64,000 nt of DNA, taken from the NCBI RefSeq assembly GCF_021028975.2, contig NC_059427.1:5022001-5086000 (forward strand), given 5' to 3'. This DNA is from Sphaerodactylus townsendi. Lineage: Eukaryota. Under the pieces are notes generated by a model. The model had not been told where the DNA came from and made no database searches. It saw only the letters and a list, made by a program, of their open reading frames with translations. Below are positions 1-64,000 of the stretch, in pieces. The number at the start of each line of letters is the position of its first letter. Positions within the stretch are counted from its first letter, which is position 1. The position numbers and the translations under genes are program-made.

Positions 1-416
1 AGACTACAATGAACTTTTATAAGTCTGGAGCTCATTCAGGTGTAAAGCTGAGCTCCAAACTGTGTCCTGTGATTACAGTCAGTTCTGTGTTCAAATTCTG
101 GAAGAGACTTGCCAGATGTCTATCTAGCCCAGTCTCCTATTTTACTAAGTGATCAACTAGAGTCCCTGCAAGATTCACCAGAAGAGCAGCACATCCCAAA
201 CATCTCTCTTCAGAGAGATGCTTCCTCTAAACATGAAGGTTCCACTGAACCACTTTGTATCTGATGGAATGACCCTCCAAGAAAGCATCAACTGCTGACT
301 AGGGTTTGTCTCCCCTTTACATGATTCTTGTTCTCTTGTTATGAAGAGCAGTTAATAACCTTCGTTTTAAAAACTCAGTTCAAGATCTTTACCATCCTCT
401 TTTCTCTTTATTCCAG

Positions 417-1513
417 AGGATAATGGGCTCCAGAACAAGTCCAAGGGAGAACTGCGACACTGCCTATTTGATGACAAACAGCAGAAAAGAAACATTGGAA
501 CAAAATGGAAGAGAGCTTCTCAGGATGCTGAATCCCAGGGGTTTGATACGCACAGAAGAATTAACACAGGGGAGAAACCATATAAATGCTTAGAATGTGG
601 AAAAAGCTTTGATCAGAGTTCACAGCTTACTAAACATCAACATAACCATTCTGGGGAGAAACCATATAAATGCCTGCAGTGTGGAAAAAACTTTTCTTGG
701 AGTTCAAACCATAATACCCACCAATGTGTACATACTGAGGGGAAACCATATAAATGCCTGGAGTGTGGAAAGAACTGTGCCCATAGTTCACAGCTTATCA
801 TCCATCAACGTATCCACACAGGAGAGAAACCATATAAATGTTTGCAGTGTGGAAAAAGCTTTGCTCAGAGTTCACAGCTTATTATCCACCAATTTATCCA
901 CACTGGGGAGAAACCTTATAAATGTCCGGAATGTGGAAAGAGCTTTGCTCGGAATGACAACCTAGCTACCCATCGACGAATCCACACTGGGGAAAAACCA
1001 TATAAATGCTTGCAGTGTGGAAATAGCTTTACTCGGAGTATAGATCTTAGGGCCCACCAGTGCATCCACACTGGGGATAAACCACATAAATGCTTGCAGT
1101 GTGGGAAGAGTTTTCTTCAGAATTCACAGCTTATTATCCATCAGCGTATCCACACTGGGGAGAAACCATATAAATGCTTGGAATGTGGGAAGACCTTTGC
1201 TCGGAGTGACAACCTAGTTGCTCATCGACGAATCCACACTCGGGAGAAACCATACCAGTGCTTGGAGTGTGGAAAGAGCTTTGCTCACAAGATTCACCTT
1301 ATTGCCCATCAAAGTATCCATGCTGGAGATAAACCACATAAATGTTTACAGTGTGAGAAGAGTTTTGCTCAGAATTCACGGCTTATTATCCATCAACGTA
1401 TCCACACTGGGGAGAAACCATATAAATGCTTGGACTGTGAAAAGAGTTTTGCTCGGAGTGACAAGCTAAAAATCCATCAACGAATCCACACAGAGCGGGA
1501 GGCAACCACATAA
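417..1513 (+). CDS. Gene A: terminal exon of a C2H2 zinc-finger gene (11 fingers); upstream exons lie outside the window
   Basis: Polypyrimidine tract and TTCCAG acceptor at 411-416. The phase-1 frame is open from 417 (DNGLQNKSKGE...) and runs into ORF 842..1513, with repeated CxxC...HxxxH motifs and TGEKPY linkers. Confidence 0.9.
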
Positions 1514-1620
1514 ATGCTTGGGATATGAAAGGAGCTTTGCTCAAAACAATTAGCTGAAGATACACCAAAGAATTCATGCAGAGGAGAAATTGTATAAATG
1601 TTTACAATATTGCAATATCT

Positions 1621-1800
1621 TAAGAACATAAGAACAAGCCAGCTGGATCAGACCAGAGTCCATCTAGTCCAGCTCTCTGCTACTCGCAGTGGCCCACCAG
1701 GTGCCATTGGGAGCTCACATGCAGGATGTGAAACCAATGGCCTTCTGCGGCTGTTGCTCCTGAGCACCTGGGCTGTTAAGGCATTTGCAATCTCAGATCT
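1621..1800 (-). mobile_element. CR1-type LINE 3' end with (TTCTTATG)n tail; other copies at ~4130-4305, 20228-20460, 27705-27797, 34760-35000, 45690-45915, 57480-57832
   Basis: GGACTAGATGGACTCTGGTCTGATCCAGC...TTCTTATGTTCTTA recurs across the window. Confidence 0.75.
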
Positions 1801-2827
1801 TCAGCTTCAAGCCCAACCTTTCCAGAGATCATCATCTAGAGGTTTTGTGTCAAATCAGGCCTGTGTTGAACTGTTGAACTGTTATTGATTAAGGCATGTT
1901 GAATTCTCAGCTAAAGTATGTGAAATAAAGTTTATTACAACATGCGAGTTATCTGTCCTCCCCTGTGAAGAAAACTTATGGAGGATTGTCACAGACCTTT
2001 AGGGTTGATTGATTGTCCTGTTTAGGACTGCTTGCTCAGCTAACCATATTTGATGATAGTTTGTCTCCTGAGTGAACAGTTTTTTCTCCTGCCAAAAGAG
2101 TGATAGCTATAATGGATGAGCTAAAGGCCAGCGCAATCATCCTTTATGACAATCTGTATCTAACATCTTATTTATAACTAGCATCATACCTCATCTTTTT
2201 CTCCAGTGGGGGCCCAAAGTAGTTTACGTCGTTTTCTTCTCTATTTTATCCTAACAGTCAGCCAGCAAGAGCTAGAGCTGGGATTTGAACTTGGATCTCC
2301 TAGAGCCTAGACAGACCCTCTGACCACTGCACAACACTGACTGATACCTCAGAGAGAATTCTTAAATCTGCTTTATTTTGTATGGGAGGGATATCATCCC
2401 TCTCCCGTTTGTGTTGCCTTTCTCCCCAGTGTGGACTGATAGCACCTTCCTTTGTTCTTCTTGCTCCTGCTTATAATCCCTGTTAGGTGGTCTGGGGGTT
2501 CAGGCCTGAATGTTTTGATCCTAGTCTGCCATTCTGGTGGCTATAATACACAGGCTCTGACAGATCAGGGAAATGGCTAAACACCCTTTGTTTTGTAACT
2601 GAGTGGATATTTTCTACCGTTCTTACCTGTGTGCTTGCCACCCCTGGGTTCTCGGGAGTAAACTTTTGCTTCTGTTAGCAATAGAAGAATGTTGTCAAGA
2701 TGGTCTGTACCAGAAGGTCCTAATTCCCCTAATTTTTGGCACTGTAACTCTCACTTCCATAACGAATCTGGTAGCCAATTTTGAATCACATATAGCTCTG
2801 CATTGGGGAGGGCAGGTGGCACAGTTC

Positions 2828-3126
2828 AACAATGACAAACTTTTTGGGCTCAGCATGTCAAAAATTTGGAAAATGTCTAACTTGACTCTGCTGGAGTGTC
2901 ACCCTCCCTTATCGAACAAAAAAAACACCCAATTTTTCATTTTAAAAAATACAGTCCAGTCATCTGTGGTGCTATGTATTATATAAAGAAAGGTCAATTA
3001 ATTACAAAAATGACCCAAACTAAAACAGGGAGAGTAGTTGTCAGGAATTGGTGAATGCTGCTGTGTCACCCAAAATGCTGTGGCATGTCTCCTTTGATAC
3101 ACATATCACCGGTTTGGCATCACTGG
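2828..3126. mobile_element. Degenerate non-autonomous DNA transposon (hAT-like); second copy at ~36443-37210 is interrupted by an LTR
   Basis: Terminal GGTTTGGCATCACTG (reverse complement CAGTGATGCCAAACC). Colinear similarity to 36443-36582 plus 37055-37210. Confidence 0.55.
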
Positions 3127-3160
3127 TATAGTTTGATCTCATCAGATCAGATCTCGGAAG

Positions 3161-3412
3161 GAGTCTGAAAGCAGTTTACAGATTCCTTCTTTCCCTCTCC
3201 CCCCAACAACACCTTGTGAGGAAGTTGGGGTTAAGAGAGTTCAGAAAGAACTGTGACTAGCCCAAGGTCATCCAGCAGGAATGTAGGAGTGGGAAAAACA
3301 ATCTAGTCCACCAAATAAGAGTCCATCACTCATGTGGAGGAGTGGGGCGTCAGCCCCCCAATCCTCCAGATTAGAGTCCGCTGCTCTTAACCACCACACC
3401 ATACTGGCTCTC
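3161..3412 (-). mobile_element. tRNA-head CORE-type SINE (MIR/Squam3-like); further copies at ~12597-12877, 15722-16008, 34481-34755, 37650-37973, 46466-46713, 62123-62445
   Basis: Pol III A/B boxes (TGGTGTAGTGG / GGTTTGATTCC in the better-preserved copies), core GGGTGACCTTGGGCTAGTCAC...CCTCACAGGG, simple-repeat tail. Confidence 0.8.
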
Positions 3413-4990
3413 ATCCAGAAAACTAGACACCCCTCCTGTCCCCATAGACTCCCTCCTCCCCCACCTGTTTTCAATTACCTTGGAGAAGTCAAGGCACTTT
3501 TTTTCTGTCACAGCCTTCCCCCTTCCCAACCACTGGTCCTCTCTTTGACGTTACCAGGCTCACAACTGTGCTCCAGGCATGAAGCCCCAGTCAAGATGGA
3601 CTGTCTTGACAGAAATCCTAAAATTTGCCAAGGCTGAAGAGTGCCTTTGTTGAATCTAACCACTCTTCCACTTCAGTTCCACCAGGTGTTATTCCAGGGC
3701 TTGGATGATTATCTGGAAAATGTCGGCCCAGTGGGAAAATCTATCGCAAGATCCTAGGCCTATAAGTGGGAATGGGGTGCCAGCTCAAGAATGAGAAATC
3801 CAACCTTCCAGAATTTGGTGCCTTGACTCAGGAGCTTCTGATGTTAGCTCTTGGCTATTTCCACTGAAGGAGTGACTACAACCGGCTGTGGGTGAATTCC
3901 CTTCACTGAACAGCCATCAATGAAACCACACTTGCTGCATGGAGCATTTTGGAACATGCCAGATCCTGGATAGATGCAGGGTGAAATTGGAGCTAGTCCA
4001 TAAGAGAATGTAGGCAGAGACAGGCTTTGAGGGGAGCGTGGAGTGGATCTTAGAAGAGTGCAAAGCAATAAGGAAAGATGGGAGAGGTTGAAAGGAGATT
4101 GGGGAAGGGGGTGGGGGGAGAACACATCCACACTCAGAGGCAGTCAACCTCTGGATCCCGGTACCAGGAGGCAACATCAGGGGAAGACCTCAGGTGGTAT
4201 GCCCTATTGTTGGCCCTCCAGAGGAATTGGTTGGCCACTGTGTGAGACAGGACTCTGGACTAGATGGACCACTTGTCTGATCCACCGTCTCTCTTCTTAT
4301 GCCAACTAGTACCAGAGAAAACATTTTCACATGACAAAACTTTCCTCATGCAAAAGAAACACCTTCTTTGTGAAATATATGAAGCTTACATCCTTGACTA
4401 GCCAACAATAGCTCCCAAGAACTTAATGAACACATTAAAACATGCAAAACTTGGAATCAAGTTGGGAAACCTCGCTCCTGTTTGAACCATTTATTTTACC
4501 ATCACAAACATTTAACAGGCTAACAGAATTAATTTGACCATAAATTTAGTGAATCAGAGCTCACCTCATCTAATAAATCTTATTAGGTTTTATATTCACA
4601 ACAGACAGGCATTGGGGGCGGATGGGAGCAAATGTTACAAAGAAAGACAGTTTAAAATAAGATCTAACTAGTTTATTCAAAGTGAATGAGGGTTGTGTTT
4701 ATAAAAACAAATTAGAATTAGCATAAAATCTAATGCCAGATAAGCACATACAATAGAGGAAGAAGAATAGGACATTACTGAAGGACATACACGATATTAA
4801 AACCTATACTGCATGTTCTCAGACAGGAAACTTCAAAGAGAGAAGATGAAATTTGCTGAACTCATTATAAAGTTCACAACTATTTACCCACCTACATCAA
4901 CCAAGTACTTAGGAGCAATTTGGGTATCCTCCACTATTATAGGTGCTAAAGTCTTACAAAGAAAAAAAGCAGTGAAAACAATAAATAATA

Positions 4991-5444
4991 TGGGGTGCTG
5001 TGTGGTTTCTGGGCTGTATGGCCGTGTTCTAGCAGCATTCTCTCCTGACGTTTCGCCTGCATCTGTGGCTGGCATCTTCAGAGGATCTGATAGTTGGAAA
5101 GGAAATCAAGTGGAGTATATACAATTTCAACAGAAAGGAAGAAACCATGAAAATAAACAGAGTTTGGCTGCCAGTTTTGAAAAACACTAGAGGCAAGACA
5201 GTGATTAATCAGCTCCACACAGGCACAGGATGACTACAGATGATCAAAGGGAACAAAGGCCAGACTACTTCTATTCAGATGCCTCACCTATTGACCTTGC
5301 TATCTCCATTGTTACTCACTTGCCAGGCCACTCCTATTCAGATGCCCTCACCTATTGACCTTTACTCACAGGTATATATACTCCACTTGCCCGGAAACCA
5401 CACAGGATCCCAGTGATTCCGGCCGTGAAAGCCTTCGACAATAC
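4991..5444 (+). mobile_element. Penelope-like element, 5'-truncated with inverted terminal copy
   Basis: ORF C-terminus NFNRKEETMKINRVWLPVLKN from 5123 (GIY-YIG end typical of reptile PLEs). 3' end GGCCGTGAAAGCCTTCGACAATAC. Inverted copy at 4991-5121. Flanking duplication ACAATAAATAATATG. Confidence 0.8.
5043..5085 (-). ncRNA. Minimal type I hammerhead ribozyme motif (PLE-associated)
   Basis: UCCU-CUGAAGA-UGCCAGCCACAGAUGCAGGC-GAAA-CGUC-AGGA: complete CUGANGA/GAAA core, 4-bp stem I, palindromic ACGU helix III, GUC triplet. Confidence 0.75.
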
Positions 5445-5929
5445 AATAAATAATATGCACCCAAGTTTACAATATCCATGAAATATGTTCCACCAACAGT
5501 CAGATCAAAATAATTTTATTATTTATTTTAATACCCCACTCTCCTTGTCAAAGTGGGTTCAGAGCAGCTTCCAAGACATATAATTACATTTCTTTCTTTA
5601 TTAGTCTTGTATGCCACCCTTCCCCTGAATTTAAATATCATTTAAACAATAAAACATCATAAACAAGATAGTGATAATGTAAAAAACAAGATGATAATGT
5701 ATTTAAAAAGCCTATGATGCTACAACATGCCCAAGGGTGGGTGACAACTACTATAGGTCTGGCAGAAAAGCTCCATCTTGCAGCCCCTGTGGAATTAAGT
5801 CCCACGGGGCCCTGGTCTCATTTGGTAGAGCATTTCAAACATTTTTATGCTACCTTGAGCCCCATGACGCGAATGGTAAACTGCAGTACTGCAGTCAAAC
5901 CTCTGTTCATGACCTAAGTTTGATTCTGA

Positions 5930-6130
5930 TGGAGTTGGTTTCAGGTAGCAGGCTCAAGGTTGACTTACCCTTCTATCCTTCTGAGGTCAGTAAAACAAGT
6001 ACCCAGCTTTCTGGAGCTAAAGTGTAGATGGTTGGGGAAGGCAATGGCAAACCACTCTGTAAACATAGTATGCCTAATAAACGTTGTGATTTGACACCAC
6101 CCCGTGTGTCTGTAACAACCTTTACCTTTT
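5930..6130 (+). mobile_element. Sauria-SINE-like fragment; another on the - strand at ~63790-63950
   Basis: GGCTCAAGGTTGACT...GAGGTCAGTAAAA...GTACCCAGC, GAAGGCAATGGCAAACCAC, ACCTTT tail. Confidence 0.65.
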
Positions 6131-6713
6131 CTCCCTACCCAATCAAAGTCCACAAGGCAGTGAACATTAAAAAAAAAATCTGAGCAATGAAACCACAATT
6201 AAAATTATACCTGAACTGAGGATGTGAGCGTGTAGGTTTGTACAGGAGAAGCTGGTCTTAAAGTAATGCTATCTTTCTGAAATAAATAGACATACATACA
6301 CACAAAGCCCAATCTATGTTTTCTGTCATCTTCTAAGGCTTAAGAAACAGACTCTGTGCCACTAGTTAGCCAACAAGGGATCAGATTCAGCTCTCTCCAG
6401 GAGCTCTCTCCTCCCCATGGGCATAGGACTAATTCCTATTTGCTTTCCCTGCAAATCTGAAGTTTTGTCATTCTGTCTCAACAGTGGCTGAAACTTGGTT
6501 TCAAATCATGCAGCCAGGGACACTGAGAGAAGTTTCATCTCTGAACACAGAGGTTCACAGATGGACTTTTAAATGCTGCAGCTTTAAGTTTTACTAGCCT
6601 ATTACAGTTAAACACAGTTTAGAAGTATAGAGTGGAAGGCAAGAGATGAGAAAAAGAGGAAGAGTTTGGATTTATACGGCTTTTCTTCAAGCATAAAAAA
6701 AAAGAGTCTCAGA

Positions 6714-7272
6714 GGCGTTTCATACTCAAGACGTAAGTTTATGAGCTCAGGGAACGGTAAAGCACCGCTCCCAGGGACCTATTTCAAGACTGGCGGCTGC
6801 TAAGCTAAGCAGCAGCGCCTCGGACAACATCGCTCCCCTCAGGGCCCAAGTCTAGGCGCCCTGAAAAACAACCCTTTAAAGGGTTGTTTTCCCGCAACAG
6901 CGATGTTCAGCCCGTGGATAACGCTTTTACCAGCACCACCAGGAACAAACGCTGTTCCTTCCCTGTCCCACTCACCTTGTCCCGTCGTTGGCCTGCTGGC
7001 GATTGAGCCATGTTGCTCAGCTGTCCTCGCCGACCTCCTGGAGGGTCAGGAAGAGGGCAGCGATGAAGCCGAGGGCCGACGACCAGCAGGCTTCCACGAC
7101 TGAGGACAGCGCAATGAACGGGAAGGGGAACAACTCCATCGCCGAGACGCCTCGCCGACTACCGGGTTTCGAGGTCGCTCTCCGGAGAGCTATACGGCGT
7201 CGAGCGACCTCCGCCTCCCAGCTTTCGGCAGAATTCTTGCGGTGGTGTTTTAGCGACCGTGCAGAAACGGCC
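6714..7272. mobile_element. CpG-rich PIF/Harbinger-like MITE inserted in a SINE 3' part
   Basis: Right end GTGCAGAAACGGCC, degenerate left end GGCGTTTC. Splits the SINE sequence GAGTCTC|...|CTTACAAACTCC. Related to 30839-31367. Confidence 0.65.
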
Positions 7273-8211
7273 AAAGGTACTTACAAACTCCTTCCCTTCC
7301 TCTCCCCACAACAGGGAAATGAATGTATTCACCTTTGATTTGTATCCTTGCTCTTTCTGATGTTTAGACAGATGGTGTGTACTCTTTTTATGTTTCTTTA
7401 TTAAAATCCCTTATATTTTGAAAGCTCATAAGCCTGATCTCTGTAAATACACCACGTTATCTAAGAGCAATAAAAGGGATTGGGCAGCAGATAAGACATC
7501 CCCGGACAGAAATTGCTTGGGGCACTAGCTGGCATGAGAGAAACAGATAGTAGCAACTAGGCAGAGAATCCCAGTGGCTATGCAGATGCATAACTTTAGA
7601 TCTGCAAATCCATCTAGTAGGACATACTCACAGATTTACCAGTGCCTCATACGGCGCTGCCTTATAATGAATCAGACCATCTGTCTATCAGAATTGTCTA
7701 CTCAGACTGGCAACAGCTCTCCAGGGTTTCAGGTGAGAATCTTTCACATTATCTACTGCTTTGTTCTTTTAACTGAAGTTGCCAGGAATTGAATCGAGGA
7801 CCTTCTGCAAGCAAAGCAGAGTTTATTCCATTGAGCCACAGCCCTCCCCAAGTGAGAGTTTCAAGGTTACCTTGCAGGCTTCCATGACTGAGAAGGGGAT
7901 TCTTACCCACTTGTCCCAGATTCGAGTTGCAGGTTCTAGACCCACAGTTTAACAACTACACCGTGAGAGAAAAGCTTGGTACATTACCAAGGGAAATGAG
8001 CAGCATTGTAAAGTAGGGTGACAAGGTTTTCCAGGCTCCCAGAACCCAGACTAAATGGGACTTCCATTTCTTTGCACACTTCAATGAACATCCCATAAAA
8101 AAGCATTTGTGAATTTCCCTCCATGTCAGTTCTCACAGTTACATGCAAACTCTTTTCGCCCAAGTGAATTCTTTATTTGTTGACAGGAACTTTCCCCTAG
8201 TCTAGGGTTTT

Positions 8212-9942
<1,731 letters not shown>

Positions 9943-10244
9943 TCAACTTCTGAGGAGAATTACAGAACACAAGAGATGTATCTGTCAGGATAGCCCTTCA
10001 AAAGCTTCAGCGGGAGATGCTTCTGACAGAAATGAAGCTATGAACTAAACAATATCATCCTTGGGATAGTCACTAACTATCAATTCTTTTTCCAGCTCAG
10101 GATGGAAGACTTGTCACAATCTATAGCTGAAAACTAGTTGATTTTATTTCTTCTCGAGGGGGTGGGGGGGGGGTCCAGAAGTTGTGCTCTGCCCCAGTCA
10201 TTTCTGCAACAATCCTGCCAGCCCCTCTAATTTTGGCAGTCTAT

Positions 10245-10247
<3 letters not shown>

Positions 10248-10293
<46 letters not shown>
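10248..10293. repeat. (CT)n microsatellite
   Basis: Directly visible in the sequence. Confidence 0.95.
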
Positions 10294-10298
<5 letters not shown>

Positions 10299-10527
10299 GT
10301 CTATTGTGCCCCTGGACCACCAACATCATAAAGAACCTTTATTGGCATAATAGTGCATCAACAACAACCTTTATTGGCATAACCCTGGACCAGTGCATTA
10401 GTTTTAACCTAGGAAGTCCCACCATCCACTTCCTGCCATGAGACCATCTGCCTCAAGAAATCTGTAAAGAAGCAAAGGAATGATACTGAAAGGACTTAAT
10501 TTGCTGGAGTTATAAATTGAGATACTC

Positions 10528-10658
10528 AGCTGGCTGCTGTGGGTCTTCTGGGCTATTTGGTCATGATCTGGTAGTAGTTACCAGACCACAGCCACAGAGT
10601 CTGGAAAACCTACAACAGCCAAATTGATTCCAGCAGTGAAAGCCTTTGACAATACATT
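10528..10658. mobile_element. Penelope-derived fold-back remnant with the hammerhead deleted, just inside gene B intron 2
   Basis: CTGGTAG...TACCAGACCAC inverted arms and GTGAAAGCCTTTGACAATAC end. Confidence 0.65.
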
Positions 10659-10672
10659 GAGATTATACTTAC

Positions 10673-10790
10673 TTTTATCAACCCTATTTTGCAAGGAAAT
10701 ATCCTTGGGCAATCTTCCTGGAGAATCCACAAGCATTTCTCTTGGCTCCAGGCTTTCTTGTAGGAAGTTCTTCTCTTTGACATCTGTCAT
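10673..10790 (-). CDS. Gene B exon 2 coding part (MTDVKEKNFLQESLEPREMLVDSPGRLPKDISLQNRVDK); exon starts at 10801
   Basis: Acceptor CCCAAAG|GT, accATGa start context, donor A|GTAAGT. The 118 nt (39 codons + 1) match the phase of exon 3. Homologous exons are present in C-F. Confidence 0.8.
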
Positions 10791-11455
10791 GGTTCATTCA
10801 CCTTTGGGAGACATGGAAGATGATAAGAGCCCTCAAGTGTCATTCTAGCATGATGAAGAATTCTATTCACACCCACTCTAGAGACCTACTGAGCCTGGAG
10901 CGTTAAAGCCTCATTATCTGAATACAGCACCATATTCTGCTAAAAAAAACCCCACACAACTCACGGAGAGAAACTTATTTCTTGCAGCACAATGAAATAT
11001 TATCAGATTAGAGTTTTCCCAGCAGAACAGACCAAGAATTTGTTTGAGTTAATGAGGGTTTTTTTGCAAAATAAAGCATTACTCTCTTTATCATTTTGCC
11101 CCAGGCGCCATTTTCTCCCCCTTCACCCCAGGGATATAGATTACAATATAGTGATCCAATAACAAAAGAATCAAAAACTGTACAATAAAATACAAAAAAA
11201 GAAGAGATAGCCCTCCCCAGATGATCTTAGTAAATGGGCAGGTTTCTATGGGAGGAGGTATTCCTTCAGGTAACCTGCCCCAATGCAATCTCGATCATTT
11301 CAGGGAGCTTGGTTTCCCAGCTCCCTCTCAGCTCTTTGAGAGAGTCGCCAGCAGGTGGAGACTTCCACAGGATGTTCTGGAACTCAATGGGGTCCATAAA
11401 TCTCTGTGGGCGGGCCCAGATATGCCCATTGCCTATGCTGGGGGGTGGGGGGGAA

Positions 11456-12370
11456 TAGTGATTTAAATCCTGACCTTAGGAGCGAAGAAATCAGACCATG
11501 GCACTCTATCTATAGGATAGAACCACATCCACACCTGCCCCAAAGATCAAATCCAGAGTGGAGCCTCCTTGATGATGTTCATAAGGGATTGACCTAGCAT
11601 CGCCATGGATGACACTAGATCTGTGGCCACTGAAGATGAGGTCAAGTCTACATGGGCATTGAAGTCCTCCAACACTATAAGTTTGGGAAACCTCAATGCC
11701 CACTTTGACACAACCTCCAGGAGCTGTGGCACGCTGTGTGCTAGGCAACCAGTAGTGTGCTAGGCAACCAGTTGGTGTGCTAGGTGACCAGTGTGTGCTA
11801 GGCGATCAGTTGGTGTGCTAGGCGATCAGTTGGTGTGCTAGGCGACCAGTAGACCAACAAGACAGCCAGTCTCTCCTCTGAGTCCCAGTGGAAGCCTAAA
11901 TACTCTACACTGGTGATCGGCAGGACAGGGGTTGCTTGAAAGGGGGTTGAATACCCAGGTGAGTATCGCCACTTCACACACACACACACCTGCCCTGTGT
12001 CCGGGGTTGGTGGATTGCCACAAAGCCTTGGAGGGGTGTGTGTGAGCTCATTGAGGGCAACAGTTTCCCCTTCCCTCACCCGGGTCTCAGTGACACATGC
12101 CAAGGTTACCTGCTGTTCCTCCAGAGAATCCCAGAGAACAGTGGTTTTATTATTGATGGACCTGGCATTTATCAACACCAGCAACAGAGTAGGGTTATTA
12201 AGCCCCATCCTGCCACTCACATGCTGCAGGATAGGGCTCGGGTTAGACAGAGAGCAAGCTTTACCACATCTCACTCTCTGTCTATCATGTGGCCTGCCCC
12301 TACCACTACATCTACCCCACCCTATTATCACTGGGATCCCGGATCCCATCCTGGCCTCCACATGGGGAAC
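11456..12370 (-). mobile_element. L2/CR1-clade LINE fragment encoding a decayed AP-endonuclease domain (gene B intron 1)
   Basis: LINARSINNK, CVTET, LLVYWSPS and LIVLEDFNAH motifs in ORFs 11798..12361 and 11547..11732. Confidence 0.8.
11736..11850. repeat. ~19-bp minisatellite x6 (GTGTGCTAGGCRAYCAGTT)
   Basis: Directly visible; lies inside the LINE fragment. Confidence 0.9.
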
Positions 12371-13191
12371 AATTCACAAAGCTCAAACCAATATTACACA
12401 TGTCTCTGTGCACACATGGATAATTTAAAAGCTATTACTTAAAACCTAATGTTAAAACCTATCATTTGAGTCCCTGGAGCAGCTCACTCGTGCACACCCC
12501 TCAGCCTGCTCCGCCTGCAACACACAGTCTTTACCAGATTTTTTCTGCTAAAGAAGAAGAAGAGAGGAGGAGGAGGAGGAGGAGGAGGAGGAGGAGAAGG
12601 AGTTTGGATTTATGTCCCACCCTTTTCTCCAGTAAGGAGACTCAAGGTGGCTTCCAAGATTCTTTCCCCTCCTCTCCCCACAACAGACACCTTGTGAGGT
12701 AGGTGGGGCTGGGAGAGTTTGGAGCAGTGAGCCCAAGGTCACCCAGCAGGAATGTAGGAAGGGGGAAACAAATCCAGTTCACCAAATAAGAGTCTGCCAC
12801 TCAAGTGGAGGAGTGAGGAATCAAACCCGGTTCTCCAGAGTAGAATCCAACTGCTTTTGACCATTACACCACGCTGGATACCCTCCCCCCACTGTGGATG
12901 TTATCTCCTCTGACCACCACCACCACCACCACCACCACCACCCTTCTTCTGCCTTCAGCTACAAGAAGAGGATGTGTAGAACACATCTGTTGGGAAAAAG
13001 ACCCAATGAGAGACAGTGAAAGGGGTTTGACGCCAGTGGGGGGTGGGGGGGGGGTGGGGGGGGTGGGGGGTGGGAAGCAAGACTTCTCCTCTTGTAGTTC
13101 AGCAGCTGCCAGTCTTTTCTCTCCGCTGGAGGTCTTGCAACCCACCCACAGAAATCACCCCTTTCTCCCTCCCAAGCCCCTTTGAACTCAC

Positions 13192-13345
13192 CAGATGCCT
13201 CCCAGTCTCTGGAGCATCAGTCAGAGGCTGCCTTGGCCTGGACTGGAAGAGAATCAGAATAAAGGACTTTTTGCAGCAAATCCCCCCTACACCCCCTCCC
13301 CATGCCAGTCTAGGAATGAAACTCGGTCTCCTTAACCCTTGCATG
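13192..13345 (-). promoter_or_regulatory. Gene B putative non-coding exon 1 / core promoter block
   Basis: Conserved block AAGGGTTAAGGAGAC...CTAGAC...CTG|GTGAGT, found once upstream of each paralog in gene orientation. The TSS itself is not determinable. Confidence 0.6.
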
Positions 13346-13488
13346 CATTGCATTTCATGCATATAGTGAAGCAAGCGTTTAGGCTGGAATAACTTTCATC
13401 CGTTAGCCTGGCGATGTGGTTAGTTATGGGAGACTGGGTTTAAACCCTCACGCTGTCATGGAGACTTAATGGGTGGTTATGGTTACTA

Positions 13489-14078
13489 AGACCTCTTTTG
13501 CACGTGCAGGAGAATACATTTTCAATTCACTTCCAATGCATTTTGAAGGTGGATTTTACTGGGCGGAATAGCAAAATCCACTTTCAAACAATTGTGAAAG
13601 TACTGGTTGTGGTGGGTTTTCCGGGCTGTGCGGCCGTGGTCTGGTAGATCTTGTTCCTAACGTTTCGCCTGCATCTGTGGCTGGCATCTTCAGAGGTGTA
13701 ACACAGAGAGAAGTCTGTTTCACACTGGGTGACACTGTGTGACACTGATACAGTGTGCAACAGACTTTTCTCTTTGTTTCACCTCTGAAGATGCCAGCCA
13801 CAGATGCAGGCGAAACGTTATTAATTTTTTTTTATTTTTTCGACTTGATATACCGCCCCATCCCCAAAGGGCTCTGGGCGGTGAACAACACAAACAGTGT
13901 ACATAAAATCATTAAAACATAATTATCATAAATATCACTTAGGAACAAGATCTACCAGACCACGGCCACACAGCCCAGAAAACCCACCACAACCAGTTGA
14001 ATCCGGCCGTGAAAGCCTTCGACAATAAATTATGAAAGTAGATTGAATGTGCATTATTCTGCATGTGCAGAAGAGGCC
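13489..14078. mobile_element. Harbinger-like MITE (TIR GGCCTCTTCTGCACATGCAG) hosting nested insertions; partial copy at ~32715-32852
   Basis: GACCTCTTTTGCACGTGCAG ... CTGCATGTGCAGAAGAGGCC, flanked by TAA. Confidence 0.7.
13603..14027. mobile_element. Penelope-derived fold-back element with hammerhead motifs on both strands
   Basis: Long inverted arms. Hammerheads at 13656-13696 (-) and 13782-13820 (+). PLE 3' end. Flank duplication AATT(G/A)TGAAAGTA. Confidence 0.8.
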
Positions 14079-16474
14079 TAAGGTATGCACCAGTAGAGAT
14101 GGGGAGTACGATTGCTAATTGGAAACTCCTAGAGATTTAGAGATGGAGGCTGGGGAGGACAAGACCTCTGTGGAGCACGATGTCCTAGAGTCCACACTTC
14201 AAAGCATCTATTTACTCCAGATAGGGCTGCCAGCTCTGTCTGGAAAATTTGGGGGTGGAGCCTGGAGAGGAAGGGTCCTTAGCAGGGTACGATGCCATAG
14301 AGCTCACCCTTCAAAGCATTCAGGGGAAATAATGTCTGAGAGTCTGGCATCCCTGAAGCTAGCTCATTCCTGTAGATTTGGGGGTAGAACCTGGGGCGGG
14401 TGGAATTTGGGGAGGGGAAGGGTCTAAGTAGGGTATAATGCCATTGGGGTCCTCCTCCAATCAGCCATTTGCTCCAGGGGGACTAATCTCTGTAGTCAGT
14501 TGTAATTCCAGGAAATCTCCAGGCAGCATTGGGAGGTTGGCAGCCTGGGTGAGTGACTCTGGGTCCACTTTGGGAAGAGAGACAGGGTTTAGTGATTTTC
14601 AAAAAAAATCCTAGGTTGAGGAAAATAAAATTGGACAGGGTCATTTTGAGAACTGGTAGTAAGTGATGTGAAAGAACTTTATGCAAGCCCTGGGCTGCTG
14701 CGGCCAGTTTGAGTATGCAATACTGACCTTGATGAGCCAATGGTCTATTCAGGACAAGGCAGATTCATGTGCTGTGGGGTTGCATCAGAAACAATTAATT
14801 AAAGAGCAGTTTAATACCACATATAGCTCGGGAGCTCGCTGTTTCAATAAGTGTTTATTCCCATTTGGTCCTGCCAAGACACTTTGTCCACCATCCCAGA
14901 CCCTCTTTGGTGTTCCTCCACATTCAGAGGTCAGATTAGTGGTCATGAGAGGTGGGGTCATTTCCCTGGTGGCTTCCAGCCTTGGAAGAACCTTCCCCTT
15001 TCCCTGTATTGGATTTTGTTAGTTCCTGAAGTGTGACTTTTTTTGCTGCAACACACTAATGTCTGTGTTTATCCACTCACCTGCATCCCTTTGAGCTCTT
15101 TCCCCACAAACCCACAGCTGCGAGAACTCTGATCCTTTCTGAAGCCCATCCAGCACCGACTTCTTCTCATGCTAGGAAAGAAGTTGTGTGGTTCAGTGAA
15201 AGAGCCTCAGCTTTGCATGCAGATGGTCACAGGTTTGATCCCAGAAGAGAGTTTTATTCACAGCAGCATGTGATTAGCTCTTATACCTACCAGCAGTTTT
15301 AAATTATTGATTTTAACTAGCAGTATATACATATTCTTTGTATCTTATTTCCCTGCTTAAAAACCTTCAAAGGAGACTCCACCACCCTCTGAGAACAGAG
15401 GAAGGACTGAGGAAACAGGAGCAGACTCACCAGTTATTAGCACTTCTAAAGGGTAAAGAAGCACCAGGAATTGTGCTTGTGTGAACAGCTCCAATTGGTC
15501 TCAAGGGGTATGGTTTGGGAACATCTCTAGCTTGGAGCTGCTCTATACATACACAGCAGAACATGTGCTTCTGGCTACCAGTTTATTTATTTTTTTAGAC
15601 TTTTATACCGCCCTTCAGACTCAGGGCAGTTTCTGATATTCTGTACACTAGAATGTACTAAAAATCACTACTAGTAGAAAGCTAGCATATCAGGGAAAAG
15701 ACCAAGATAGAGAAGAAAAAGAAGAGTTATACCCTGCTTTACTCAACCATAAGGAGTCTCAAAGCAGCTTAAAAACTCCTTCCCTTCCACTCCCTGCAAT
15801 AGACAGCTTGTGAGGTAGGTGGGGCTGAGGAAGTTCAGAGAGAACTGTGATTGGCTCAAGGTCACCCAGCAGGCTTCATGTGTAGGAATGGGGAAACAAA
15901 TCCAGTTCACCAGATAAGAGTCCACTGCTCGTGTGGAGGAGTGGGGAATCAAATCCAGTTCTCCAAATCAGAGTCCACTGCTCTTAAGCAGTACACCATG
16001 CTGGCTCTACACCACAGAGTTTTTCTATTTGACATAAACAAATAGATCAAAAACGTTTTCTGTATGTAGGAAAGATTTTTTAAAGGAAAATTAAAATGGA
16101 GAATATAACAGTCTGCATGGTGTAGCTGTTAGAATGATGGGCTAGGATCTGGGAGAACCAGGTTCAAATCCCCACTCTGCCATGGAAGCTTTCTGGGTGA
16201 CCTTGGACCAGTCACACACTCTCAGCCTAACCTACCTCACAGGGTTGTCATTGTGAGAATAGAATGGCTCTCCTTGGGGGTGAAAGTTGGGGTATAGATG
16301 AAGTTCAATAAATAAATATGAATGGAAACCTTAGTTTGATTTAAACAATTCCTTTATTTCATCTTCAGATATGTGTAACAGGTAAAATCAGGTAACAGGT
16401 AAAAAAACAGGTAAAATCAATAGTAGAATAATTCTCAGATTGGGAACATTTTCAAATAAGTACCGGTAGACTAG

Positions 16475-16614
16475 GGCTGGTTCTGCATGGGCCAAAAACA
16501 GTGGTGTGAAAATGGTGTGAAAACGGTATAAACCCTTTTACACTGCTTTAAACCCTTTTACACCATTTTCACACCATTTTCACACCGCTGTTTTTGGCCC
16601 ATGCGGAACCAGCC
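16475..16614. mobile_element. 140-bp palindromic Harbinger-like MITE
   Basis: TIR GGCTGGTTC(T/C)GCATGGGCCAAAAACAG; flanks TAG/TAA. Confidence 0.75.
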
Positions 16615-16749
16615 TAATATAGTGCAGTTAGCATACTTGGAAGCAAACATTAGGAAGGGGAAAACTTCAAAAATAGGAAAATTATTAAAAAGAAAGAAGA
16701 GATGTAGGTAAGGGGAGGGGGTTTCCTGGGTTAAAAAAAAACCTATGTC

Positions 16750-17491
16750 CAAAGCTCTGCCCCCTGTTTGTGGGTTTGTTGTATTTTTCAGTGTTGTTTT
16801 AGTGTTGTTTTAATGTTGTTTGGCCTGTAGGGGAGGCGGAGTTTTTAGGCTAGCAGCACCAAAATTTCAGGGGTGTTTCGGGAGACTCTCCTGCTGCTAT
16901 CACCCAGGTTTGGTGAGGTTTGGTTCAGGGGTTCAAAGTTATGGACTCTCAAAGGGGGTGCCCCCATCCCCCATTGTTTCCAATGGGAGCTAATAGAAGA
17001 CAGGGGCGACACTTTTGAGCGTCCATATCTTTGGACCCCCTGAACCAAACTTCACCAAACCTGGGTGGTATCATCAGGAAAATCTCCTAAAGATACCCTG
17101 AAAGTTTGGTGCTGCTAGCTTAACAATTGCACCCCTGACAGCAGGCACCCCCCCAAATTTCCCCAGATTCTCTTTTTAAATCCCCCCCCCCTTTGGCATG
17201 GATTTAAAAGGGAGAATGTGAGGTTCCCAGTTTAAACATTGAAAGCGATGCTGTTTCAGGGTGGGGGATAATCCTCCCCAAAGCAGCATCAGTTTCAATG
17301 TTGTTTTAACTGGGGACCCCAGATTTTCCCTTTAAGGTGGGTTTAAAAGGAGAATCTGGGTTCCCTAGTTTAAACACCATTGAAAGTGATGCTGTTTGGG
17401 GGTGGATTCCAGCATCACAGCGGCTGCCCATGGGTGTGGGGCACAAAACTTAGATTTTGCACTGGGCTTCATTTTCCCTAGCTACGCCTCT
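16750..17491. mobile_element. Non-autonomous DNA transposon family with CAGAGGCGTAG ends (hAT-like); copies at 25743-26521, ~48911-49900, ~54260-54600
   Basis: Shared TTTTAGGCTAGCAGCACCAAAATTTCAGGG body, internal fold-back, terminus CTAGCTACGCCTCTG. Confidence 0.7.
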
Positions 17492-17728
17492 GCCCAGAGG
17501 GGAGGGCAGAAGGGACTGCAGCTGCACAGGCACCGTATTGGTGTTGCGCAGGTTGGGTGGCAGCCTGGCAGGGGGAGCTCTCTCTGGTGGTTCAGCAAGC
17601 TTCCATGCAGTGGTACAAAAGCCTTAGAGGGACTGTTGTTGGGGTCTTGGTCTAGACAGCTCACCTGAGTTAATACCATATTTATTCTTAATTTACAGAT
17701 AAGAGATTTCCCCCCAGTCAGAATTTTT

Positions 17729-19230
17729 CTATTGCTTTTCCCGAGTGTGAATAACTGCATGTCTTGTAAGGTTTGAATATTGACTAAAACAAAATCCACA
17801 TTCCTGGCACCTAAATGGCTTCTCTCCTGTATGAACTCGTTGGTGTATAATAAGGTTTGAGTTGTGACTGAAGGAACTTCGACATTCGGGGCACTGATAT
17901 GGTTTCTTCTTGATTTGTGTCTGACTAAAGCCCTTTTTACATTGCCCCGTCTGAACATCTTTATGTCTCTTAAGACTTCTATTGTGACAGAAGCTTTTCC
18001 CACAATCTAGGCATTTAAAGGGTTTCACCTCTTTGTGGATTCTTTGATGGTTAGTAAGCCTTTTGTTTAGGCTGAAGCACCTTCCACATTCCAAGCATTT
18101 ATATGGTTTTTCTCCTGTGTGGAATATTTGATGTTTAATTAGATTTGCATTTCGTGTAAACCTCTTCCCACATTCTGAACATCCATATATTTTCTCCCCT
18201 GTGTGAATTCTTTGATGGGTGGTAAGGCTTGAGTTTTGACTAAAGCTCTTGCCACATTCTGAACATTTATATGGTTTTTCACCTGTGTGGGTTCTTTGAT
18301 GCATAATAAGATTTTTACTCTGCATAAAACTTTTTCCACATTCCAAGCAGGTGTATGGTTTCTCGCCTGTGTGGGTTCTTTGATGTCCAATGAGGTTTGT
18401 GCTCTGCATAAAGCTTTTTCCACATTCTAAACATTTATATGGTTTTTCACTTGTATGGATGCGTTGATGCCTAGTGAGGTTTGTTCTGTGCATGAAGCAC
18501 TTTCCACATTCTAAACATTTATATGGTTTCTCACCCATGTGGTTTCCATGATGTACAATGAAGTTTGCACTCCTTCTGAAGCCCTTTCCAGACTTGAGGG
18601 ACTGACATGGCCACTCCCTTCTGTGAATTCTTTGATGTCTAATGAGACCTGATCGTTCCAGAAACCGTTTTCCACACTCAAAACATTTACAGGGTTTCTC
18701 CCCTGTGTGAGTTCTTTGATGCATATTAAGACTTGACTTCATACAAAAGCTCTTTTCACATTGCAGACATTTATATGGTTTCTCTCCTGTGTGGATTCTT
18801 TGATGCACAATGAGATAGGTGCTGTATGCAAAATTCTTTCCACATTCAAAACATTTGTACCGTTTCTCTCCCGTGTGGGTTCTTTGATGTACAATAAGAG
18901 CTGAGCTTTGACTGAATCTCTTTCCACACTGCAAGCAGTCATATGGTTTTTCCCCTGTGTGGATATTCCAATGCACTTTAAGGGTTGATATACTAGCAAA
19001 GGTTTTCCCGCAGGTAGAGCATTCAATCCTTTTCTTTCCTTCCTGAATTGTTTCATGGTAATTACCACTGTGACAACCAACAGAATTACTTCTTCTTTCA
19101 CCCACTTGACTTTCCTTCTTGCTTTGTGGGATATCATGATTCTCAATGTTCTCTTTAACTTCTGCATTTGTATCGCTTTCCTTCAATACTTGATGCATTT
19201 CATTTTCACTCTGTGTGTTCCAAACGTTGC
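17729..19230 (-). CDS. Gene C exon 3: C2H2 zinc-finger array
   Basis: 489-aa ORF. Acceptor GCAACAG|GC AAC GTT TGG is in frame with the ATG at 19198. Ends REKQ*. Confidence 0.92.
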
Positions 19231-21702
19231 CTGTTGCAATAAAGAGAATCCTGAAGTGAATTCAAAGAAGCTGAACATCAAATCAGAAAATGTCTGACAT
19301 GAAGCAATTCAACTCCTATGGAGAATAACAGAATGCAAAAGTTGTGTCTGTCAGGATACACATTTAAAACATAGTGGGGAGACATTCCTGCCACCATTAA
19401 GACCACTAACTGAATGACAGTAACAGCTAATCTAAAAAAGAATACCAGCTACCTGAAATGATCACTAATGAGAAATCCTTTCTATGATGAGAAGATGCTT
19501 TCATATGAGGCAATCTGTCCTCTATTTGGTCACAAACAGTCCTGCTCAACCCTCAAATATTGGTCTCGCCACTCCCAGCTCTGCCCTGGATTCTGGTGCA
19601 CCCATTTCCTGCAGACACAACTTCCTATTCCTTGAGCGATGAAATCTAACCCCACTACCAGCTTCCTGCCATGTAACTAGTTGCCCCAGAGAAAGAGCAG
19701 CTGAGATTTATCTTGGCCGCTGGGGCAGGGAGAGGGGCAGGCTCAGCACTGCCATCCAGCCCAACTATTACATATAACCTGGCTGGGCTGCCCAGCTGCC
19801 AGCGTGAGCGAGTAACATGCATGGAGGAGATGAGGCTGCAGCCTTATATGGGCAGGCCGGGCCATCCTGTGCTGACAGATTCTCCTGCCCGCCCACCTTC
19901 GTGGGCCTCAGTGGGGTTCTGCTTATGGTGATTGCTGTTATTTGCATTTCATCTGTCACAGCCTGGTGGGTTGTGCATGGGGACAGATCTGTTCAGGGGA
20001 GGAGGAGCCTGCATGCCAGTCCTCCCCATTTGGTGGGAGCCTCCATAAGAGGCCTGGGGGTATAGTAAGCTGTGAACCACATGCCCAGGCGGGGGCTGCT
20101 GGTGGCCACACCCCCTGGAAGCATGAGGGGTTAATCCAGAGGCCAGCGCCCAGATGGCTCCCACTATCTTGTTGCTCTGGACGCTGGTGTTTTCCCCCAT
20201 GCATCGGATGTGCTGCCCAGTGCCAGATAAGAACATAACAACATAAGAACAAGCCTGCTGGATCAGACCAGAGTCCACCCAGCACTCTGCTACTCGCAGT
20301 GGCCCACCAGGTGCCTTTGGGAGCTCACAGGCAGGTTGTGAAAGCAATGGCCTTCTGTTGCCTCTGCTCCCAAGCACCTGGTCTGCTAAGGCATTTGCAA
20401 TCTCAGATCAAGGAGGATCAAGATTGGTAGCCAAAGATCAACTTCTCCTCCATATATCTGCCCATCTTTTGCACCAGGTCATTTCAAAGTCAATATCACC
20501 TTATAGAACATGCCCCAACTCACAAATCTGAACACAGCAATAGTTCATGCCATTCAGCAGAAATTAAAATGTTTGATGTTTTCAAAATGCTTACAAAATG
20601 TTTTATTGCTGCTGTGAAAAAGTTTTATGGTGTTATATCCAACACACACAATTGCCCCCCAGCATTGGAAACAGCACAGTGCCAGGAGGGAGGGAGGGAG
20701 GGGACCACGACAAATTTCAAGCCATGTTTTTCACAGTAGTTGCACACATTGAATTTTAATGCTGACATTGCAAGGCACTTACTAACATTATTGACTCTTA
20801 ATTTGAAGCAGCTCCAAGGCCCAAGGGAGATAAAGCATCTATCTCTAGGAGGCAGGAGGGAAAGTCACTCCCACATTCCTCCCATTATGGCAATGTTCTG
20901 CAAACAGGGAAGATGCATACACCGGAGAGCAGGCACTTCCACTATAGGCAAGATCACTGAGTAATTTTGGGCCTGTCACATGCTTGTCGCCAAGCCTACC
21001 TCACAGGTCTGTTGTGAGGATATAGTGGAGGAGAGGAGAACTAGGTAAGCTGCTTCAGCTGAGCTTTCTATTTCCCACATGTGTTCAAGTGCTTCTCACA
21101 AAACACCTCCACCTGCAGCAAAACATTTCCCACACCCTAATCTAAGCATGGAGACCACTCACAAAACACCCCCCCCACACACACACACAGAGCAGAACAT
21201 TTCCCAAACAAATCTAAGCATGTAATCCTCTCACAAAATCCTCTTCTTCTTCTTCACTTCTCCTAAATCAAAGCATGCAATGAAACCTAATCTTTGCATT
21301 TGCCATGTTGGTCTTCTTCTGAGACAGAAAGCAATCCAGGACACTTCTTTGATGTGGGCAGGGAGAATAATATTTCCTCCCAGATTAAGGCAGTAATAGT
21401 AGTAGCACATTTTTATAGCCTTTTTTTTTAGTAGCAGCACGTTTTTATAGCCTACCATATTTTATTGTATTGAAATTTAATTCTATTTTTTTGTAACTTT
21501 TCCTAATGGTCTTTGATCACAATACTTCCTTTTCTTGTTGTTGTAACAAAATGTGTATGTAATGATCACAATGTGTACGCAATATTTGTTCATGTCTTGC
21601 AGCTCCCAAACATATCAAGTTTATTCCATGTGGCTCTTACGTTAAGCCAGTTTGGTCAACACTGCTGCATAGCCTCATCCAGTTATCTTGAAAAATACTC
21701 AC

Positions 21703-21820
21703 TTTCGGCAGCCATAGTTTGGAAGAAAACATCTTGGGGCAGTCTTTCTGGAGAAACCGCAAGAATTTCTCTAGGTTCAGGGCCCTCAGGTGGGAAGTTT
21801 TCCTCTTTGATGTCTGTCAT
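21703..21820 (-). CDS. Gene C exon 2 coding part (MTDIKEENFPPEGPEPREILAVSPERLPQDVFFQTMAAE); exon starts at 21831
   Basis: Acceptor CCTATAG|GT, accATG start, donor A|GTGAGT, 118 nt. Confidence 0.8.
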
Positions 21821-22067
21821 GGTCTTTTCACCTATAGGAGACAGCAAAGACTTTAGCAACCCCCAAAACTTCAGTCCCAGTTTCCACAAAAGCAGGTATT
21901 GCCAAAGAGAAGCAGAACAGAGGGAGAGATAGAGGTCAATGGTGAGAAAATATGCTAATATCATCCAATTCCTTCTGAGAAGGAATTTTCTGGAGGTATC
22001 TACTATGGGGTTGCAGCAGAAAATTAAGGCAAGGCATTGGTTTTCAATACCCTGACCTGTATGCCCT

Positions 22068-22225
22068 AGGCTAGCCTGATTCCATCAGAGTTGGAAGGTA
22101 AGCAAAGCAAGCCCTAGTTAGTACTTGGATGGGAGGCCACCCAGGAAGTCCAAGGTTGCTACTGCAAACCACCTCTGAATGTCTCCTGACTTGAAACCTC
22201 TGTGAAGCTGCCATGACTCGCACAT
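22068..22225 (+). mobile_element. 5S rRNA-derived SINE (SINE3-type) remnant; weaker fragments at ~42780-42820, 49905-49965, 58610-58680, 62470-62510
   Basis: TAAGCA...CCTAGTTAGTACTTGGATGGGAGGCCACC resembles the 5S internal control region and is followed by a non-5S body. Confidence 0.65.
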
Positions 22226-22239
22226 GGATTGCGGGCACC

Positions 22240-22790
22240 CTATAAAACCTTATACTGCTTGAGGGCTGGGTACTTAAAGATCCAATTGTCCCCATAAAGT
22301 CCTGTCCATGCACTGTGTTCACCATCATAAGCCTTTCTTTGTGTCGCCTTCCACCCTGGCCTTCAGACTTGGGATTAAAGGTTACAAGAGATGGTTCTTT
22401 CCCCACCGCTTTGGTCTATGGCTGATTACAGAACATTCCAACTCTTGATAGACTTTGTCCATATCGTTTGAAAACGCCTGAAACTCTTGTACATATTCTT
22501 TTGATTTGCCCCCAATACTCAACATTAAGATGTACCATTCCTGCCCTTGAGTTTGACTCCAACCCAAAGAACCTTTGTAATTTAAAGTTGGTATACAATT
22601 GCTATACTATGGCCATCACAAGGACACTGGAAGAACTGCAATTTTCTTAATGCGAGTGCTTAAGATGCATGACTTACCTTAGTGATATCAATTTCTATCT
22701 CGTGTTCGCTCTGTATCTGATTTTAAATTCATTTTTATTTCTCTTTGTATATTTACTCTATTTATGCCTGATAAAGGTTTTGTTGTTGTT
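22240..22790 (+). mobile_element. Non-LTR retrotransposon 3' end (RTE-X-like), CCHC knuckle remnant and (TTG)n tail
   Basis: CPY...PETLVHILLICPQY and the tail ATGCCTGATAAAGGTTTTGTTGTTG. Confidence 0.55.
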
Positions 22791-23069
22791 GGGTCTTTCA
22801 GGTGTGCTCCCCAGTTTTGGAGTGCCTTCCCCAATGGAAGACAGTTTTATTTAGGACTACATTTGACTGATTTTGTTTTTTTTAATTTATTGGCAGTCCT
22901 AACTGGAGTTTTTAAAGGGTGAATCTTTATCTGTTTTTGTAACTTTTGTATTATTGATATTACTTTTTATTGTGTTTTCTGTAACCCTTTTATTGCTATT
23001 GCAAGCCGCCTTGAGTTCGACAAGGGAGAGTAATAAATGTTTAAAATAAATAAAGAGCTAACTTAGGCA

Positions 23070-23200
23070 TTGTGTCACAGAAGGCTTTTAAGGCCAGAAT
23101 CAACTGGCTGTCGTGGTCTGGTGGTTTTTGCTCCTAACATTTCGCCTGCATCTATGGCTGGCATCTTCAGAGGCATGTCACGGTAAGATGTGTTTCTCTT
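23070..23200 (-). mobile_element. Penelope-like 3' end with hammerhead motif
   Basis: Reverse complement CCTCTGAAGATGCCAGCCATAGATGCAGGCGAAATGTTAGG. Confidence 0.7.
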
Positions 23201-23378
23201 CATGGCAATGTGTAAAGTGATTGTGTGGTGGGATATGTTTTGAGGAAGAAGAGTTTGGGTGGGGTTGGATGGTACTCTTCCATCAGATAGGGGAAATGTT
23301 GGGTGGGATTGGGCGGTACTGTTGGGTTTGGGTGGGGTTGGGGGGTACTGTTCCATCAGATAGGGGAAATGTTATGTA

Positions 23379-24015
23379 TGTCAGACTCTCGAATGTGGAA
23401 ATAACAGAGACCGTAGGAAAGCCCAAAAGCAGTTTATTCCAGGTAATACGAAAAGTTACAATGCAAAGCAGGATCTGAGCTAGAGAGCTCAGATCCAGGA
23501 CTTATATCCTTTAGCCCCCACCACCCCCGTTTCGCCCCACACCAAATATCCACTACAGCTTCTACTACAATTACACTACACAGTTTCAAAGAACCTGGGA
23601 ACCATTCACACTTCTCTGAAGGTGGACTGGTGCCAGGAGATTGCCAGGAAGGAAAGAGAAGAAGAGGAAGAGTTTGGATTTATATCCCCCCCTTTCTCTC
23701 CTGCAGGAGACTCAAAGGGGCTTACAATCTCCTTGCCCTCCCCCCCTCACAACAAACACCCTGTGAGGTAGGTGGGGCTGAGAGAGCTCCGAGAAGCTGT
23801 GACTAGCCCAAGGTCACCCAGCTGGCGTGTGTGGGAGTGCACAGGCTAATCTGAATTCCCCAGATAAGCCTCCACAGCTCAGGTGGCAGAGCGGGGAATC
23901 AAACCTGGTTCCTCCAGATTAGATACACGAGCTCTTAACCTCCTACGCCACTGCTGCTACATTTGCAAATCACACACAGCAAGACATCAAGGCATTGACA
24001 GGCATGGTCCTGACG
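23379..24015 (-). mobile_element. Solo LTR with nested SINE
   Basis: TGTCAG...CTGACG termini, flanks ATGTA/ACGTA, AATAAA and TATA on the - strand. Confidence 0.6.
23657..23958 (-). mobile_element. Young full-length tRNA/CORE SINE (near-identical + strand copy at 59847-60165)
   Basis: A box TGGCGTAGGAGG, B box GGTTTGATTCC, CpGs retained. Confidence 0.85.
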
Positions 24016-24545
24016 ACGTAGTGGTCATTAGAGAGCCACTGCAAATGCAAAAAAGATGTATTTCTTAAAGATGAAACCCAAACACCACAACAGAGTAAGA
24101 GAGCAGTCCAGTTCAGCAGATGTCTTCACCAAGATCTATGTTTAGAAAAGGGTGGGTGTGGATGATCTTTCAGGAAAAGAGGATCTCAGAGTCTCCTTGT
24201 TCTGGATGGGATTGCTCTCAGTGAACACACCTCCTTAAGGGTGGGGAGGAATCGCTCCTTTCTTTCTACCTCTTTCCCACAGGCAGGGGTGTCTTGCCCC
24301 TTCCTGGAGTCTGGCCGCCCACCCAGCTTCCAGCTTCCAAGAGACTGCAGTGGAACAACCTTCAGGGAATGAGCAAATGGAAACCAGAGGAGGGGGTGGG
24401 GGTTGAGACCCCTTCCTTTCTCCTCCTCCTCAGTTACAGAGCAGTCTGCCTTTGCTGCTCTCCGTTCTCTCTCCCTTGGGTCCCCCCTGTAACTCCCCCC
24501 TCCCAATTCATCCCTTTCTCTCTCCCAAGCCCCCTTTGAACTCAC

Positions 24546-24715
24546 CAGCTCCCTCCCAGCTTCTGAAGCATCTATCAGAGGCTGCCTTGGCCTGCACTGG
24601 AACTGATTCAGAATAAATGATTTTTTGCAGCTTAATTCCCCCCCTTCTCCCCCTGAATGCCTGTCTAGGACTGCAGCTCAGTCTCCTTAACCCTTGGAGA
24701 GAGTCTCAAAACTTG
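24546..24715 (-). promoter_or_regulatory. Gene C putative non-coding exon 1 / core promoter block
   Basis: AAGGGTTAAGGAGACTGAGCTGCAGTCCTAGAC ... GGAGCTG|GTGAGT. Confidence 0.6.
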
Positions 24716-27700
24716 AGATCCGGCAGCCCGAGTAATTTTGTTGCGCAATGCAGGTATACCGGCTTTACCTTGTATCCACTTTCTGAATAGTTTATAGCGT
24801 TTTCGTTTGTTGGTCACATTGTTCCAATGTTCTACAGTTCTCCTCATATTGCATTGTTCATTGGCTACCTTATGATATCTGACTGCACTGTTTAGATCAG
24901 TCTCATCAACCAGGGCAGACTATCATTAATGTAAATAAATACTCATTGTAGGAGAAAACTAACAAATAATCGCTGCTTCCAGGAATTAACCTAATGGGAA
25001 CATCGAGAAATCAAGAGGATCAGGATGAGACCTGGCAGATGGTGTCTGGCAACCAGCAAGAGAGGTGAGGGTGGGGCAGAGTCCTGGGAGAAAAAAATAA
25101 GAAAGAAAAGTAAAGCCACATCTCCTTACAGGAAATTTTTACGGTAGAGTTCCTGGTGATTTCAAGAACTGCACAGAAGTGACAGTAGGTATTTCTCCAG
25201 AAATCACCACCCACTCAAACTCAAACTGCTGTAGAGCTCTACACTTACTAGCTGCTTTCCCAACTGTTTTTGCCATTCCGCACTTTTAAAACTGAGAGTC
25301 CTGAAAGCAGCTTGAAAGTCCCATGTCCTAGTGTGCGGAATGAGCCTATGGTATCTTCCTATAATGGTAATATTATCATATAGTAATCTTACTGAAATCA
25401 TGATAAATTCTGTGATAATCTAACCATAGAATTCTTGTGATTCCTAAAGCTATCCATCTATTTGTCACTTCACGGGGTGGCTCCTAGGAATCCTCCAGGA
25501 ACTGTGCAAATGAGAATTTATACTTAAGGTTGATTAGGAGCACTTCACTTTTCTTTTGGATTTTTCTCCCCAGGTTGATCATACACACCCTGTTGGACCC
25601 AATTCCTGCCTTTCAACCAGGTGAGCATTGGCGGGCAAGGTCGGCAGTTACCTAGAGATCTCCTGCCATGAACTTCTGGTCAGGTTTTTTCATCTAAACC
25701 CAACTCTACCATGAAGTAGTCAGCATGCACTATTCAAGATGGCAGAGGCATAGATACCAGGGGACTGGGGGTGTGCGTTGTATCAGGTGCACACCTGGGG
25801 GGCACCAGCAAAATAATTCAGGTTCCTGTGTGTGTTTTTTGTATTTTTAGTGTTTTTTCAGTTTTCGACCTGCATGGGGCGCAGTTTTTAGGCTAGAAAC
25901 ACTACAATTTCAGGGATTTTTTGGGAGACTCTCCAGATGATTCCACCCAGATTTGGTGAGGTTTGGTTCAGGGGGTCCAAAGTTATGGACTACCAAAGGG
26001 GGTGCCCCATCCCCCATTGTTTCCAATGGGAGCTAATAGGATACACCTTTGAGGGTCCATAGCTTTGGACTCCCTGAACCAAACCTCACCAAACCTGGGT
26101 GGTATCATTAGGAAAGTCTCCTAAAGATACCCTGAAAGTTTGGTGCTGCTAGCTTAACAATTGCACCCCTGACAGCAGGCAACCCCCCAAAATTTCACCA
26201 GATTCTCCTTTTAAATCCCACCGCCCTTCGGCATGGATTTAAAGGGAGAATCTGAGGTCCCCAGTTTAAACATTGAAAGCAATGCTGTTTCAGGGTGGGG
26301 GATAATCCACCCCAAAACAGCATCACTTTCAATGTTGTTTTAACTGGGGACCCCAGATTCTCCTTTTAAGGTGGATTTAAAAGGAGAATCTGGGGTCCCT
26401 AGTTTAAACACCATTGAAAGTGATGATGTTTGGGGGTGGATTCCAGCATCACAGCGGCTGCCCATTGGGGGAGGGGACTCAGATTTTGCACCGGGCACCA
26501 TTTTCCCTAGCTACGCCTCTGCAAGTAGTTACAATCTAACTTCCCAGTTTCTCTTGGGGCCAAACTAGATATGATAGTATGCACAGGTCCATCAGCAGCC
26601 TTTAGAACTGAACACATCAATTTTAAGAGGCTGTGAGGGCCAGTCCTATGTGCGTCAGGACCAGGCAATCTCATTCCCCACTACCTGTGTATTTTCAATT
26701 GCCGAAACAGCCATGAGAGGTCCTCCTGGTTCAATCATCAGGCAAGCAGCAAGGTAAAAAACAAGGTTTATTTACAGGGATGGCTTCCACAGTAATACAT
26801 TAGGCAGAGAGGGCAAAACTATGCATACACTCACTTAAACATCATGCTCTCAACTGGTGTAACCCCCACAACTACGGAAACCTCAATAGTTCAATACACA
26901 ACACTCATGTCATTTTTAAGTAGCCAAATGCTACACAAATGGTGTAGGCATCCATGGGCCATAACATCTAATTTGGCCCTTATTCTCTCTCTCTTCCTCT
27001 CACTGTGGCTCCCTGCACTCTTCTGTCCCAAAGCCCCTCCCCAGATGCCCTAGTTCTCTGGTTCCTGCCCCCATTTCCCCACATTTCCAGCATAACCTCT
27101 CTTCACCAAAGTGTTTGGTTAGCCTCCCCGGCTGCTGGTCTAGGGGGTTATCTTAAGGATATTTTTATTTTAAGTATTTTATTTTATGATGCTTTATTTT
27201 GGTTTTTTATTGCTTTTAACCTGTGCAAGCTGCCGAGAGATGCGGGCGTGAGATGGGGTATACATTTGTACAAATAGAATAAAAATCAACTCTCCCCTTT
27301 AGATGTCCAGCCTCCTCCTTTCATTATCTTTTATTCTGTTTTCCTCTCTCTTGTATTTCCTGCTTCACATAAAGGCCTACGTAAAATTGTAACTTCATCC
27401 ACCATTTCCTCCTGCCCCTCCCATGTGCTCTATATTCTACTTCGTAGCCGCCTGGTCTGTGGACTAGGAGCAAGGGAGATGGAGATTAAGTGGGCACGTA
27501 ATGGGAGGGCGAGAAAGAGAAAACAGACTCGACGGATACAATCCCCCACTCAAACATATTGAAACAGGGAATTATCAGTCTAATCTACCCGTTATTCTTG
27601 AGATATGCACACACATCCACACCACTCCCTTATGAACTAGCCATGAGCAGGACATAATCAGGCATCTTAATTATGAAAGATTAATAATGGTTTGATAAGG

Positions 27701-28874
27701 ACTTTCCCAAAGGCACCTGGTGGGCCACTGCGAGTAGCAGAGAGCTGGACTAGATGGACTCTGGTCTGATCCAGCTGGCTTGTTCTTATGTTCTTATATT
27801 GGAGCATTAAAATAAAAACTGGGCACATATTTTAATCACCACCCTTTAACATTTCCTGCTTGTTTTGCCCTCAATTTATCCATTGGTAGTTTATTTTTTA
27901 TTTGTAGTTTTTTAGAACAAGGGTCCCACTATCTTGTGGAAAAATGCTGCGTCAACCTGTGTAGACAAAGACTCAAGTCCATACAGGCCCAGAATTGGGG
28001 GTGCATTTCCTGCCTCCCATCCCTGGGTAAGAAGACAGAAGAATCTCTGTATGGAAGTAATTCCATAGTTTTAGTGCCACAGCCAAGACGATGTTTCCTT
28101 CAGGAGTTATCGCCCATCTAACCTCAGATGGTAAACCACCCTGTAGAGCTCCCAAAGATGATCAAAGTGAGAATCTATGTTTCTATTGGAGCAGGTGGTT
28201 GCCCCAAGCTAAATAGAGTCAATGCACTAGCAGCATGAATTGGGCTGTTCCCACAATCCAGGCAACTATATAGTTTTACCTCTCTGTGTATTCTCTGAGA
28301 ATTAGTTAGCCTTTCACTCAGACTAAACCTCCTTCTACATTCCAAGCATTTACACTGTGTTTCTCCTGTGTACAGTAGCTGGCTGAGGTAATCATAATGA
28401 GGATCCACCTGAAGAGTATTCCACAGATGAAAGGGTCCCCCTCTGCAGTCCAGATTTGTCCATTTCTCCAAGATCTTCTCTTTCCAGTGCTGGCTGGCTT
28501 TCTATACAGGTGTGAGGAAAAGGAGGAAATTATGCAATACATTTGCATATTGTCTTATTGTAATTTAAATGGTGAGATGAATTTGGAAATTAATCAGTGA
28601 TATGATTAACTGTGGAGATAACAGTTGTATTTTAAGAAAGCTGAAAGTAACCAGGGAGAGTTGAAGCATACCATTCCGGATGCTCTTGGTTCTCCTGTCC
28701 ATTCTCTCTTTTAGCAAATATTTAATATAAATACAAAAAGGACAAATATATTGTAGAATACCAATAAATATATGTTTTCCTGCAATGTCTTGATTTTCAG
28801 AGCTACCCCATTAACCACTTCTATGGCATTATGCTTTATTCACGAACAAGAGATTTCCCCAGGACAAAGCCCAT

Positions 28875-30242
<1,368 letters not shown>

Positions 30243-30838
30243 CTGAAATAAATGTAAAGAAGAAATGGAAGACAAAATCAGGAAATGAGCCAAATGAGGC
30301 AATTCAAACTTCTGTGGAGCATTATAGGACACAAACAGTCTGGCTGGGACGACACCCCTGAAAATTTGGTGGGGAAATGTTTCTGCCACCAGTGAGACAA
30401 CTGGATGACTGGCACTAACTACAGATCCAAAAGAGAACAGCAACTTCCCAAACCAGTCACTAGTTAAAAATGCTTTCTTTGATGCTCCTTGACTGCCAGT
30501 TGTTCTTCAAACCTTTGACCCCAGACTTCTGGGAGATGGGGACTCTGTTGGTAAAGCAAAGGACTGTGGGAGTTGTACTCCAGTTGGTCCCTCTTTACTC
30601 AGGAAAGGGCACCCTCTGGGCTACATCTCCCAGAGTCCTTCACTTTTTCTCATTTGTCATCGGGAACATGCTGCTCAATTATATATATGGATGGTGTTGA
30701 ACATCCCATTATTTAATAAGCAAAAGCTTGTGCAAATAAGGCTGCCAACATCTCATAACTGAATGAGTGCTCTGATTGTATGTTCCAGCATTGCAGGGGG
30801 TTGGACTTGAGGGGCCTTGGGGTCTCTTCCAACTCTAT

Positions 30839-31367
30839 GGCTGTTCCGCCGCGTCGCTTCCGCCCCTACGCCGCCAAAGAGTCGCGGTGAAGCCGGTTCG
30901 TGGAAACCCCACTGGCTATGCGGCGAGCGAGCAGGCGACGAAGCGACTCCGCCGCGAACCAGCCTCTGCGCTTCCGCCCACTCACGGTGATGCGCCGAGT
31001 TAGCCTGCTGAGGCGTCACAGCCCATGCGCCTTTGCACCCTCCGACCCCTGGAAGTTGGAGGAGGGACAGTGGGGGCTAACTGCACCATACGTGGCAAAT
31101 CGAAGATGAAACTGAACAGCGTCTTCCGGTTAAGCCTTGATTCGCACCCAGCGCCATGAGCTATCCCTCTAACAACAACCCTCTTTAAAGGGTTGTTAAG
31201 TTTAGAAGCGACTTGGCAACGCCTTCCCTGGGGAGGGAAGAAGAGTCGGAGTTGCCGCTGCTGCGTTGCAGGCAGCGGGCGCCATACTATAAACGACAAC
31301 CTGGGGGCTGGCACCTTTTGGCGCTGGGCAGGTCTGCTCATCGGACTTGTCTTGCATGGAAACGGCC
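30839..31367. mobile_element. CpG-rich Harbinger-like MITE inserted in a CR1 3' tail
   Basis: GGC...GGAAACGGCC termini, TSD TAT, host CAACTC-TAT|...|TAT-GATTCTATGA. Confidence 0.75.
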
Positions 31368-31439
31368 TATGATTCTATGAATGAATCATCACTTAAAAAC
31401 ATTTCAACTACATGGACCCTAGAAGCTCTTCCCTTATTT

Positions 31440-32680
31440 TTCGATTTCGATTTCGAATACCTTTAATGGCATATAGATTGTTTAAGATTAGCTTAGCAAG
31501 ATAATAACAGCCCTTTTTTACAACTTTACAATTTCTGGCGAAGTTAAATAATAACACCATTTAAAAAAAATTTATGCACCGCTTAACAGCCTGCAATGGT
31601 GGCTGACTTTTCTAAAAGACTCTATATAACCTTCTGTTTATCTGTAATGCCTTCACTTCCATGCAGGGAAGTGGGATTATGATGCTTCTTCCTACCTATC
31701 TCATAAAAGGGACAATCCAACAGGCATATGAGATTCTTGTTTCACTAGAACCCATGCCACACTGGCATTTCCTTTCTTTATGTGGGATTCCAAGGTGGCG
31801 CCCAAGGCTTCAGGAAGAAGGGCAGGGAGACATTACACCTAGCTAAGGTTGATTGCTCTACGCCACCGGTTGGCCTCAACCAGGAGATAAAAGGTACTGG
31901 GCTGCAATTAGTCTATCCATAGGTATTCCCAGAGAGATCGGGGGAACAGGTTTTATTAGCTTCCCTCTAGCGAATCTGTTGAAACTCTCTGTCAAAAAAA
32001 GTCTCTTCTTTGATAGCCCCATAGACCTCCTGCTCTGTTAGCATTAGCAGGTCCTCCAAGGAAATGCTGCCTAACTCATTAAGTTTGGCTTCGATTTTTA
32101 ACCTCCACCACTGGGTTGTTATTATTGGAGGATGGAGCTGGTCCCTGGGATGTATAGTCCAGTTCATCTCGATTAAAACAAATCCTGGCCCAAAACTTGA
32201 ATGTGCGGCACCAGGCCAGAGTTTCCAGCCGATGCTGGCCTTGTTTCTAAGCACCACAGGGCCAAAGCATAGGGGAACAGGAGACTGGGGCAAGCCAAGC
32301 ATTTTATACAGAAACTATGACTGGACCCTTTCAACCACTCTGCTCCATGCCCCTATCCAGATGGGGGATCCCATAAAGGGATTTGTTGACTCACTTTGGC
32401 ATTAAATGCTCTCAACGCTGCAGGGATGTATCCTCGGCCTTTCCCATAGAGGAAGCGTATAATGGCTGAGGCACTTAATTTAGCGGCGGAGATGGCCCGA
32501 TTCCTATGTAGTGTCCAGGAGGCCCTATGATGGTAGGTAAGCCCTAGGTATTTATATGACTGCACCTGCTCAAAACTACTGTGGCCTATCCGCCAATTGG
32601 TGGCTTTCCATTTATGGGTAAATACCACAATTTTGGATTTATCTAAGTTAAGTTGCAAATCGTTGAGTGTGCAGTCAACT
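31440..32680 (-). mobile_element. 5'-truncated non-LTR retrotransposon (RT C-terminus, RTE-X-like) in gene D intron 2
   Basis: LNLDKSKIVVF...EQVQSYKYLGL RT motif and (GAAATC)n tail at 31440-31457. Confidence 0.7.
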
Positions 32681-33409
32681 TATTTTAAAACTTCGTAGTG
32701 CTGACCTTACAACCTTCAATTCACTTTCACAATTGTTTGCAAGTGGATTTTGCTATTCTGCACAGTAAAATTCAGCTGCAAAGTAAATTGAAAGTGGTTT
32801 GAAAAAAGGGGTGGGGAAGAAAGTGCATTATTCTGTAGGTACGGAAGGGGCCTATAAGAAGCAATCTAATGTAGTCAGAATTACCACATCCTGGAAATTT
32901 ACTGAGCACAGTCTGAACAGCCCTTAAGCAGACCTCATGGTAAAAGGGACAATAGAGTAAAACATACTCTGTAGATTCAATCTCTTTTAGTTCACCAGGA
33001 AACAGCCCCTCTGCAAGATTAATCTTTCTACAACCACTGTCCAGAACAGCAGAGAGACGAACATGGTATCTGACAAGTGAAAATGCCTTTCTATGATTAA
33101 GAATTTTTAATATATATATATATTTATTTTATTTTATTAGGTTTTTGTACTGCTCCTCCCCTTTCAGGATCAGGGTGGTTAACCAGAACTAAGGTAAGTA
33201 GGGGGGCTAGGGAGGCACGGTGGGGCAGGGCTCTGTGGGGTGGCAGCCCGGAATAGCCTGAAGTTCAGCCAGCTGCGAAGAGCAGCCAGCTGAACTAAGG
33301 TAAGGGGGGCACCACGGGGAGCAGGGGGAAGTGCCTGGGCATCATTTTGCCCCGGGTGCCCCCCCCCCCCCCCCCCCCGCATTCCAGTGAAGGTAACTTC
33401 CCTCCTGTA

Positions 33410-33760
33410 CAGTGCTGGATTTATAGGCTTGGCAGGCTGAAGTTTAGGGCCTCAAAATCTAGGGGTCCTCCAGCCAAGGTGTATAATATTTTTGACACTG
33501 TTATAGACCTTCCTTACACGTGCTGTCATAACACACTATAGTCTCTAAACAATCCTTCAGGAATTTTCCTTGCACTCCCTTTCAGAATACTACTGTCTTA
33601 AGCTGATACCTTGACACTAGCATTCATTTCTGTATTGATTTTGTCCTGTCACCGAAGTAGACCCCACTTTGTGACCCCATTCTAGTTGTGGGGTGGGGGA
33701 TTGGGAGGGGCCTCATGAGCAGAATAGCCTAGGGCCTCCCCTGATCTAAATCCAGCACTG
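33410..33760. mobile_element. hAT MITE
   Basis: TIR CAGTGCTGGATTTA, 8-bp TSD CTCCTGTA/CTCTTGTA. Confidence 0.85.
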
Positions 33761-34060
33761 CTCTTGTATTACAAAAGTTTAAGGGACTGAGAGAGAAGTT
33801 TAAACCTGTAACAGCAGCCACTGAAAAATCAACCCTTGCGGCCTATGACTACTTTCTAGCCCTAAAGTGCATTCATTTATCTTGGTGGAAAAGTCAAGAA
33901 GTTCTCTGGGAATTGGAATTCTCCAATTTTATTCCTTCTGCTATCAAGATGTTCAAGATGTATTTCTCAATTTGCCGACAGTTAGGGTACACACCAACTA
34001 TACTGTCTTTTTTTCCTTTCACTGCTACATGATCATCTTCCCATCTAGAAAAATACTCAC

Positions 34061-34178
34061 TTTCATCAGCTATAGTTTGGAAGAAAGTGTCCTTGGGCAA
34101 TTTGCCTGGGGAAGCCTCAAGAATTTCTCTTGGCTCAGGGCCTTCCTGGGGTAAGTTCTCGTCTTTGATCTCTGTCAT
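34061..34178 (-). CDS. Gene D exon 2 coding part (MTEIKDENLPQEGPEPREILEASPGKLPKDTFFQTIADE); exon starts at 34189
   Basis: Acceptor CCCACAG|AT, accATG start, donor A|GTGAGT, 118 nt, intact. Confidence 0.75.
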
Positions 34179-34319
34179 GGTCCTTTCATCTGTGGGAGAC
34201 AGAGAACAGTGTAAGAACCCCCATACACTCAGTTGCAAGCTCCTTGAAGACAGGAGATGCTAAAGAGATGCAGAACAATGGGAGAGACAGAGGAGCCATC
34301 ACACCTCAATATATCTAGT

Positions 34320-34480
34320 NNNNNNNNNNNNNNNNNNNNNNNNNNNNNNNNNNNNNNNNNNNNNNNNNNNNNNNNNNNNNNNNNNNNNNNNNNNNNNNNN
34401 NNNNNNNNNNNNNNNNNNNNNNNNNNNNNNNNNNNNNNNNNNNNNNNNNNNNNNNNNNNNNNNNNNNNNNNNNNNNNNNN
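34320..34480. other. Assembly gap (161 N)
   Basis: Run of N. Confidence 1.
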
Positions 34481-36582
34481 TATACCCCGCCTTTCTCTCC
34501 TGTAAGGCAACACAAAGAGGCTTACAAACTCCTTTTCCTTCCTCTCCCCACAACAGACACCCTGTGAGGTAAGTGGGGCTGAGAGTGTTCTGAGAGAAAT
34601 GTGACTGGCCCAAGGTCACCCATCAGATTTCATGTGTAGGAGCAGGGAAACAAATCCAATTCACCAGATAAGAGTATGCCTCTCATGTGCAGGAGTGAGG
34701 AATCAAACCTGGTTCTCCAGTCCACCGCTCTTAACTGCTACACCACACTAGCTCTCACTTAAAAAGGAGATTAGACAGATTCATGGAGGAGAGGTCTATC
34801 AGTGGTTACTAGCCCTAGTGAATGAAGGGAACCTCCATGTTTGGAGTCAGTCAGCCTTTGAATAGCAGTGACAAAATATCAGGGGAGGCCATTGCTTCTG
34901 GACTCAGTTGTTGTACCTCCAGAAGAACTGGTTGGTCACTGTGTGTGAGACAAGATGCTGGACTAGATGGCCCACTGCTTTGATTCAGCAGGACCTTTGT
35001 TCCTTTGTCTAATGTCATTTGAAGGAATTCTCAGGTGGGATCCATTGTGGGGGTGGCCTGGAAGATTGTTTGGAAACTTCAGGTAGTCCCAAATGCAGCA
35101 GGAAAGTTAATTCAAGGTGCTGAATGTTAAAACCTTATGAAGCTTGAGACCTGGGTTCTGATAGAATCACCTATAGTACTGCCTGGGCACTGTGTTCATA
35201 TTTTTAGTTCCTCTTTTGTGCACCCCCTGCCCACAGTCAGAGGGGAAGGCTGTGGGACACTGGTTCTTTTCAGCCGTGTCTCTCAACTTTGGAGCACTTT
35301 CCCTATCAATGAGAATGAATTTTGTTAGACTTTGAAACATGACTTTTATTAATTTTGCCACAACAGACTATCCAATAACTGACCCCAAAGTGCTGCAGTT
35401 GTTATGACTCTGTTTACACGTCCACTTGAAATCTTTCTCCACCAACCATCTACTGCAAGATCTTTTCTCCATTCTGCAGTCCTTCTAGCATCTACCATTG
35501 CTCAAACTACAGGAAAGCCTTTTCACAGCTTTGGTCCTTTCCAACCCCAACCCCAACCCTCATCAGGTGCCACCCCCAAATATCCAGGATTTCCCCCAAC
35601 CCTATCAGCATTGGAAATGTTTCAGCGGCTGATCGTACACTGCTGTTCTGCCACGCAGCGAGGATATGTTTCCTTTGTGGCAGAGATTCTTATGCAAACA
35701 TGCTCATACTTATGGCACTGCTGATCCTGGAAGCTCTGCAGTTAGTAAGCATGTGAAACCCCCAATGTTTCCTTTTGTGTCAAGATTTTGCTCCTTCCAG
35801 GTTTTTCCCGCATCCAAGCCCAGAATGAAGATTGCCATCTTCGGGGGGTTTTCACCCTTTAAATCTAATATCGATATTCTTTGTTTTGATATTGTGCAGG
35901 CTGCTACCATTTTTTGCTTTTTCAAGAAAATGCAAGCATAAAAAAAAATAGTAGAAGCCTCCACAATATCAAAACAAAGAATATCAATGTTACACTTCAA
36001 GGGATTAAAACAAACAAACATAGCAATCTTCATTCTGGGCTTAAACGGGGGGGGGGGGGGGGTTTGACCTGGAAGGAGGGACAGGCAAGCTGCACAGCGA
36101 GCAGTGGGACATCTCCTTGAATGGAAACAAGGAACTGCAAGGAAACCCCACTGTGAAGGCACTGTGGGGTGAGGAGCAGCAAGGGAAGCACCCCGTGTAT
36201 GTTTCCTTTGCTCTCAGTGTTATTGACTTTCCAGCAATAACTGTGAGTGCATCTCCGCATCAGATAAATTAATATCTGATGGTTTCTAATTTAGCAGGGG
36301 AATGTTTTCCATTTTTGCTTCTTCCTACCACAATGCCTGCAGTTCTCAAAGTGCATATATGTGGGGAAACTAGTTGCTCAGAGGGAGTGTAATTTCCACA
36401 CTTCACACGCTCTGAAGGCCGAAGAACAAAGTCCCCCTAGAACACTGATGGCAAATCTTTTGAACTTGGCATATCAAAAATCAGGAAAATGCGTAAATTG
36501 ACTCTTCTGGTGTGTCCCCTGCCCCCTCAAAAGAAAAACAATTCTTTACACATTCATTTATCTAAAAAAAATGCAGTCCAAT

Positions 36583-37054
36583 TGTAACCCCCATGCCCAG
36601 AATGGGTTGGCCCAGAATGGGTTGACCCAGTAAGGGGGTGGAGACTCGGAGCAGCAGAGAGGCTGAAAGAGCTCTTTTGCAGAAGAACAAGGCTACCAGA
36701 CTCGGACCTTGATTTCTATAAGCCCTTAACACCTTGTTAAGGGTTTTCTTTTGTGGTTGTAATGGGTGAGAGTTCTCCTGGAGACCTTCATCATGTTGCA
36801 ACCTGTTCATCAAGCCCTTGGAGTCTTCAGGAGCCAGCCAACTTGCAAAGAAGAAATTGGACTTGGCAATATCAGTAGACTGTAAATAGAAGGACTTGAA
36901 ATGCAACCTGAACAGGACCTTGAATTGTAACGTTAAATGTTGATGTTTTACAAGTGTTAATTGTAAAGAAAAGTAAACCATTTTGTTGTTTAAATTTGGT
37001 TCTTTGCAACTCATTCCAGGTTCTGCCCCACAGAACCCACAGAAGGAGGTTACA
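36583..37054 (+). mobile_element. Solo LTR (Gypsy/ERV-type), 472 bp
   Basis: TGTAAC...GTTACA, 4-bp TSD CAAT, TATAA at ~36717, AGTAAA at ~36972. Confidence 0.85.
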
Positions 37055-38817
37055 CAATCATGTGCACTGCTATCCATTATTTAAAGAGACATCAAATAAT
37101 GACAAAAATGACTCAAACGCAAACAGGAAGAGTAGTTGTTGTTGGGGTGTCACCCAAAACCTCGCAGCATGTCACTTTTGACATGCATGCCATAGGTTTA
37201 GTCATAGTGGCCAAAAAGATTCCCTCCTCCCCATTTTTTACTTTCATCATGAAGTCTGATAAAGTTAGCTCTGCATTTCTGAGATGTTCCGCAAGGCCTA
37301 CGGTTCAGGCAGCTGTGACTTATCATCTAATCTGTTTCTTCCCTTCCCCATATCCTCTCTGCTATATTACAGGAAAAAAATCTTAAGATTAAGGAGATGT
37401 GCAGGTTTTTTGGATATTATTTTAGGAAATGACCCTCAGGGGCGGGCATCTTTTTTTTAACTGCTGGGAAGTCCTACGATACGAATTCGTTCACTGTTCT
37501 AATATTAGGTGCTATGTGTTATTACTGTTATTAATTGGATTACAGTAGGTTGGATTGTTAAGAGTGCATTTCATTGTTTTATTTGTATTATATTGTATGA
37601 CATTACAGAATGATATCACTGTATTAAATTATTGTATGATATAAGATGAAACGTTTGGATTTATACCCCACTTTTCTCTCCTGTAAGGAATCTCAAAGTG
37701 GCTTGCAAACTCTTCCCTTCCTCTCCCCACAACAGACACCATATGAGGTCGGTGGGGCTGAGAGAACTGGCCCAAGATCACCCAGCAGGCTTCATGTAGA
37801 GAAGTGGGGGAAAATCCAGTTCACCGGATAAGAGTCCGCCATTCATGTGGAGGAGTGGGGAAAAATCCAGTTCACCAGATAAGAGTCCGCCATTCATGTG
37901 GAGGAGTGGGGAATCAAACTCGGTTCTCCAGATCAGAATCCATTGCTCTTAACCACTATACACCACTGGCTCTCTTGTTCGCTGCCTTGAGCCTGGCCTT
38001 GCTGGGGAAGAGCGGGATAGAAATCTAAAATAAAGTACTTCCCTGAGCAAAAGTGGGTGGTAAATGCTTTGGTCCATACCAAAGCCCCCAAACAAAGAAA
38101 AAAGTCATGTCAAATCTTTTATTAAATACCATCCTGCTTGCAGGTTTTTGAGTTCTCCAGCACTTTTTTTTTTTTTTGCTGCATGCTAAAAAGAAAACAA
38201 AAGGGAGGGAGGCAGGAATCTTTTTCATCCCAATGACCTTAAGGCCCCTTTGTTCTGTGTGGATTTGTTCTGCCTCCTCCAGAGTGTGTGAAGTGTGACT
38301 GGTATCAAGTGACACTGACTAGACCATGCCTAGGCATTCCGGGAATTCTGGGAGGAAGACGCAAAGACAGAAGCCATTCCATTGCAAAACTGAACCATTA
38401 AAACTGAAAAAAAAAAACCTGAAAAAAACTTTAGGAGACTTCTGAGACCAGACTGGGGGTTCAGGCACTGCATGGCAGTCTATCATACCAAAACCAAAGG
38501 AATGTACTTGTCCTTTTCTGAACAACGCTGGACAGTCATTTTCATCATCACCACTCCAAGTAAAGAATGTGAGGCCAAGAGGGGTCATATTCCCTAGTGG
38601 TCATCACAGCAACTCATTCCATGCCCTTGTTTTCCCTGCAGCCCCCCTCCCTCTAAATGAGCTAAATCCACCTACTCCAAAAAACATCAGTCAAGTGTAT
38701 CCATGGCAAAAATGCAAAATAAATTACATTCAGCGAAAATAACCAAGCTTTTGAGACACCCCCCACCGGCACCCCACTTCACCCCTTTCTCCCTCCCAAG
38801 CTCTCTTTGCAACTCAC

Positions 38818-38986
38818 CAGCTCCCTCCCAGTCTCTGAAGCATCAAATAGAAGCTGATTTGCTTTGGGCAGGAAGGGTATTGGAATACATTATTTTCTGC
38901 AGCCAATTCCCCCCCTCCTTCCTTCTGAATGCCCGTCTAGGACTGTGGCTCAGTCTCTTTAACCCTTAGAGAGGATCTCAGAACTT
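38818..38986 (-). promoter_or_regulatory. Gene D putative non-coding exon 1 / core promoter block
   Basis: AAGGGTTAAAGAGACTGAGCCACAGTCCTAGAC ... GGAGCTG|GTGAGT. Confidence 0.6.
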
Positions 38987-39008
38987 GTGTTATTAGGGAA
39001 ATGAAAAA

Positions 39009-39011
39009 TGT

Positions 39012-39070
<59 letters not shown>
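39009..39070. repeat. (TG)n(AG)n compound microsatellite next to D exon 1
   Basis: Directly visible in the sequence. Confidence 0.95.
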
Positions 39071-39073
<3 letters not shown>

Positions 39074-40259
39074 CACACTGGACTTGACGGCCCTTGTGGT
39101 CTCTTCCAACTTTATGATTCTATGATTTTCTTACCAAACTTCAGGATTTCCCCACCACTAGCAACTTCTTAGCATTGCCAGCGAAGGAGCTCAGTATTTC
39201 TGCTGATTTTATGTCTAAAGTTCAAGGAAGGAAATCTAGAGTTTGAAACGACTGAGCACTTCCTCACTTTCTTGCGTAATTTACTCCAATCTGAGAAAAT
39301 TTCTGGATCCTCATCTTAACAAGAAGGGCTTTTGTTTTTGTTTTGTTTTGTTTTGCTCCCCTAATTATTATTTAATGGATTTGTTTGCGGGTCTGAATTT
39401 TAATTGAACAGTGGATGCTTGTGAATGCATAACTAGCTGCTATTAAACGTCATTTGTTTTTAAATAATAATGAGCAGCATTAGAATTTTTGTTTTATTGC
39501 TGTGTTTTGTTGGACAAATGGCCTACATGCTTTAAGACTTAGATGGGAAATTCAGAGGATTCAATAAAAGGACTATTGGCTTCAGATGGGACCCAAAGAT
39601 CCCCTGGCATTACAAGTGATCCCCAGACTACAGAGATGAGTTCTCCTGGAGAAAATAATGACTCTGGAGAGTAGATTCTTTGGCATTGTACCCCACTGAG
39701 GTCCTTCCCCCAAACCTGCCCTCCCCAGTAGTGTTGTCAACCTCTTGGTGGTGACTGGAGATCTGGAATTATAACTGGTCTCCAAGAGATCAGTTTACCT
39801 GGAGAGAACGGGAGATGGATTCTACGGCATCATGCCCCACTGAAGCCCATCCCCCCCCCCAATAAAGCCTCAGTATGGGCTAGTCCCTGGAATACTGTGA
39901 ACACCACTACAACACTTTGAAATAGACAGATAAGCCCCACCCTTATATAAAAAACCCCCACTGACCACCAAACATAACTACATCTTTCCAGCTAACACCT
40001 GGAACATATAGAAAATCTATAGCTTACACTACAGCGATCTTGAAGCTGTGCCTTACTTTAAAGGTTATATTGTTAAGGATGAACAAGTTGAAAGTGAATG
40101 TTGACATGACAGAAGTAAAGCTGGTTGAGAAGGCTGAGGTCTGAGCAACATGGTGTGGGGGGGTCCTGCTGACATTTTTTTTTTACTGTGCTAAGAGCCG
40201 TGGTGACACTGAATCCAGCACTATTACTAAAGAAGTAAGTTAACATGGCTGCAAAAAGG

Positions 40260-40560
40260 TTATTCTACCAGTTTCTTTCAGTGTGGAAGATTACCTTGAT
40301 TTGGCTAATCTGCCCATATTGATCTGCGCTATGGTTACTTCAAGGCTAGACTACTATAATGCATTCCACATGGGACTGTCCTTAAAAACAACCAGGAAAC
40401 TCCACTTTGTGCAGAACACCACCGCCCAGTTAGTACTGGGCCCCAGGCAAGACAAATGTCACACCCATTTTGCAGAGACTCTATTGGTTAACAATCAGTT
40501 ATTGTTTTCAACTCAAGGTTACCATTATCACCCACAAAGCCTTGAATGGCCTATTGTTAA
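40260..40560 (+). mobile_element. L2 LINE ORF2 C-terminal fragment (other L2 pieces at ~5500-5900 and 53400-54120 on the - strand)
   Basis: VTSRLDYYNAFHMGLSLKTTRKLHFVQN. Confidence 0.75.
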
Positions 40561-43137
40561 AAGACTCACTTAGGTCTTGCAAACTGAGGGTTGTGGTAAT
40601 TGGGTCAATCTCATGTTGGGTCTTTCTTTTTTCCTGCTGCCTTCAACATTTCCTAGCATTATTGTCTTTTCCAGCAACTCCTGTCTTCTCATAGCATGAC
40701 CAAAATATGATAGTAGTCATATTAGATTCATATTAGCAGTCAAATTAGAAAAACCAGTGTGGTATAGTGGTTAAGAGTAGACTCTAATCTGAAGAACCGA
40801 GTTTGATTCCCCACTCCTCCACATAAGCAGAGGACTTTTATCTGGAGAACTAGATTTGTTTCCCCACTTCTACACTGCTGCTGGATTACCTTGGGATATT
40901 CTTTGGAGGCAGATGGGAAGCCTGGCAGAAGGGCGGATTGGCACTGCTTATTGACTGGGCCTGGGCACCAAGGCACCACTGGTTTGGCAGGTTGCCTTGC
41001 CTATTGGGGGTTGGGGGGAAGCAGGAGGGTGGTGGCAACCCAGTAGAGAGGCAGGCATCAAGGCACTGCTGCTGCAGCAGGTCATTATGGTGAGTCCTGC
41101 ATGCCCATTGGCTGGGGGGTTTGTCCTTGGACATTCCATCTCTTAGGGAATTATGTGTCAGATGTTCTTTATAAGACAGCTCACTAAAAGATTACTGAGC
41201 TTTTGATTGAAAGATTGCACATTAGCAGTGAAGAGGAGATGATTAAAAAACTTCTCATGGGAGGTAACTCCTCAATTACAGTCCAGACTGCAAAATATCA
41301 TGCAATATTACTCAGAGCTTGATGACTTCCATGAATTAATCCTGTAGATTTCCTGTTCTACTTGATTTAACTTTATTGTAACTCAGTTTATATGATTAGG
41401 TTTTGTTCTTTTTTTTAATTGACAAAAAGCTGTAAATAAATCTTCTCTTATTCCAGCTTTCAGGAGTCAAAGCTCACTTCGTCAGATGCTAGACATGACA
41501 AAGTCATATGAGCTTTGAAACCATATGCTTCTGGAAAATGTTATTGGTCTTTAAGGTGTTACCAGACTCAAATTTTGTTATGAAGTGAAGGTACAGTTGC
41601 TTTTATTACACTACCTTTTCCTTGTAATCTACTTCCTGTATTGTTTATAGCATTCCTGCTTTAGTTTGTAGTTCTCCCATTCAGTAATCCTAGTTCTACT
41701 GCATTGTTCATTGGTTGTTTTATGAAGGCCCTTTCAGCAGAAACCTTTTGAAATGAAATGTTTTGAGGCAGGAAATAAAACGTTCCCTCCATGGAGTTCT
41801 GCATTGTTTTTACCCCAAAACGTTTTATTTGTGGCTTCAAAACATTTTAAATGAATGTCCTTTTTAAAAGATTATTTGGTTGGAATGTTTTGAAAATGTC
41901 TTCAGTTGCCTGTGCAATCTCTTTAAGATGTTTCCCATGCCTCTGTGCTGTTCCCAGATTTCCTCCTGAGCCCCATTTTCTGAGCTCACTCCGTTTCCCC
42001 TTGCCTGTTTATTTGAACTATTTCTGTTTATTTTTTTATTAGGTGGGGGATTAGTCTTCAAAACATTGAGTATGTGAGGTGCAGAGAACTCTGTTTGGAT
42101 TCCTTAGACTGAACTTCCTTCTACATTCTAAGCATTTACATTGTTATGTACAACAGCTGGATGGCACTGTCAAGTTTTGGATCAACCACAAGATTATCTC
42201 CCAGACTTTCCAGTGCCAGTTGGCATTCTATACGAGAGGAAAGGACTGCAGGAAATGACGTAACTCATTTGCATCCTATCTAATTGGAATTCCAATGGTT
42301 AAATGAATACTGTAACTTAAACTGTGATATGATGAAATCTGAGGCAAGTTATATTTTAAGAGAGCTGAAAGCACCCAGAGACAGTTACAGCATATGCCAT
42401 TCTGGTTCTCCTGTCCATTCTCTCCTCAAGTAGACATTTTATTTAAGTGGGAGAAAAGACAACATTTAAAGGTCACAAATTAGCAAAATACAGATAACAG
42501 TACAAATAAAAATGTGTCTTCCTACAATGTCTTCCTTTTAGAGATATCACATTAACCACTTCTATGTCACCATTCAGTTTATTCTTATAATTCTGTAATC
42601 CCTATAAATAAAGAACAGGCTCCACCATGTACTCAACGTGTGTGTATGTGAACTGCCGTAAAGTCACAGCCAACTTCTGGTAACCCCAGCAAGAGGCTTT
42701 CAAGAGAAGTGAGTAGTAGAGAAGATTTGCTATTGCCTTCCTCTGCAAAGTCTTCTTTGGAGGTCTCCCCTTCCAAGTACCGCTTAGTTTCCAACATCTG
42801 ATGCAATCGGGCTACACCATGTTGAAGCGTTACGAGCAAAAACTACCAGAGCATGGCCACACAGCCCAGAAAACCCACCTGAAGGACGTTCAGAATGAGC
42901 AACTCTTTGTGCTACACATATTTTCTCTGATGCAGACTCTACAATATGAAATGAGAATTCTGCTCACTCCAATGCTCTGCCCATACTAAAGGATTTACAG
43001 GTATGGTCACTAATGTTAATTCTCAAATTTCAGAGCTGATGTATCATACAAGCTCCCAAACAGCCTGAGCATTTAGACAACCTACCCATTCAAATATTTT
43101 ATTCACGGACAAGACCTTTCCCCAAGGCTAAATTGAT

Positions 43138-44570
43138 CTATTGTTTTTGCCTAGTGTGAATAAGTTCATGTCTCATAAGGTTTGAGTGTTGGCTGAAGCA
43201 AGACCCACATTCCTGGCATTTAAATGGCTTCTCCCCCGTGTGGATTAGTTGATGTCTAAGAAGGTTTGAGTTGTGATTGAAGCAACTTCGGCATTCCAGG
43301 CATTGATATGGTTTCTTCTTGTTTTGGGTCCTAGGCTTGCTTTGGTTCTCACTGAAGCCCTTTTTACATCCCCCCGTACATGTATTTTTATGTCTCCTAA
43401 GAGTTACACTGTGACTGAAGTTTTTCCCACAATCCAGGCATTTAAAGGGTTTCACATCTTTGTGGATTTTTTGATGATTCATAAGCCTTTCACCCAGACT
43501 AAAGCTCCTTCCACATTCCAAGCATTTGTATGGTTTTTCTCCTTTGTGAAGGAGTTGATGTTTTATGAAGTTTGCTTTCGTTGTGAACTTTTTTCCACAT
43601 TCTGAACATTCATGCAATTTCTCTCCAGTGTGTATTCTTCGATGCATAGCAAGACTTGAGGTATGCCTAAAGCTCTTTCCACATTCCAAACATGCATATG
43701 GTTTGTCACCTGTGTGGGTACTTTGATGCATTGTGAGGTTTGTACTAGTGATAAAACTCTTTCCACATTCTAAACATTTATATGGTTTTTCACCTGTGTG
43801 GGTTCTTTGATGCATAATGAGATTTTTACTCTGTGTAAAGCTCTTTCCACAATCCAGACAGGTGTAAGGTTTCTCTCCTGTGTGAATTAGTTGATGTCTA
43901 ATGAGGGTTGTACTTTGCACAAAGCTCTTTCCACACTGTAAACATTTATACGGTTTTTCACCAGTGCGGTTTCTTTGCTGTTGGCTGTGGCTGAAGGTAT
44001 TTGCAGGCTTGTGGAGTAGATACAGTTGTTCTTTTGCATGAATTTTTTGATGTCTAACAAGGCACGATCTTACAATAAACCTCTTTCCACATTCCAAACA
44101 TATATAGGGTTTCTCTCCTGTGTGGATTCTTTGATGCACAATGAGGTATGCACTATATGCAAACGTCTTTCCACATTCAAAACATTCATATTGTTTCTCC
44201 CCAGTGTGGGTTCTTTGGTGTACCCTAAGAGCTGAGCTCTGACTGAATCTCTTTCCACACTGCAAGCAGTCATATGGTTTCTCCCCTGTGTGGATATTCC
44301 AGTGTGTTTTAAGGTTTGGTATACTAGCAAAGCTTTTCCCACAACTAGAACATTCAATCCTTCTCTTTCCTTCCTGTACAGCTTCATGGTAGTTACCTTT
44401 GTGATAAACAATAGATTTATTGTTTCCTTTATCCAGCTGGTTTCCCTCCTGGTTTTCTGGGACATCATGATTTCCTTTCACTTCTAGGTTTGTGTCACTT
44501 TCCTCCAATACCTGATGAGTTTCGTTTTCATTAGCTGTGTCCCATGGATCTCTAGTTGAAACAGAGAACC
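43138..44570 (-). CDS. Gene E exon 3: C2H2 zinc-finger array
   Basis: 488-aa ORF. Acceptor TTTTATCAG|GG TTC TCT (phase 1). Ends RQKQ*. Confidence 0.92.
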
Positions 44571-45394
44571 CTGATAAAAATTTAAAGAAGAAATGGAAGG
44601 TCACATAAGGAATGGAGTCAAGTGAAGCAATTCAAACTCCTGTGGAGAATTATAGAATACACATGCTATGTCTGTGAGGGCACCCCTTCAAACTTTGGTG
44701 GGAAGATGTTCCTGCCACTAGTGAGACAACTGATTAAGTGACAGCAATTAAAAATCCAAAAGGACATACTAGCTACCTAAGAATGTCATTAGAAACCCTT
44801 TCTCTGATGACATGATAGGAATAAGATGATGATGCCTTGTGTGGGAGCAAAACCAGCCATCTTGCTTTGCTCTAAAAAACCCCTTACAACCTCTCAGGTA
44901 ATAGGCTGCTTATTGGTTTGTCTCTCTTTCCCTCTGTTTTTCACTCAGATTAAAATTGCAAACATTGGAGATGAGGACTAGCAAAAAGCATTTGTTGTCA
45001 ACTGATACAAATACTGCCATACTTCATTGGTTCCTGATTTTGTTTCCTTGTGCCATCATTTCTCATATTTTACCACAACCTAAAAACCTGGAGATGGTCT
45101 CATGTCTCTCAGGACCACTCTGAGGCCTAGTCAGATATGATAACGCTGAGAAAGATCCATGCCCACACCAAAGGAAAGCCTCTGCTATTCTGAACAGACA
45201 ACACTGGCTAAATAAACTCAGTCTGCTTATTAAATATCAATAAGTGATATCACCACATGGGTCAATAATGACCCGGTATTTGCACCTTTACTTTTGTTAC
45301 AGGATACACTGTTCAATTTCCAAATACTTAGGAAACATTAACTATTCCGGGTTTTTCCCCTCTTCACTATCCTCCAGTCTGGAAAAATACTCAC

Positions 45395-45512
45395 TTTCAT
45401 CAGCTGTATTTTGGAAGAAAATATCTTTAGGTGGTATTCGTGGAGAAGCCTCTTGCATTTCTCTTGGATCATGGCCTTCCTGAAGAAAGTTCTTCTCTTT
45501 GAACTCTGTCAT
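45395..45512 (-). CDS. Gene E exon 2 coding part (MTEFKEKNFLQEGHDPREMQEASPRIPPKDIFFQNTADE); exon starts at ~45525
   Basis: Acceptor CTTCCAAG|, donor A|GTGAGT, 118 nt. An in-frame ATG lies 4 codons upstream. Confidence 0.8.
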
Positions 45513-46779
45513 GATCTTTTTCATCCTTGGAAGAAAGAGAAGACTGTTAAGAACCCCCCAAACCTCAGTTGCAGTTTCCACAAACACAGGAGATGCCGAA
45601 GAGGAGAAGAATGGGTGGGACACACAAGACAGCGGATACAGAATTAAGATCAGTACAGAGAAAATTCACCAGTGCAAAGAAAACTAGTGATGGGTGGTTT
45701 AAAAAGGGGATTGCCCAGATTCATGGAGACTAGAATTATCGGTGGTTACTAGCCATGGTGATGAATGGGAACCTGTCTAGAGGCAGTAAATTTCCAAATA
45801 CCAGTTCCAGGAGGCAACATCAGTGGGTCCCCCAGAGGAACTCTTTGGTCACTTTTTGAGAAAGGATACTGGATTAGATGGACCACTGGTCTGATCAGTA
45901 AGGCTCTTCTTCTTGTGTCCAATCTCTTTTGAGGAAAAGGAATTCTCAGATAGGGTCAACTGTGGGGCTGGCCTGGAAGAGATTTTGAAACTTCAGGTAG
46001 AACAGAATGCAGCAGGAAGGTACATTCAAAATGCTCCTTTTAATCTATAAAACATTACATGGCTTGAAACCAGTCTTTGCATATTGTCCTGTCTGTGAAA
46101 CCACATTCAATATGAATGGCCCTATCAACGGCCCTTCTTCATGCACTACCCCCCCCCCACACACACACAATTGGAAGAGGATGAAGGCTGTGGGATACTG
46201 GTCTTTTTCAGCCTAGCCCCTCAACTTTGCTTTCCCCTTTCCCTATCAGCTAGTCCTTTGATGATTAAAAAACCCGTGAGAAGGCTAAACTACAAATGCA
46301 GTAAATAAAATAAATAGTATGCAGGGTTACAACAGTGTAAGTCCATTGTGCAATGCAGCTAGATTAGAGTCCAGTAGCACTGTGGAGACCAACAAGAATG
46401 TTGTGGTATAAACTTTCCAGAATTTCAGCTCCTTTTGTCAAATACAAATCAGAATTGATATAGGGTCAGCTTGAGAACCAGTGTGATGCAGGTTTGATTC
46501 CCCACTCCTCCCAGACTCTAATTTGGTGAACTGGATTTGTATCCACAGGAAGCCTGCTGGGTGACCTTGGGCCAGTCACAGTTCTCTCAGAACTCTCAGT
46601 CCCACCTACCTCACAAGCTGTCCGTTGTGGGGAGAGGAAGGGAAGGAGTTTGTAAGCTGCTTTGAGTCTCCTTATAGGAGAGAAAGGTGGGATATAAATC
46701 CAAACTCTTCTTCTTGAGTTCATTCACAAATTCAAAACAATGCCCCTCCGCCCAGGACTGAACAGGGACATAGGACTGA

Positions 46780-47020
46780 GTGCTCTGGGTTTTCTGCAAT
46801 GTGTGTCTGTGGTCTGGTAGTTTTTGCTCCTAATGTTTTACTTGCATCTATGGCCGGCATCTTCAGAGAGAAACATATCTTACTATGACATTCCTCTGAA
46901 AATGCCAGCCACAGATGTGGGCGAAATGTTATGAGCAAAAACTACCAGACCACAGACACACAGCCAGGAAAGCCCACAACACCCAGTTGGTTCCAGCTGT
47001 GAAAGCCTTCAACAATACAT
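46780..47020. mobile_element. Penelope-derived fold-back element with two decayed hammerheads (further remnants at ~42820-42880, 50227-50350, 61161-61310)
   Basis: GGCATCTTCAGAG ... CCTCTGAAAATGCCAGCCACAGATGTGGGCGAAATGTTA and GTGAAAGCCTTCAACAATAC. Confidence 0.75.
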
Positions 47021-47873
47021 TGGACACTGGATTCTCAACTCTCTGGAGGTGCTAATTTTCTGTCCCCAAACCTTTCCCCTCTGCTTTAATTAGGCAGATT
47101 ACAAGGTGAATCACCCCTCGCACTTTCTAACCGGGGTATTAGGATCAGAGAGATGAAATACTTGGGGGCGGAAAAACAATATCTGAAGAGAGACAAGAAT
47201 CCAATGCCCTCATTCCAACTTGGCAAGTTCAGCCGTCTCACCTTGTAACCTCCATGCCAACAGCAGCACCCCCTCGCTCAGCAGACATTTTGGGCAGGGG
47301 ATACAAAACAAGAGGTTCAAAGGGCCAACAAATGCAGACGATGCATTCCTGCCCCACTTAATCAGCTAAATTTGGGAATTCCAAAAACTGAGATCCACGT
47401 TACTTTATAGCAAAAATGTAAAACAAAAAATATCCCACGGTATTTGTCATTAAGTTCAGCAAAATAGCACAACCAAGCTTTGGAGAGGTTTTTTGTTTGT
47501 TTGTTTAGTATGCAAAAGGACGCACGATTCTTTCACATACTGAGGATCTCAGTGCCTCTTTATCCTGGGCAGGATTACATCCTGAACACCCCGTTTTTTA
47601 GGGGAGCCTTCCTGGCCATTGCTCCCTCTTTAAATTCTTCCTCAGTAAATGTTTCACCATTTTCCTCTCCTTTCCCCTCCCTCCTTTCAGCTACAAATAG
47701 GAGTAGCAGGAATCACATGCAAGGAAGGATGAATTTATCTTCTCCCTACCCCCACTTATTTCTGCAGCTGTATATCTTTCCTGCTCCCCCTTCTCTCTGC
47801 TTAGGATCTTGAATTGGAGAGCACAACCCCCCCCCCCCACCCTTTCCTCCCTCCCAAGCCCCTTTTAGCTCAC

Positions 47874-48072
47874 CAGTTCCTTTTCAGACTCCTAAGCATC
47901 AAACAGAAGCTGCTTTGCTTTGGGCAGGCAGGAAATGGTAATAGGTGGATTTCCCAGGACATTCCCACCCTCCTTCCCACCTCTCTTCTCCCCCCCCCCC
48001 CACCCCCCCAATGCCCGTCTAGGGACTGCAGCTCAGTCTCTTTAACCCTTAGAGAGGCTCTCAAAACTTGAG
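47874..48072 (-). promoter_or_regulatory. Gene E putative non-coding exon 1 / core promoter block
   Basis: AAGGGTTAAAGAGACTGAGCTGCAGTCCCTAGAC ... GAACTG|GTGAGC. Confidence 0.6.
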
Positions 48073-48171
48073 CTCTTTGGAAACTGGAAAAAAAAAAGGA
48101 TGGTGGAGGGGAGGGAAATCTCATTCTAACTTACTTTCTCACCAACACTTGAGATTTCCCACCCACTGGTG

Positions 48172-48319
48172 CAGGGGTAGGGAACCTGCGGCTCTCCAAA
48201 TGTTCAGGAACTACAATTCCCATCAGCCCCTACCAGCATGGCCAATTGGCCATGCTGACAGAGGCTGATGGGAATTGTAGTTCCTGAACATCTGGAGAGC
48301 CGCAGGTTCCCTACCCCTG
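48172..48319. mobile_element. 148-bp near-perfect palindromic hAT MITE
   Basis: TIR CAGGGGTAGGGAACCTGCGGCTCTCC, perfect 8-bp TSD CACTGGTG. Confidence 0.92.
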
Positions 48320-49461
48320 CACTGGTGGCTCCTCAACATATGATAACAAATGAAAAGGTTTAGTAGAGCTACAAAAAGAAACAAAAAAGAACTTAACTTC
48401 ACCAAGGCAAAAGTACAAGAATGCAGGATATGTTACACTTAATGTGAAACATAAAAAATGCGTATACCCCCCCCCCCCCAAAGTGCATAAACAAGTGCAT
48501 ATAAAAACTCCATAACAGAATCACTGGTAATTCAACGGGTTTTAAGTCCAAAAGAATCTACAGGGTACTGGCGTAGGGTCCTGCATAACTTGCCACTGCT
48601 GGTTTTTGGAGGGGACGATTCGCGGCTCTTTTTTTCTTCTCCCGGGGAGCTCATGCATGAGAGAGACCCCCACCCCCAAAGGGTTTCAGTGGTGTGGAAG
48701 TGGGGATAACAAGACTCAAGGCAGAAATTGATGAATGGGGGGGGGGGCCAGAGAACTGCCTCTCCATCTTCCCCCTCCCCTCCCCTCCCCTGCTTCCATT
48801 TTTTCTTTAGCTTTGCAGTAAAATTGTGGCTCCTGCAGGCGGAAAGGAGGAAGAAATTGGAGTGAGGGCAACTGGAGTGGGAAGGAAGAAGAAGAAAGAA
48901 TTGATGTGGGCAGAGGCGTTCCTCCCATTGGGCAAAGTGGGCAGCTGCCCAGGGTGCCACCTTGTGCTGGGGCGCCAAAATTGCAGGTTCCTTTGTGGGG
49001 GATTTTGTATGTTCAGTGTTGTTTCCGTTTTTGGCCTGAAGGGGGCGCGGATTTTAGGCTAGCAGCACCAAAACTTCAGAGATTTTTGGGGAGACTCTCC
49101 TGATGATATGACCCGGGTTTGGCGAGGTTTGGTTTAGGGAGTCCAAAGTTATGGACTCCCAAAGGGAGTGCCCCCATCCCCCATTGTTTCCAATGGGAGC
49201 TAATAGGAGATGGTGGCTACATCTTTGAGGGTCCATAACTTTGGACTCCCTAAACCAAACCTCACCAAACCTGGGTGGTATCATCAGTAGGGTCTCACGA
49301 AGATACTCTGAAATTTTGGTGCTGCTATCTTAATAATTGCACCCCTGACAACAGGCACCCCCTAAATTTCCCCAGATTCTCTTTTTAAATCCACTCCTTT
49401 CCTGCCAATGCTTGTTTTCTTTCTTTCTTTTATTCTCTCAATGCCTAATAAAGGTGGTTGT

Positions 49462-49497
<36 letters not shown>

Positions 49498-50868
49498 TTG
49501 TTGTTTTAAACCTCATTGGAAATGATGTTGTTTGGGGGTGGATTCCAGCATCACTTGTTTAAATCCACCTTAAAGGGAGAATCTGGACTCCCCAGTTTAA
49601 ATAACATTGAAAGTGATGCTGTTTCCCCCGATTGGGGGGACTGGATACAACACCATAAAATGTTTTCATAGCAGTAATAAAACATTTTGAAAGCATTTTG
49701 AAAATGTTTCCCAAAAATTATTTCTGCTGTGTGGCATGGCCCATTGCTGTGTTCAGATTTGTGAGTTGGGGCATGTTCTATAATGTGATGGTGACTTTGA
49801 AACGACCTGGTGGAAAAAATCATTGTTTGGTCACGGTGGGGGAGGGCGGCCATCAAACTCAGGTTTTGCCCAGGGCTCCAGTTTGCCTAGATATGCCTCT
49901 GCTAACCATGGCTGACCTTGCTTAACTTCTGAGATCTGACAAGATCAGACTAGTCTGGGCCATCCTGGGCCATCTAGATCAGGGGGGAAAGTTGCTTTAC
50001 AACCTCCTAAGACTAAACCTGGAAATAATCAATTGTTTTTCAGAGAATGCAAAGTGGTTGGGGGAGATTTCACATTCCATTATGTACACACCTTTGGTCA
50101 AAGAAATTGTTTTATTTTGTTTGGCTGCCCTGAAGAGACAAAATTGTCTAAGATTGTATATTATCACAAATCTTAATATTCTGCAGTTCATACAAATGAA
50201 GATCAACATACGCAGCATTTTCATTTATTGTCAAAAGCTTTCACGGCTGGATTTCTAGCTGTGTACCCATAGTCTAGACTCTAGTAGCTCCCAGTAGCAA
50301 AAACTGCCAGACCACAGCCACATAGCCTGCAAAACTCACAACAGCCAGCTTCTATTTATTATGGTAATCTTTATTAACTGCCCCAGAAGGCTATAATGAT
50401 TGATGGTATCACAGCCACTGAGATCTCTGCAATAAAACTGGGGAGGACTCTGAGGCCCTCGGGGAAGAAAACAGCAATGCCAATGCAGACCTATGGACCC
50501 CCCAGAATTACATCTTATCTCCAAATTACAGAGATCAGATGCCCTACAGCCAATGGATGCTTTGGAATTTGGACCCCTTGACATCGTATCTCACTGAGAT
50601 CCCTGTCTTCCCCAGGCATCATCCCAAAATATCCAGGAGTTTCCCAATCTGGATCTAGTCACCCTGTTCCCCTCTGATGGCCAGTGGTGACCTGGCAACC
50701 CTATGGGGGGAAAAGTGGGGTATGAATGTCTCAATAAATTCAAATGCCTTTTCATGAGATGTTCTCTAAAGTATTTGTCCGGTGCAGGAAAAATTAAGAG
50801 GGAAGACTAGCAAAATTCATCCCAGCATCAGTTGTCATCAGCCAGATGCCTGAAATGCAATGCCTGTT

Positions 50869-51025
50869 AAGGGTTAAGGAGACTGAGCTGCAGTCCTAGA
50901 CTGGCATGGGGGGGGGAGGGAAGAAATAGCAGCCTTAAGTCATTTATTATGATCCCCTTCCTGCCCAAAGCAGGCTACCCTCTGTTTTCTCCCAAGGTGA
51001 TGCTCCAGGGGCTAGAAGGGAGCTG
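50869..51025 (+). promoter_or_regulatory. Gene F putative non-coding exon 1 / core promoter block
   Basis: AAGGGTTAAGGAGACTGAGCTGCAGTCCTAGAC ... GGAGCTG|GTAGGT on the + strand, matching F orientation. Confidence 0.6.
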
Positions 51026-51529
51026 GTAGGTCTGAAAGGGGGCTTTGGATGAAAAATGGGGTGATCTGGGGGAATAAGGGGGAGGGTCTATGGGTGTATG
51101 CAAAGCCCAAGGTAGAGGGAAATGAAATGAGAAAAGGCTGCAGAACTAGGGCTGCAGAACAGAGAAGATAAGCACCCTTCCTTCCCTGACTTCCCTTTAT
51201 TCCTTCCCTGAAAATGGCTCCAAGAGGCGCGCACTGTGGCTGAAAGAAGGAAATTGGAGTTGGGTTGTGCAGGGGTGGGGGAAAGGGAGAAAGTATTTGC
51301 ATCTGGCAGGAGGGGAGGGTACTGAGTTAGTGGCTGTCGATGCTTCCCAGCCAGAACAAAGCGACATCCTCATAGCCCAAAAGAGCATCACCTGGTATTA
51401 TTGTAACATGCAATTGAATGAAGAGTTCCTGAGTTCTCCCAAAGCTTGCTCTCCATGCTGTGTTTTTTCGGTTGACCCAAATAGTTCAAGCCAAGCAATG
51501 TCTTGCTATGAATTGTGCCTCAGGGGTAA

Positions 51530-52071
51530 TGTAACCTCTTTCTGTGGGTTCTGTGGGGCAGTACTTGGAAGGAGTTGCAAAGAACTAAATTTAAAACAAA
51601 ACAGTTTACTTCTCTTAACAAATAACACTTTTTAAACATTTAACATTAACACTTTACAGTCCCGCTAAGTTTGCATTTTCAAGTCCTTATATTTACAGTC
51701 TACTGATATTGCCAAGTCCAATTCTTCTTTGCTGGTGGTTGGCTTTTGAAGACTTCAGAGGCTTGGTGAACGGGATTCAAGATGATGAAGGTTCCCAGAA
51801 AACTCTCACCATTTACATACACAAAAACCCTGAAACAATGAATTCTAACATTTACAATATAGCAAAAAATATATATAAACAACTCCCTTCCCACTAGTTC
51901 CTAACAACATTGCAGTTACCTTAAACAAGGTGTTAAGGGCTTAATAAAATCAATCAAGGTCCCAGCCTGGTAGCCTCGCTTCCTCCAACCTCATGAGTTC
52001 TGCAGCCTTCTGCTTCTTTTCAGACTCCACCCCTTTCTGGGTCATCATCCCATTCTTACAAAAGGGTTGCA
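51530..52071 (-). mobile_element. Solo LTR, same family as 36583-37054
   Basis: TGTAAC...GTTGCA, 4-bp TSD GTAA, shared TTCTGTGGGTTCTGTGGGGCAG...GAGTTGCAAAGAAC. Confidence 0.85.
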
Positions 52072-52330
52072 GTAACAGAGAGGCTGCTGTTCATTTTTCT
52101 CCCATGCACCTTGATATACAGATCCTGTAGCTAAGGCATCAGAGTCTGCAAAGCATATTTGCCTTCCCCAAAGACACTTCCAGTTCATCTCTTCTTTGTG
52201 AGGGGATACAGATAATTTGTTTGCAACCAGTTCAGTTAAGGGGTGGATGGAAGGAGACATCTGCTGTGAGGAAATTGGGAGTGTGGTTTTGGGTTCTTAC
52301 AGTTTTTTTCTGTCTGCTATAGGTAAAAAG

Positions 52331-52442
52331 ATGATGACAGAGGCGAACTCTCAACAGGAAGGCCCGGGGTCAAAAAGAATGCCTGAAGATTCTCCAGGAG
52401 GATTGTCCAAGGGTATTTTCTTCCAAAATATGGATGATGAAA
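52331..52442 (+). CDS. Gene F exon 2 coding part (MMTEANSQQEGPGSKRMPEDSPGGLSKGIFFQNMDDE); exon starts at 52323
   Basis: Acceptor GCTATAG|GT, donor A|GTGAG, 112 nt (37 codons + 1). Confidence 0.78.
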
Positions 52443-55400
52443 GTGAGGTTTTTTTTCTAGATGGAAGGATGATATTAGAGTAGTAAAGAAGAAAAAAGAG
52501 GATGGGCAACACGCATTTTAATTATGAGGAAATTTATAAATACAGGATATACATGTTTCTAAGCAATGTTCTCAGAAGGGTGAAAGAGTTTAACTGTTTA
52601 CTAACAATAAAGCCCATTGTGTGAAAAAAATACAACACTAAAACATTTCAAACATTAAAAAGTGTTTAAAATATAAATGCATATTTTATATATTAAATAT
52701 TCGTAGCAAGTAAATAAAAAATAAACAGATAAGCATGGATCAATGCAGAAATATGGAGGAAGATTGATAACAGTGAGGAAACACCAAATTAAACAAAATA
52801 GCTTTCAATTGCTGGTTAAAGGCAATGAGCGTGCAAATGTCCAAAATGTCAGTACCATGATCAAGAAGGGGGAGGAAGGCCATGATCAAGATGGCAAACC
52901 TTTGTTGCCATCAACCACGTATTTCCTTTCTCCATAGTGGCAATCCAAAGCAACTTAGATTATTCTCTCCTCCATTTTATCATCACAACAACCCTGTGAG
53001 GTAGGTTAGGCTGAATGTGTGTGACAGGCTCAAACTCGCCCTGCAGGCTCCCACAGCAGAGTAGGGGTTCAAACCTGGGTTTCTCAGTTCCTAGTTCAAA
53101 ATTCTAACCACACTATACACACTGGCTTTTGTGGGGTGACTACTGTTGAACAGTAGCAAGCACCTGGGCCTGGGCAACTCATGAATGTTGGGTGGGGGGG
53201 GAGCACGTTGCCCCACGGTTGCTGCTGGGTCTGACCCCAATGAGTCTTCTTTTGAAAACCAAAACAGTCCCAGAAAGTGTCTTACCCCTCCCCAAGATTT
53301 TTCCTGACAGAAACCTGGAACACTGGCAAAACTATTGTGATTGCCCAGCAACAATCACTGAGGATATCTGTTCCTTAAAGCAGCAGGTGCTCCTTATAGT
53401 ATTTGTTTGTTTGTTTTCCATTTATATGCCTCCCTCCCTAAAAGGGCTCAGGGCAGCTTGCAATAATAAAATATCACATAGTAAAACTCAATTTAGTGAA
53501 CAATTAAAAATGCGGCTGATCATTAAAATCAAGTCCAAACTAATTAAAATACAGCTGAAATTAAAATCTACTTAAAACTTAAAGCTTAAAACCAGGATTA
53601 GGTCTGGCGGAACAACTCTGCCTTACAGACCCTGCGGAATTGTATCAAATCCTATAGGTTCCTGATGTTAGGTGGCAGAGCATTCTACCAGGTAGGGGCC
53701 AGGGCCGAAAAACAGTAGAAGGGCCAGGGACCATCAGGGGGTTTGCATCTGCTGTCCTCAAATTTCTCACGGGAAATATGGGGTAATGTGGTTTCAGAGG
53801 CATGCATGTCACCTGCTGCTCACGGCCTTAAAGGTCAAAACCAAAACCTTGAACCTGATCCGGAATTTCACCAGTAGACAGTGCAGTTCGCGGACGATGT
53901 GGGTGATGTGCTCCCTCACTGATGCCCCAATAAGGAGCCTCATGGCCACATTTTGTACCACCTTCAGTTTCCAGATCAGAGCTAGGGGCAGGCCAGTGTA
54001 GAGCGAATTACAGTAATTAGCCTGGAGGTGACTGTTGCATGGATCACAATGGCTAGATCAGATTGGGAGAGGTATGGAGCCAGCTGCCGCACTTGGTGAA
54101 GATGTAAAAGATTTTTATGCAAAAGATTTCAGATTTTTATGCAAACTTGAAGCTTTTCTTAACATTTGTCAAAACACCCATCTTGTCCATTCCTGCTTAT
54201 AGACTCTAAATTCAAATATCTTCAGACTTGAATATATGAGGTTCAATATACAAGTGGGGACCCGCAATACTCAGGGTGGGATCCCTCTCCTCCTCCTGAA
54301 ATGAAGACATGGGGAGTCAACTGTTCCTGGGTGCCCCCTTGTGGGGGGTGTGCAAGAAATGCAGGTCCGTTTGTGGGTTTTTTTGTATTTTAGTGTTTTT
54401 TCGTTTTTGGCCTGCAGGGGGCGCAGTTTTTAGGCTAGCAGCGCCAAAATTTCAGGGAGTTTTCGGGAGACTCTCGTGATGATATCACCCAGGTTTGGTG
54501 AGGTTTGGTTCAGGAGGTCCAAAGTTATGGACTCCCAAAGTGGGTGCCCCATCCCGCATTGTTTTCAATGGGAGCTAATAGGAGATGGGGGCTATGCATA
54601 TTCTGCCTAGTTTCAGATAGGAAATTATTGCACCCCGACATCTTCAAGATGAACATGGCGCTGAACTGAAACCTAAACAGAAAACATTTTGAGGCAGCAC
54701 AAAGATAGCCAGAGTGGTGTAGTAGTTAAGAGCAGCAGATTCTAATCGGGATAATCAGGTTCAATTCCCCACTCCTCCAGTGAAGCCTTCTGGATGACTT
54801 TCGACCAGTCACAGTTCTCTCAGAACTCTCTCAGCCCATGCAGAGGCAGGCAATGACAAATCACCTCAAAACATGTCTTGCCTTAAATACCCTAGGAGGT
54901 CAACATTTCAGCCGTGACTTGACAACACTTGACACATATACACACACAAAGTTCCCCAAAGGCTATTTGCCCCCATTTTCCTTGGCACTAAGCAGCATTC
55001 TGAAATAAGCCCAGTTCAATGTACTAACATAAGATTTGCCAGTAGTTTAGCAGCATAATACACAGGAAAAACTCATCTTCATATTCTAGCAAGAATTTGA
55101 CTTCTCTCTTTATTATCCAACCTTTGCTTCATTATTGATTCTCTGAGGCAGATAGTCACATCTCAGGTAATGGGGGGTAGGACTTCATAAGTCAAGAGCA
55201 TAAAACCTTAGCTATAGCACCAATAAGCTGAGGGCAGAATATAACTCCTGACAAAATGAGAAAATACAAGTGGTCAGATTAGGAAGGTTGGCAGAACTGA
55301 TGAAGAACTTGATTACGATAGAATACAGTCTCTGGGATATTTAGCTCCTGAAGAAGGCACAAAAATGGCTAGTTTTCAGTTACAGATTGCAATAACTCTG

Positions 55401-55656
55401 ATTGCTTTCCTCTTGTCAACAGAGAAATAATTTCTAAATGGTAAATTATCTCAGGTAATTGATTTATAGATGACATTTATTTATTTATTTATTTATTTAT
55501 TTATTTGTTTGTTTGTTTGTTTCCTTTAAGGCAGGAACATTGCCCTGCCAAATTTTAGAAGGGATATTTCTCCCAAATAGATTCATTTTTTCATTTCATG
55601 ATCTGATGTTCTTTTTCCTCTTTGCACTGATGTTAAGATTTTCTTTATTTCAACAG

Positions 55657-57410
55657 GAGATATGTGGGACATAGCAGAAGAAAATGTAGCACATCAGTTA
55701 ATGGAGGAAAGTGATAAGAAACTGGACATGAAACAAAATATTCGAAATCAGAAAAAAAACATTACGGATAAAAGAAGCAATAAACCCATTGCTTATCAGA
55801 ACAGTGATTACCAAACAACAATATGCAAAGGGAAGGGAAGGATTCAATGCTCTTTCTGTGAGAAAAACTTTGCTAGTATATCAACCCTTAAAGTACATTG
55901 GAAAACACATACAGGGGAGAAACCATATGACTGCCTGCAGTGTGGAAAGAGATTTAGTCATCCTTCAACTCTTACTGTACATGAAAGAACTCACACAGGA
56001 GAGAAACGATATAAATGTTTGGATTGTGGAAAGAACTTTATGCTGAGTACCAACCTCATTTTGCATCAAAGAATCCACACAGGAGAAAAACCATATCAGT
56101 GCATGGAATGTGGAAAGAGCTTTAGCCTGAAGAAAAGCCTTACTCTTCATCAAAGAATCCACACAGGAGAAAAACCATATAAATGTTTGGAATGCGGAAA
56201 GAGTTTTAGTCAGAAGTCAAGTCTTAACATCCATCATGGAACACATACAGGAGAGAAAAGGTATAAATGCTTTGAATGTGGAAAAAAGTTCATACAGAGC
56301 ACAACCCTCATTTTGCATCAAAGAATTCATACAGGAGAAAGACCTTATAAATGTTTGGAATGTGGAAAAAGCTTTATTGTGAAGTCAAGCCTGACTCTTC
56401 ATCAAAGAATTCACACAGGAATAAAACCATTTAAATGTCTGGAGTGTGGAAAGACCTTTAATGAAAGTACACGTCTTCTTAGACATCAAAGAATTCATAT
56501 GAGGGAGCAATCGTTTCAATTTCTTGAGTCTGGAAAAGGCTTTAGGCGGAGTACAACTCTCACTGGTCATCAAAGAACCCATACAGGTGAAAAACGGTAC
56601 AAATGTTTGGAATGTGGGAAAAGCTTTAGGCTGAGTACAACACTCATTATTCATCAAAGAATTCACACAGGCGAAAAGCCATATAGGTGTTTGGAGTGTG
56701 GAAAAAGCTTCATGCGAAGTACAACCCTCATTGTACATAAAAGAACTCACTCAGGAGAAAAACCATATATTTGTTCAGAATGTGGAAAAAGTTTCATGCA
56801 GAGTGCAAACCTCATAATACATCAAAGAACACACACAGGTGAGAAACCATATAAATGCTTGGAGTGTGGAAGGAGTTTTATTCAGAATTCAAGCCTTACT
56901 GCCCATCAAAGAAGCCACACTGGGGAAAAACTATATGACTGTTCAGAATGTGGAAAGAAGTTCACACGGAATGCAAACCTTATAATACATCAAATACTGC
57001 ACACAGGGGAGAAACCATACAAATGCTTGGAATGTGGAAGGAGCTTTACTTTGAGCAAAAGACTTATTAACCATCAAAGAATCCATACAGATGTGAAACC
57101 ATTTAAATGCCTGGATTGTGGGAAAAGCTTCAGTCATAGCATAACTCTTAAGAGACACAAAAATATGCAGGCAGGGGAATGTAAAAAAGGTTTCAGTCAG
57201 ACACAAAGCAATCCAAAAACTCAAACCAAAAAGAAACCATATCAGTGCTTGGAGTGCCGAAGTTGCTTCAGTCACAACTCAAACCTTCTTAGACATCAAC
57301 TAATCCACACAGGGGAGAAACCATTTAAATGCCAGGAATGTGGATATGGCTTTAGCCAGCACTCAAACCTTATGAGACATACACTTATTCACACCAGGCA
57401 AAAACAATAG
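55657..57410 (+). CDS. Gene F exon 3: C2H2 zinc-finger array, closest paralog of B
   Basis: 582-aa ORF. Acceptor TTTCAACAG|GA GAT ATG TGG. Ends RQKQ*. Confidence 0.93.
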
Positions 57411-60400
57411 AAATGCTCAGAGTAAGGGGAAATCTCTTTTCCATGAATAATGCACAAATAGAGCATTCACTCGGACAGATCATCTAAAGGAACGTACTAA
57501 TAAAAGGAAACATTTCTTCACACAATGCATGATTGGTGTTTGGAATATGCTGCCACAGGAGGTGGTGATGGCCACTAAGCTGGATAGCTTTAAAAGGGGC
57601 TTGGACAGATTTATGGAGGAGAACTCGATCTATGGCTACCAATCTTGATCCTCCTTTGTCAGAGATTTCAAATGCCTTAGCAGACCAGGTGCTTGGGAGC
57701 AGCAGCAGCAGAAGGCCATTGCTTTCACATCCTGCATGTGAGCTTCCAAAGGCATCTGGTGGGCCACTGAAATAGAGTGCTGGACTAGATGGACTCTGGT
57801 CTGATCCAGCAGGCTCTTTCTTATGTTCTTATGCATGATAAATCCATTCTAAAATGCAAGAATGTCAGAGACAATACCTAGAAATGCTTGAGTATGGAAA
57901 GAACACTGATATGGATAGGATCCTAGCTTTGTATCATAGAGTCCAAACCTGTAAGAATATCATCAAGCAGAGAGGTTTGCTCACTCAGAATATTTTCCGC
58001 TTTTCTGCATTTCACTTGTTCCTTTTAGATATATTCAGTATTTGAACAATTAAGAAATCTGGATCTCCAGACAATACTTTCATTTCCTTACCAGCTGAAC
58101 ACAATTTAGCCACTTTTGGTGATATGTTCAATAATGTAGTTAAAAGATCAAGAATTCAAGTTGGACACTTGGCTGAACACTATTAGACTCAACCAACTTG
58201 TTCTTTGAGTTCATAGCAATTAAATTCATTCCTTCTTTCTCCTTCTAAGACCTTATATTTCTTTTGCCTCCTGACACTCATAGAGATTGCAAGGGAAAGA
58301 GTGGAAGGAAAGTATTCATTTTCTTTTGCACCATGTCTGATGGGTTGTGTGGTTAGTTGAATATTGAAATTTAAGCTACAGTGATTGCTGGAGACAAAGT
58401 TATATTTTAGAAGAGCTGAAAGCAGTTGTGCAAAGTTAAAACATACCAACATTAATATGCCTGTTTCTTCTATGTATTGTCAGCTCTCATGAAGCAAATA
58501 TAATATTTTCAGTTTCTGGAGCTCATCGTTATGATTGGCAGTCTGTGTAGGCATAGGAAAGACCTGAACAGGTTCATCTGCTGGATGCTGTTATGGTGGA
58601 AAGCAGCAGGGTATAGCCCAATCATGTCAAAGCTAAACTAACAAGTCTCTGCCAAAGAAGGCGATAGCAAACCAACTCTAAGGCCCTTTCTGCAGGGCCA
58701 ATTAACCTAGGATAATACCGGTAAAAAAACCAGTTCCAAGGGGCAACTTTGCATGGCTCCCACCCCTAAAACGAGGCTGCCCTTCATTCCCCCCCCTCCC
58801 CAAAGCGGGTTATTTGAGAACTGCGCTATTCACTATTTCATTTTAATGTGTTTGGCAGCCACTCGCAAGTAAACATCTGTCCTGGAAAGAGCTTTTCTCA
58901 GCTGTGCTTTCTAGTTTTTAATGTCCCCACCTGCGTAGCCATGTGGGGTTGCAGGGACGTTTGGTGGCAGCGCGAGACATCAGCATGGCTGTGGAGGCCA
59001 TGTCTGTCCTCCCTTGTGACTATGCAGCATGGGATTCTGTATTCAGTATTCTGAACAAAGCCACGCCTCCGTGCGAGGGTGTGACAGCAGCCCGCATTGC
59101 CTCCATGGGCTCCAGTCGCTGCCTGCACGGAGGTGTGCAAATTGGGCAGGAGAGAGATCGAATTCCTGTATCCCTCCTGCAACCCGCTCTCCCTGTGCCC
59201 AAGTCTTACTTGCTTTGAAATCCCCTTGCCATAAGTCACTTGCAACTTGATGCCACTTACATAAATAATTTTGCTCCGTGTCCTTTACCACTGAGGGTGA
59301 TCCCAAACTTTGAGGGAATTCACATGTTAGGAACTCCGCATGGACTTTGTATCAGGCATTCCGTGGGAGTTCCATGCTTCGCAGTTTCATGTGGGTCTGA
59401 TTCAGTTCAGGACTCTTCCCACGGCACCATTTTCCTAAAAGAAAATGGCTGCAGAGAGGTACAATTTGCCCCATTGGATAATCTCGTGTGTACTGATGGC
59501 CTGTCATCAATATTGATAAGATTGTTAGGGTATAATAGGAGATTCATATGATATATAGCAATGTATATCATTAAAGATGTGGGCAGGGAGGCTGGGGTTA
59601 CTATTTACCCTAATAGAAAACATACCCAGGAAAATGGAGTATAGTGTACAATGGAGAAACCAATACAAGCAAAAGCAAGTTATACCCGAGCTACAAAACA
59701 ATGATTACAAATGTGACAAGTACAAAAAGTGCTAAACATATTTTAATATAAACATGCACATGTGACTGCAGATTGTGTCCAGATTGGCACAAAATATTTG
59801 TATGGCTATGGTGAATTGTGGAGATTCTTGAGTCTGATGTTACTCTGCAGCAGTGGCGTAGTGGCTAAGAGCAGGTGCACTCTTATCTGGAGGAACTGGG
59901 TTTGATTCCCAGCTCTGCCGCTTGAGTTGTGGAGGCTTATCTGGGGAATTCAGATTAGCCTGTGCACTCCCCCACACACCAGCTGGGTGACCTTGGGCTA
60001 GTCACAGCTTTTTGGAGCTCTCTCAGCCCCACCCACCTCACAGGGTGTTTGTTGTGAGGGGGGAAGGTCAAGGAGATTGTAAGCCCCTTTGAGTCTCCTA
60101 TAGGAGAGAAAGGGAGGATATAAATCCAAACTAATACTACTACTCCTACTACTCCTCCTACTCCTTTAGTTTCTGGGTTTGTGCAGACACATGTGCACAT
60201 TTATATTCAATATGTTTAGCACTTTTTACACATATCACATTTGAATCATTGTTTTGTTGCCTTATTTATACAGTATAGCTTATTTTTGCTTAGCTGTCAA
60301 GTATCTGTCCAAACTCCATCCTTTCTTATGTTGCTATGTGGGACTGCACCCATCGTTGTAGAGGGGTGCTACAGGCCTTATAACTGCCCATAAGAGTTAT

Positions 60401-62685
60401 GGGAGTAGCCTGACTCATTAACAATACCACAACCTCACTGAAGCTCAGCAGTACAGGTCTCCTCAGTGCCCGAATGGGAGAACTGCACTGTGTAGAAAAT
60501 TATCTCCAGCATCCCTTCCAATCTTAACAATAATTTACTGCAGCGGGAATGAGCCGCAGAGTTCTGCTGCTTTGTGTGCTAATGAATTTCTTCTACTCTA
60601 TGTCTGACAAGCATACGATAGATTTTGCTTTCCCTGTCAGCCAGGATTCCAATTCAGGAATCAACCACTCTTGAGACGGAAGGGCAAATTACAGATCTGT
60701 GGGGGGAAACAGAAATCTGCTGCCTAAGGGTAGGAGGGAGTATGTGAGCCCCTCTGAATTGAGCCTATTTTGGCTAGTCAGAGACACTGGGTATGTTTCT
60801 TGGGCCTTAGAAGATGACTGAACATTGGGGTTTTTTCTTGTGTATTGCATTTTAGGACAACAGCAGTATTTTTTGCCAGATTTGACTGTTGGCAGGTGCT
60901 ATAGACTGCCTCATTACAGATCAGTTTGCAGATAAATAGGTCTTAGGACTGTATTCCAAGTCTTTAGAATCTTAAAATAGGTTAAAATGGATTAACTGAG
61001 CTTTATTGACATTACAAGCATGGATACATATGGATATGCATATAGATATAGATATATATCCACCAGTAGACAGCTGCCCATACTATCTTAATGAGAGATA
61101 TACTATTGTAGGTTACTATGTATGGACCTTGTCTGAGGCCTTGGGCTAGCTTACACAGAAGTATTGTCAAAGGCTTTCATGGCCAGAATCGGTTGGCTGT
61201 TTTGGGGTTTTCTGGGATACCGTGACATGCCTCTGAAGATGCCAGCAAAATGTTAGGAGCAAAAACTACCAGATTGTGCCCTCACAGCCTGGAAAACCTA
61301 CAACAGCCAGTTACACATAAGTCTTTTTATAACAACGGTAACCAACCTGTCACACAAAAAATTAGAAATGCAGAATCATGTTCCACTTAACCTGCGTATC
61401 CCTTCTGGTTCTGACATTTTGTTTTGTACTTTTTCCTATCCCCTTCCTTTGTCTCTAAATTTGCTAGTTTCAATATAGTACTTTAATTGAGAATTCAAAA
61501 TAATCTCAGCCTTAAGGTAAAATTTATTTTCAACCTGTTAGATGTATCCAAATGTGAAATAAAAGACATTACTTAAAATAAAGAAGGGCTTCTGGAACTC
61601 TGAAAGAAAGCTGTGGCCAAACCACAAACTGGGTGCCATGATGGGAAAGACTTGGCTAGTGTCAAAATGTAGAAGGTCCCTAGCCAAGTAATTTCCTGCA
61701 GCAGACAGAGCTAAAGTGCCTTGAACTCCAAGGAGACAGAGGAAAGCTAGGACTGGCTCTTCATAAGATGCTGTTTGGTGGTAATCAAGAGGGAGGTGCT
61801 ACAGGGAGAAGATCTATGTGTTTTTGCATTTTAGAGGGTTGAACTTGATGGCCTTTGGGGTCTCTTCCAACTCTATGATTCTGGGATTCTAAGCTGAGGA
61901 CATGCAGATGGGATGCTGCCAGTAGTGGGATTCAAATAATTTAACAACCGTTTCTGGTGGTGGGATTCAAATACTTTAACAACTGGTTGTTTACAAGCAC
62001 CATTTTCCCTGCTCCATTAGAGGCTCTTTTCAACAAGTAAGTGCCAAGAAACACATGGTTGGGTGCTGCTGTAGACACTCCAAGACCAGTCAATTATTTT
62101 ATTTACTTTTCAGAATTACTTCAGAGCCAGCGTGGTGTAGTGATTAAGAGCAGGTGGATTCTAATCTGGAGAACCGGGTTTGATTCCCCACTCCTCCACC
62201 TGGATGGCAGGGGCTTATCTGTTGAACCAGATGCATTTCTACATTCCTGCTGGGTGACCTTGGGCTAGTCACAGTTCTCTCAGGACTCTCTCAGCCCCAC
62301 CTACCTCACAAGGTGTCTGTTGTGGAGAGAGGAAGGGAAAGGAGCTTGTAAGCCACCTTGAGTCTCCTTACAGGAGAGAAAGGTGGGATATAAAGCCAAA
62401 CTACTCCTCCTCTCCTCCTCCTCCTCCTCCACCACCACCACCTCCTGGCCTTGACCTGAATTGTCCAAGATACCCTGATCTCAACTCAGATGCTGAGCAG
62501 GGTACAGGGCTAACTTTGATCAAGGTTGATAAACACTACCTTCATATATAAAAATAAATTCCAAATATCTTTGGAGGTTTTTAAAGAGAGGCTGGATGAA
62601 TATATGTCAGGAGTGTTTTGATTGTGTAGTTCCTGCACAGCAGGGTGTTGGACTTGATGGCCCTTGTGGTCTCTTTCAACTCTAT

Positions 62686-63300
62686 GGCCGTTTCCGCACG
62701 GCCAAAAGCAGCGACGCGATGACGTCGCAAATTGCGACGCATCCCAAAAAAAGCGTTCACACAGACAGGCGGAGCTGCGGGCGTCCGCAGCCCCGCAGAA
62801 ATGTGACGGTTCGCACTGAAGCGCTGCGGAAGCGGCGTCTCGCGACGTTGCGCCCTCTGGCGGCCGCAGGCCTGACGTCATGCCCACGCAGCAGTGCGAT
62901 GGACAACGTGACTGCCCTGATGTCCTGCCCGTCCCCCATCTGTCAGTGCCTCCCCTCCCAGCTACTGTCAGTCCCAGTGCATGGGTCTGGGAAAGGTGCT
63001 TGGCCATGCAGGGAAAGCACCAGGGACAAACGTGTGTGTGTGTGGGGGGAAAAGGTGACCCAGCTTGGCCGTCTGGCAGTCGCCATTTTGAAGACGGCTC
63101 CCTTGCGGCTGTTCGCACGAGTGCGGCGTCGATGCGTCACAGGGGGAAAAAGAGTGGTTTAAAGCGTTTTCTGATCTGGCGTCTTGGCGGTTTAAATTTC
63201 GCGGCGAATGCGCTGCCCTTCGCAGCGTCGCGAAGCAGCTCGCTATAGCGAGTTCTTTTACCGCTTCCAGCGTCATAATTGCGCCGATAAAGGCTTGGCC
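62686..63300. mobile_element. CpG-rich Harbinger-like MITE inserted in a CR1 3' tail
   Basis: Left TIR GGCCGTTTCCGCACG, right end GGCC, flanks TAT/TAC, host CAACTC-TAT|...|TAC-GATTTTATGA. Confidence 0.7.
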
Positions 63301-64000
63301 TACGATTTTATGAAATGCATGACTCAATATTTCCCATTCTTTAAAAAAAAAGAAAAGGAAAATTCATCCCTGCATGCAGAGCCAAACTGCACAAGATGCT
63401 GTCCCCAGGTTTGCCCTGAGGACACACCTCCATTTTATAGAGTCACAGAGAGCACCTTTTAAAAGCACAGTGGGGAAGGTCTCTAACCTCTCATCTGCAG
63501 TTTTTCTCTGACTCAATGGCCCTGGAGGAGACAAGTTAGCACAGAATGCCCTCCAGTACCATTTGTGTTCAGAAAAAAAGTGCAAGGGAAAGGCAGGAAT
63601 CTTGCCTCCTGCTGTGCTGTGATGATCCTAACCAAAATTGGGCTGCCTATAGCACTCTTAAAATCCCTGACTACAAAATGGAGGTGTATCCTGAGGCTGC
63701 CCTTCCCATCAGGTAATGTCACATTAAAACATTTTTCTAGACAGACTATGTTTGTGGGGGTTTTATGCCTTCTCCAGTCATCTATACTTTATCCCCACAA
63801 GCTGGGTACTCATTTTACTGACCTCAGGAAGATGGAAGGCTGAGTCAGCCTTGTGCCAGATACCTGAAACAGACTTCTGTCAGGCTCGAACTCAGGTTGT
63901 GAGCAGAGCTTGGACTCCAATACTGCAGCTTACCACTCTATGCTACTGGCCTCCACTGAGAGGGTGTTAACCTTCATTAATGGGGACTTGCTTTCTGAGG

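Follow-up and report, generated by a model that had tools for sequence, protein, structure and literature searches.

In a window of 64,000 nucleotides of Sphaerodactylus townsendi DNA (NC_059427.1, positions 5,022,001 to 5,086,000), BLAST and fuzzy searches found four CR1 3' tails, two of which are filled by another element and two of which are empty. The first filled tail (30765..30838, forward strand) is 5'-truncated and ends in CAACTC-TAT, with the left target-site duplication at 30836-30838. It is followed by M1 (30839..31367, forward strand), a 529-bp CpG-rich, probably Harbinger-like MITE with an intact right end and a degenerate left end, and then by the right duplication TAT and the remainder of the CR1 terminal octamer repeat (31368..31380, forward strand). 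The second filled tail (62568..62685, forward strand), also 5'-truncated, comprises the last 17 codons of an ORF and the 3' UTR and ends in the same CAACTC-TAT (left duplication at 62683-62685). Here the insertion is M2 (62686..63300, forward strand), a 615-bp CpG-rich MITE of the same probable kind, in which the left end is intact and only its inner GGCCAA is matched by the right end; the right duplication TAC and the remainder of the terminal repeat follow (63301..63313, forward strand). M1 and M2 interrupt these separate tails at the same TAT, each in the orientation of its host CR1 and each with a 3-bp duplication (TAT/TAT for M1; TAT/TAC, with one mismatch, for M2). CAACTC-TAT precedes both elements, and TAT-GATTCT follows M1 and TAC-GATTTT follows M2. 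Upon re-reading of the sequence, the coordinates, duplications and shared site given by the first-pass annotation were confirmed. The two empty tails that it had reported were also found, one at 39079..39127 (forward strand; site CAACTT-TAT-GATTCT, the whole tail reading CAACTTTAT) and the other at 61826..61888 (forward strand; site CAACTC-TAT-GATTCT at 61868-61882).

The CR1 tails in the window are 49-118 nt long, 5'-truncated, and cut off below the reverse transcriptase domain. Positions 62568-62621 translate into 17 residues followed by a stop, a peptide that we take to resemble the C-terminus of CR1 ORF2. The terminal octamer repeat of CR1 is ATTCTRTG (PMC2612034), and it was seen both in the tails of the window and in the consensus of loose ends from all four sequencing runs of related species. 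Relative to single listed contigs, CR1 tails had 4 x 10^4 to 1.4 x 10^5 times the depth, depth not being the same as copy number. The CR1 tail had no matches in a metagenome scan or in viral contigs, and RNA folding gave no hairpin signal at the site, the empty tail folding no better than shuffled sequences (z 0.25).

M1 and M2 are CpG-rich (observed/expected 0.92 and 1.08, compared to 0.23 for the window) and, as had been noted, have different interiors: local alignment of one with the other gave z values of -0.1 and 1.0 relative to 60 sequences simulated with the same dinucleotide composition, that is, no likeness. The CR1 parts around them are 84% alike over 75 nt, and the outer flanks of the two loci are unrelated on both sides. 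Because the interiors do not align and the outer flanks differ, M1 and M2 are unrelated elements that were independently inserted. Descent of both from one insertion through regional duplication, which the first-pass annotation had named as the alternative to be excluded, would suit a window that is a duplicated zinc-finger cluster. It is refuted by interiors that cannot be aligned even though the CR1 parts can, and by the unrelated flanks, and we give it practically no probability.

A relative of M1, M3 (6714..7272, reverse strand; 559 bp), lies inside a SINE with the duplication AGA/AAA, which is AAA-type and not TWA. M1 and M3 are identical at 314 of 437 aligned columns in opposite orientation (z 13), and M2 has only its ends in common with them. 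The 3-bp duplications of all three were verified by comparison with empty copies of CR1 and of the SINE, the latter reading AGACTC-AAA-GTGGCT at the M3 site (majority of eight). Of the GGC...GGCC ends described earlier, the GGC start and a GCC end hold for M1, M2 and M3; ungapped inverted-repeat identity over the 14 terminal bases is 9/14, 6/14 and 8/14, respectively, the right inverted repeat of M2 being degenerate, and a repeat search reported no terminal repeat pair for any of them. Nothing further could be learned from a five-way alignment of the three elements in mixed orientations.

A fourth element, E, is represented by its left end (58673..58701, forward strand) inside a dispersed repeat that is not CR1. 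Its terminus, starting at 58682 and preceded by CAACTC-TAA, matches the M2-type end at 17 of 20 bases, a score equalled by none of 100 shuffles. A right end near 59502 was rejected, because the duplication would be TAA/TGT and the inverted repeat unclear. The window also contains four shorter GGC-ended MITEs (A to D). A (16475..16614, unstranded; 140 bp) belongs to another family and has a TAG/TAA duplication, and B (13490..14078, unstranded) is split by another repeat and has a TAA/TAA duplication in C-TAA-G; both are outside CR1. The earlier count of three family members, two of them at the site, is therefore correct in placing M3 in a SINE but not in its total: M2 shares only its ends with the others, and the CR1 site is occupied by two of the four long-type insertions and by 2/8 of all GGC-type insertions found.

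PIF/Harbinger terminal inverted repeats begin with GG(C). M1, M2 and M3 are likely Harbinger-type, although other superfamilies with 3-bp duplications are also possible, and M1 and M2 may depend on different transposases. The two stop-to-stop frames of M2 matched no Pfam family and the window had no Rfam match, so that a coding or structured-RNA identity of the elements was rejected. No transposase was found among the 14 of 18 long frames of the window scanned with Pfam, the other four lying in zinc-finger arrays.

The probability that at least two of three insertions fall on the first-unit site of CR1 is 4 x 10^-7 if any A/T triplet is a target and 3 x 10^-6 for TWA/TAT. The coincidence is far beyond what a 3-bp TWA preference would yield, and sequence-based selection of the site, as first proposed, is likely. 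The same probability is 1 x 10^-4 for C-[A/T]3-G, 0.4-0.8% for CWC-[A/T]3-GW and 7-11% for CTC-[A/T]3-GA; with a 9-bp preference alone, the shared site is still a coincidence of 0.4-11%. CTC adjoins the A/T triplet at all four long-type ends in the window, a motif chosen post hoc and from these four sites only, and C occupies position -1 in 6/6 readable sites (background 23%). The sequence CAACTCTAWGGC occurs three times in the window, compared to 0.02 expected, and one of the three is outside CR1. That E and M3 both have the CTC flank has a joint background frequency of about 6 x 10^-4, and E is the third CAACTC-TAW-GGC junction of the window. In two empty homologues of the repeat that hosts E the sequence is not CAACTC, so the match at E may partly be due to later mutation.

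The CR1 and SINE sites also have a 15-bp quasi-palindrome partly in common. A palindrome derived from the empty SINE site by using its left half alone scores the CR1 site at 9/12, which only 10 of 10,949 A/T-centred sites reach. When built from the present left flank of M3 the score is 7/12, with 161 of the 10,949 sites as good, and from either right half it is 5/12, with 14-15% of sites as good. Direct likeness between the CR1 and SINE sites is 7/12, reached by 3.7% of sites.

These data bear on whether a short C-[A/T]3-G preference might be all there is, the shared site being a coincidence drawn from a very large scan and perhaps helped by tolerated insertions in dead repeats of a zinc-finger gene cluster. 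Many windows were scanned, and a shared site in any repeat would have drawn notice. In MITEs A to D the flanks are limited to C at -1 and, in many cases, G at +1, A and B matching the CR1 flank at 5/12, and no contig bridging a CR1 tail into M2 was seen among the matches listed for the four related runs. Against it stand the P value of about 10^-4 under this very null, the CTC flanks that M3 and E have independently, and the existence of a third CAACTC-TAW-GGC junction, and we consider it unlikely.

The four related runs, taken from ten that were listed and compared through their contigs with the M2 locus only, indicate that the M2 family is multicopy, its depth exceeding that of single contigs by factors of hundreds to thousands in each run and amounting to at most 1-15% of the CR1 depth. 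In run X9, both readable M2-family junctions are outside the CR1 site: one contig has 13 non-CR1 letters ahead of the element, and in another the junction lies 36 nt past a CR1 site, with ATC, not CTC, before TAT. In run X7, one contig joins a CR1 tail to the left end of M2 with unknown letters in between; other X7 contigs, starting at 63304 and at the first base of M2, were set aside as uninformative. Of the 32 matches listed (from 38,041), 21 are CR1-tail pieces, and none of these extends more than two bases into M2. Behind the CR1 site, the loose ends correspond to empty tails in 716, 662, 624 and 236 contigs (24 of 747 loose-end rows and 12 of 14 between-joint rows being listed). Positions 63182-63274 are without cover in all four runs, a gap from which no inference is drawn, the last 120 bp of M2 have no cover in any run, and the M2 end had no matches in the metagenome scan.

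The first-pass annotation had proposed that the CR1 tail as such is targeted and serves as a safe harbour. In its full form, this would mean elements specialised for CR1 tails, with most copies at one nucleotide, much as Dada elements occupy small-RNA genes, and the tail as a selected refuge. In the window, unrelated elements do occupy two of four tails, with base and orientation the same in both, the X7 contig may be a further case, and CR1 tails are abundant and conserved, the qualities that the accessible part of PMC3706591 names for the targets of site-specific elements. On the other hand, M3 and E share the CTC-[A/T]3 flank outside CR1, and both readable X9 junctions are off-site. The CR1-tail pieces that stop short of M2 and the many empty loose ends point the same way, but weakly, because the listings cover part of the matches and the M2 family has such a small part of the CR1 depth. 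Targeting of the tail as such is not supported by these data, and the full specialisation appears decidedly improbable.

The site could instead have been inherited, if the filled tails were retrotransposed copies of CR1 masters already carrying a MITE. The octamer that follows both MITEs and their common orientation with CR1 would fit. Nevertheless, two masters would be needed, each carrying a different, unrelated MITE at one and the same base, which leaves two hits to be explained, and M2-family copies exist off-site. In addition, one X9 contig matching the right flank of M2 aligns from 63300 through the octamer and continues with 16 further letters unlike the M2 end; as read from this alignment, it fits an older, empty CR1 tail at the M2 locus. 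We regard inheritance from such masters as very improbable.

Recurrent insertion at one position is familiar where an abundant repeat supplies a preferred target, as when MITEs nest in MITEs or L1 and Alu insert into retrotransposon A-tails; in the present case a DNA transposon is found in the octamer-repeat end of a LINE. Fixed positions in multicopy sequences are also used by the DNA transposons Dada and Pokey, and Pokey, like the elements described here, inserts elsewhere as well (PMC3706591, accessible part). Dada, according to the same part, forms a separate superfamily strictly specific for host RNA genes, whereas the target here is the tail of another transposon and specificity is not strict: M3 and E occupy a SINE and another repeat, respectively, and 2/2 readable X9 junctions are off-site.

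It was suggested at first that targeting here goes beyond the usual TWA preference of PIF/Harbinger. Preferences that exceed the duplication are themselves usual in this superfamily, with 9 bp in plants and 15 bp in vertebrates (PMC2836001, accessible part). In maize PIF/mPIF and rice mPing (Tourist-like MITEs), which also have 3-bp A/T-rich duplications, the 9-bp preference is set by the element's own proteins (PMC2836001, same part). These are plant elements with known autonomous partners, whereas the partner here is putative and one duplication is AAA-type. Closer still are zebrafish Harbinger3_DR and Harbinger3N_DR, vertebrate and non-autonomous, with a 3-bp duplication and a 6+3+6 quasi-palindromic target exceeding it; the target is AAACACCWGGTCTTT (PMC3016246 and PMC2836001, in the parts available). 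Their motif, AAACAC-CWG-GTCTTT, differs from the core CTC-[A/T]3-G seen here and was established from numerous copies together with a transposition assay, compared to four sites in the present case; a LINE-tail location is not described in those parts. The available part of PMC8151067 contains nothing on targets. No described case of such a CR1-sink effect was found in the literature searched, Repbase, Dfam and subscription papers lying outside that search and possibly describing these families. The elements appear to be new families of a known kind.

We therefore favor, as the probable explanation, that M1 and M2 share their site through a Harbinger-type transposase with a long target preference, with CTC-[A/T]3-G as predicted core and perhaps a 15-bp quasi-palindrome as the whole. 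An autonomous element, unseen here, would supply the transposase and a Myb-like partner, and the complex would recognise some 3-6 bp to either side of the cut. With CAACTC-TAT-GATTCT, the CR1 tail would be a near match to the preferred target, and because CR1 tails are so numerous (roughly 4 x 10^4 to 1.4 x 10^5), a sizeable fraction of the best targets would be found in them. The tail would then act as a passive sink and not as a target that the elements evolved to find. By analogy with the known systems, such a long preference is likely the PIF/Harbinger habit and not a new targeting system.

If the motif is real, it would be a second vertebrate Harbinger target motif beside that of Harbinger3_DR, and a long preference combined with an abundant LINE would lead to repeated insertion at one nucleotide. 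Such recurrent insertion would introduce homoplasy into presence/absence markers and give rise, in reptile repeat libraries, to consensus models of false "CR1-MITE" composites. A bolder reading, which we hold to be distinctly unlikely, is that a group of reptile Harbinger-like transposases has a 15-bp preference tuned to the CR1 terminus, one LINE-tail nucleotide thereby receiving a large proportion of the copies of several unrelated MITE families. Were this true, a DNA transposon lineage would be using another transposon as its landing pad, a natural transposase would be delivering cargo to about 10^5 dispensable sites, and these elements would connect loose preference with strict targeting of the Dada kind.

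Two long Harbinger-like MITEs, M1 (30839-31367) and M2 (62686-63300), interrupt CR1 3' tails at the same nucleotide. CAACTC-TAT precedes both, and they are followed by TAT-GATTCT (M1) and TAC-GATTTT (M2). An empty CR1 tail at 61826-61888 reads CAACTC-TAT-GATTCT, and therefore the TAT duplicated by M1 and by M2 is that of the first terminal unit. The coordinates, the common CR1 site and the 3-bp duplications are as reported in the first-pass annotation. The window yielded four CR1 tails, of which two are filled and two empty; the empty tail at 39079 directly adjoins a (GT)n(GA)n microsatellite (39003-39078), and contigs of three related runs also carry a GT/G-run joined to a CR1 tail. In the longer CR1 copy, an ORF whose end we take to resemble that of CR1 ORF2 stops just upstream. 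Because of this ORF end, the octamer ATTCTRTG in the host tails of the window, and the same octamer as the loose ends behind the CR1 site in all four related public sequencing runs (716, 662, 624 and 236 contigs), the host repeat of M1 and M2 is the CR1 end; the octamer is as defined in PMC2612034.

The evidence comes from the window, contigs of the four runs at the M2 locus, and published papers. Six mutually similar long exons (543-1799, 8168-9926, 17667-19496, 28480-30484, 43098-44816 and 55591-57472) lie in the window, which is a duplicated zinc-finger gene cluster, since the two exons run against Pfam are both C2H2 arrays of 16-17 fingers. Its SINEs presumably resemble gecko SINEs, and an assembly gap of 161 N occupies 34320-34480.

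As judged from their sequences, M1 and M2 are independent insertions, because their interiors did not align with each other (z -0.1 and 1.0), the CR1 parts around them are 84% alike over 75 nt, and their outer flanks are unrelated. The first-pass annotation had proposed aligning both copies and their flanks to exclude a duplication; with such interiors and outer flanks, descent from one duplicated insertion is extremely improbable. We also give little credence to inherited CR1-MITE composites.

M1, M2 and M3 (6714-7272) are 529-615 bp long with about 60% GC. They are the only CpG-rich stretches in the window (CpG observed/expected 0.9-1.1 versus 0.23 for this vertebrate-type DNA of 43.5% GC), which suggests young age or methylation protection. 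Their GGC ends, 3-bp duplications and lack of coding capacity fit PIF/Harbinger MITEs, and they are filed only as Harbinger-like because no transposase was seen. Neither an Rfam search of the window nor a Pfam search of frames over M2 returned a family match. An alignment of M1 with M3, which lies in the opposite orientation, shows them to be relatives (314 of 437 columns, z 13), and M2 shares its left terminus with M3, with weak likeness at most near the right end (z 2.1). An internal palindrome of 24-26 bp is common to M3 (6865-6890, perfect) and M1 (31174-31197), and 14-bp palindromes occur in M2 (63239-63252) and M3 (7177-7190). Terminal inverted repeats are imperfect (M1 9/14, M2 6/14, M3 8/14). 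At the right end of M2, the sequence corresponds to the inner GGCCAA (positions 15-20) of the left end, so the outer 14 bp may have been lost between two GGCC repeats. In the four runs the left 500 bp of M2 form a large family, 63182-63274 has no cover, and a loose end at 63174 continues as a diverged version; M2 may represent a subfamily whose right end is distinct or damaged. Every run contains multiple copies of the M2 family, with a depth, a rough guide, of 0.6-15% of CR1-tail depth. Over 62686-63180, this depth was 9-15% in X7, 3-5% in X10, 0.6-1.7% in X9 and 1.3-1.6% in X1, a roughly tenfold spread among related runs hinting at lineage-specific bursts.

It was suggested in the first-pass annotation that the CR1 tail itself is targeted, by a family with three members here. 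M3 does lie in a SINE as stated, but the count was too low, as a fourth element, E, has its left end at 58682 (17/20 bases identical to that of M2; 0/100 shuffles). E is preceded by CAACTC-TAA inside a dispersed repeat other than CR1. CTC adjoins the triplet at all four long-type ends, with a joint background for E and M3 of about 6e-4, and CAACTCTAWGGC occurs three times versus 0.02 expected. With M3 and E outside CR1 and CTC-flanked, the CR1 tail as such is not borne out as the target, and true CR1 specialisation of the elements is unlikely.

The majority of eight empty copies of the M3-host SINE reads AGACTC-AAA-GTGGCT; the reverse complement of this site has GAGTCT as its right half, where CR1 has GATTCT. 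Against a palindrome built from the empty-SINE left half, the CR1 site scores 9/12, as do or exceed 10 of 10,949 sites. Counting against a motif are palindromes from the present left flank of M3 (7/12, 161 sites) or either right half (5/12, 14-15% of sites), the direct CR1-SINE likeness (7/12, reached by 3.7% of sites), and the E host, whose two empty homologues lack CAACTC, E being known from its left end alone. Short GGC-ended MITEs of other families, A (16475-16614), B (13490-14078, split by another repeat), and C and D (only right ends recognised, at 25346 and 32852), all lie outside CR1; A and B, with both ends known, match the CR1 flank at only 5/12 but have cytosine at -1.

We calculated the probability of at least two of three insertions at the CR1 site over the window minus M1-M3 (10,949 A/T-centred sites and four CR1 first-unit sites). 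It was 4e-7 for any A/T triplet and 3e-6 for a TWA/TAT preference, so the coincidence does exceed the usual TWA preference, as first proposed. A C-[A/T]3-G preference gave 1e-4, which speaks against a scan-selected coincidence on top of a short preference, an explanation we consider doubtful, if slightly less so than CR1 specialisation. CWC-[A/T]3-GW gave 0.4-0.8% and CTC-[A/T]3-GA 7-11%, both patterns having been picked after the sites were seen. The shared site is unexplained by a short preference; a long one can explain it.

In X9, one contig (record 30) carries the first 162 bases of M2 after 13 letters unlike the CR1 tail, and in a second the M2 start lies 36 nt past a CR1 site and is preceded by ATC-TAT. 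In one X7 contig a CR1 tail and the M2 start occur together, separated by unknown letters, and among the matches listed (32 of 38,041 pieces) 0/21 CR1-tail pieces ran more than 2 bases into M2. X9 record 32 matches the right flank of M2 from 63300 and has 16 unaligned letters beyond, as would be expected of an empty older CR1 tail, the letters themselves being unread. These few cases, notably the X9 junctions off the CR1 site, argue against strict specificity; the fraction of copies occupying that site does not follow from them.

Two independent insertions lie at one nucleotide, and relatives elsewhere share the CTC flank. In the literature, PIF/Harbinger elements require a transposase and a Myb-like protein, with a target preference of 9 bp in plants to 15 bp in vertebrates set by the element's proteins (PMC2836001), and Harbinger3_DR targets a 15-bp near-palindrome (PMC3016246). 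We think it probable that a complex with a long target preference is responsible: a transposase and Myb-like protein would move MITEs of the M1-M3 type, preferring sites resembling CAACTC-TAT-GATTCT. With a depth of roughly 4x10^4 to 1.4x10^5 times that of single contigs, CR1 tails would constitute a large fraction of the most favourable targets. This mode resembles the target choice of Harbinger3_DR or mPing, and differs from Dada, which is strictly targeted according to PMC3706591, because copies here also occur elsewhere. The paper listings searched (outside Repbase, Dfam, subscription papers and supplements) included none on Harbinger-like elements at CR1 tails. A "safe harbour" is an additional claim about selection. 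The pattern is real and non-random, and most probably reflects new MITE families whose long target preference is of a type already known.
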